Shown here: piece after piece, positions 1 to 34,570 of the stretch
How positions within the stretch are numbered: position 1 is the first letter of the stretch
Layout: each line of letters begins with the position of its first letter
Assembly: GCA_045220525.1 (NCBI GenBank)
Contig: JBGUVV010000338.1
Location: 1 to 34,570 of the forward strand
Source: Kiritimatiellia bacterium
GTDB lineage: Bacteria > Verrucomicrobiota > Kiritimatiellia > RFP12 > UBA1067
Direction of reading: 5' to 3'
DNA: 34,570 nt
Notes under the pieces: model-generated
The model's input: only the letters and a program-made list of their open reading frames with translations
Told to the model about the DNA's origin: nothing
Databases searched by the model: none
Program-made: the position numbers and the translations under genes

Positions 1-216
1 CACTGCGGCATCTTCAATGGGACGCGCGACGGATGTCTCGATCTCCTCGGGCGACGCGCCCGGATAGACGACTATGACCGACACGTAGGGCACGACGACG
101 TTCGGCACGATGTCGATGCCCATGTTGCGCGTTGCGAGCGTGCCGAAGAGCATCAGCACGATCAGGACGACGAGCGTCAGGACCGGACGGCGTATGGCTG
201 TATCAGAGAGAAACAT
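1..216 (-). CDS. RND (AcrB/HAE1-type) efflux pump inner-membrane permease, N-terminal 72 codons only (gene continues past window start)
   Basis: Minus-strand ATG at 216..214, open to position 1. My translation is MFLSDTAIRRPVLTLVVLIVLMLFGTLATRNMGIDIVPNVVVPYVSVIVVYPGASPEEIETSVARPIEDAAV, the canonical AcrB-family N-terminus (IRRPV, TM1, PGASPEE). It overlaps the adaptor gene stop by 14 nt. It is absent from the ORF track because it is truncated. Confidence 0.85.
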   Translation of the reverse strand, partial: MFLSDTAIRRPVLTLVVLIVLMLFGTLATRNMGIDIVPNVVVPYVSVIVVYPGASPEEIETSVARPIEDAAV

Positions 217-1315
217 CTTGCGTCCTCACCTCGTCGCCCTCGTTCACGAGCAGCATGCCTTCAAGAATGATCTTCTTCTCGGGGCCCAAGGCCGGGCGCG
301 CAATCTCGCGCCAGCCATCGGTTTCAAGACCGGCCTCGACTGCGATGCGCACAGCCTTGCCGTCAACAACCGCAAAGACAGCATCCGAACCGCCGCGGTC
401 CGCGACGGCCGCCGACGGCACTCCCTGCCCCGTGTGCGACGCGAAGACGATTTCACCGTCCAGCAGCATGCCGGCGGCGACATCGTCAGTGCGCGGCAGT
501 TGTGCACGAACCTCAAACGTCCGAGTTACGGCATTCACCGTCGGTGCACGGTATGTGATCGCAAGGTTGCGCACTCCTGCCAATGGATGATCCAAGCGCA
601 CAGTAGTTTCGCCAGGCTTCACGCGCGCGAAATGCGCGGCATTGAGCGAGAAGGAAATCTCGTAGACAGACGGATTTTCCACGTCGAAGACGCACTTGCC
701 AGGGCCGACGTAATCGCCGACGTTCTGATGCTTGCGCGTCACGATGGCGTCGTAGGGCGCTCGCACGCAAGAGTCGGAGAGGTTCTTCTCCGCTACGGCA
801 AGGCCCGTCTCGGCTTTCGTCACAGTCGCCTGCGCGGCCTCGAACGCGGCCGAAGCGGACTTCGCCGCGACTTCCGATTTTTCCAACGCGTCCTTCGTCA
901 CTGCCGCACCCTCGAAAAGCCTCGCCATGCGATCAGCGTCCAGCTTTGCCTTTCCGACCGTCGCCTCCGCCTGCGCAAGCTTCGCCTTCGCCATAGCAAG
1001 ATCGTCCTTTGCCGCGCGTACGGCGTTTTCGAGATTCTGGCGATCAACCTGAAAAAGCGCGTCTCCCTTCTTAACGCACGCGCCCTCTTCCACAAAGACG
1101 GCGTCAATCGTGCCGGGAATCCTCGCAGAGACGCCCGCCGCGTCCTTCGCCCGCACCGCGCCCTGCACGCGCAGCGCATCGACGAATGTCACGCCCTGCC
1201 GCGCCGCGCCGACGCGCACCAGCGGCCGCGTCTCCGGCTGTTCCGCAACTTGTTCGGAGCACCCCGCCGCCACGAGCGCGAGCGTCCACCCCAATTTCAC
1301 CCACCGCATTTTCAT
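203..1315 (-). CDS. RND efflux periplasmic adaptor (membrane fusion protein, HlyD/AcrA family) lipoprotein
   Basis: 370-aa ORF with a lipoprotein signal (LALVAAGC) and coiled-coil Ala/Lys-rich hairpin segments flanked by beta-barrel-like regions typical of MFPs. ATGA overlap with the upstream OMP gene and overlap with the downstream RND pump. Confidence 0.85.
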   Translation of the reverse strand: MKMRWVKLGWTLALVAAGCSEQVAEQPETRPLVRVGAARQGVTFVDALRVQGAVRAKDAAGVSARIPGTIDAVFVEEGACVKKGDALFQVDRQNLENAVRAAKDDLAMAKAKLAQAEATVGKAKLDADRMARLFEGAAVTKDALEKSEVAAKSASAAFEAAQATVTKAETGLAVAEKNLSDSCVRAPYDAIVTRKHQNVGDYVGPGKCVFDVENPSVYEISFSLNAAHFARVKPGETTVRLDHPLAGVRNLAITYRAPTVNAVTRTFEVRAQLPRTDDVAAGMLLDGEIVFASHTGQGVPSAAVADRGGSDAVFAVVDGKAVRIAVEAGLETDGWREIARPALGPEKKIILEGMLLVNEGDEVRTQDVSL

Positions 1316-2694
1316 TTCTTCTCCTTGTTTGTCACGTCGATTCCGACAGCTTGGCGAAGAAGGATGTCGGACATCGCCTCGCCATAAGCGGATTCCGCAA
1401 GCTTCGTATCCGCGTCTTCGCTCACCGCCAGCTTGTCAAGAACGGACGAAAGCGTTTCGTTGCCGTCCTCGTAACGCCGCGCCGCCGCCTCGTAGTCAAG
1501 ACGCGCGGCCTCGGCCCAGGCGCGGGCCGCTACCGCCTTCTGGCGCACGAGACGCCGCTGCCGCCAGCTGTCCGCCACGGCGATTACGACGGCCGTCATG
1601 CGCTCTTCCTGCAACTTGAACTCCGTTTCGCGCGTCGCCCGCGCGGCACGATATTGCTGCACAGTCCGAAAGCCCTCGAAAACGGCCCATGTCCCGACCA
1701 GAGATCCGGCCCATCCGCGAATCGTCACGTCCTCGATTGAGCCAGAGAGCCCGCCGCCGCCCAAGACGACGTTCGGCAAAAAGCCGGCCAACGCTTCAAT
1801 GACCTGCGCCTTGCGCAGTTCCAGCGTCTGGTCTCCGGCAGCGAGATCCTTGCGTGCGAGAAGTCCGTCCCACACCCATTCCTCCACTTGTTTCTCAGGC
1901 AGAGGCGAAAGCGCCAAAAGCGATTCGCCGGACACATTGAACTTTGCAAGCGGCCAGAGACGCAAAAGCCCCGCAAGCTCCTCCCGTGCCGCGGCAACAT
2001 CGTCGCGAGCCGCGTCCAGCGAAGTTTCGGCCAGCACACAACGCGCTTTGGCCCGCGCCGCGTCGGCCTGTAGCGCATAACCTTCTGACGCAAGCCGCGT
2101 CACGCGGTTGGTAAGGGCGCGGGCGCTCTCAAGCTGGCGCGTAGCCGTTTCTACGCGGCGCTCGGCGACGGCCATTTGGTAGAAAAGCGCGGCGACCTGC
2201 ACGTCAAGAAGCTGTTCCGCGCGTTCGCGCACGATGTCCTTGATGCGAACGCCATATTGCGACTCGGCGAACATCACCCATGCAACTGGCGTGAAGACAG
2301 GCTGGGCAACAATGAGCGACGCGGACTTTACCCGTAATTTGTTGTTTGCCAAGTCGCCGAGGTTTGGAACGTCATAAGCGCCGCCGTCGGCAAGGAGTCC
2401 ATTGGCGGAAAGCCCCACCGTCGGCAGAAACGCCGAGAACGCCGTCGCACGGTTGATGCGCGCAAGCTTTGCTTCAAGATCCTGCTGCGCAAGCTTAAGC
2501 GAACGTACATGCGCAAGCTCCAGCGCATTAGAGAGCGTCAGCACGCCTCCCGCCTCGGCGAGTACGCGCTCAGTCTCGGCTACAAGGTTCGTCCTAAACG
2601 TGTGCGCCGCATCTTCGCGATACGCGGCGTCTGGATTCGTGCACCCGGCAAGGACTCCCGCAACCAGCGCCAACAAAGACAATCGCCCGATCAT
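1312..2694 (-). CDS. Outer-membrane efflux protein (TolC/NodT-family lipoprotein)
   Basis: ORF 1312..2709. The likely true start is the ATG at 2694 (MIGRLSLLALVAGVLAGC lipobox), preceded by GGAGG at 2703-2707 on the minus strand. It has a two-repeat helical OEP-like sequence and sits first in the efflux operon after TetR. Confidence 0.8.
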   Translation of the reverse strand: MIGRLSLLALVAGVLAGCTNPDAAYREDAAHTFRTNLVAETERVLAEAGGVLTLSNALELAHVRSLKLAQQDLEAKLARINRATAFSAFLPTVGLSANGLLADGGAYDVPNLGDLANNKLRVKSASLIVAQPVFTPVAWVMFAESQYGVRIKDIVRERAEQLLDVQVAALFYQMAVAERRVETATRQLESARALTNRVTRLASEGYALQADAARAKARCVLAETSLDAARDDVAAAREELAGLLRLWPLAKFNVSGESLLALSPLPEKQVEEWVWDGLLARKDLAAGDQTLELRKAQVIEALAGFLPNVVLGGGGLSGSIEDVTIRGWAGSLVGTWAVFEGFRTVQQYRAARATRETEFKLQEERMTAVVIAVADSWRQRRLVRQKAVAARAWAEAARLDYEAAARRYEDGNETLSSVLDKLAVSEDADTKLAESAYGEAMSDILLRQAVGIDVTNKEKK

Positions 2695-2709
2695 GCCACT
2701 CGCCTCCAA

Positions 2710-3339
2710 TCAGCGCACGTGCCGCTTCGCGCGGTATTTCATCCCGGACATCGCCTGTCGATACACGAAATCGGCCATTGACTCACCCCACGCCTCCGCA
2801 TCTGCGTCTGCGGGGCGAAAGAGCGGATTCCACGAAGAATCCCTCAGCACACTGGCGCAAAGCTGCGACCATATCGAGTCGGCCCAGCGATACTGCTCGC
2901 GAACGTCATCGACTGCCATCGCAATGAGCCGCAGTAGGCTGTTCTGCACAGGGACGACATACCGTTCGCGCACAAGATTGCACATCGGGGACGGGTTGAC
3001 CATCTCCTGGCGGAAGAAACCCGCCGGAATGGCAGTGCCGCCCTTCGTAGCCAGCAATGCGCGCGAAACGCCGAATATCCAGCCGCGCACTGCCTCGCGC
3101 CAAGAACGCGCGTCAGACACGGCCGCGTCGATTCTGCAGAGCTCATCGCCCGTGTTCTCGTGGAAAAGCCGCTCCACGCACGCCTGGTAAAGCCCGTTCT
3201 TGTTGCGGAAGTAATAGTTGACCAAGGCGACGTTGACATTCGCCGCCTTGCATATCTCCCGCACGGTCACGAGCCTGAGGCCCTTCTCGGCGAAGAGCCT
3301 CATGGCAACGGCCATTATGCTGTCATTTGTCGCATCCAT
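2710..3339 (-). CDS. TetR/AcrR-family transcriptional regulator
   Basis: The N-terminal HTH signature AVAMRLFAEKGLRLVTVREICKAANVNVALVNYYFRNKNGLY is classic TetR_N. It lies directly upstream of the efflux genes. Confidence 0.9.
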   Translation of the reverse strand: MDATNDSIMAVAMRLFAEKGLRLVTVREICKAANVNVALVNYYFRNKNGLYQACVERLFHENTGDELCRIDAAVSDARSWREAVRGWIFGVSRALLATKGGTAIPAGFFRQEMVNPSPMCNLVRERYVVPVQNSLLRLIAMAVDDVREQYRWADSIWSQLCASVLRDSSWNPLFRPADADAEAWGESMADFVYRQAMSGMKYRAKRHVR

Positions 3340-3358
3340 CTTAAACCCTTGTTTTAAA

Positions 3359-3408
3359 CACTTGTATAATATACCAAATTCGCCCTCTACTTACAAGTGG
3401 CAATTGCC
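3359..3408 (-). promoter_or_regulatory. Putative promoter/operator of the tetR-efflux operon
   Basis: AT-rich 75-nt intergenic region. The minus strand reads TTGTAA (3396..3391), a 17-nt spacer, then TGgTATATT (extended -10, 3376..3368). An 11-bp palindrome GTATA-A-TATAC (3364..3374) overlaps the -10. 8-bp inverted arms CACTTGTA (3359-3366) and TACAAGTG (3392-3399) flank the core promoter. A 10-bp palindrome GGCAATTGCC lies at 3399-3408. Confidence 0.5.
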
Positions 3409-3414
3409 TTAAAG

Positions 3415-4983
3415 CTACTTGCAGCGAATCGGGCCGCGCACAGTCGGCACGACGCCGGAGACGTGGAGTTTTCCGCAACGCGGCTCGCACGTGTACGTCC
3501 TGAAACCCGGGCTCGTTGGACGCACTCCGAGGACATAGCGGTTTATGATGTTGAGAGGAGGCGTGCCCCAGGCATGGTTCCAGTCCAAATTCGGCTTCGC
3601 CTTGAGGTTCCACGCCTCCATAGTGACCGTCGAGCCCTGCGCCATCATTCCAAGCCAAGACCGGTCGGAGTCGGAAACCATGAGCGCAATCGCATCTTCG
3701 TCCCTGCCAGCCTCGAAAAGCGCCTCAAGGAGATACTGCGCGAAGTAAACGCTGCAAGCCATCCCCTTGGAAACGAGGAAGTCGGCGATGCGATCCCTGC
3801 GCTCGGCCCTGACAAGCCCGAACGCAAGCGCCGCGGCGTTCGCATGTAGCGACGAATGGTCCGTGCCCTCGCCATCGGCATAGAGCCCGGTCGTCTCTCT
3901 GTAGAACGCCCTTTCGAACGATCCACGCACTTTCTTCGCGCGCGCGGCGAAAAACGCCGCGTCGCCTTTCCTGCCAAGCGCACCTGCAATGTCGCGCATC
4001 TCGTTTAGGTTCCGGAAATGGAAGGCGTTGACAACGGCGTTCACCGGCTTGAACACGAATCCGTCGCGCTCGCCCACTGGCCAGTCCACGATGTCGCACT
4101 GAGAGGAACGACCCTGCTCCGGGAAGGATACGAGGAGCCCGTCCTCGCGCGCGAGGTTGAGAAGCAGCTTCTCGTCCCTTAGGCGCTCGTAGTATTTCGC
4201 AACGAGGTTAGTGGAGCCCGAGTACATCCAGTCCGCCCACGCCATCATCACCATGTGCTGCGCCCATTCGGTTGGCCACGTCGGATGCTCCATCAGGAAG
4301 TCGAACGTGCGGCGCCCCATCTCGAAGTCCGCCTCCACGGCGTAATGCCCCAGCTGGTTGATGTATGCATCCGCCTCGTATGGAATCCGCTCGCGGTCGC
4401 CGTCGACATACACTCCTGCGAAGCTCGTAGCCCAGATAGAATATTTGCAGAACTCGTAAACCCTGTTGAGCCTCTCGTCATCGCACATGAACGACGATGC
4501 GGACATGTCCATCGTCCAGTGAAGGACGTTCCGCCTAATGCCCTTCGCCCCCGCCTCGCCAGGCTCAGACACGACCTCTACGTACCTGAACGGCATCACG
4601 ACGCCGAACTTCTCCGGGATGGGATACGCATGCGTCTTCCCGTTGCGGCCTTTCGTGTTTCGCGGGTCCGCGACGAACGGGACCCGTTCAAAGCCCTTCC
4701 CGGCCGACCTGCCGCAGACCTCCGCGAAGCGAATCGTCCCGCCAGGCTCCATGTCAACGCGCCCGTCCGCGCCAAGCTTCTCGCCAACGCGGACAACGTA
4801 GTCGCCGGCCGAGGTGTCGATTTCAAGCCAGCCAAACGCCGCCCTGCCGAAATCGACAAGCGTCGAGCCACGCGCCGTACGCGAGGCCCTCTCCGGAATC
4901 TGCAACGACACCGCCACGCCGCCATCGGCCCCGGCAGCGCACGCAACCGACAAGACGCAAAGCGAAATCCTGGCGATGCTCAT
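3415..4983 (-). CDS. Secreted GH78-like (alpha-L-rhamnosidase family, six-hairpin) glycoside hydrolase
   Basis: The track ORF 3415..5355 is over-extended. The internal ATG at 4983 gives a signal peptide (MSIARISLCVLSVACAAG) and forms an ATGA overlap with the upstream gene stop. Motifs such as DGDRERIPYEADAY and a C-terminal region resemble bacterial rhamnosidase catalytic domains. The family call is from memory of motifs only. Confidence 0.6.
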   Translation of the reverse strand: MSIARISLCVLSVACAAGADGGVAVSLQIPERASRTARGSTLVDFGRAAFGWLEIDTSAGDYVVRVGEKLGADGRVDMEPGGTIRFAEVCGRSAGKGFERVPFVADPRNTKGRNGKTHAYPIPEKFGVVMPFRYVEVVSEPGEAGAKGIRRNVLHWTMDMSASSFMCDDERLNRVYEFCKYSIWATSFAGVYVDGDRERIPYEADAYINQLGHYAVEADFEMGRRTFDFLMEHPTWPTEWAQHMVMMAWADWMYSGSTNLVAKYYERLRDEKLLLNLAREDGLLVSFPEQGRSSQCDIVDWPVGERDGFVFKPVNAVVNAFHFRNLNEMRDIAGALGRKGDAAFFAARAKKVRGSFERAFYRETTGLYADGEGTDHSSLHANAAALAFGLVRAERRDRIADFLVSKGMACSVYFAQYLLEALFEAGRDEDAIALMVSDSDRSWLGMMAQGSTVTMEAWNLKAKPNLDWNHAWGTPPLNIINRYVLGVRPTSPGFRTYTCEPRCGKLHVSGVVPTVRGPIRCK

Positions 4984-5642
4984 GAGCCGTGATGCCGGAA
5001 CACAGGATCGCGCCCGGTGAACACGGGGACGCCAAGGTGATACTTTATCGCCAAGGCGCGGATCGCGAAAATCATGGCGGTTCCGGCAACGTTCCTCACG
5101 TAGAGGTTCTCGACGCCGAGATAGGGGAGGATAAAGTAGAGCGCCCCGCCTGCGGCGCATGCAAGGGCATACAGTTCCTTGCGGAATATGAGCGGGACCT
5201 CGTTGATGCATATGTCGCGGATTATGCCGCCGAAGACGGCCGTGATCACGCCAAGCAGGATGGCGCACCACCAGGACCCGTAGCCGTAGATGACGGCCTT
5301 CTGCAGGCCGATCATCATGAAAAGCGAGATCGATATCGTGTCGAAAATGAACCACGTTATCTGGCCGCTTATGAACCGCCGCCCGAAAAGCCCTACGGCA
5401 AGGACCGCAAGGCCCGTGGTCGCCATGTAAAAGGGATCGGACATCCAGAACGGCTCCTGACGCATGAGCATGTCGCGCAACGTCCCGCCGCCGACGGCGG
5501 TGATGACTCCGATCACGCTCGCGCCAAACCAGTCGAATCGCTTGGCGCTCGCGAGGCGCACGCCCGATACGGCGCCCGCGAACGTCCCGATGAACTCGAG
5601 AAGGCGTATAAAAAAGTCGATTTCTTCCTTGATGTCCGGCAT
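4980..5642 (-). CDS. TRIC/UPF0126 (YadS-like) trimeric cation channel family membrane protein
   Basis: Two internal repeats each carry the glycine-rich GV(I)TAVGGGTLRD / GVITAVFGGIIRD motif typical of UPF0126. The start is chosen at MPDIKEE (5642) because the longer ORF would overlap the upstream gene. Confidence 0.75.
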   Translation of the reverse strand: MPDIKEEIDFFIRLLEFIGTFAGAVSGVRLASAKRFDWFGASVIGVITAVGGGTLRDMLMRQEPFWMSDPFYMATTGLAVLAVGLFGRRFISGQITWFIFDTISISLFMMIGLQKAVIYGYGSWWCAILLGVITAVFGGIIRDICINEVPLIFRKELYALACAAGGALYFILPYLGVENLYVRNVAGTAMIFAIRALAIKYHLGVPVFTGRDPVFRHHGS

Positions 5643-5649
5643 TCGGATG

Positions 5650-6270
5650 CTACTGCGCGCTCTTCTCAAGACGCCTGATGGCCTTCTCCGTCGCCTCTAT
5701 GCGGGCCGTGGAGAGGTCGTCGTCCTTGCTGGCCGCCTTGAGGGCGTCGAGCCTTGCGAGCGCCTTCGCCTTGTCGCCGGCCTGCGCAATGCACCTCGCG
5801 GCGCCAAGACGCGCCGTAAGCGTGAGGTAGTTGTTCGTGTTGGCCTCGGCAAACGCGTCGAACGCGGCGGCTGCGTCGTCGAAACGGCCAAGGGCCTCAA
5901 GGCACTGCGCCTTGCCGACGACCGGTATGTCGCCGAAGCCATCCACCGGCTTCGCAGCAAGCTCTTCGTAGATCGCCATGGACTCTTCGAAGCGGCCCGC
6001 GTCGTAATAGCTCTTGGCGAGGCGAATCTTGAGCGGCCCCGACGCCGCCATTCCGCCGAACTTCGACACCGCCTCTTCCAGCTCTTCGGCAGTGTAGGCG
6101 CTTACAAGCGCATCCGACGCGGCGTCGTGCCTTGCAGCGCGGTAGCTTTTCCAGCCGTACCATCCCGCAACCGCGATTGCGGCGACAGCCAGGAGGATGA
6201 CGGTCTGCTTGCCGTCCTTTTCCCACCATTCCACGAGTGGCAGAAGTTCAGGGTTAGTCTTGAGGTTCAT
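5650..6270 (-). CDS. YfgM-like membrane-anchored TPR-like protein (TPR_21-type)
   Basis: N-terminal WWEKDGKQ followed by a single TM (VILLAVAAIAVAGWYGW), then Ala-rich TPR-like helices. It overlaps the pcnB stop by 17 nt. Confidence 0.6.
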   Translation of the reverse strand: MNLKTNPELLPLVEWWEKDGKQTVILLAVAAIAVAGWYGWKSYRAARHDAASDALVSAYTAEELEEAVSKFGGMAASGPLKIRLAKSYYDAGRFEESMAIYEELAAKPVDGFGDIPVVGKAQCLEALGRFDDAAAAFDAFAEANTNNYLTLTARLGAARCIAQAGDKAKALARLDALKAASKDDDLSTARIEATEKAIRRLEKSAQ

Positions 6271-7465
6271 CTTGGTTTCCTTTCTCGTCGTATAAGTCGG
6301 CCCATTTGTTCAGAATGTCTTCGCTGCGCCCTTCGGCCCTGAGCACTATGCGGTTGTAGTCGAGCGCGTCGAGGAAGTCCCTGTTGTATATGAAGCGCTG
6401 CTTGCCCCTCGTCGGCGGGGTCGAAAGGCGCTTTATGGACTCCATCAGGAGGACCCCCGTGAAATACACGGCCTTCGGGGTGCTGAGCGCGGCATGCATT
6501 TCCTGCATTATGCGCCGCCCTGCGCCATCGCGGTTTTCCGCGCGGAGCATTCCGGTGAGGAGCACCGCCGCGCGCAGCCCGTTGGAGACTTCAAGGCCCT
6601 TGCCCGCCATCATCCTCTCGTACTCGTCGAGGACGTCAAGATACCTGAACGTCGGGGACTTCTTCCCTCCGCTCGCGTCTATGAACTTCGAGAGCGACGG
6701 CAGCAGGTCGCCGAGCATCCCGCACTCGTACATGAGCCTGAACGCCTCTGCGCTGTGGCCATACGGGAAAAGGCGGAAAACCTCTTCGCAGACTCGCGGA
6801 ACCGCCGCACTCAGGATGCAGGAATGCCACTTCTTCATCGCGGCCGCCGTCTTGCGCTCGATGCGGAAGCCGAGCTTCGCCGAGAACCTCACGGCCCGCA
6901 TCATCCTGACGGGGTCCTCGCGGAACCTGATCTCGGGCTCGCCGATTGTCCTTATGATCTTCTTCTCGAGGTCCTTCATTCCCCCGACCCAGTCTATTAC
7001 CGAGAAGTCCTTTATGTCGTAAAAGAGCCCGTTGACAGTGAAGTCGCGACGGTATGCGTCCGTCTCCGGCGTGCCGAACGTGTTGTCCTCGTGCGGGCCC
7101 TCGGCGGCATGCTCGATTATCTCGCCCACGGTCTGGGAATCGCGCCTGAAAGTGGCCGTCTCTATGACCTTGCTGCCGAAGCGGATGTGCGCAAGGCGGA
7201 ACCTGCGCCCGATCAAGAAGCAGTTGCGGAACGCGCTTTTGACCTCGCCGGGACTCGCGGACGTGCCGACGTCGAAATCCTTCGGCTTCCGGCCCATCAG
7301 GAGGTCCCTCACGCCGCCGCCCACGAGATACGCCGTGTAGCCAAGCTGCGAAAGCCTGTAGAGGACTTTCAGCGCGTCAGGGTCGATGTTTTTACTGGAA
7401 ATGCAGTGCTCCGGACGTTTGTAAACGACCGGACGCCTCTTTCGTCTTTTCAGGAAATCAAGCAT
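6254..7465 (-). CDS. pcnB: Poly(A) polymerase I / tRNA nucleotidyltransferase family
   Basis: GGGVRDLLMGRKPKDFDVGTSASPGEVKSAFRNCFLIGRRFRLAHIRFG closely matches the PcnB head-domain signature. Confidence 0.85.
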   Translation of the reverse strand: MLDFLKRRKRRPVVYKRPEHCISSKNIDPDALKVLYRLSQLGYTAYLVGGGVRDLLMGRKPKDFDVGTSASPGEVKSAFRNCFLIGRRFRLAHIRFGSKVIETATFRRDSQTVGEIIEHAAEGPHEDNTFGTPETDAYRRDFTVNGLFYDIKDFSVIDWVGGMKDLEKKIIRTIGEPEIRFREDPVRMMRAVRFSAKLGFRIERKTAAAMKKWHSCILSAAVPRVCEEVFRLFPYGHSAEAFRLMYECGMLGDLLPSLSKFIDASGGKKSPTFRYLDVLDEYERMMAGKGLEVSNGLRAAVLLTGMLRAENRDGAGRRIMQEMHAALSTPKAVYFTGVLLMESIKRLSTPPTRGKQRFIYNRDFLDALDYNRIVLRAEGRSEDILNKWADLYDEKGNQDEPQD

Positions 7466-7474
7466 TGAAGTGGT

Positions 7475-7503
7475 ATTTTACCAAAAAGCCGCGCAACTAT
7501 CAA
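7475..7503 (-). promoter_or_regulatory. Putative sigma-70 promoter of the pcnB operon (leaderless-type spacing)
   Basis: The minus strand reads TTGATA (7503..7498), a 17-nt spacer, then TGgTAAAAT (-10 hexamer 7480..7475). Only 9 nt separate the -10 from the pcnB ATG at 7465, with no Shine-Dalgarno between them. Confidence 0.55.
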
Positions 7504-7519
7504 TCTGTGCAGCGGGCGG

Positions 7520-8374
7520 TCATAGATGGTTGGGCGTCATGTCGTAGTAGTCGAAGATGCGCTTGCGCACGCCGTTCGCGTCGATGCGCCTCAATCCTGA
7601 CTCGTATGCATCCACTACGGACTTGGCGAACTCCGGATCGAGGCCGGACACGTGCAGAAGCACAGGGTCGTTGGCGATGGGACGCGACGTCCTGAACCTC
7701 TGGAGTACGCGCGCCGACGTCATCTCCTGGGAAGCAGTCGAAGCCTCGCCGGTCGCAACGAACGCATCGGCCTTCCCCGCCTCGATTATCGCGGCTATGT
7801 CGCCGACAGAAGTGCCCTCCTCCACGATCTGGAAACGGTCAGATCCCTCTCCAAAGCGCTTCTGGCGGGCACGCATGACCTCGTAGTCGAGAAGGGACTC
7901 GTAGACGACAAGGCGCAGCTTGTCGAGCGACTCTGGCCCCGTGTAGCGCCACGGATTGCCGCGCAGCGTCTTGACTACGAGCGACGCCGTTGCCATAGGC
8001 GTAGGCGCGCGCACCGAGTGTTCCAGGGCGGGATGCGCTCCAAACCCGACCACGACGGCCGCAGGGTCTTCGGCAAGGACCTTGGCGAAACCTGCCACTG
8101 GGCAAGGGAGATATCGCACTTCCGCATGGGGGAATATCGCCCGCATGACGTCGAGAAGGACGCCGTTGCGGTTCGTTATCCTGTTTTCCACGGCGTAGTT
8201 CAGCCACCTTACGTAGTAGATGTGCACTCTTGGCTCGCCGGAGGATTCCGCCTTCGCCGCGACAGGCGAAGCTGGAACGGAGCCGACGTTCTTCGGAACC
8301 AGCCCCGAGATCATCTTCACCGCGAGAATCGCCACAAACGCAATGAGCAGCGCAATGTTCAGCTTCTTTATCAT
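7520..8374 (-). CDS. Membrane-anchored periplasmic substrate-binding-like (PBP type 2 / family 3 SBP-like) protein, last gene of the Tad-like operon
   Basis: The start at MIKKLNIALLIAFVAIL (8374) forms an ATGA overlap with the upstream stop. The overall pattern (YYVRWLNY..., LLDVMRAIF, later DAFVATGE) resembles orphan amino-acid-type SBP folds. The call is tentative. Confidence 0.5.
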   Translation of the reverse strand: MIKKLNIALLIAFVAILAVKMISGLVPKNVGSVPASPVAAKAESSGEPRVHIYYVRWLNYAVENRITNRNGVLLDVMRAIFPHAEVRYLPCPVAGFAKVLAEDPAAVVVGFGAHPALEHSVRAPTPMATASLVVKTLRGNPWRYTGPESLDKLRLVVYESLLDYEVMRARQKRFGEGSDRFQIVEEGTSVGDIAAIIEAGKADAFVATGEASTASQEMTSARVLQRFRTSRPIANDPVLLHVSGLDPEFAKSVVDAYESGLRRIDANGVRKRIFDYYDMTPNHL

Positions 8375-10158
8375 TTTCCAGCCTCCTTCCCGTCGTTTTT
8401 CCCGCCCGCGCCCAAAGACGACGTGCGTTCGACTTCGCGGACTGCCCACTTGTGGAACTGGTTGTCCTTGACGCCAAGCTTCAGCATCTCGTCAAGGACG
8501 GCCATCGTCTCCGGAGCGCCCGGCGAGACCGCCGCGCGCAGCCTGTATTCGGAGTAGAGCGACCTGTATTTCGCCGAAATCTCCTTGCGGGCGGCTGCGG
8601 CGCGGTCACGCCACTTCGCCAGCCGCGAAGCGTCCACTCCAATCGCCTCGCCGAGCTCGATCAGCCGCACGAGCGCAGAATCGCCGGCCGAGTCCGCGCG
8701 CTTGAAGAGGGCTCCTTCGATGATTTCCCTCTCTCGCTTCACCATCGGCGCAAACGACGCGTCAGACGGGTCGAATACGTCGACGAAGTCGGCCCACGCG
8801 GCGGCAAGCCCGTCGCCGGCGGAGGACTGATCCGACACGAACCTGTCGCGCGCAGGCACGAACGCGGAGAGGGCCTCCCAGCGCTCGTGGGCGAGGTCGC
8901 GCTCGCGGCGCACCGTCTCGCCCGACATGAACAGGTTGTCGGACATCCTGTCGAAACACTTCCCGAGGCGTTCCTTGGACTCTGCGAATCCGACTGTGCC
9001 CTCCTCCGCCGCCACCGCAAGGAACTTCGGCAGCTCCAACATGACGAAATCCATGATATCCTTGGCGTCGTCGTAGAAGCCGTCGGCGTCGCACTTCAGG
9101 AACATCGCGCGGTCGGAGCCGGCGAGGGTGTCCTTAAGGCGATTCCAGTCGCCCTTCTTGACGGCGCGCTGTATCGCGTCGACGTCCTTGAGGAAGCGCA
9201 GGATGTCCCTGACTTCCCTCTCCATGGCGGCGGCTTCCTCCCCCTGGATGTGCCCGAGCAGCTGCTCGCCGCGCCGGATGAGGTCAATGGTGACGGGAGA
9301 CGGCTCCGCCTTGAGTATCGAGGGGAACGTGCGGAAGCAAGCCAGCTGGTAGACGAACACGTCTTCATCCGTATGGGCGTGCTGCACGCCGTCCTCGGCG
9401 TACGGGCGGTCGATGCGGACGGCGCCGCTTCTGGCGGCGACGGACGCGTCGACGGACGCGGCCATGCGCGAAAGCGCGGCGGCGGCCAGGGCGACGGCAC
9501 CTACGACGACGAGGCCCAGCATCAGCGCGTAGCGAACCCCTCGCGCAGGCCACGCGAACGGGTTGCCGCTCTTGACGGCGGAGGCGGCGTCCGCGGCCTT
9601 GAGGACCATGCCCTGGAACGGACCTACTGAGAACAGCGTCGCATACGGAACGGAAAGCCTGCGCGACTCGCCGGTGACGACGTCGATTCCGTCGTTTGTC
9701 GGGAATATCTCGCAGAGCTCGGCGCCCGGCACGGCCGGGTTCACCGCATACGCCCCGCCGTCCGACTCGGCGACCGCGTTGCGGCCCTGCACAATGGGGT
9801 CGGCGGCGACGGCGCTTGAGCCAACGCGCCAGAGCAGCACATCGCCATCGGCGGAGCCTTCGCGCTCTATGCGGAATATCCAAGGCCCGAGCGCACAGGC
9901 GACGCCTGCCATGAGATGCATGTCCGGGGCGGTCTTCGGACCGGACGACACCGGCATGTCGGCCTTTGACGAGGCAAGCGTCCAGCCGTCCTCGTCTGGA
10001 ACGAGCGCACCGATTACGTCCGCCCCCTTTTCCACGATGTCGGCGAGAACCGGCGTCTCGCCGTCCGCGACGACCATCATCGGCCTGCGATCCCCGGAAA
10101 GGTCGCGCTCGAGGAGGGTTTTGCCCGCCGTAGAGTATAGCTTAAGGTTTTCCTGCAT
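8371..10158 (-). CDS. Hypothetical bitopic membrane protein (595 aa) co-transcribed with the Tad-like genes
   Basis: Strong RBS (GGAGGAGGG 7 nt upstream of the ATG at 10158). It has a ~215-aa N-terminal soluble domain, one TM (YALMLGLVVVGAVALAAAAL) and a ~355-aa helical acidic C-terminal domain. I recognise no family. Confidence 0.7.
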   Translation of the reverse strand: MQENLKLYSTAGKTLLERDLSGDRRPMMVVADGETPVLADIVEKGADVIGALVPDEDGWTLASSKADMPVSSGPKTAPDMHLMAGVACALGPWIFRIEREGSADGDVLLWRVGSSAVAADPIVQGRNAVAESDGGAYAVNPAVPGAELCEIFPTNDGIDVVTGESRRLSVPYATLFSVGPFQGMVLKAADAASAVKSGNPFAWPARGVRYALMLGLVVVGAVALAAAALSRMAASVDASVAARSGAVRIDRPYAEDGVQHAHTDEDVFVYQLACFRTFPSILKAEPSPVTIDLIRRGEQLLGHIQGEEAAAMEREVRDILRFLKDVDAIQRAVKKGDWNRLKDTLAGSDRAMFLKCDADGFYDDAKDIMDFVMLELPKFLAVAAEEGTVGFAESKERLGKCFDRMSDNLFMSGETVRRERDLAHERWEALSAFVPARDRFVSDQSSAGDGLAAAWADFVDVFDPSDASFAPMVKREREIIEGALFKRADSAGDSALVRLIELGEAIGVDASRLAKWRDRAAAARKEISAKYRSLYSEYRLRAAVSPGAPETMAVLDEMLKLGVKDNQFHKWAVREVERTSSLGAGGKNDGKEAGK

Positions 10159-10173
10159 GGCGTATCCCTCCTC

Positions 10174-11250
10174 CTACTCGGCGTCCTCGGCCGGAATCTT
10201 CGTTGCGAGGATGTCCGCCGCGCGGCGGGCGTCAAGCCTCTCGCCGGTCAGCGTGGCGTGCTTCATTATCCACTTCGCCTGCCGCCGCGCCTTCTGCCAG
10301 TCGCGCATGGCGACGGCCTTGTCCAGCACCACGAACCACTCGGCGACGTCGCGGTTGCGCTTGTCCAGCAGCGCCTTGTAGCGCGCGAACGCCTCCGAGC
10401 CAAGCGCGACGCGCTCCTGCCTGATCGACGACATGAGCGTCAGCGCCTCGCGGTAGTGGCGGAGGGCCGGCAGCAGCGCAGACTCCGGCTCCGACTCCAC
10501 GCGGGCTGCGAAGAGGTCCCACAGGGCCATTTCGCGTCCGATCTTGAGCTGCGTCGCCTCGTTGAGCTCGGCTGTCAGCCGCCCGGAGTGGACGACAGGC
10601 CTGTCGATCTGCTCGCGCAGATCGGGAAGGACCATGTTCTCGAACAACCCCCTGAAGAACTCCCTGGTCTCGGCCGACGCCACCTTGTCGTCGTCGGCCT
10701 GCAGCGCCCAGATGAGATAGCACACGTCGCCGGCGTAGAAGACAAGGCCCTCGCCATTATGCACCCCCGCGTCGAAAAGCATCCTGACCGCGCTGATGCC
10801 GGGCTTCACGGTCAAGATCTCCGTGCCGATGGCGGAGAGGACCATGTCGCCGACAATGCCCTTCAGGTGCTCCGAGGTGATGTCCTCGTCGAGCGTCTTC
10901 AATATCACCGTCGGATTCTCGTCCAGCGCATGATACGCAAAGCCCGGGTCGCGCAAGGCGTCGATGTGCAGCACCGGTGCCGCGTCCACGACGTTCTTGA
11001 ACACCGTGACCGAATCCTCCTTTACGGAATACGAAGCCCATCCTACGGGGAGCGTCACCGTGTAGAGCGGCATCTCCACCCTCGTCGGAGCTGGCTCCGC
11101 GAGCCGCCCACGCGCCTTCTGGAGCGCGCCGAAGGCGTTGTAGAGCCAGAGAAACGCGCAGAACAGCGCAAGCAGCACGAACGCGCCGAGCGCAACGCGC
11201 GCCGAATAGGCCGTCGGCACTATCGCCGGTTTTAGGTTTGTCTTGTCCAT
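10174..11250 (-). CDS. Hypothetical N-terminally anchored protein (358 aa) downstream of tadC
   Basis: TM at VALGAFVLLALFCAFLWLY, then a mixed beta domain (YTVTLPVGWASYSV...) and a helical, repeat-like C-terminus. Only 7 nt separate it from the tadC stop. I recognise no family. Confidence 0.7.
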   Translation of the reverse strand: MDKTNLKPAIVPTAYSARVALGAFVLLALFCAFLWLYNAFGALQKARGRLAEPAPTRVEMPLYTVTLPVGWASYSVKEDSVTVFKNVVDAAPVLHIDALRDPGFAYHALDENPTVILKTLDEDITSEHLKGIVGDMVLSAIGTEILTVKPGISAVRMLFDAGVHNGEGLVFYAGDVCYLIWALQADDDKVASAETREFFRGLFENMVLPDLREQIDRPVVHSGRLTAELNEATQLKIGREMALWDLFAARVESEPESALLPALRHYREALTLMSSIRQERVALGSEAFARYKALLDKRNRDVAEWFVVLDKAVAMRDWQKARRQAKWIMKHATLTGERLDARRAADILATKIPAEDAE

Positions 11251-11257
11251 TGTCTGT

Positions 11258-12142
11258 CTACCTGTTTAAGAACTGAATCAAGAGCGGTGCGAAGAGGACT
11301 ATGAATATGCCCGGAAGGATCAGCAGGAGGAGCGGGAACGACATGTTCACCACAGCCTTCTGCGCCCGGGCCTGCGCCTTGACGCGTGCGGAGTGGCGGA
11401 TGAGCGAGGCGGCGCTCCTGAGGTTGTCGGCGACGGACGTGCCCATCTCAAGGGACTGCGCAAGAGTCGAAAAGACCGCATTGGCCTCGTTGGTGCCCAC
11501 GCGCGAGGCAATGTTGTTGAGCGCCTGCGCGAGCGACGTGCCTATCGCGACCTCGGCGATGGCGCGGGAGAGCTCGTCTCGCACGGGGCCCTTCGCCGTC
11601 ACGTCGATGACGGCCCTGATGGCGGAAAGCAGGTCTCCGCCGGACTGCGCGACGAGCCTCATCACGTCGAGGGAGCCTGGAAGGTCGCGCGTAAAGCGCC
11701 TCGCGCGGTCCTGCGCCGCCGCCTTCAATGACGACTCGGGGTAGGCATAGAGCAGCACCGCGAACGCAACCGCAATGAATAGCGCCGCCGCGCCGGAAAG
11801 GCCCAGCAAGGCGCACAGCGGCACGATCACCGCGAAACCCAGCACGGGGAATACGAAGCGAGCCGCGAACACTTCCTCCGCCGTCGCGCCCTCCATGAAC
11901 ACTCCGCCCGCCTGCGTGACGAGCTTCTCTATCCTCTGGACCGCCTTGTCCATCTCGTGGTCGGTTTCGCGGCGCCGCGCCACGACGAGAGCCGGCAGGG
12001 CGAGGAGAGCCCTCAGCGCCGACCCGCCCTCGCGCATGCCGCGAGACGCGCCGAGCGTTTCCCTTGCGAGGATGAACGAGAGCGCCGCCGCCGAGACGGC
12101 GGAACAGGACAGCGCCACAACCATGTCAATGTCCAAGCCCAT
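11258..12142 (-). CDS. tadC: Tad platform protein TadC-like (T2SS-F domain)
   Basis: The T2SSF-type segment LPGSLDVMRLVAQSGGDLLSAIRAV...GTSLAQALNNIASRV and a C-terminal TM are typical of TadC/CpaH. It lies 4 nt after the tadB stop. Confidence 0.85.
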   Translation of the reverse strand: MGLDIDMVVALSCSAVSAAALSFILARETLGASRGMREGGSALRALLALPALVVARRRETDHEMDKAVQRIEKLVTQAGGVFMEGATAEEVFAARFVFPVLGFAVIVPLCALLGLSGAAALFIAVAFAVLLYAYPESSLKAAAQDRARRFTRDLPGSLDVMRLVAQSGGDLLSAIRAVIDVTAKGPVRDELSRAIAEVAIGTSLAQALNNIASRVGTNEANAVFSTLAQSLEMGTSVADNLRSAASLIRHSARVKAQARAQKAVVNMSFPLLLLILPGIFIVLFAPLLIQFLNR

Positions 12143-12146
12143 GCCG

Positions 12147-12884
12147 CTACACCCTTATGTCGACGATCTTGCGGATCCAGAGGTACGCCACCCCCTGCAT
12201 CCCGAACAGCACCAGAAGCGTGGCAAGCCCCGCCCCGGTCGTGAAGAGCGGCGCGACGAGCTCGCGCCTGACGAGCCCGAGTATGAGCATGAGCGCCATC
12301 GGCAGGGCGCTCATCACGATCGCCTGCATGCGCCCTTCCGTCGTCATGGCCCTCAGCTCGTCCTCGAAGGCGAGGTTGTCCCTCAAGAGCGCCGAGAGCA
12401 TCCTGTAGCTCTCGGCGAGGTTTCCTCCGCGCGCGACGCCGATCTTCGAGGCGATGACGACCATCTGCACGTCGGAGATGGGAACGCGCCTTGCGAAGTT
12501 GTCGAACGCGCCGCCGATGGAGAAGCCGAGCTTCGTGTCGTAGATGATCCTCGCGAACTCCTCCGCCATCGTCTGCGGGAAGTGCTCGAGGTTGCGCATG
12601 AGCGCCTGCGGCAGGGTAAGCCCGGCTGTGAGCGAGTTCGCCGCCATGTCGAGCGCGTCCGGCAGCTCCGCGCGAACCTTCGCCGCGCGCCGCGCGCGCA
12701 TCCGAACCGCGATGAACTCCGGCATGGCCGAGCCGGCGCCCGCGCGCGCCGCGCGCGCCATCAAGTCGTCGCCGTCGCCGCCATTCGCCTTTTCCGCCGC
12801 GTCAAGGCAGCCCTTCACCGCGATTCCGACGAGAACCGCGAGCGCCGCTATGGCGGCAAAGGCCAGCAATAGGTCGAGCGTCAT
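12147..12884 (-). CDS. tadB: Tad platform protein TadB-like (T2SS-F domain)
   Basis: The track ORF 12147..13676 is over-extended into cpaF. The ATG at 12884 (MTLDLLLAFAAIAALAVLV) forms an ATGA overlap with the cpaF stop. LPDALDMAANSLTAGLTLPQAL is the T2SSF motif. Confidence 0.85.
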   Translation of the reverse strand: MTLDLLLAFAAIAALAVLVGIAVKGCLDAAEKANGGDGDDLMARAARAGAGSAMPEFIAVRMRARRAAKVRAELPDALDMAANSLTAGLTLPQALMRNLEHFPQTMAEEFARIIYDTKLGFSIGGAFDNFARRVPISDVQMVVIASKIGVARGGNLAESYRMLSALLRDNLAFEDELRAMTTEGRMQAIVMSALPMALMLILGLVRRELVAPLFTTGAGLATLLVLFGMQGVAYLWIRKIVDIRV

Positions 12885-14479
12885 GACACCCCCGCGAATA
12901 TCGACTCGTCGAGCGGCACGCCCCTGAGCCGGAAGTCCTCGAAGAACGTTGGCCTTGCGACGACGACATGGCGCCCGAGCACCTTGCGCGTCTCGGGGTC
13001 GACGCCCTCGCGCTTGAACTCGAAAAGCGTCCTCAGCTTTGCATTGCCGTGCTCGTCGAGCCCGCAGACCTCGGCGATCTCTATCGTCTTGCGCGAGCCG
13101 TCGGAGAGCCGTGCGGTCTGCACGATGATCGACACCGCGCTCGCGATCTGCGCACGGATGGCCGAAAGCGGCATGTCCATGCCGGCCATGAGGCACAGCG
13201 TCTCGAGACGCGAGACCGTGTCGCTCGGCGTGTTGGCGTGCACCGTCGTGAGCGAGCCGTCGTGGCCCGTGTTCATCGCCTGTAGCATGTCGAGGGCCTC
13301 GCCGCCACGGCATTCGCCGACGACGATGCGGTCGGGCCTCATTCGCAGGCAGTTCTTCACGAGATGGCGTATCGAGACCTCGCCCTTGCCCTCGGCGTTC
13401 GCGGGGCGCGCCTCCATCCTTACGACATGGCTCTGCTGGAGCTTGAGCTCGAGCGAGTCCTCGACGGTGATGATGCGCTCCGTCGGGCCGATGCAGAGCG
13501 AGATCGCGTTCAGGAGCGACGTCTTTCCGGAGCCCGTGCCGCCGGAGACGACGATGTTCTTCCTCAGCGCGACGCACGCGTCGATGAACTTCATCATCTC
13601 GGGGCTCATCGACCCGAACGAGACGAGCTTGTCGAGCGTGAAGAGCGACTTTCCGAACTTTCGTATCGTCAGGCACGCGCCGTCGGGCGTGATCGGCGGG
13701 ATCACGGCGTTGACGCGCGAGCCGTCGACAAGGCGCGCGTCCACAAGCGGGCTCGACTCGTCGATGCGGCGGCCGACCTTGTTGACGATGCGCTCGATGA
13801 CGCGTATGAGGTGGCCGGGGTCGCGGAAGTGGCGGTCGGTCAACGCCACCTTGCCCTTGCGCTCGACGTAGATGTGGCGGTAGTCGATCACCATTATCTC
13901 GGTGATGGAGTCGTCGGCGATGAGCGGCTCGAGCGGCCCGAGGCGCAGCATGTCCTCGATCGTCTCGCGCTTGAGCTCCTCGACTACGCCCTTCTCGAGT
14001 CCTGCGAGCTCGGCCGTCCCGCGCGCGATCAGCTCGTCGAGGAACGACCCGATGCGCACCTCAAGTTCGCGCTCGTCGTCGGAGGTCGAGCTCGAGAGGT
14101 TGCGCGAGAGACTCGCGAGCGCATGCGAGTAGAGGATGTCGGAAGCCACCTCGCGGCGGCTCTTCCTGCCCTCCGACGCCTCGCACGAGACGTCGAACTC
14201 GAACGAGGCGACCTTGACGTGCGCCCCGGAGACGACGGGATCGGCGGCCGTCGCACGCCCGTTGACCTCGAGCCGCCCGTCGGCGGCCATGTCGCCGACC
14301 CACCAGACGCTGCCCATCGGCGAGAACGACACCTGCTGCGGCGCAAGGCCGAACTCCGCCGAGACGACGATGTCGCAGCTCGGGGCCGAGCCGAGCGTGA
14401 ACACCTCGCCTTGCTTCCCCTCCTGCGGGCTCAGAGTGGCTATGCGCTTGCCGTTCTGCGTGAATATGAGAGGTTTCAT
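12881..14479 (-). CDS. cpaF: CpaF/TadA-type secretion ATPase with an N-terminal FHA-like domain
   Basis: Walker A is GGTGSGKTS, and RPDRIVVGECRGGEALDMLQAMNTGHDGSLTTVHAN is the CpaF signature. The first ~100 aa (FTLGSAPSCDIVV...DGRLEVNGR...VSGAHVKVASFEFDV) have an FHA-like pattern. Confidence 0.92.
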   Translation of the reverse strand: MKPLIFTQNGKRIATLSPQEGKQGEVFTLGSAPSCDIVVSAEFGLAPQQVSFSPMGSVWWVGDMAADGRLEVNGRATAADPVVSGAHVKVASFEFDVSCEASEGRKSRREVASDILYSHALASLSRNLSSSTSDDERELEVRIGSFLDELIARGTAELAGLEKGVVEELKRETIEDMLRLGPLEPLIADDSITEIMVIDYRHIYVERKGKVALTDRHFRDPGHLIRVIERIVNKVGRRIDESSPLVDARLVDGSRVNAVIPPITPDGACLTIRKFGKSLFTLDKLVSFGSMSPEMMKFIDACVALRKNIVVSGGTGSGKTSLLNAISLCIGPTERIITVEDSLELKLQQSHVVRMEARPANAEGKGEVSIRHLVKNCLRMRPDRIVVGECRGGEALDMLQAMNTGHDGSLTTVHANTPSDTVSRLETLCLMAGMDMPLSAIRAQIASAVSIIVQTARLSDGSRKTIEIAEVCGLDEHGNAKLRTLFEFKREGVDPETRKVLGRHVVVARPTFFEDFRLRGVPLDESIFAGVS

Positions 14480-14494
14480 CGCTGCCCTTCCGTA

Positions 14495-15949
14495 TTACGG
14501 CATCTCGACTTCGACCTTGCGGCCCTTGAGCTCCCTGAACTGCTCCGCGTCGGCTCCCGCTTCGCCCTCAAGCGCCCAGTTCACGGTCACGACGAGCATC
14601 ATCTCGTCCATGTCGACGTTCGTCGACGTGTTGCCGAAGAGATACGGCCCGACCCACGGAATATGGGAAAGCCACGGGGTTCCGGTCTTCCCCTCGCTCT
14701 CCTTCTTGCTAGTAAAGCCAGAGAGGATTATCGACTCGCCGGGGCGCAGCAGGTATTTCGAGTTCGTCTGGTAGCGGGATACCTTGTAGTCCTTTGTGCC
14801 TGTCTCGGTGCCGAGATACTCCTTGTTGTCGAGGTTCAGGTCGAGGTTTATCGTGTTGGAGTCCACGATGAACGGCGTCGCCTTTACGGTGTAGCCGTAT
14901 TCTATCTCCTTCACGTCGCCGGAGCTCAGGGCCCCGCCCGTCGTCTCCTTGTATATCTTGCCGCCGTTCTGGAACGTGGCCTCCACGCCCGACTGCGTCG
15001 AGAGAGCCGTCGAATACGCCGTCTTGGCCGCTCCGTTGCTCTTGAGCATGTTGATCGTCGCGCTGATTTCCGCGTTGGCCCCTATGCTGGCCCCTATGTC
15101 GCCGGTGCCGGTGTTCTTGATTTCCTCGGTGCGCGTGCCGTTGTTTACGTTGTTCACGTACTCGGTCTTCCACTTAAGCTTCCCGTTGATGGCGTCGGGG
15201 CCCCTGAAGCCGAGGTTGCGCGACATCTTGTCGTTGTACTGGACGAGCTCGACGCCGATCATTATCTTCTGCTTTATGATCTTGAGGTCGTCGGTGTTTA
15301 CGGTGATGCCGGGGAAGTCCCTGACGAAGCCCTCCACGCGCTTCCTGAGCTGGTCTATCGCCTGCGCGTCGTACATGCGCCCCGAGAGGCACACCTCGCG
15401 CCCGACGACCTTGACGGATATGCTGTTCGTCATCCCGGCGCGGACGAGGAAATCCTTGACGAGGTCGCATATCTGCGCCGTCGAGTACGTGACCTGCGAG
15501 ACTATGCGCGTCTGGTCGAGGTTCTTCACGCTCTCTGCGCGCTTGAGGGTGTCGATGTTCGCAGTCGCGCCCGAGACTACTATCTTGTCGCCAGCTATCG
15601 AGATCGAGACCTCGGGGTCGTCGGCGAACATCTTGTTCAGGAGCTCCCAGTACGGAGGCACGACCATCACGTTGCGCGTCGCGAACACGCCGCGCTCGTC
15701 GTCGACATAGGCGAAGACCGCCTCGCCGAGGCGAGTCCCCGACACTATCGCCTCGCCGGACTCGCGCAGCGCGGCGGAGAAGACGGCGGAGTTGGAACTT
15801 CTCACCGACGTCGCCTTGAGAGAGTCGAACGACAGCGTCTCGCCCTCGACGACGGTAACGTCGGGCATCTTGCGGACGACCGCCGCCTGCGCCGCGAACG
15901 CGGCGAACACGGCCAAGGCCGCAAACGTTTTCAGCTTTGAGTCAGTCAT
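14495..15949 (-). CDS. cpaC: Tad secretin (CpaC/RcpA family)
   Basis: The C-terminal secretin motif is TPWLSHIPWVGPYLFGNTSTNVDMDEMMLVVTVNW. It also has an N-terminal pilus-assembly N-domain pattern and a signal peptide (FAALAVFAAFAAQA). The start is chosen at ATG 15949 (AAAGGA RBS); the alternative is 15967. Confidence 0.9.
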   Translation of the reverse strand: MTDSKLKTFAALAVFAAFAAQAAVVRKMPDVTVVEGETLSFDSLKATSVRSSNSAVFSAALRESGEAIVSGTRLGEAVFAYVDDERGVFATRNVMVVPPYWELLNKMFADDPEVSISIAGDKIVVSGATANIDTLKRAESVKNLDQTRIVSQVTYSTAQICDLVKDFLVRAGMTNSISVKVVGREVCLSGRMYDAQAIDQLRKRVEGFVRDFPGITVNTDDLKIIKQKIMIGVELVQYNDKMSRNLGFRGPDAINGKLKWKTEYVNNVNNGTRTEEIKNTGTGDIGASIGANAEISATINMLKSNGAAKTAYSTALSTQSGVEATFQNGGKIYKETTGGALSSGDVKEIEYGYTVKATPFIVDSNTINLDLNLDNKEYLGTETGTKDYKVSRYQTNSKYLLRPGESIILSGFTSKKESEGKTGTPWLSHIPWVGPYLFGNTSTNVDMDEMMLVVTVNWALEGEAGADAEQFRELKGRKVEVEMP

Positions 15950-15981
15950 TACAATCCTTTCATCCATTCATCATTGTAGAT

Positions 15982-16791
15982 TCAGTTCTGAAACGCCCTG
16001 ACCGTGTCGCCAAACGACACGCCGGGAGCGACCGTCACGTTTATGCGGTCCTGCTCGGTCTTAGTGTCGCGCACGTTCCTGAGGAGATAGGTGATCTGGC
16101 CCATCGTCCGCGCCTGCACCATCATGATCGCCGCCTTGGTGGGCAGCGCGAGCGTCATGGTGCCGTAGCCGGACGGGTTCGCCTCGAGGTCGTATTCGCG
16201 GTCGGCGGCGAGCACCGGGACGTTCTGGAGGATCACGCTCGAGACGACGCGTGCGCCGGCCGCCTGCGCAGCCTGGCCGACGACAAGGCCAAGCTTGTCC
16301 TCGGAGGCCGTTAGCACCACGTCGATGCGGCTTCCCGGGCGGATGAACCCGCAGACGGAGCTGACGGAGTCGACAGGCACGGTGACCGCGCGGCAGCCGT
16401 CGGGGATGAGGTCGGCGAACGGAGCCTTCTTGGCGGTCTCGATGTCGATCCAGAAGAGCGGGGTGTTCGCCGCGACGAGGCGCTTCGCCTTGCGCTTGAC
16501 GACCTTTTCGAGGACGTCGGCGAACGCCTTCTGGAATTCGGGCGAGCCCTTTGCGGGCAGGGCGATATGCATGTTGGATAGCGACTCGAACGGTATCTCG
16601 GCCGAGCCGAGCATCTCCTCGCCTATCTCCGAGCCCTCCTTTATCTCCATCGTCGCCACGAGGATGGACGCCTTCGGCGACGGCGGCACCGCTGTTTGCC
16701 GGGATATGTACTTGTTCACGGCCACTACCGCGAACAGGCCTACCAAAACCGCCGCGACTGCAGCGAGCTTTGTGTGGTTGTCAGTCTTCAT
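15982..16791 (-). CDS. cpaB: Flp pilus assembly protein CpaB/RcpC-like (SAF domain)
   Basis: N-terminal TM, then ILVATMEIKEGSEIGEEML (SAF-like) and the RcpC-like region VTVPVDSVSSVCGFIRPGSRIDVVL. AAGGAAAGGA RBS. Confidence 0.85.
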   Translation of the reverse strand: MKTDNHTKLAAVAAVLVGLFAVVAVNKYISRQTAVPPSPKASILVATMEIKEGSEIGEEMLGSAEIPFESLSNMHIALPAKGSPEFQKAFADVLEKVVKRKAKRLVAANTPLFWIDIETAKKAPFADLIPDGCRAVTVPVDSVSSVCGFIRPGSRIDVVLTASEDKLGLVVGQAAQAAGARVVSSVILQNVPVLAADREYDLEANPSGYGTMTLALPTKAAIMMVQARTMGQITYLLRNVRDTKTEQDRINVTVAPGVSFGDTVRAFQN

Positions 16792-17662
16792 CTTGGTTTC
16801 CTTTCCTTTGAATGTAAACTTCGTCGTCGGTGAAGCGGTAGTTGACGTCGCATCCGCCGCCCTCGCGCTGAACAGCCTCGTAGTAGAGGGTCAGGTTGTC
16901 CTTCGTCCAGCTCGCCGCGCCGCGGGGGCTGGACTTCTCGCCCTCGCCGGGGATCGCGCCAAACAGGCTCTCGCGCCAGCCGGCCTCTCGCGCGGCGGAC
17001 GACACCTTCCGCCGCGCCTCCAGCGCGGAGACGTCCGCCACGCAGTGGACGATAAGCGCCGCGCCCGCCCCTCTCTCGACGAGGTGGACGAGCAACGGGC
17101 TCCCGACCACTACATTGCGCAGGACCGGCGGCATCAGCTCCTTCACGCGCGCCGCGCTCCGCCGAGCGAGGTCGTCCGGCGTGACGACCTCCCCCGCCGT
17201 AGGCACGAGCTCCGCCGGTATCACGAAATCCTCCAGCAGCGTGTCGTTCCCCGCTATGGGCCTCAGCTCCCTGAGGGCGATCGACCCCTCCGGCGTCTTG
17301 TACACGCGCTCCATGCCGGAGAGGTTGCCTATCGTCAGGGCGTTCTCGTCGTCAAGACGCTCCCAACCGGCGCTCGCAGCCTTCTCCTCCGCAACGTCCG
17401 CCGCGAGGGAATACGGGATCCCAAGCCGTTCCGCGCGGCGGCGGACGGAAAGGCCCGCGATGTTGACGTGAAGCTCCTCCGGCACCATCTCGGCGAGCGA
17501 GTGCGCCCTCGGCGCTGGCACGACCGGCATCTCGACGGACCCGACGTCGCGCTCCGCGCGGTAGGCGCGGGTCATCGCGGCGCGGATCGTCCAGCGCACG
17601 GCCATGACCGCGGCGACGGCCACGGCCAGGGAAAGCGCCGTTCTCGCTATCTTGCCCTTCAT
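16781..17662 (-). CDS. Hypothetical N-terminally anchored protein (293 aa) between the pseudopilin genes and cpaB
   Basis: The track ORF 16781..17815 is over-extended. The ATG at 17662 (MKGKIARTALSLAVAVAAVMAV) overlaps the upstream stop by 1 nt (TGATG). I recognise no family. Confidence 0.65.
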   Translation of the reverse strand: MKGKIARTALSLAVAVAAVMAVRWTIRAAMTRAYRAERDVGSVEMPVVPAPRAHSLAEMVPEELHVNIAGLSVRRRAERLGIPYSLAADVAEEKAASAGWERLDDENALTIGNLSGMERVYKTPEGSIALRELRPIAGNDTLLEDFVIPAELVPTAGEVVTPDDLARRSAARVKELMPPVLRNVVVGSPLLVHLVERGAGAALIVHCVADVSALEARRKVSSAAREAGWRESLFGAIPGEGEKSSPRGAASWTKDNLTLYYEAVQREGGGCDVNYRFTDDEVYIQRKGNQDED

Positions 17663-18456
17663 CAGTTGACGAGCCCTTTCAGGAGCGGCTGCTTCGCGCA
17701 CCACGCCTTGAACTTCCGCACATACGTCTGCGGCGCGACGGGGACGGAGTCTATTACCGGCATGTAGCAATAGACGCGGTGGCGCTTGGAGGTATTCAGC
17801 TTCGAGCCGCTCCACGCGGCAGACGCGTGGCCATACTCGACGTCGTAGGCGAACTGCCCGACGCCTATGCGGCCGCCGCGCCTCTCGGGGAGCGAGATCG
17901 CCGAGTACGCGCCCGCAGGGAGGATAGTGTCGATGTAGACTGCGGTGGAGACCGCGACCTCGCGGTCGTGCGGCGGCACGTCGACGATGTAGTTTATCGT
18001 ACGGAACGTGACGAAGTTCATGATGCCGCCGAATATCTTGCCTACGAGCTTCCAGAACACGCTGCCGTCAGAGAAGGCCTTGCCGTTGAAGAAGTCGGAT
18101 ATCAGCCCGGACACGTACGTAATGGGGTTGTTTATCCGCTTGCAGCTGCCCTTCATGTACACGGAGCCGACGTCGGTGGCTACTTGGGCCACCCGGACGA
18201 GGTACTCCTTGCCTACGTTCTTGGCGGCGGAGCTCGGCGACGCGCCGCTGCCGTAGTAGTCGGCCATGTGGGCCTCGACGTCGGCGGCGAGGCGCGTGGC
18301 GACCTCGAGCTGCTGCTCGGTGCGGAGGATGCGAGTGAAGTCGGCCGCGAAGACGGCGGTGACGGCGACAAGCGGCGCGACGAAGGCGAACTCGAGCATC
18401 ACGCTCGCGCGTTCGCCGAAAAGCCGCAGCATTATCCGTCTTGCCGTATGGTCCAC
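17662..18456 (-). CDS. TadE-like pseudopilin/minor pilin (264 aa)
   Basis: GTG start at 18456 with an AAGGAGA RBS 5 nt upstream. The N-terminal GERASVMLEFAFVAPLVAV matches the TadE motif. Confidence 0.8.
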   Translation of the reverse strand: MDHTARRIMLRLFGERASVMLEFAFVAPLVAVTAVFAADFTRILRTEQQLEVATRLAADVEAHMADYYGSGASPSSAAKNVGKEYLVRVAQVATDVGSVYMKGSCKRINNPITYVSGLISDFFNGKAFSDGSVFWKLVGKIFGGIMNFVTFRTINYIVDVPPHDREVAVSTAVYIDTILPAGAYSAISLPERRGGRIGVGQFAYDVEYGHASAAWSGSKLNTSKRHRVYCYMPVIDSVPVAPQTYVRKFKAWCAKQPLLKGLVN

Positions 18457-18480
18457 GATGTCTCCTTAGCCTGTCTGGGA

Positions 18481-18489
18481 ATTATACCA
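18481..18489 (-). promoter_or_regulatory. Possible internal extended -10 promoter element inside the Tad-like operon
   Basis: The minus strand reads TGgTATAAT in the 41-nt gap between the TadG-like and TadE-like genes. It matches the extended -10 of the pyrH promoter over the 11-nt string TATGGTATAAT. There is no good -35. Confidence 0.35.
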
Positions 18490-18497
18490 TAAAACCC

Positions 18498-19679
18498 CTA
18501 GTGGTAGATGATGGCGTCGACAACGTAGCCAAACGCCTTGGCCCCCTTGTAGGCCACCTCCGACACTGGAACGAGCTTCGCCGTCGCGCCCGTGCCGAAC
18601 CCCGCCGGACGCTGGTTCGTCTTGTCGTCCTCGCTCTTCTTCGAGTGCGGCACCACGTCGCCGGTGACGCACTGCGCCGCCGCCACGGCGAAAACCGGGA
18701 ACTTGTGGGTCGTGCGGGACTTGTCGCCGTCGTTCAGGAACGCGTCTATCGGCATCGTGTGGATGTTCCCCGCGAACTTGAAGGCGATCCACATCACCGG
18801 GGCGGGCAGCACGTCGTCGTCCGTGACCTTGCCGCCGTCCATCTTGAGCCCCTCCTGGCTGCCGCGCTTCGAGACGTATGGCACGATCTCCCACGCCTTC
18901 CCCGCGCCGGTAAAGCTGTATATCTGCTTCCACGGGGAGTTCGACGACTCGAACACGCTTATCTTGCCCGCCTTCCACGGCGACTTCTTGGAGTCGGACT
19001 TCTCCGACTTGTCCAGCGGCAGGAAGAAGATGTCCTTGATGTTGTGAAACGACATGGGTATTGCGTAGAGACCGAGGTTCCACGAGTCGCCGTACTGCGC
19101 GGACGACGAGGCGGTGCTGAGCGCCGCGAGTGGATCCGCCTCGTTCTGCGCGGCGAGCTGCTGCGCGTTCCACACCCCGAACCAGGAAGACCCCCACACG
19201 TAGGCTATCTGTATGTACTTGAGAAACCTGTTGCATATCCACGTCGCCATCCAGCCTGCGGTCCCGCCGGCGATCACCGATATCGTGTGCATGGCGATCG
19301 CGAGCCCCTTGAAGATGATGCCCACGAACGGCGCGTTCGAAGCCGCGTCGAAGCCAAGCGCGATCGGCTCCAGCACCTTGGCTATGTTGCGCAGCTTCAC
19401 GGCGAGGGAAAGCGCCTCGTACATCTCGTCGTTTATGTTCTGCACGGCGTTCATGCCGCGCGCCTGCCATACGGCGTGCGCGAGCGCGGCGGAGTCCGCC
19501 GCGTTCTGGAGGCGCATCTTGGCCTTCGAGAGCTGCGCGGTGTTCCACGTCATCGTCAGCATCCCCATGACGAGGAAGATGACGAGAGCCACGACGACGC
19601 CGACGCTGCCGCGCTCGGAGGCAAGGCGCTCCGCGAGCAACTTTCCCGTTCCCCGTTTCCAGCTCCCCGTCAGTTCCAT
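18498..19679 (-). CDS. TadG-like protein (Tad_N-type N-terminus), 393-395 aa
   Basis: ERGSVGVVVALVIFLVMGM...LQNAADSAALAHA matches the TadG/Tad N-terminal motif. The ATG at 19679 lies 9 nt from GGAGG; the alternative GTG is at 19685. Confidence 0.8.
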   Translation of the reverse strand: MELTGSWKRGTGKLLAERLASERGSVGVVVALVIFLVMGMLTMTWNTAQLSKAKMRLQNAADSAALAHAVWQARGMNAVQNINDEMYEALSLAVKLRNIAKVLEPIALGFDAASNAPFVGIIFKGLAIAMHTISVIAGGTAGWMATWICNRFLKYIQIAYVWGSSWFGVWNAQQLAAQNEADPLAALSTASSSAQYGDSWNLGLYAIPMSFHNIKDIFFLPLDKSEKSDSKKSPWKAGKISVFESSNSPWKQIYSFTGAGKAWEIVPYVSKRGSQEGLKMDGGKVTDDDVLPAPVMWIAFKFAGNIHTMPIDAFLNDGDKSRTTHKFPVFAVAAAQCVTGDVVPHSKKSEDDKTNQRPAGFGTGATAKLVPVSEVAYKGAKAFGYVVDAIIYH

Positions 19680-22249
19680 ATCCACTTGCCTCCCGAATAA
19701 GTCTGGCGGTCCTTGTCGATGATCTGGCCCGAGTCGCTGCCGGGGGCGAGGGAGCCCGGCGAGTCCTCGGGAACCCCGTCGGCCTCGTCAACTACCTGGT
19801 CGGGCGTCTTGCCTTCGCGCTTCGCCTTGCCGGCGCTCGAAAGGCCCATCATCGCGCCATACTCGACCTCCTTCTGATAGGCGTCGTTGAGCTTCTGCTG
19901 GTAGGCGTTCAGCCTTGCAAGCATGTCGCGCGTGCCCTTGCCGATGTCATAGGGCATGTAGCCCGCCGGGATCTTGAATCCGGAGTCGCGCTCCGGGTCA
20001 AGGACGCGCAAGCTCTTCGCGGCCCCGACCATCCTGAGGCACGCGCGCGGGAAATGGGATTGCACGCAACGGGCGCGCGCGTCCATGAAGCCCTTGGCCG
20101 CGTTCTGGTATGTCGTCCACTCGTTCCTGAGCGCCTCCGCGGCGGCGTCGATCTCCTTGAGCTTGGACTTGAGCTTGGACTTGAGGATGGCCCACTTCTC
20201 CCGCGCCCTCTTCGCGGCGGCGTCGGGATCCTTCATCACCTCCTCGTCGGCGGGGTCGAACACGGGGTCGGTGTCGTCTCCGGTCCAGGACGACGTGCCG
20301 TGCTCCATGTTCTCGATGTCGGCGATTTCGTCCCTGACCAGCTTCGTGATGACGGCGAACGAGCCCTCGGCCTTCTTCGCCTTGTCCTGGATCTCGGCGT
20401 CCTGCTCCTTCCACGCCTCGAGGTCATGGCCCTCCTGCCACTTCACGAGGTTGTACACGTTCACCTTGTTGCGGTCGGCGAAGGCGCACACCTTTGCGTA
20501 GAGCGTCGATCTGTTGGCCTGCATGACGAAGACCCTCTGGTCGGACGGAACGGACGGATCGGCGACAAACTCGGCCACGCACGAGTTGAACACGGCCTGA
20601 TTGGCCAGGTATTTATTGCTGTAGCCGTTGATCGAGCTGTCCTTGTAGGCCAGCACCTTGCCCTGCCAGCCGTCGTACCAGGCGGCGAGGCCCGCGTTCC
20701 CGCTCGCGCTGCAGATGCTCTGGTGGTAGCTCTTGTGGTAGGAGCCGTCCCAGTGGAAGTAGTCGCGGTTGTGGTAGCTGTAGCCGCTGAAGTAGCCTTT
20801 TTCGTTAAGCGTGCTCGCCTTGGTGTCCTGGTCCCTGCCGTCGGTAAGCGCGCTCCAGCACCTCCCGTAGTCGCCGCCCACCGGGTAGCTGTCGCCGTCT
20901 TTCTCGTTGAATGACCACAGGTCCTTCAGCTCGGGAACGTACTTCCACCAGGTGGCGGACGCCACGTGGTACTTGCCGTCCCTGAACGACAGCGACTCGG
21001 TGCATATCCTGAACTTCATGCAGAACTTCACGTACTTGAGGTAGTCCTTCATCTCCTTGGCTATCTCGTCCAGCGCGGGGATCGACGTGCGGTTCGTGTA
21101 GGCGCCCGGGTCGAACGCCTTGGCCCCCTGGGAGTAGAGGTGCTCGTTCTGTATGTCGGGCTGCGGGAACACCATGCTGTGGCCCGTCGCGACCGGCCTC
21201 TTCGAAGACGCGACGCCGCGGCCGGACACCACCGGGAAGAGCCAGCCCGACTCGTAAGGCCAGTTGACCTCCACGTGGGCCATCGCAAGTCCGCCGTAGT
21301 TCGCAGGCCATCCGTGCGCCCCGGTGACGAAGAACCCGTCGCTCTTAGCCTCCTTGTCGACGACCTGCGGATAGACGAGGCGGCCGAGCGCGGCAAGCTT
21401 GGCGAACATGAAGGGGCCGTTCAGGTCGTCCATGTCGGTCACCGTGACGACCTCCTTGCCGATGGTCGACTTGGCCCGGGCGATCCTCACCGCCGCGCCG
21501 TATATCTGGCGGGCCATGCGCGCGCCGCCGCTCTTTCCGCTGAAAATCTCGTCGACCTTGATCCCGCCCTTCCCGAAGACGTTGTCGAATGCCGACTGCA
21601 GCGCGCTCTTTATCGCCTCCGCGATGGGCTTGAGCGCGACTTCCACGACCTTGTCGACAAGGTACTTCACAAGCTCGCTTACGAACTTCTCTATGCCCGT
21701 CCCGCCGCCGCTGAACGGGATCTTTATGTCGGCGACGGCGTTCTTTATCGTTTCGGCGATTCCGTCGGTCATCCCCTTGACCACGGCGTTGATGAGCGCG
21801 TCGAAGCCGTCGGCGAGCGCCTTCCCCGGGCTCGACCCGTAGTAGCCAATCCCGCATGTGGACATCAGGAATAGAGTCGCGATGTTGCCGCGGTTGTTGA
21901 ACTTGTTGGCCCCCTGGATCGCAGTGTCGAGGCCCGAAAGCGCCGCCTTGAGAGGAGCGGGGAGGGAACTGCCGGCGATGCCGGTCTTGGACTTCTTTGA
22001 AATGCCGCTTGAGTATTCGAGGCCGTCCGAGCCTCGCACCATGACGATGCGCCCGACCGTCCAGGCGGCGTGGTTCGCCATCACCTGCGCGTCCCAGAAG
22101 CCCACGATCTCGACAAGCGCGCTGCAGACGAGCACCAGGATCGGCGCGATGAGCGCGAACTCGGAAAACACCGACGCGCGAGGGGAGCCAAGTCTCCGCT
22201 TCGCGCGCTCAACTCGCTTGCCGTCGTTCCTCGTCAGCCACCGAAGCAC
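19670..22249 (-). CDS. Giant TadE-like protein (859 aa)
   Basis: GTG start at 22249, 9 nt after GGAG. The N-terminus RRLGSPRASVFSEFALIAPILVLV is a TadE motif. The remaining ~800 aa match no family I recognise: an aromatic/His-rich middle and a charged helical C-terminal third with a KSKLKSKLK repeat. Confidence 0.8.
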   Translation of the reverse strand: MLRWLTRNDGKRVERAKRRLGSPRASVFSEFALIAPILVLVCSALVEIVGFWDAQVMANHAAWTVGRIVMVRGSDGLEYSSGISKKSKTGIAGSSLPAPLKAALSGLDTAIQGANKFNNRGNIATLFLMSTCGIGYYGSSPGKALADGFDALINAVVKGMTDGIAETIKNAVADIKIPFSGGGTGIEKFVSELVKYLVDKVVEVALKPIAEAIKSALQSAFDNVFGKGGIKVDEIFSGKSGGARMARQIYGAAVRIARAKSTIGKEVVTVTDMDDLNGPFMFAKLAALGRLVYPQVVDKEAKSDGFFVTGAHGWPANYGGLAMAHVEVNWPYESGWLFPVVSGRGVASSKRPVATGHSMVFPQPDIQNEHLYSQGAKAFDPGAYTNRTSIPALDEIAKEMKDYLKYVKFCMKFRICTESLSFRDGKYHVASATWWKYVPELKDLWSFNEKDGDSYPVGGDYGRCWSALTDGRDQDTKASTLNEKGYFSGYSYHNRDYFHWDGSYHKSYHQSICSASGNAGLAAWYDGWQGKVLAYKDSSINGYSNKYLANQAVFNSCVAEFVADPSVPSDQRVFVMQANRSTLYAKVCAFADRNKVNVYNLVKWQEGHDLEAWKEQDAEIQDKAKKAEGSFAVITKLVRDEIADIENMEHGTSSWTGDDTDPVFDPADEEVMKDPDAAAKRAREKWAILKSKLKSKLKEIDAAAEALRNEWTTYQNAAKGFMDARARCVQSHFPRACLRMVGAAKSLRVLDPERDSGFKIPAGYMPYDIGKGTRDMLARLNAYQQKLNDAYQKEVEYGAMMGLSSAGKAKREGKTPDQVVDEADGVPEDSPGSLAPGSDSGQIIDKDRQTYSGGKWIWN

Positions 22250-22252
22250 GGC

Positions 22253-22747
22253 TTAGAACTCCTGGACGAAGACGGCTATAAGAGTGCCCAGGGTGATTGC
22301 AAGAGCATACGGCACCATCGGGGGGTTGCGAAGCCCCCTCGTCTTGCGCGGCATCCCCGCCATGATGCGGAAGACGTTCGCAAGAGTCGTCAAAAGAACG
22401 CCGTTCCACGCCATGATGGCGATTGCTATGAGGCCGCCCGCGATGCAGGTGTTGCAGACGACCCTAAGGGCCATCGGCCAGCCGACAATCGCGCCGACAG
22501 CCGCCATGAGCTTCATGTCGCCGCCGCCCACGACGCCCAAAAGGCAAAACGGGAGGAACAGCCCCCCCGCTATCGCCAGTCCAAGCGCGGACTCCGCAAG
22601 GCCGTCCAGGCCGCCCTCGATGCCGGCCGCCCCCACGCCGAGGGCGATCGAGCCCAGCGTGAGCCAGTTCGGAATCCTCCTCTCGCGTATCTCGCCGTAG
22701 CAGGCGAAGGCGAGGATGAACGGCAGGGATATCCAGACGATGGGCAT
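22253..22747 (-). CDS. tadV: Type IV prepilin peptidase, A24 family (CpaA/TadV-like)
   Basis: 164 aa and polytopic, with a GEIRERRIPN motif and GGGDMKLMAA (second catalytic Asp motif). Start codon overlaps the upstream gene's TAA stop by one nucleotide (minus-strand TAATG). Confidence 0.85.
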   Translation of the reverse strand: MPIVWISLPFILAFACYGEIRERRIPNWLTLGSIALGVGAAGIEGGLDGLAESALGLAIAGGLFLPFCLLGVVGGGDMKLMAAVGAIVGWPMALRVVCNTCIAGGLIAIAIMAWNGVLLTTLANVFRIMAGMPRKTRGLRNPPMVPYALAITLGTLIAVFVQEF

Positions 22748-22932
22748 TAGAAAATGGGAAGCTTTATGAGCATTTCCCTGAAGGAATAGTCAAGCCCCAT
22801 CCCCTTGAAGAACCAGCCGTTCGGCGTCATCAGCGTGACGGCGGCGCCAAGCATGATGAACGAGACGAGCGCGTATTCGAGATACACGCTCGCCCGTTCG
22901 GACCCGAGCCGACGCTTGAGTCGCTTAAGCAC
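22747..22932 (-). CDS. Mini TadE-like protein (61 aa)
   Basis: GTG start. KRRLGSERASVYLEYALVSFIML is nearly the same leader/TadE motif as the 859-aa protein (KRRLGSPRASVFSEFALIAPIL). There is no obvious RBS, so it is coding by homology of motif only. Confidence 0.55.
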   Translation of the reverse strand: MLKRLKRRLGSERASVYLEYALVSFIMLGAAVTLMTPNGWFFKGMGLDYSFREMLIKLPIF

Positions 22933-22938
22933 AGGACG

Positions 22939-23184
22939 TCAGTTCGTCTTCTGGCCGTTGTTGTTCTGGTTGTTGCCGCCGCTCTTGAAGCCCTGCGTCA
23001 GGTCGACCTTCTTGACCTCGACCGTCACCTTGTCGGTCTGGTCGCTGGTGGACGAGAACAGCTCCTTGAGCTTGTCGCCGAACAGCATGGCGGTCGTCGC
23101 GACGACGATGGCGACGAGGCCCGCGAGCAGCGCGTATTCAATGAACGTCGCACCCTTGCGGGCGCTGAATCCGATTTTCTTCAT
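22939..23184 (-). CDS. flp: Flp-family pilin, long form (81-aa precursor)
   Basis: MKKIGFSARKG/ATFIEYALLAGLVAIVVATTAMLF matches the Flp G/xxxxEY processing motif plus a hydrophobic helix. AAGGA RBS 8 nt upstream of the ATG at 23184. The hydrophilic C-terminal tail is unusually long and ends GGNNQNNNGQKTN. Confidence 0.85.
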   Translation of the reverse strand: MKKIGFSARKGATFIEYALLAGLVAIVVATTAMLFGDKLKELFSSTSDQTDKVTVEVKKVDLTQGFKSGGNNQNNNGQKTN

Positions 23185-23219
23185 TTTTGTTTTCCTTTTT
23201 GTTGGTACCAAAAAAAACT

Positions 23220-23244
23220 CGGCGTCACTTCGGCGTCACTTCGG
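23220..23244. repeat. 11-bp direct tandem duplication (CGGCGTCACTT x2.3) spanning the flp stop codon
   Basis: Read directly: 23220-23230 and 23231-23241 are identical, plus a partial CGG. On the minus strand this is GAAGTGACGCC GAAGTGACGCC followed by GAG and T8 (A8 at 23210-23217 on the plus strand). Confidence 0.9.
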
Positions 23245-23380
23245 TCGTCTTGTCGCCAAGCGAAGAGAAGAAATTGCAGATGCTCTTGCCGTATTTCATG
23301 ACGCCGACCGCGCCAACGATGCCGATCAACGCCGCCAGCAACGCGTATTCAAGGAACGCACTCCCCCTTTTCGCCCGCAT
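23225..23380 (-). CDS. flp: Flp-family pilin, short form (51-aa precursor; ORF could start as far up as 23410)
   Basis: [27 protein letters not shown] matches the Flp motif. GGAG lies 9 nt upstream of the ATG at 23380; in-frame ATGs at 23395 and 23410 lack an RBS. Confidence 0.85.
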
Positions 23381-23433
23381 TTTGCAAATCTCCATCTTTG
23401 TGTGCCGCATTTGAGAAACCGATTTCTTGCCGT

Positions 23434-23462
23434 ATTATATCAAAATCGCATATGACAGGCAA
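23434..23462 (-). promoter_or_regulatory. Putative sigma-70 promoter of the flp/Tad-like operon
   Basis: The minus strand reads TTGCCT (23462..23457), a 17-nt spacer, then TGaTATAAT (-10 hexamer 23439..23434), immediately downstream of the groEL terminator hairpin. Confidence 0.65.
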
Positions 23463-23464
23463 CA

Positions 23465-23492
23465 GGGGCTGCGGCCCAAAAGCCGCAGCCCC
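23465..23492 (-). terminator. Stem-loop terminator after groEL
   Basis: Perfect 11-bp GC-rich stem GGGGCTGCGGC / GCCGCAGCCCC with a 6-nt loop, 26 nt after the groEL stop. The trailing U-tract is weak (UGUUGCCUGU). Confidence 0.6.
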
Positions 23493-23517
23493 CGCATCTT
23501 GCCTTATGGCCGGCGCA

Positions 23518-25149
<1,632 letters not shown>

Positions 25150-25181
25150 TTCTTTATTCTCCAATTCCTTTTGTTAGGGTT

Positions 25182-25203
25182 CGGGGAAGACTGGTCTTCC
25201 CCG
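25182..25203 (-). other. Intercistronic stem-loop between groES and groEL
   Basis: CGGGGAAGA-CTGG-TCTTCCCCG, a 9-bp perfect stem with a 4-nt loop, inside the 63-nt groES-groEL spacer (25150-25212). Confidence 0.6.
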
Positions 25204-25212
25204 TCCGTTCCA

Positions 25213-25500
25213 TTACTTCTCAATCACTCCGAGGAGGTCCTCTTCGCGGACGAGCTGGAGCTTCTTGTCGCCGAGCTTGACTTCGGTGCCGCCGTATTTC
25301 GGGAGCAGCACGGTGTCGCCCTTCTTGACGTCGAACGCAATCTCCTTGCCGTCCTTGTCGAGCTTCTTGCCGACAGCAAGAACCTTGCCCTGCATGGGCT
25401 TCTCTTTCGCGGAGTCGGGGATGATGATTCCTCCGACGGTCTGCTCCTTTTCCTCGATCGGCTCAATGAGAACGCGATCGCCGAGTGGTCTGATGTTCAT
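25213..25500 (-). CDS. groS: Co-chaperonin GroES (Cpn10)
   Basis: [44 protein letters not shown] is canonical GroES. Confidence 0.97.
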
Positions 25501-25556
25501 TTGTTGTTGTTCCTTTCAGTTGCTTTGTTTTATAAACCCGTTGTTGGAGTTTTCCA

Positions 25557-27509
25557 TTACTTCATCGTAAAGTCTGCGTCGACGACGTCGTCATTCCCCT
25601 TCGCGGCTTTGCCGGCTTCGGAGGACGAGCCGCCCTGCGATCCCGGCGGAGGCGTTCCCGCGCCGGGAGGAGGCGTGCCAGCGCCGCCCTGTGCGCCCTG
25701 CGCCGCCTGGGCGGAGGCGTACATCTCCTGCGCGACAGGCTCCATCGCCTTCATGAGCGCGTCCTCCTTCGCCTTGATGTCGGCGATCGGGGCCGGAGGC
25801 TGCTTCGCGAGCAGGTCCTTGAGTTCCTTGAGGGCGGCCTCGACAGGGGCCTTCTTGTCGGCGGCGATCTTGTCGCCGGACTCCCTCAGGGTCTTTTCGA
25901 CCTGGAAGGCGAGGCCGTCGGCCTTGTTGCGGGCCTCCACCTCCTCGTGGCGCCTCTCGTCCTCTGCCGCGTGGGCCTCGGCGTCCTTGCGCATCTTCTC
26001 GATCTCCTCCTTCGAGAGACCGCCAGCGGCGGTAATCGTGATCTTCTGCTCCTTCTGGGTGCCGAGATCCTTAGCGGAGACGTTGAGGATGCCGTTAGCG
26101 TCGATGTCGAACGTGACCTCGATCTGCGGAACGCCGCGCGGGGCGGGCGGGATGCCGTCGAGGTTGAAGTTGCCGAGCGCCTTGTTGTCGCGCGCCATCT
26201 TGCGGTCGCCCTGGAAGATCGCGATCGTGACGGCAGGCTGGTTGTCGGCAGCAGTCGAGAACACCTGGCTCTTCTTCGTCGGGATCGTAGTGTTGCGCTC
26301 GATGAGGGGCGTCATCACGCCGCCGAGGGTCTCGATGCCGAGCGTAAGCGGCGTCACGTCGAGGAGGAGGACGTCCTTCACCTCGCCCTTGAGGATGCCG
26401 CCCTGAATCGCCGCGCCCATGGCGACGACCTCGTCTGGGTTCACGCCCTTGTGGGGCTCCTTGCCGAAGTGCGACTTCGCCTTCTCCTGGATGAGCGGCA
26501 TGCGGGTCTGTCCGCCGACAAGCACGACTTCATCGACCGAAGAGAGCTCTGCGTCGGCAAGGCACTTGCGGCACGGATCGGACGTGCGGTTCACGAGGTC
26601 CATCGTGAGCGTCTCGAGCTTCTGCTTAGTGAGCGTCATCGCAAGGTGCTTCGGGCCATTCGCGTCCGCCGTGATGAACGGCAGGTTGATGTCGTAGGTG
26701 GTCGCGGTGGAAAGCGCGCACTTGGCCTTCTCCGCCTCTTCCTTGAGGCGCTGGAGCGCCATCATGTCGGAGCCGAGGTCGATCCCCTGCTGGGCCTTGA
26801 AGTCCTCGATCATCCACTTCATGATCGACTGGTCGAGGTCGTCGCCGCCGAGGTGCGTGTCGCCGTTGGTGGCCTTCACCTCGAAGACGCCGTCGCCGAT
26901 GTCGAGGACGGAGATATCGAACGTTCCGCCGCCGAAGTCATAGACCGCGATCTTCTCGTTTTTCTTCTTGTCGAGGCCGTAGGCGAGCGAAGCCGCAGTC
27001 GGCTCGTTCACGATGCGCTTCACGTCGAGACCGGCGATCTTGCCGGCGTCCTTCGTCGCCTGGCGCTGCTGGTCGTTGAAGTACGCGGGAACCGTGATGA
27101 CCGCCTCGGTGATCTTCTCGCCGAGGAACGACTCCGCGTCTTCCTTCAGCTTGCGGAGAACCATCGCGGAAATCTCCTGGGCCGTATAGACCTTGTCGTT
27201 CACCTTGACGGCCGCGTCACCGTTCGGCGCCGCGACGACTTCATAGGGAACCATCTTGATTTCATCTGTCATTTCGCTGAACCTGCGCCCGATGAACCTC
27301 TTGATGGAGTAAATTGTGGATTTCGGGTTCGTGACAGCCTGGCGCTTCGCCGCCTGGCCGACGAGAATCTCGCCTGTCTTCGTGAAAGCCACGATTGAAG
27401 GCGTGGTGCGGGCGCCTTCCTTGTTAGGTATTACCGTTGCCTCTCCGCCTTCCATTACAGCCATGCAGCTGTTGGTCGTGCCAAGATCAATTCCAAGAAC
27501 TTTTGCCAT
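25557..27509 (-). CDS. dnaK: Chaperone DnaK (Hsp70)
   Basis: [18 protein letters not shown]..., [12 protein letters not shown] and the other Hsp70 signatures. The start is at 27509 (GAGGA RBS); the track ORF is extended upstream via a GTG. The C-terminal tail has a duplicated GAGTPPP (42 nt at about 25644-25685). Confidence 0.98.
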
Positions 27510-27558
27510 TTTATTTTCCTCATCTTTCCATCGCCTACTGTGGCGACGAGAATTATAT

Positions 27559-27574
27559 TGCAAAAGGCGTGCCA
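27559..27574 (-). promoter_or_regulatory. Sigma-54-type -24/-12 promoter element upstream of dnaK
   Basis: The minus strand reads TGGCACGCCTTTTGCA, i.e. TGGCACG-N4-TTGCA, an exact match to the RpoN consensus (GG and GC separated by 10 nt). It lies 50-65 nt upstream of the dnaK ATG. Confidence 0.6.
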
Positions 27575-27624
27575 CGCCCTGAATGTGAGACACGTCCACT
27601 TAGAACCACCCGCCTAAAAGCAAA

Positions 27625-27656
27625 GTGGGACATCTTGTCGCGACAACATGTCCCAC
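27625..27656. promoter_or_regulatory. 32-bp near-perfect palindrome (candidate enhancer/operator) in the dnaK-nnrD divergent region
   Basis: GTGGGACATcTTGTCGCGACAAcATGTCCCAC: 15 of 16 pairs are complementary, with a single C/C mismatch. Its centre is about 75 nt upstream of the -24 element, and it abuts the putative nnrD -35. Confidence 0.6.
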
Positions 27657-27685
27657 TTTCAAGATGTTCGTGTTTTTGCTATACT
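27657..27685 (+). promoter_or_regulatory. Putative nnrD promoter (extended -10, leaderless-type spacing)
   Basis: TGcTATACT at 27677-27685 with a weak -35 (TTTCAA at 27657-27662, 17-nt spacer). Ten nt separate the -10 from the ATG at 27696, with no Shine-Dalgarno. Confidence 0.45.
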
Positions 27686-27695
27686 TCACTTTCAT

Positions 27696-28517
27696 ATGGA
27701 ACTACCCTCTTCTATCCTTAGCGCTTTCCCTAAAAGGGCATACGATGCGCACAAGTATTCTATCGGCACCATAGCGGTGATAGGAGGATCCGAGCGATTC
27801 GTCCACGCCCCCGTGATATGCGCCCTTGGGGCAAGGGCCGCGGGGGCGGGCCTTGTGCATCTCGTGGCGCCGAAAGAGTCGCTTGCCGCGGCAGGAGCAC
27901 TCGTGCCGGAGGCAACGTTCATGGAAAAGACTCTGTCGTTCATTCCGCCAAAGGCAGATGTCATTGCAATAGGCATGGGGCTTGGCGCTTCAAAGGCAAC
28001 ACAGGCGCTCGTTTCCAATACGCTCAAGGGGCCTTGCAAACGTTTTGTAATTGATGCCGACGGCCTCTTGGCGCTTCCCGAAGAGAACGCGGAAGACGCC
28101 GAAATCATCCTCACCCCGCACGAGGGCGAGGCAGCGAGACTCCTTGGCTGCGAATCCAGCGCCGTGCAAAAAGACCGAGCCGGGTCCGCCAAAAGGATTG
28201 CCGAGCGCTACCGCGCGATCTGCGTCCTCAAAGGGCCGCACACATTGGTTGCAGGGCCAGACGGACGCATGTTCACATGCGAGGCCGGGAACCCCTTCAT
28301 GGCAATGGGAGGGATGGGAGACCTTCTTTCAGGCGTCATTGCGGCGCGATGGGCATACATCAAGGATGCGTATCTCGCGGCCTGCTCGGCAACGTGGCTG
28401 CACGCAACAGCCTCAGACGCAATCGTCGGAGCGCAGGAGCCCGGCGACCCCTCCATCGTCAACACTGCGGCAAAGATAGGTTCGCTGAGGGTTGCGCTCG
28501 AGTCTCGCGCATCCTGA
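27696..28517 (+). CDS. nnrD: ADP-dependent (S)-NAD(P)H-hydrate dehydratase (YjeF C-terminal / carbohydrate-kinase domain)
   Basis: HKYSIGTIAVIGGS..., ITPHEGEAARLLG, VLKGPHTLVA and GNPFMAMGGMGDLLSGVIAA are the family motifs. The start is chosen at MELPSSIL (27696) rather than 27648, which lies inside the palindrome. Confidence 0.85.
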   Translation: MELPSSILSAFPKRAYDAHKYSIGTIAVIGGSERFVHAPVICALGARAAGAGLVHLVAPKESLAAAGALVPEATFMEKTLSFIPPKADVIAIGMGLGASKATQALVSNTLKGPCKRFVIDADGLLALPEENAEDAEIILTPHEGEAARLLGCESSAVQKDRAGSAKRIAERYRAICVLKGPHTLVAGPDGRMFTCEAGNPFMAMGGMGDLLSGVIAARWAYIKDAYLAACSATWLHATASDAIVGAQEPGDPSIVNTAAKIGSLRVALESRAS

Positions 28518-29777
28518 TCAATCCTGCTTGCGCGGCATTACGAACGCCGCAACGAGGGCAAGGAGCACGGGGACGGCGATGAAATCGAGGGCGACTGCGC
28601 CCGCGACTTCGTCTGCCTCCACGCAGGAATCGGTCGCAAGCCGCTCAACAGGGTTAAGCGACGAGACAGGCCTTGTCACCTTTTCTATGAAGCGAGTCAT
28701 GACAAGTCCTATGCGGTCGGATGCATTAGTCTCGAGTTCGTCGGGATACTGCTCCACCACGCTCGGGCTCATTTCAGCCACGATGAGGAAAACCATCGCG
28801 ACGAAGAGCGCGACAGGCCTTCCAAGAGACGCCGAAAGGAAGATGCCGAACGAGACGACTAGCGCCAGTATCGCCACAAGCTCCAGACACGCCCTTACGA
28901 GGTTCATGAGGAACGAATCTGCAGGGACGAGCAGCTCGACGTCCCTGCGGGGACGAAACATTAGAGCGGACGCGCCGAGGTTCCTGAAGGAGAGCTCGTC
29001 GCCAGCAGGCGCACTGCCGACAAGCGGAACCTTTACGACGGCCTGCGTCATGTTGCTCGCAACGCCGCTAAGCCCGCCCATGCTAAAAACGCCGCGCACT
29101 TCGTCGCGCATGTCGAACCTGTTGGTGAATCTCGCGCGCACGGCAAGACCGGCAGACGAGGCATCGGAGGCGATGTCCTCCGGGATGGAAAATCGCCATG
29201 TCGCCGTTTCGTTAGTCCCGACGGTGTCGTACCTGTCTATCGCCCTGTTGGCGAGAATGCGGACGACGACCGCCTTGCCCGCATTCTTGACGGCCGCAGG
29301 AGTGTTGGGATCCGCCATATAAGTCTTGTACATCGCCTCCGCCTCTTCGCGCGGCGAGGGCATGACGGGCTTGAGCACATGGCTGCACCGCTCGGAGACC
29401 CCCGTGCGAAAGCATACCGCAACGGCGGCTAAGGCCAGCACGACCGCCACGCATGCGGTGAGCGCCGACGCCTTTGCGAGCGCAATCGAAAAATACCGGA
29501 CCGGGCGGACCATGGAAAGCTGGAGTCTGCTTGCCGCCCTCTCGCTCGCAATGGCCCCCGTGGCCGAGGAAAGAAGAGCCACTACGAGCAGCGAAAACAC
29601 GCCGCCGAGCGAGTACCTGACGAAGACCTCCCGCGCTCCATCGACAGTGCCGTCGCCAGTTGCGGTGAAAGCTACGACAGCTATCCACGCCGCCGAGGCC
29701 GCAAGAAGCATGGCGAACGTCTTTGAACGGACGAGGGACGTCGCCTCAAGCTTGAATATCTCGACAAAGCCCCTCAC
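28518..29777 (-). CDS. ABC-2-type permease-like membrane protein with a large extracytoplasmic insert (419 aa)
   Basis: About 6 predicted TM segments with a ~175-aa hydrophilic domain between TM3 and TM4. ATGA-type 4-nt overlap with the ABC ATPase gene. Confidence 0.6.
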   Translation of the reverse strand: MRGFVEIFKLEATSLVRSKTFAMLLAASAAWIAVVAFTATGDGTVDGAREVFVRYSLGGVFSLLVVALLSSATGAIASERAASRLQLSMVRPVRYFSIALAKASALTACVAVVLALAAVAVCFRTGVSERCSHVLKPVMPSPREEAEAMYKTYMADPNTPAAVKNAGKAVVVRILANRAIDRYDTVGTNETATWRFSIPEDIASDASSAGLAVRARFTNRFDMRDEVRGVFSMGGLSGVASNMTQAVVKVPLVGSAPAGDELSFRNLGASALMFRPRRDVELLVPADSFLMNLVRACLELVAILALVVSFGIFLSASLGRPVALFVAMVFLIVAEMSPSVVEQYPDELETNASDRIGLVMTRFIEKVTRPVSSLNPVERLATDSCVEADEVAGAVALDFIAVPVLLALVAAFVMPRKQD

Positions 29778-30553
29778 CGGCGAGACTCCTGCGAAAGAAA
29801 GGGCGCCAAGCGGAAATGCTCTACGTCTCCGACCTTCGCAAGGAAGAACTCCTCAAGGCTCGTTCCAAGGTCGGCTACGCGCCCTTCCGCAACCGACTTG
29901 CCGTGGTTGAGGATCACGACGCGGTCGCATACGTCCTCTGCGTCGGCAAGGAGGTGCGACGTCATGAGAATCGTCATCCCGCCGGCGCTCAACGCCTTGA
30001 TGAGGGTCTTGACCTCCTTGGTGGATACGGGATCAAGGCCGGAAGTCGGCTCGTCAAGGACGAGAAGATCGGGTTTGCCCACAAGAGACGCCGCGAGCGC
30101 CACCCTGCGCGACATCCCCTTCGAGAACCCGGAGACGACACGAGAAGCCGCATCTTCAAGGCCTACCATCGCCATGAGCTGCGCCGTGCGCTCCCTTGCC
30201 TCTGAGCGCCCGAGCCCGCAAAGTCCCGCATAGTACATCAATGTCTCGCGAGCGGTGAGGAATGGATGGAGGTAGCTGAGCTCCGGAAGATACCCAAGCC
30301 TCTTACGCGCCTCGACGGAACGAGGGGAAAGGCCGAAGAGGGAAACCTCGCCGCCACTCGGCCTCAAAAGGCCGAGGATCATCTTTATCGTGGTGGACTT
30401 CCCTGATCCGTTGGGTCCAAGGAGCCCGAACACCTCGCCTCGCCTCACGTCGAGCGTGAGGCCGTCCACCGCCTTGACGGTCGGCCTAAGCCAGAAATCG
30501 CGGAACGTCCGGCTGACGTTGCGCAGCTCAACTATGTTCTTTCCGCTGTCCAT
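29774..30553 (-). CDS. ABC transporter ATP-binding protein (ABC-2/DrrA-like)
   Basis: Walker A GPNGSGKST, signature-like FSKGMSRRV, and Walker B LLVLDEPTSGLD. The start is at MDSGKNIVELRNV (30553); the track ORF is over-extended into the upstream gene. Confidence 0.9.
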   Translation of the reverse strand: MDSGKNIVELRNVSRTFRDFWLRPTVKAVDGLTLDVRRGEVFGLLGPNGSGKSTTIKMILGLLRPSGGEVSLFGLSPRSVEARKRLGYLPELSYLHPFLTARETLMYYAGLCGLGRSEARERTAQLMAMVGLEDAASRVVSGFSKGMSRRVALAASLVGKPDLLVLDEPTSGLDPVSTKEVKTLIKALSAGGMTILMTSHLLADAEDVCDRVVILNHGKSVAEGRVADLGTSLEEFFLAKVGDVEHFRLAPFLSQESRR

Positions 30554-31428
30554 CCAATCCCCAACAGAATAAACGCGGCAATCGCCGGAATGGCCGCCGC
30601 AAACGGCAAAGCCGCGCCAACCCACGAAACGGAACCTCCGGCGGAGAGCGCGTCTGAAAGATAGTAGTTCCCGGCAAACGGGAGCATGGCCGCGAACAGG
30701 ACGCCAGAGCATGCGGCAGCAACGTTCGCCCTGAAGCGCACGGCAAACGCGGCCGACGCGGAGACGAAAAGCGCCGTGAACGCGACAAGCGGCAGCGCGG
30801 CGAGGAAATACGGGGCTACGACTTCATAGGCAAGCGAGAGCGCCCAGGCCGCAGACGCCAAGGCCATTGCCGCGGCCATGACGGTAGATGCAAGGACGAA
30901 ACGGAACCTGAAGAACCTGTTGGCGGCGGCGGCGGCGACAAGCGGCAGCACCATCACTGCAACGCCGGCGGCAACGCATGGCCCCCATATGCGCGCAATA
31001 CCGCCCGACTGCTCTGCGGCAGCGCCCCCGATGGCGGCTCCGGCGACAGTCACGAGGGAAACACAGAAGACGGCAAGGGCGAAGACAAAGCACGCCACGA
31101 ACGCCCCAGACGCCTTTGCGACAAAGAACACGCCCCTTGAAATCGGGTGCGCAAGGGCCATCTCGACCGTCCCCGTCTCGATCTCCCTGCGGAACGACCT
31201 TATGGTCGCAAAGACGGCAAGGACAGTCCCGCCGGTAAAGACAGCCGAAAAGCCGGCGTCACGGGCCATGCGCGTAGGTTCGCCGAACTGGTGGTAGTGG
31301 AATGCCGGCGCCAGGACCGCGAGGGCAATCGAAGAGAGCAGGATGAGGAGCGTGACAGGCTCGGAGAGTATCTCGAGCGCCGTCGCCTTCATTACAGAAG
31401 TTGACCTGCCCCAGGCAGACACCCTCAT
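30532..31428 (-). CDS. ABC-2-type permease-like polytopic membrane protein
   Basis: Highly hydrophobic Ala/Val/Phe-rich protein with about 6-7 TM segments, immediately upstream of and overlapping the ATPase gene. The exact start is uncertain (ATG 31428, GTG 31422 or ATG 31392). Confidence 0.6.
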   Translation of the reverse strand: MRVSAWGRSTSVMKATALEILSEPVTLLILLSSIALAVLAPAFHYHQFGEPTRMARDAGFSAVFTGGTVLAVFATIRSFRREIETGTVEMALAHPISRGVFFVAKASGAFVACFVFALAVFCVSLVTVAGAAIGGAAAEQSGGIARIWGPCVAAGVAVMVLPLVAAAAANRFFRFRFVLASTVMAAAMALASAAWALSLAYEVVAPYFLAALPLVAFTALFVSASAAFAVRFRANVAAACSGVLFAAMLPFAGNYYLSDALSAGGSVSWVGAALPFAAAIPAIAAFILLGIGWTAERT

Positions 31429-31450
31429 CTCCTCAAGCAGCGATCAAGCC

Positions 31451-32641
31451 CTAAAAGTAGAGCGTCTGCGTGTTCTGGTAGAGGAAGAACGCAAGCGCGC
31501 CCATCATCACGACAGCAGCAGCCTGCACTACCGAAGAAAGCGCATACACCCAGCTTGGCGTCGAATCGACTGAAGCCGATGCGTTCGGAACAGGCGGCAG
31601 CGTGGACGGGATGTCGGGAATGTCCGCTACGTCGGCGACATCCGGGACGTCGCCGCCGGAAGGCGCCGCCGCAGGCTTGGCCGCAGCCATCGCGGGCTTC
31701 TTGATCCCGAACTTTCCGGCAGGCCGCACTGCGCCGCCAGGGCGCGTTATCTTGAGCGTCTTGCGCTGCGTGAGGCTCGTCGAAGCGTCAGTCGAAGCAG
31801 GCGCCTCCGCGGCAGGGGCGGAAGGCTCGGCGGCGTTCGCCGCGGCATCTGCCGGCTTTGCAACTGGCGTAAGGCTGGCGGTTGACCCCGGTATGTTGAC
31901 GGGGCGCTTTATCCGAATCGTCTTCATCGGCGCGTGCTCGTCCTTCACGGGAGCCACGCCCATCGCGTCGGAGAGGGAGATTCGCGCAGTCTTGTGCTTG
32001 GCGGCTTCCTTCTGCGCCTCCGTAACCGCGCCCTCGGCGATTATTCCAGTCTTGCGGAGAATCGCCTGCTGGGGAATGGGCTGGGTTATGCCCTTGAGCT
32101 TCTGGGTGACGCTCTGAAGGGCTTCAAGCGGCTTTGCCTCTGCGACAGGCGCAGGCGCGGCGGCCGCCTCTTCACGGGAAATCGCCTTCGCCTCGACGGT
32201 GGGCAACTTGCCAACGCCCTGCGAATCCACGCCCACCACGGGGGCTGCCGCAGCAGGCGCAATGGGCTTCGGGAGCGGCGCTGGCGTAGGAGCCGCACCT
32301 GGCTTGTGGATGACGGGCTTGGGAGGAAGCTTAAGACCGGGCTTGAGCGCCGAAGCCGTAGCTCCCGGCTTGGGAGGAAGCTTGAGCCCCGGCTTGAGCG
32401 CCGAAACAGTCGCGCCTGGCTTGGGCGGCAGCTTGAGGCCCGGCTTGAGCGCCGAAACGGTAGCTCCCGGCTTTGGCGGCAGCTTGAGCCCCGGCTTGAG
32501 GCCAGTCTGCGTTCCGCCAATCACCGGCTTGCGCACTGCAGGCGTCAGCTTGACCGTTCCGCCGGGAACAGTCGGCTTAACAAGGGGATTCGCCTTTGGA
32601 GGCTCCTCCGCAACGGGCGTCATCTCGACATCGTCTGCCAT
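31451..32641 (-). CDS. Pro/Ala/Lys-rich repeat protein with a single C-terminal TM anchor (396 aa)
   Basis: GGAGGG RBS 16 nt after the frr stop. It has an acidic N-terminus, 3.6 copies of LKPGLKLPPKPGATVSA, a long low-complexity region with K-T-[IL]-[RK]-I-[KT]-R-P motifs, and a C-terminal WVYALSSVVQAAAVVMMGALAFFLY TM. Confidence 0.7.
   Translation of the reverse strand: MADDVEMTPVAEEPPKANPLVKPTVPGGTVKLTPAVRKPVIGGTQTGLKPGLKLPPKPGATVSALKPGLKLPPKPGATVSALKPGLKLPPKPGATASALKPGLKLPPKPVIHKPGAAPTPAPLPKPIAPAAAAPVVGVDSQGVGKLPTVEAKAISREEAAAAPAPVAEAKPLEALQSVTQKLKGITQPIPQQAILRKTGIIAEGAVTEAQKEAAKHKTARISLSDAMGVAPVKDEHAPMKTIRIKRPVNIPGSTASLTPVAKPADAAANAAEPSAPAAEAPASTDASTSLTQRKTLKITRPGGAVRPAGKFGIKKPAMAAAKPAAAPSGGDVPDVADVADIPDIPSTLPPVPNASASVDSTPSWVYALSSVVQAAAVVMMGALAFFLYQNTQTLYF
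32315..32500. repeat. 51-bp coding tandem repeat, about 3.6 copies
   Basis: Period-51 register seen directly (unit starts at about 32316, 32367, 32418 and 32469). It encodes the 17-aa LKPGLKLPPKPGATVSA units, with a few synonymous or near-synonymous differences between copies. Confidence 0.9.
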
Positions 32642-32657
32642 ATCATCCCTCCGTGCG

Positions 32658-33221
32658 TCAAACAGCCATCACCTCGGATTCCTTGGCCTTGAGCTCGGCA
32701 TCGATCTTCGCAATGCCATCGTCAGTGGCCTTCTGGATCTTCTCAAGCCCCTGCTTGAGGTCGTCCTCGGAAATCTTCTTGTCCTTTTCAAGTTTCTTCA
32801 CCATGTCGTTGGCGTCGCGGCGGACGTTGCGCATGGCGACCTTCTGGGCCTCGGCCTGCGTCTTCGCCACCTTCACGATCTCCTTGCGGCGCTCCTCGTT
32901 GAGCTCAGGCACGGTAATGCGAAGGACCTTGCCGTCCGTCTGAGGCGTCACGCCGATGTTCGCGGCAAGTATCGCCTTGTTCATCGCGTCGATCACCGTG
33001 GGGTCGAACGGCGTTATCTTGATCTGCCGCGGCTCCGGGGTCGAGATTGTCCCGAGGTTCTTGATCGGAGTCGGCGCCCCGTAGTAGTCAACCTTGATCT
33101 GATCGACCATAGCGGGCGACGCCTTTCCCGTGCGCAGCCCCGCAAATTGCTGCTTGAGGGCGTCGAAGCTCTTGCCTATCTTCGAAACCGTGTCGTTCAG
33201 GACTTCACTTACCGTTTCCAT
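32658..33221 (-). CDS. frr: Ribosome recycling factor
   Basis: FAGLRTGKASPAMVDQIKVDYYGAPTPIKNLGTISTPEPRQIKITPFD and VAMRNVRRDAND are canonical RRF. Confidence 0.97.
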   Translation of the reverse strand: METVSEVLNDTVSKIGKSFDALKQQFAGLRTGKASPAMVDQIKVDYYGAPTPIKNLGTISTPEPRQIKITPFDPTVIDAMNKAILAANIGVTPQTDGKVLRITVPELNEERRKEIVKVAKTQAEAQKVAMRNVRRDANDMVKKLEKDKKISEDDLKQGLEKIQKATDDGIAKIDAELKAKESEVMAV

Positions 33222-33257
33222 CTGCGTTCCTCCGTTTTCCTTTTCCCGCTCGGGATT

Positions 33258-33983
33258 TCAGCTCACGATTGTTCCCACCGTCCGGCCTGCGACGACGCCT
33301 TCGAGCGCCGACGGGTCGAAGAAGTCGAAGACCACGATGGGGATGTTGTTGTCCATGCAAAGCGCAAAAGCCGCCGAATCCATTACCTTCAGGCGCTTTT
33401 CGAGCGCAGTCTCGTATTTTAGAGACGAATACTTGCGTGCGCTCGGGTCCTTCTTCGGATCCGCCGTGTAGATGCCATCGACCTTCGTCGCCTTGAGAAG
33501 GGCCTCGGCGCCGATTTCGCTCGCCTTTAGCGCGGCGGCAGAATCGGTGGAGAAGTAGGGGTTGCCCGTCCCGCCGCCGAAAATGACAACGCGCCCCTTC
33601 TCGAGGTGGCGAAGCGCGCGCCGCTGTATGAACGGCTCCGCCAGCTTGGGCATCTCTATCGAGGTCATGACGCGCGTCGGCACTCCAATCGACTCCAAAG
33701 CGTTCATCATGGCAAGGGCGTTTATGATCGTGGCGAGCATTCCCATGGAGTCGCCAGTCACCCTGTTGACGCCCTTGCCTGCGCCGGAAAGCCCGCGAAA
33801 GATGTTGCCGCCGCCCAGCACAATGCCTATCTCGCAGCCCATCGCGTGGATTTTCTTGACGCGTTCAGCCATAAAAGCGAGCTTTTCCGGGTCTATGCAC
33901 TCGCCCGTGGACTTGTTTCCAAGGACTTCTCCCGAAAGCTTCAGGAGAATCCTGCGGTATTTCAATTTACGAGACTTCGCCAT
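33258..33983 (-). CDS. pyrH: UMP kinase
   Basis: YRRILLKLSGEVL..., IVLGGGNIFRG and VVIFGGGTGNPYFSTDSAAALKA are canonical PyrH. Confidence 0.97.
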   Translation of the reverse strand: MAKSRKLKYRRILLKLSGEVLGNKSTGECIDPEKLAFMAERVKKIHAMGCEIGIVLGGGNIFRGLSGAGKGVNRVTGDSMGMLATIINALAMMNALESIGVPTRVMTSIEMPKLAEPFIQRRALRHLEKGRVVIFGGGTGNPYFSTDSAAALKASEIGAEALLKATKVDGIYTADPKKDPSARKYSSLKYETALEKRLKVMDSAAFALCMDNNIPIVVFDFFDPSALEGVVAGRTVGTIVS

Positions 33984-33992
33984 TTGATGGTG

Positions 33993-34021
33993 ATTATACC
34001 ATAGTGCGCAAAAAGACGCAA
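33993..34021 (-). promoter_or_regulatory. Putative sigma-70 promoter of pyrH-frr (leaderless-type spacing)
   Basis: The minus strand reads TTGCGT (34021..34016), a 17-nt spacer, then TGgTATAAT (-10 hexamer 33998..33993). Only 9 nt separate the -10 from the pyrH ATG at 33983, with no Shine-Dalgarno. Confidence 0.6.
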
Positions 34022-34022
34022 T

Positions 34023-34031
34023 CCCCCCCCC
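34023..34031. repeat. C9/G9 homopolymer immediately upstream of the pyrH -35
   Basis: Nine consecutive C on the plus strand, confirmed by the overlapping track ORF reading TGG GGG GGG GAT (WGGD). Confidence 0.9.
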
Positions 34032-34069
34032 AAGTCACTTCCGGCCTCCTGGCGGCAGCGGGAAAAGGC

Positions 34070-34570
34070 TCAGAAACGCGGGAACCTTGAAAGCGACTCC
34101 ACCCTCCCCTCAGGTTCGCAGCGTAGCCGCCATATCCTCCCGTGCTCGTCGCGAAGCTCCCTGAGCATCGCCTCGTTGCGGCGATGGCAGGCGCAGTCAA
34201 GTAGAAGCGCCGCGTAGGAGATTTCCCGCGCCCACTCGCTGCGGTCGGTCCACCGCTCCAGGGCGATGCGCACGCCGCGGCATATCCCGGATATCTCGTC
34301 GAGCACGAACTGGGTGATTCCCGGATGGCGCGAGTATCCGGCGTCGCCCGCGAGGATGTTAAAAAACTCCGACGAGTCCGCGCGCAGCGCGCCGCCGCGG
34401 AGGTAGAGGGTGCCAAGCTTCTGGAGGAGCCCTCCGCACGGAAGGTCCATCACCGAGCAGAGGTCCTTCTCGAGGTCCATCTTCGCCGCGGACTTCCCCG
34501 CCGTCATCATGTTGCCGCCGAGGACGATCCCCGGCAGCGAGACGCAGAGAGGATGCCACCCGTAGCCGTC
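34070..34570 (-). CDS. Hypothetical protein, C-terminal part (open at the window end)
   Basis: The frame of track ORF 34070..34510 stays open upstream to position 34570 (my translation is DGYGWHPLCVSLPGIVLGGN before MMTAGK...). I recognise no family. Confidence 0.55.
   Translation of the reverse strand, partial: DGYGWHPLCVSLPGIVLGGNMMTAGKSAAKMDLEKDLCSVMDLPCGGLLQKLGTLYLRGGALRADSSEFFNILAGDAGYSRHPGITQFVLDEISGICRGVRIALERWTDRSEWAREISYAALLLDCACHRRNEAMLRELRDEHGRIWRLRCEPEGRVESLSRFPRF

Follow-up and report, generated by a model that had tools for sequence, protein, structure and literature searches.

A lineage-specific variant of the Tad pilus machine encoded by an operon of an uncultured rumen Kiritimatiellae bacterium

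Does a Tad-like locus that lacks several of the usual helper genes, and carries large proteins of its own, encode an ordinary adhesion pilus, a variant peculiar to one lineage, or an apparatus put to another use? The operon described here, found in a window of 34,570 nt (the whole stretch of DNA analyzed) from an uncultured rumen Kiritimatiellae bacterium, is an undescribed, lineage-specific variant of the Tad pilus machine. More specifically, we put a probability of roughly 0.55 on the locus being a single operon that specifies a complete Tad-like (type IVc) pilus machine of a distinct subtype found in Kiritimatiellota and Lentisphaerota.

ORF calls across positions 7520-23462 gave 16 co-directional genes, all on the minus strand, running from 23410 down to 7520. 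Read 5' to 3' in the operon, the intergenic distances are 40, 6, -1, 3, -16, 41, -1, -11, 14, 15, -4, 4, 7, 15, and -4 nt. The initial annotation had described 16 such genes with gaps of at most 41 nt, and 41 nt is indeed the largest; the ATGA overlaps at 12881-12884 and 8371-8374 and the TGATG at 17660-17664, which it listed, are likewise present. The TATAAT promoter proposed at 23434-23462 (minus strand) also stands, as a near-consensus sigma-70-type promoter (TTGCCT-17 nt-TATAAT with an extended -10 TG) whose hexamers match at 10/12 positions, where shuffled sequences were expected to yield 0.2. Just upstream of it, a GC-rich hairpin (~23465-23493) follows groEL.

A complete Tad/Flp-type core had been claimed for this locus, and Pfam/NCBIfam matches were obtained to all of the core parts. 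Flp pilin 1 (61 aa as called; 23225-23410), with the processing site G|SAFLEY, scores 19.9 bits against Pfam Flp_Fap, below threshold; its orthologues in the related loci L022 and L023 match the family. Translation of pilin 1 probably begins at an internal Met, given an orthologue length of 55-57 aa. Flp pilin 2 (81 aa; 22939-23184; G|ATFIEY) is above threshold at 37.5 bits. The third gene encodes a mini-pilin-like protein of 61 aa (22747-22932) with one hydrophobic helix and the N-terminus ERA|SVYLEY, of a form (ERA|SVxLE[FY]) common to this protein and the TadE-like proteins. It matches no Pfam family but is conserved, with a counterpart in the corresponding slot of L022 (61% identity) and L023 (48%). 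Next is a prepilin peptidase of the TadV/CpaA type (A24; 164 aa; 22253-22747; Pfam Peptidase_A24, 6e-19) with five membrane helices.

The fifth gene encodes a giant minor pilin of 859 aa (19670-22249), in which a TadE-like N-terminus (PRA|SVFSEF) is joined to about 800 aa without assignment; beyond the N-terminus, no match was found in PDB or Pfam. The TadE N-termini of this and the 264-aa protein score 20-21 bits, just short of the 22.9-bit Pfam cut-off. Among 26 orthologues of the 859-aa protein, however, 23 match TadE (best 9e-7), in agreement with the original TadE-like call, and the protein's 96 homologue clusters are full length in every case. It is followed by a TadG-like minor pilin (395 aa; 18498-19685; Pfam Tad, PF13400, at the N-terminus, 6.8e-9; NCBIfam tadE_like_DECH, 1.7e-6) and, at a conserved position, a TadE-like minor pilin (264 aa; 17662-18456; ERA|SVMLEF; Pfam TadE 3.7e-4, below cut-off). 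A large minor pilin at the pilus tip is a published pattern (PMC12075869), and the 859-aa protein fits it; we propose the protein as the distal subunit of a tip complex. It had been listed as an atypical feature, and it is present as stated, but it follows this published pattern.

Further downstream lie the CpaB/RcpC alignment protein (269 aa; 15982-16791; Pfam RcpC, 8.5e-22), a secretin of the RcpA/CpaC type (490 aa; 14495-15967; Pfam Secretin, 2e-25, weak BON) that carries an ordinary signal peptide (AQA) without a lipobox, and the CpaF/TadA motor ATPase (532 aa; 12881-14479; Pfam T2SSE, 3e-59). Residues 140-522 of the motor match the solved C. crescentus CpaF (E 2e-112), preceded by an FHA-like domain (~1-98) and a linker. 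This fusion was correctly recognized at the outset, though the Pfam matches fall below curated cut-offs: 11 of 13 orthologous N-termini match Yop-YscD_cpl (best 1.8e-4, all below cut-off), and a Lentisphaerota orthologue has a precomputed, unmarked Pfam FHA match (i.e., E<=1e-5). FHA-linker-CpaF is the recognized architecture of class III CpaF orthologues (Nat Commun 2025, PMC12019362), and the three elements occur here in that order. Class III orthologues have been reported mostly from betaproteobacteria (PMC12019362), in contrast to the PVC lineage of this host, and here the FHA domain has, on a by-eye reading, lost its phosphothreonine-binding residues. A motif scan of the locus proteins upheld CpaF as the sole Walker-A protein, with GGTGSGKT at residue 313 the only genuine motif; a GVMKYGKS string in the 61-aa Flp pilin 1 was rejected as a chance match. 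The platform proteins TadB (245 aa; 12147-12884; Pfam T2SSF, 2.5e-11) and TadC (294 aa; 11258-12142; T2SSF, 3e-16) each have a single domain.

With Flp pilins, a short A24 peptidase, TadE/F/G-type minor pilins, RcpC/CpaB, an RcpA/CpaC-type secretin, CpaF/TadA, and split TadB/TadC, the locus resembles the canonical Tad systems (Aggregatibacter tad, Caulobacter cpa, and Pseudomonas rcp/tad). It differs from them in its FHA-like motor extension, four extra anchored proteins, and 859-aa minor pilin, and in being without TadZ/CpaE, the TadD/CpaD pilotin lipoprotein, and RcpB. Pfam/NCBIfam searches found no homologue of TadZ/CpaE, a TadD/CpaD-type lipoprotein, or RcpB among the 16 locus proteins, the four orphans included, and a motif scan of the same proteins found no lipobox in a signal-peptide context. 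The only candidate string, ALSC, was discarded because it lies within membrane helix 1 of TadC. The family, Walker A, and lipobox scans thus bear out the absences first reported, which apply to the locus, the visible portion of the genome being one 34.6-kb contig. An ordinary Tad adhesion pilus, with genes for TadZ and the pilotin at another site in the genome, is therefore possible, if rather unlikely; the extra proteins would then be peripheral, lineage-specific regulatory or sensory add-ons and not replacements. TXSScan, for example, permits multi-locus Tad systems and counts tadD, rcpB, and rcpC as accessory. However, the TadZ gene normally adjoins tadA in Tad loci, yet no copy turned up within 10 kb in ~15 long loci, which come from divergent species.

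The four additional membrane-anchored proteins (293, 358, 595, and 284 aa) gave no Pfam or NCBIfam match at E<=0.1 for the window copies. The 293-aa protein (16781-17662) has one N-terminal transmembrane segment and a presumed periplasmic domain of ~250 aa, and searches including Pfam and NCBIfam gave no match. Its gene is always directly upstream of cpaB and syntenic in all loci (28-70% identity); in L024 and L027 a same-sized gene (282 and 308 aa) fills the slot at only 22% and 18% identity, with no tblastn match at E<=0.01, so the correspondence there is one of position and size only. The 595-aa protein (8371-10158) comprises an all-beta FHA-fold region (1-187), probably two tandem domains, a membrane helix (206-241), and an all-helical C-terminal domain (264-583). 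Its AlphaFold2 model (pLDDT 79) retrieved FHA domains in Foldseek with probability 1.0 and a TM-score of 0.6-0.66 on the target, at E ~0.01, since the alignment covers just one sixth of the model. As for CpaF, the FHA assignment of the window copy is weak at the sequence level (Pfam below curated cut-offs). The family profile picks up proteins that have a true Pfam FHA domain (P0370, 1e-14) and are encoded in the same slot of the operon. That profile retrieves just 61 proteins among 1.84 billion representatives; the family numbers 108 homologue clusters, and the most divergent of them (Lentisphaerota bacterium ZTH, L027) fill the same slot after tadC, beside an FHA-CpaF.

The 358-aa protein (10174-11250) has a membrane helix (14-51), a PsbP/Mog1/DcrB-like alpha/beta domain (57-205), and a helical bundle (227-350). 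Its AlphaFold2 model (pLDDT 84, pTM 0.73) matched PsbP (6e-7) and also DcrB and EagT6 in Foldseek (probability 1.0), and its family spans 107 homologue clusters, with weak homologues in L024 and L026. Thus, the statement that the 293-, 358-, and 595-aa proteins fit no family holds for the first, but structure prediction with Foldseek partly placed the other two. Some proteins of the PsbP/DcrB/EagT6 fold are chaperones in other secretion systems, and this fold, among several large periplasmic accessory proteins, together with a pilotin-less secretin, would suit a Tad-derived secretion device in which a short pseudopilus pushes substrates through the secretin, type II-like and with no extended pilus; possible secretion roles are also discussed by the authors of work on the Kil apparatus (below). 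We consider such a device very improbable, as a strong promoter is followed first by genes for two to three classic Flp pilins (G|xxxxEY), an arrangement known from Tad loci that form pili, a candidate substrate gene is absent from the operon, and no GspC/L/M-type parts were found among the locus proteins with Pfam/NCBIfam.

Finally, the last gene encodes a 284-aa membrane-anchored SBP_bac_3-like protein (7520-8374). The window copy itself has no match, but SBP_bac_3 is matched by 5 of 16 orthologues (best 5e-5), which firms up a tentative earlier call. The gene is found in L027 (26% identity, E 2e-24) and absent in L024. The subtype can do without it, as Lentisphaerota ZTH does; this absence, and the sensing suggested by the SBP fold, fit the ordinary-pilus explanation.

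The whole gene order recurs in ~100 protein clusters and 18 GTDB species, all of them rumen/gut Kiritimatiellae-type MAGs, with more distant copies in Lentisphaerota. Genes 5-16 occur in identical order in 13/13 long related loci, and all 16 genes in L023. Because this order recurs while the flanking genes differ, the four orphans appear to be integral parts of the machine. The 293-, 358-, and 595-aa genes hold their positions inside the core even where CpaF identity falls to 52-63%, a fixity typical of structural parts, and the FHA-fused motor occurs together with an FHA-fold partner; both points argue against mere add-ons to an ordinary pilus. Each accessory family has ~100 full-length homologue clusters, none functionally named, and no description of this gene set was found in the literature searched. 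The set is common within one clade but unnamed.

Among described systems, the Kil apparatus of Myxococcus xanthus (Seef et al. 2021, PMC8460266; Herrou et al. 2025, PMC12075869) comes nearest, with an FHA-ATPase and FHA partners and without TadZ/TadD. The gene set is atypical relative to canonical Tad, as first claimed, but these particular features had already been described for Kil. Both systems have an ATPase fused to an N-terminal FHA domain as the sole ATPase, with no TadZ, and are without TadD and RcpB. Both also have accessory proteins joining FHA with helical or TPR regions (compared by architecture), many conserved genes of unknown function, and three TadE/F/G-like minor pilins, one of them large with a novel distal domain; the large, variable minor pilin here resembles KilN. 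The local order cpaB, tadB, tadC, then two accessory genes, the second with FHA plus helical regions, parallels MXAN_4652-4648, where MXAN_4649 is FHA and MXAN_4648 FHA plus TPR. It is tempting, then, to see a Kil-like contact-dependent killing or cell-targeting machine, in which the 859-aa tip would recognize other cells and the FHA proteins would gate assembly on contact, but this is improbable. CpaF shares 42-49% identity with each of the reference clades and branches on its own, outside the Kil clade. Kil occupies two gene clusters, in contrast to the single operon here; KilD is described as cytoplasmic, whereas the FHA-fold accessory protein here spans the membrane; the large minor pilin has a TadE-type N-terminus here and a TadG-type one in Kil; and the PsbP-like and SBP-like components are without a listed Kil counterpart. 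Kil killing also requires a needleless type III system, and none was seen in the window. Kil-type systems and tips have been reported only in Myxococcota, Bdellovibrionota, and Bradymonadales, in contrast to this PVC host. The hosts are saccharolytic gut anaerobes, unlike the predatory Myxococcota/Bdellovibrionota, and are not known to be predatory.

For the favored reading, a lineage-specific pilus subtype, a working model can be proposed. The minor pilins (859, 395, and 264 aa) would form a tip/initiation complex, like the TadE/F/G and KilL/M/N tips, with the ~800-aa novel part of the largest exposed at the pilus end. As the 595-aa protein has no signal peptide, its FHA-fold domains are probably cytoplasmic (topology being based on a hydropathy scan and this absence). 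With the FHA-like domain of CpaF, these domains may make up a protein-protein scaffold by which the motor docks to the platform; judging from architecture, the scaffold would fill the role of TadZ, the recruiting hub in other Tad systems. Phosphothreonine binding by FHA domains involves an Arg/Ser/His/Asn consensus; read by eye, both FHA-like domains are without these residues, and binding is thus probably phospho-independent. Connection of the platform with CpaB and the secretin may fall to the periplasmic parts of the 595-, 358- (PsbP-like), and 293-aa proteins, and the anchored SBP-like protein could sense a small ligand or merely add to the periplasmic scaffold. The predicted output is most likely a dynamic adhesive pilus acting on particles or other rumen cells; the divergence from an adhesive function first raised is conceivable, though none of the results establishes it.

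The 595-aa protein also recalls PrgH/YscD of the type III secretion inner ring in its cytoplasmic degenerate FHA fold, one membrane helix, and periplasmic domain, although the periplasmic part is all-helical here as opposed to ring-building alpha/beta motifs. The resemblance may be read as analogy, with no sequence homology implied; the best Pfam family for the CpaF N-terminus is likewise the YscD cytoplasmic domain.

The operon lies in chromosomal DNA of approximately 63% G+C and comprises sixteen minus-strand ORFs within 23410-7520, which are spaced by -16 to +41 nt and joined at four junctions by ATGA or TGATG stop/start overlaps. When ORF positions, spacings, overlaps and promoter were rechecked, the operon coordinates and counts of the initial annotation proved correct. 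The dnaK, groES and groEL genes are located upstream on the same strand. The interval from the groEL stop codon (23518) to the operon promoter holds a perfect hairpin rich in GC (23465-23493, minus strand; GGGGCTGCGGC-TTTTGG-GCCGCAGCCCC) that is devoid of a T-run and was not reported by the terminator scan; it may serve to end the dnaK-groES-groEL transcript and to insulate the pilus promoter. The promoter itself (23462..23434) is situated beyond this hairpin and consists of TTGCCT, a 17-nt spacer and TATAAT, together with a TG extension. At the other end, a 54-nt gap separates the operon from a CCA-adding/poly(A) polymerase gene (6254-7465, minus strand), and this gap contains a further promoter-like site (7475-7503, minus strand; TTGATA-17 nt-TAAAAT plus TG). 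No terminator-like site was found 3' of the operon, and neither tRNAs nor Rfam elements were detected across the window.

The locus encodes a full and conserved set of Tad-type genes, in which the motor bears an FHA-like fusion. All of the core parts that had been read from the sequence alone, namely pilins, peptidase, minor pilins, CpaB, secretin, CpaF, TadB and TadC, were confirmed by Pfam and NCBIfam. Two Flp pilins with Flp_Fap matches carry processing sites of the G↓xxxxEY type (G↓SAFLEY and G↓ATFIEY), and a short, dedicated A24 prepilin peptidase (TadV/CpaA; 164 aa; Peptidase_A24, 6e-19) is encoded with them. The CpaF/TadA-type ATPase (T2SSE, 3e-59) has the TadA family as its top NCBIfam match, and its residues 140-522 match the solved Caulobacter CpaF structures at E = 2e-112. 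The platform is formed by two adjacent single-domain T2SSF proteins, TadB (245 aa) and TadC (294 aa), and both the secretin RcpA/CpaC (Secretin, 2e-25) and RcpC/CpaB (RcpC, 8.5e-22) are present. With regard to minor pilins, TadE-type N-termini are found on the 859-aa and 264-aa proteins, and the 395-aa protein has one of TadG type (PF13400); the Flp1 match and both TadE matches fall under the Pfam curated cut-offs, and these assignments are supported by orthologues, since of 26 relatives of the 859-aa protein, 23 match TadE. Finally, the third gene encodes a 61-aa protein without any family match. Because its position is conserved and its N-terminus, (E/P)RA↓SVxxE[FY], is common to the two TadE-like proteins, it is read as a putative mini-pilin.

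TadZ is viewed as one of the ancestral components of Tad systems and as a recruiting hub, normally encoded next to tadA, and the TXSScan Tad model lists TadD, RcpB and RcpC as accessory. The initial annotation had described the locus as lacking both a TadZ/CpaE and a TadD/CpaD/RcpB-type lipoprotein, and TadZ/CpaE and TadD/RcpB are indeed absent from the locus and neighbouring DNA, in the window and in the relatives examined. This follows from a single Walker A motif, a lack of family matches and a lack of lipoboxes: among the sixteen proteins only CpaF has a genuine Walker A, none has a ParA, CbiA or AAA_31 (ParA/MinD-type) match in Pfam or NCBIfam, and neither a lipobox following a signal peptide nor a match to the TPR, CpaD or RcpB families was found in any of them. 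The Walker-A-like string in Flp1 is a chance match in a 61-aa pilin. Likewise, no TadZ/CpaE was found in the syntenic loci L022, L023, L024 and L027 or in the other related loci examined.

Proteins that might stand in for the absent components were also considered. The four orphans (293, 358, 595 and 284 aa) could have concealed a TadZ/CpaE or TadD/RcpB homologue, and this was ruled out, as profile searches against Pfam and NCBIfam identified none, Walker A motifs and lipoboxes are absent, and the folds recovered are FHA and PsbP-like. A 206-aa TPR protein (5650-6270, minus strand), whose gene shares 17 nt with the 3' end of the one for the CCA-adding enzyme, is similarly rejected as a TadD substitute: it has no lipobox, it follows an unrelated gene with its own promoter-like site, and it accompanies the operon in no relative. 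In Lentisphaerota bacterium ZTH (locus L024), a ParA-family gene (19452-20330) lies 7 kb downstream of the operon, with unrelated genes on both strands in between, and is judged to be Mrp/NBP35-like rather than TadZ.

The FHA-like fusion on the ATPase, another proposal of the initial annotation, was borne out. Residues 24-96 of CpaF, ahead of the core that starts at residue 140, match FHA and the YscD cytoplasmic-domain family (Yop-YscD_cpl) under cut-off; a matching N-terminus, also under cut-off, was found in 11 of 13 orthologues, and for the Lentisphaerota orthologue, at 52% identity, the precomputed Pfam annotation includes an unmarked FHA match (i.e., E<=1e-5). FHA domains bind phosphothreonine through Gly-Arg, Ser-x-x-His and Asn-Gly residues. 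In alignments read by eye against this consensus, CpaF shows G-S in place of the expected R, L-A-P-Q in place of S..H and A-D-G in place of S.N, and the 595-aa protein keeps G-R and has no S-x-x-H. On this by-eye reading, the usual phosphothreonine-binding residues may tentatively be taken as lost from the FHA-like domain of the rumen-clade CpaF. No kinase or phosphatase gene was found in the window. Across the subtype, the unmarked Pfam match belongs to the L024 copy (5352-7007), the copies of rumen Kiritimatiellae (12881-14479 in the window) stay below cut-offs, and the conserved FHA His is Gln in these rumen copies. Comparison of the copies suggests that the domain may have degenerated progressively within the subtype.

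Two of the orphans were modelled and compared by Foldseek, and each was found to have a recognizable fold. The model of the 595-aa protein (20 homologues; pLDDT 79) comprises an all-beta region (residues 1-187), a long helix (206-241) within which the hydrophobic stretch 211-229 falls, and an all-helical region (264-583). The beta region matches the FHA domains of Ki67, FhaA, GarA and ArnA (prob 1.0; target TM 0.6-0.66), and the helical part gave weak TPR-like matches only. As there is no signal peptide, the FHA-fold region is predicted to be cytoplasmic, and the helical domain would be periplasmic. The model of the 358-aa protein (pLDDT 84, pTM 0.73) has a membrane helix followed by an alpha/beta domain and then a helical bundle. 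Its alpha-beta-alpha sandwich matches PsbP, CyanoP and DcrB (E 6e-7 to 7e-4; prob 1.0) and, at E 2e-3 to 5e-3, EagT6 (prob 1.0, with one EagT6 chain at 0.99); at the sequence level, neither Pfam nor a profile search of PDB sequences gave a match. The earlier statement that the 293-, 358- and 595-aa proteins cannot be placed in any family must therefore be withdrawn for the latter two, which are PsbP-like and FHA-fold, respectively. It stands for the 293-aa protein, for which searches of Pfam, NCBIfam and PDB-sequence profiles found no match and a Pfam scan of 12 sequences (10 orthologues plus the L024/L027 positional counterparts) returned only scattered single chance matches.

The remaining orphan, the 284-aa protein (7520-8374), had been tentatively called an anchored, SBP-like protein. 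This description was strengthened by SBP_bac_3 matches in 5 of 16 orthologues (best 5e-5), the window copy itself having none, and the family gave a weak match (E 1.4) to an amino-acid ABC substrate-binding domain in the PDB; the protein is probably SBP-like and anchored. Residues R69-N70-G71, T136-x-R138, D163 and D203 are invariant in the family (alignment A4), and it may be speculated that they are candidates for a retained ligand pocket. The orthologue at 11797-12741 in the related locus L007 has a C-terminal (PSQ)n low-complexity tail that other orthologues lack. Profiles built for the 859-aa family and for each of the four orphan families found nothing significant among PDB sequences, and profile-profile comparison detected no paralogy among the orphans.

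Comparative data indicate that the orphans are conserved, integral parts of the operon. The 595-aa protein has 108 homologue clusters (37-88% identity), of which the intact members cover the full length and all lack both a functional name and a Pfam domain; the families of the 358-aa protein (107 clusters) and the 859-aa protein (96 clusters) behave in the same way. When one genome per GTDB species was scanned, 18 loci were recovered, every one of them in a rumen or gut MAG, and those with lineage labels are designated Kiritimatiellae, Lentisphaerae or Verrucomicrobia, except for one short contig binned as Clostridiales. Genes 5 to 16 are in identical order in every locus of sufficient length, and L023, with an 859-aa homologue that is only 32% identical, keeps the sixteen-gene order up to the point where its contig stops. 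The genes flanking the operon differ from locus to locus, and the 284-aa gene is therefore the last of the unit. The 358-aa and 595-aa genes (8371-11250, minus strand) are in the same reading frame and 15 nt apart, and their homologues likewise adjoin each other in L026, a short contig of a distant relative.

The reach of the 595-aa family was gauged with its profile, which found only 61 matches, approximately 30 of them full length, among 1.84 billion representative proteins. One of the weakest, P0370, is a 739-aa protein from a complete 3.2-Mb genome; it and a second distant match, P0365, have a Pfam-significant FHA domain, and P0370 and a third match, P0353, hold the same operon slot as the 595-aa protein (L024/L027). 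In these two loci the minor pilins are followed by a 282/308-aa protein and then, in order, by RcpC, secretin, FHA-T2SSE, TadB, TadC, a 346/362-aa protein and the FHA protein. A homologue of the 284-aa protein is present in L027 (E 2e-24) and absent in L024. Given the shared slot and order in such distant loci, and the missing gene in L024, the subtype predates the rumen clade, and not all of its members include the SBP-like gene. No Tad/Flp system of Kiritimatiellota or Lentisphaerota was described among the top-ranked literature matches, and the main text of the survey by Denise et al. (2019) makes no mention of Verrucomicrobia, Planctomycetes or Lentisphaerae.

Fusions of FHA and CpaF are a recognized architecture, class III (FHA-linker-CpaF), reported mostly from betaproteobacteria (PMC12019362), and the window CpaF resembles it in placing an FHA-like domain before the CpaF core. 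The closest architectural parallel is Kil of Myxococcus xanthus, which has an FHA-ATPase, a short secretin and many unknown genes, and no TadZ, TadD or RcpB (PMC8460266). Its FHA proteins include KilD (FHA + TPR), MXAN_4648 (FHA + TPR) and MXAN_4649 (FHA, PrgH-like), the latter two adjoining the platform genes. The window shares with Kil an ATPase fused to an FHA-like domain, the absence of a second ATPase and of TadD or RcpB from the locus, and an accessory protein of FHA fold, the 595-aa protein, whose distant family members have a true Pfam FHA domain. In addition, Kil cluster II, when read in descending locus-tag order from the published table, appears to run almost in parallel with the window, from minor pilins and unknowns through CpaB, TadB and TadC to two accessory genes, the second of which encodes an FHA and a helical region in both. 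The initial annotation had singled out the 859-aa TadE-like protein as an odd component. It is present, yet TadE/F/G-like proteins form trimeric tips in which one large subunit exposes a novel domain (PMC12075869), and the 859/395/264-aa trio fits this pattern; the giant protein is therefore not anomalous in kind.

These likenesses raise the question of whether the locus is itself a member of Kil. CpaF was aligned to two blocks of a published supermatrix (185 columns) and analyzed by neighbour-joining, a simple method applied to a single protein. The Kiritimatiellae sequences form their own clade (100% bootstrap), which joins outside the Kil/Bdellovibrio/Bradymonas/beta-gamma group at a support of just 58%. 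Identity is much the same for all reference clades, at 42-49% (46.8% to Myxococcus, 45.9% to Caulobacter). A position of CpaF inside the Kil clade is thus unsupported, and on the strength of this tree the locus is filed as a separate Tad-like subtype with a common FHA theme, rather than as a member of Kil.

In the proposed mechanism, the FHA-fold domains would form a cytoplasmic scaffold, independent of phosphorylation, that takes the place of TadZ in docking CpaF to the platform, the periplasmic domains of three or four anchored proteins would connect the platform with CpaB and the secretin, and the 859/395/264-aa minor-pilin trio would form the pilus tip. The likeliest output of such a machine is a dynamic adhesive pilus. 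Kil carries out contact-dependent prey killing that depends on a needleless type III system; no type III secretion genes were found in the window, and a Kil-like cell-targeting role is less likely, with nothing in the locus pointing to it specifically. A more ambitious scenario, which we consider improbable, would make gut Kiritimatiellota and Lentisphaerota a third, independent FHA-organized Tad branch, in which a membrane-spanning FHA-fold protein replaces the TadZ hub and the SBP-like ligand-binding protein and giant tip pilin render assembly signal-gated and target-specific; the pilus might then attack or seize cells or specific glycan particles, as in Kil, instead of serving plain adhesion.

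Tad pili are major colonization devices for which TadZ is seen as the ancestral hub, and here a conserved subtype has no TadZ, TadD or RcpB in or beside the locus in any relative examined. An FHA-like motor domain is paired here with a membrane protein of FHA fold, which suggests that a Tad machine can be organized in a second way. The FHA-rich theme, until now described for the predatory Kil, is thereby extended to gut anaerobes outside the Proteobacteria. The locus is valuable chiefly as a naturally occurring TadZ-less design that belongs neither to Proteobacteria nor to their predatory relatives. It also provides first fold assignments for three unnamed families, with approximately 100 clusters each for the 358-aa and 595-aa proteins, all without a Pfam domain. 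Finally, the same subtype is carried by the complete genome of Lentisphaerota bacterium ZTH (CP119760.1), a possible test system if cultivable.

Several other ORFs in the window deserve brief mention. Two on the plus strand, one of 858 aa (13364-15940) antisense to the secretin and CpaF genes and one of 1002 aa (23398-26406; no Pfam match) antisense to groEL and dnaK, look like the shadow ORFs typical of high-GC DNA. A 396-aa minus-strand ORF (31451-32641), also without a Pfam match, adjoins genes for an ABC-2 type transporter (28518-31428).

Follow-up and report, generated by a model that had tools for sequence, protein, structure and literature searches.

Textbook control of bacterial heat-shock genes relies on sigma-32, HrcA/CIRCE or HspR, and the dnaK–groES–groEL operon found in 34,570 bp of DNA from a Kiritimatiellia bacterium (the whole stretch analysed, hereafter the window) raises the question of what drives transcription of its chaperones. 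An earlier note, made from the letters of the window, had proposed an RpoN (sigma-54) promoter in front of the operon. The DNA signatures of the textbook systems offer no ready answer: CIRCE (TTAGCACTC-N9-GAGTGCTAA) has no match with up to three mismatches in the whole window, the exact sigma-32 core TTGAA-N13-17-CCCAT (no mismatches allowed) has none in the window either, and the one match to HAIR (CTTGAGT-N7-ACTCAAG), at 22915 with three mismatches, is no more than chance would give and lies a long way from the operon promoter.

The operon lies on the reverse strand and comprises dnaK (650 aa, 25557–27509; PF00012, E = 8.5e-260), groES (95 aa, 25213–25500; Cpn10) and groEL (548 aa, 23518–25164; Cpn60). 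The Shine–Dalgarno sequence of dnaK, GAGGAA, is located at 27516–27521 (−), and a purine-rich AGGA/GGAG block occupies the same place in relatives. The closest DnaK matches, at 86–92% identity, come from gut and rumen MAGs labelled, partly inconsistently, as Kiritimatiellia, Kiritimatiellae, Verrucomicrobia or Lentisphaerae.

Promoter element upstream of dnaK

The −24/−12 element TGGCACGCCTTTTGCA is positioned at 27559–27574 on the reverse strand, with its GG at 27573–27572 and its GC at 27561–27560. It agrees with the TGGCAC-N5-TTGCW consensus, the GG and GC being exactly 10 nt apart, and is the one exact match to TGGCACG-N4-TTGCW on both strands of the 34,570 bp, for which approximately 0.008 matches would be expected by chance (11 fixed bases plus one W, both strands, whole window). 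The exact consensus match that the earlier note had reported upstream of dnaK–groES–groEL is therefore real and the sole one in the window. Matches with up to two mismatches are no more frequent than chance predicts (3 seen, 5.1 expected in the window), so that only the exact match carries weight. Because positions 27300–27800 are identical, with 0 mismatches, in four independent DNA metagenome assemblies, the sequence is no assembly artefact.

From sigma-54 geometry, transcription is predicted to start at 27546–27550 (−), with +1 at approximately 27548, 12 nt past the −12 C (27560). The −12 C is 51 nt from the dnaK ATG (27509) and the predicted 5′ untranslated region (UTR) is approximately 39 nt long, in line with the start some 40 nt before the ATG that had been proposed. 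Directly downstream of the element is a TATAAT (27557–27552, −), which the earlier note had described as having neither a usable −35 nor a TG extension. The same picture emerged here: the hexamer has no −35, its TG is located 3 nt rather than 1 nt upstream, and no −35/−10 pair of the sigma-70 type was detected in 27400–27800.

Conservation across Kiritimatiellia

We compared 17 Kiritimatiellia dnaK–groES–groEL loci from a species-representative genome collection, with DnaK identities of 70–92%. The motif TGGCA[CT]-N5-NTGC[AT] was present upstream of dnaK in all 17 loci, as were the GG-N10-GC dinucleotides, and the conservation in orthologous intergenic regions on which the earlier proposal had been made to depend is thus complete in this set. 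The distance from the −12 C to the dnaK ATG was 48–57 nt in 13 loci and 72–76 nt in 4. When the 17 loci were anchored on the motif, information content was high only in TTGGCACG and TGCT, with the flanks near 0 bits. A TAnnnT hexamer was found in just 8 of the 17 loci, at variable offsets, and the TATAAT column was not conserved. Conservation falling on the GG/GC columns and not on the hexamer indicates selection on sigma-54 contact bases, not on TATAAT.

A position weight matrix (PWM) built from the 17 dnaK promoter sites and scanned over 214 kb separated these sites from all other sequence, the dnaK sites scoring 18–30.5 bits and everything else 17.7 bits or less. The best of the other sites, at 17.7 bits (L005:4507), falls within a ComEC-like ORF and was rejected, since a site of this score is expected by chance given how much sequence was scanned; the second best, at 17.5 bits, is positioned 43 nt before the clpB ATG in locus L002. 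Together, the sequence comparisons strongly support TGGCACGCCTTTTGCA as the sigma-54 promoter of dnaK–groES–groEL, as opposed to a sigma-70 promoter acting via TATAAT.

Candidate enhancer half-sites

Sigma-54 promoters are expected to be accompanied by an upstream activator sequence (UAS), and here one is found as a sequence feature only. The candidate is a 38-bp near-perfect palindrome at 27622–27659, centred at approximately −92 from the predicted +1, which on the plus strand reads TGGGACA (27626–27632), N3, TGTCGCGACA (27636–27645), N3 and TGTCCCA (27649–27655). An additional promoter-proximal half-site, GTGTCTCAC, is located at 27585–27593 (−), approximately −41 from +1, with the −24 element 11 nt downstream. 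The tripartite palindrome recurs in loci L002 and L003 with other central bases, and L001 and L004 carry a half-site at the same offset as GTGTCTCAC (−16/−17 from TGGCAC).

Clusters of TGTSNCA/TGNSACA half-sites occur upstream of dnaK in all Kiritimatiellia relatives. In the 17 regions of 300 nt upstream of dnaK we counted 68 half-sites, as compared with 63 in the remaining 208.7 kb; this corresponds to a density of 4.0 versus 0.09 per 300 nt, or approximately 44-fold enrichment, and every 150-nt window holding at least four half-sites lies upstream of dnaK. The half-site centres fall between −40 and −190, mostly between −50 and −130, from the predicted +1, and their spacings peak at 10 and 21–23 bp, revealing helical phasing. 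Judged on sequence, the array looks like the anatomy expected for an oligomeric enhancer-binding protein (bEBP), which would bind to it. The gene upstream of dnaK, in the window the divergent NAD(P)HX dehydratase gene nnrD, is not conserved, and because this neighbour varies, the promoter and half-site elements belong to the chaperone operon.

The two central bases of the half-sites are uniform within a genome but vary from one genome to another, the window having GGGACA, L002 and L010 GCGACA, L003 GTGACA, L009 and L012 GGCACA, and L007, L034 and L056 GACACA. This variation suggests either relaxed specificity or co-evolution with the DNA-binding domain of the activator.

Transcript boundary and 5′ hairpin

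In steady-state gut metatranscriptomes, two RNA contigs from two runs, X25 (224 nt, 0 mismatches) and X28 (440 nt, from a variant strain), both end at 27540, and no RNA contig covers the promoter and enhancer region upstream of this position. DNA contigs of similar depth cross the 27540 region uninterrupted. Strain-matched contigs reaching the 5′ UTR were obtained from 2 of the 8 RNA runs, the others yielding conserved dnaK fragments of other organisms that cross-map. Position 27540 is 8 nt inside the +1 predicted for sigma-54 (27548) and 12 nt after TATAAT; as a boundary defined by two low-depth assembled contigs, it fits any start within 27541–27550, including those expected for sigma-54 (approximately 27548) and for TATAAT (approximately 27545).

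The predicted mRNA begins with a 5′-terminal stem-loop, CGUCGCC-ACAGUA-GGCGAUG (27529–27548, −), with a folding energy of −11.7 kcal/mol and a z-score of −2.7, that leaves the Shine–Dalgarno sequence free. A hairpin is found at the same position in every relative (L001–L013 and L056) with a differing stem sequence, and compensatory double changes are seen at 6 of 6 predicted pairs among 10 relatives. A conserved hairpin that starts at the predicted +1 lends independent support to the start position. The stem-loop probably has a role at the RNA level, most likely protecting the 5′ end and stabilizing the transcript. We rejected two other interpretations of the leader. An RNA thermometer masking the Shine–Dalgarno sequence is at odds with the minimum free energy fold, which keeps both this sequence and the AUG unpaired, and the 22-nt inverted repeat I2 lies mostly upstream of the predicted +1. 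A CIRCE-like protein operator does not fit stems whose sequences differ among relatives with compensatory changes, a pattern that indicates RNA structure.

Operon extent and neighbouring genes

The gene order dnaK–groES–groEL is kept in all Kiritimatiellia loci. RNA contigs cover groES and groEL, one of them spanning nearly the whole groES–groEL spacer, and none bridges dnaK and groES. In the 56-nt dnaK–groES spacer we found neither a hairpin nor a promoter-like signal. Downstream of groEL, an 11-bp GC-rich hairpin (23465–23492, −), with a U tract so weak that the terminator scan missed it, is the likely end of the transcription unit. The three genes are probably co-transcribed. The groES–groEL spacer also contains a strong hairpin, GGGGAAG-ACCAGT-CTTCCCC (25183–25202, −), that has no U tract and could be a processing or stability element setting the GroES:GroEL ratio.

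In many other bacteria sigma-54 acts on pilus genes, and a complete Tad/Flp pilus cluster (11258–22747, −) is located directly downstream of groEL. Its genes code for an A24 prepilin peptidase, TadE-like proteins, RcpC/CpaB, a secretin, a CpaF-type ATPase and two TadB/C-like T2SSF proteins. At this cluster of the window we found no sigma-54 element; following the groEL hairpin it has a TG-extended promoter of the sigma-70 type, TTGCCT-17-TATAAT (23434–23462, −). On the other side of the operon, nnrD is preceded by a putative extended −10, TGcTATACT (27677–27685, +), and the −35 region of this putative promoter overlaps the right arm of the 38-bp palindrome. The nnrD start is probably the ATG at 27696 and not the listed one at 27648. 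The ATG at 27696 is only approximately 4 nt past the transcription start expected from TGcTATACT, and the mRNA would be near-leaderless.

A probable chaperone regulon beyond the window

The earlier note had suggested looking for the same element at other chaperone genes, clpB among them. It is present, with half-sites, at clpB of L002 and of L081, where half-sites are combined with TGGCATG-N4-CTGCT or GTGCT 43–49 nt before the ATG. On the metagenome contig L081, where ClpB shares 88% identity with the L002 protein, the half-sites ATGTCACA, CGTCACA and GTGTGACA are followed by TGGCATGTGATGTGCT 49 nt before the ATG. A sigma-54 proteostasis regulon would be expected to include several chaperone or protease genes, and the layout is found at dnaK–groES–groEL (17 loci) and at clpB (L002 and L081). 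A metagenome scan with ClpB yielded only two close relatives, L081 and the incomplete L082; the other 78 ClpB loci, approximately 60% identical and taxonomically mixed, have no sigma-54 element. The ClpB proteins of L002 (3710–5788) and L081 (6001–8079) are only 692 aa long and start at the point that corresponds to the end of the N-terminal substrate-binding domain in canonical ClpB, and an in-frame upstream extension is impossible.

We then searched approximately 1.7 Mb for the combination of a sigma-54-like element, at least two upstream half-sites and a downstream ORF. This returned 20 matches, of which 18 precede dnaK and 1 precedes clpB, the last being a weak match inside a dnaJ-like ORF. 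Half-site clusters with GG-N10-GC before dnaK were also identified in the Verrucomicrobiota loci L016, L020, L021, L025, L030, L032 and L070, as well as in L031; the Verrucomicrobiota loci with this layout belong to Chthoniobacterales, Pedosphaera, Spartobacteria and Verrucomicrobiales. Among distant dnaK upstream regions, a strict sigma-54 regular expression matched 10 of 62, as compared with approximately 0.45 expected from a background of 0.007 per 400 nt in the same loci; loci of FCPU426, Latescibacterota and Chitinivibrionales are among those matched. Outside the PVC superphylum, elements that fit the sigma-54 consensus well precede dnaK in FCPU426 (TGGCACGCCTATTGCT), Latescibacterota, Chitinivibrionales and several unclassified MAGs, at the approximate positions L028:5919, L049:2915, L051:5907, L015:5885, L024:3509 and L038:536. 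On these sequence matches, dnaK may be tied to sigma-54 in more phyla than have been reported to date.

Sigma-54 and its putative activator

Neither rpoN nor bEBP genes were found in the window or the Kiritimatiellia loci, which together cover approximately 214 kb of the lineage, and tblastn with Escherichia coli RpoN gave no match in the sequences searched. Six-frame scans of the window and 160 loci for GAFTGA, ESELFGH and the RpoN box returned only L068 and L141, which were set aside as they come from unrelated organisms whose chaperone genes have no sigma-54 element. Pfam scans of 30 window ORFs identified no regulator except a distant TetR (2710–3339). In supplement file 8 of a recent survey (PMC12316311), full-length sigma-54 proteins are recorded from several Opitutia as well as from Kiritimatiella glycovorans (L21SP4_02084), Tichowtungia aerotolerans (GT409_01040) and Akkermansia muciniphila (Amuc_0021). 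Since this file includes cultured Kiritimatiellota, rpoN is present in the class, and we infer that the genome studied here contains both rpoN and a bEBP. Our literature search returned no report linking Kiritimatiellia with sigma-54, and none that identifies a heat-shock bEBP of Bacteroidota or PVC bacteria or explains its stress sensing.

Weighing of alternative explanations

The earlier note had favoured RpoN over the TATAAT, and the comparative data side with it: GG-N10-GC is kept in 17 of 17 loci and TAnnnT in 8 of 17, an enhancer-like cluster lies upstream, and the layout recurs at clpB. It is hardly credible that TATAAT is the only real promoter and the sigma-54 match a coincidence. Such a reading could appeal to the perfect −10 hexamer and to the fact that rpoN of this genome is deduced from relatives, but it would leave unexplained why conservation falls on the GG/GC contacts and not on the hexamer, why an exact match expected approximately 0.008 times by chance is there at all, and why the element is kept in all 17 relatives, and it would have to do without a sigma-70 pair in 27400–27800. 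A dual arrangement, in which a functional sigma-54 promoter is supplemented by weak, strain-specific basal sigma-70 transcription from TATAAT 27557–27552, as in Chlamydia, has more to commend it, given that the hexamer is perfect, that essential chaperones need basal expression and that the RNA boundary at 27540 is compatible with either start. We nevertheless consider it unlikely, because the hexamer has no −35 and no correctly placed TG and is not conserved (TAnnnT in 8 of 17 loci, at variable offsets), and because A/T richness after the −12 GC belongs to the sigma-54 consensus itself.

A different objection concerns the half-sites and the palindrome, which might constitute a repressor operator or a control element of nnrD while the bEBP acts from solution, as the Chlamydia activator does. 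The overlap of the palindrome with the −35 of the putative nnrD promoter, the half-site only 11 nt away from the −24 element, a position suited to a repressor, and the failure to find a bEBP in the window or the loci searched are all compatible with this. We nonetheless regard it as improbable: the clusters are retained before dnaK and clpB even though no relative has nnrD as the neighbour, and in their position (−50 to −130), number and helical phasing they resemble typical bEBP enhancers.

Proposed mechanism

The elements described here, conserved and specific to chaperone genes as they are, and the RNA 5′ boundary are probably best explained by a dnaK–groES–groEL operon that is driven by a sigma-54 promoter together with an upstream-bound bEBP and in which this arrangement replaces the classical controls. 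We propose that RNA polymerase with sigma-54 would bind the −24 GG and −12 GC (27574–27559) as a closed complex, and that a putative AAA+ bEBP would assemble on the helically phased TGTSNCA/TGNSACA half-sites 40–130 bp upstream, which in the window would be the 38-bp palindrome (27622–27659) and the proximal site (27593–27585). ATP hydrolysis by the activator would then open the promoter, presumably in response to stress, and transcription would start near 27548. The resulting mRNA would carry the conserved, probably stabilizing stem-loop at its 5′ end and would probably extend through dnaK, groES and groEL to the hairpin at 23492–23465. In relatives, the same activator and sigma-54 would also drive clpB, forming a proteostasis regulon of the heat-shock type that may be common to Kiritimatiellia and at least several Verrucomicrobiota orders. 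At this operon, sigma-54/bEBP control would stand in for sigma-32, HrcA/CIRCE and HspR/HAIR.

DnaK and GroEL are required at all times, so that a sole activator-dependent promoter requires either constant basal activity of the activator or an undetected housekeeping promoter. A more far-reaching version of the proposal, which we put forward as conceivable but somewhat doubtful, is that Kiritimatiellota and Verrucomicrobiota replaced both sigma-32 and HrcA by one sigma-54 activator on the TGTSNCA enhancer that acts as the master sensor of folding stress. Such an activator might, for example, be partly held inactive by DnaK/GroEL and freed when unfolded proteins titrate them. Given the constant need for these chaperones, it would operate as a graded homeostatic loop and not as an on/off switch.

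Comparison with known systems

A parallel within the PVC superphylum is Chlamydia, where tandem sigma-66 and sigma-54 promoters precede the hrcA–grpE–dnaK operon. Both cases involve a PVC bacterium with a sigma-54 promoter before a dnaK-containing operon, but Chlamydia has kept HrcA/CIRCE and a sigma-66 promoter, whereas no CIRCE and no sigma-70 pair were found here. The chlamydial sigma-54 activator is not known to have a DNA-binding domain, whereas a conserved DNA enhancer, a candidate by its sequence, is evident here. Single stress or heat-shock genes are controlled by sigma-54 and a dedicated bEBP in Myxococcus xanthus (HsfA/HsfB–lonD) and in E. coli (ibpB and pspA). In these bacteria the genes concerned are accessory and the core chaperones are under sigma-32 or HrcA, whereas the operon studied here encodes the core dnaK–groESL set. 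With sigma-32, HrcA/CIRCE and HspR/HAIR the proposed circuit shares the targets and the principle that the chaperone genes have a regulator of their own; it differs in that their DNA signatures are absent here and in that enhancer activation would be ATP-dependent, in place of sigma replacement or de-repression.

The earlier note had called RpoN control of dnaK/groESL an unusual heat-shock circuit, which overstates the case in view of the precedents in Flavobacterium, Planctomycetota and Chlamydia. In Flavobacterium psychrophilum, 5′-end RNA sequencing placed the sigma-54 −24/−12 motif SM4 at groES–groEL, dnaK, grpE–dnaJ, htpG, clpB and lon (Guerin et al. 2021, PMC9723704). The two cases are alike in that sigma-54 serves as the sigma factor of a chaperone regulon and that the activator is named in neither. 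They differ in phylum, Bacteroidota there and Kiritimatiellota/Verrucomicrobiota here. In F. psychrophilum dnaK and groESL are separate units, as opposed to the single dnaK–groES–groEL operon of the window, and transcription start sites (TSSs) were mapped by experiment, as opposed to the start predicted here; the sections of that report consulted contain no description of an enhancer motif, whereas the TGTSNCA half-sites reported here were defined by comparison alone.

In a PSSM-based survey (PLoS One 2025, PMC12316311), the COGs of GroEL, GroES, DnaK, DnaJ, GrpE and IbpA are enriched for predicted sigma-54 promoters in Planctomycetota and Bacteroidota, the former belonging to the same PVC superphylum as Kiritimatiellia. 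Among the supplementary tables examined, the only one to include Kiritimatiellota is file 8, which lists sigma-54 proteins, and where the main text turns to Verrucomicrobiota it names sigma-54 motility genes in Opitutia only; enhancer or operon-level anatomy is not described in these parts of the survey. Reference 80 of that paper, cited there as experimental evidence that grpE and groES depend on sigma-54 in Bacteroides thetaiotaomicron and F. psychrophilum, is a report on the Blattabacterium genome and seems to have been cited in error; the mapped TSSs are in PMC9723704.

Significance

Evidence is growing that sigma-54 takes the place of the textbook controls in Bacteroidota and Planctomycetota, and the dnaK–groES–groEL circuit described here appears to extend this known pattern of sigma-54 chaperone control to another phylum. 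The extension would cover Kiritimatiellia and several Verrucomicrobiota orders, abundant bacteria of gut, rumen and soil that include relatives of Akkermansia. What is new relative to the earlier reports that we found is a conserved enhancer motif that is specific to chaperone genes and has a defined geometry. The motif, and the 38-bp palindrome in particular, provides a handle on the activator, as bait for DNA-affinity capture and as a starting point for footprinting and genome-wide regulon prediction. If a graded sigma-54 master-activator loop does operate in these bacteria, it would represent a mode of heat-shock control that has no characterized example. Sigma-54 control of chaperones would also help to explain why rpoN is retained in highly reduced symbionts of these phyla.
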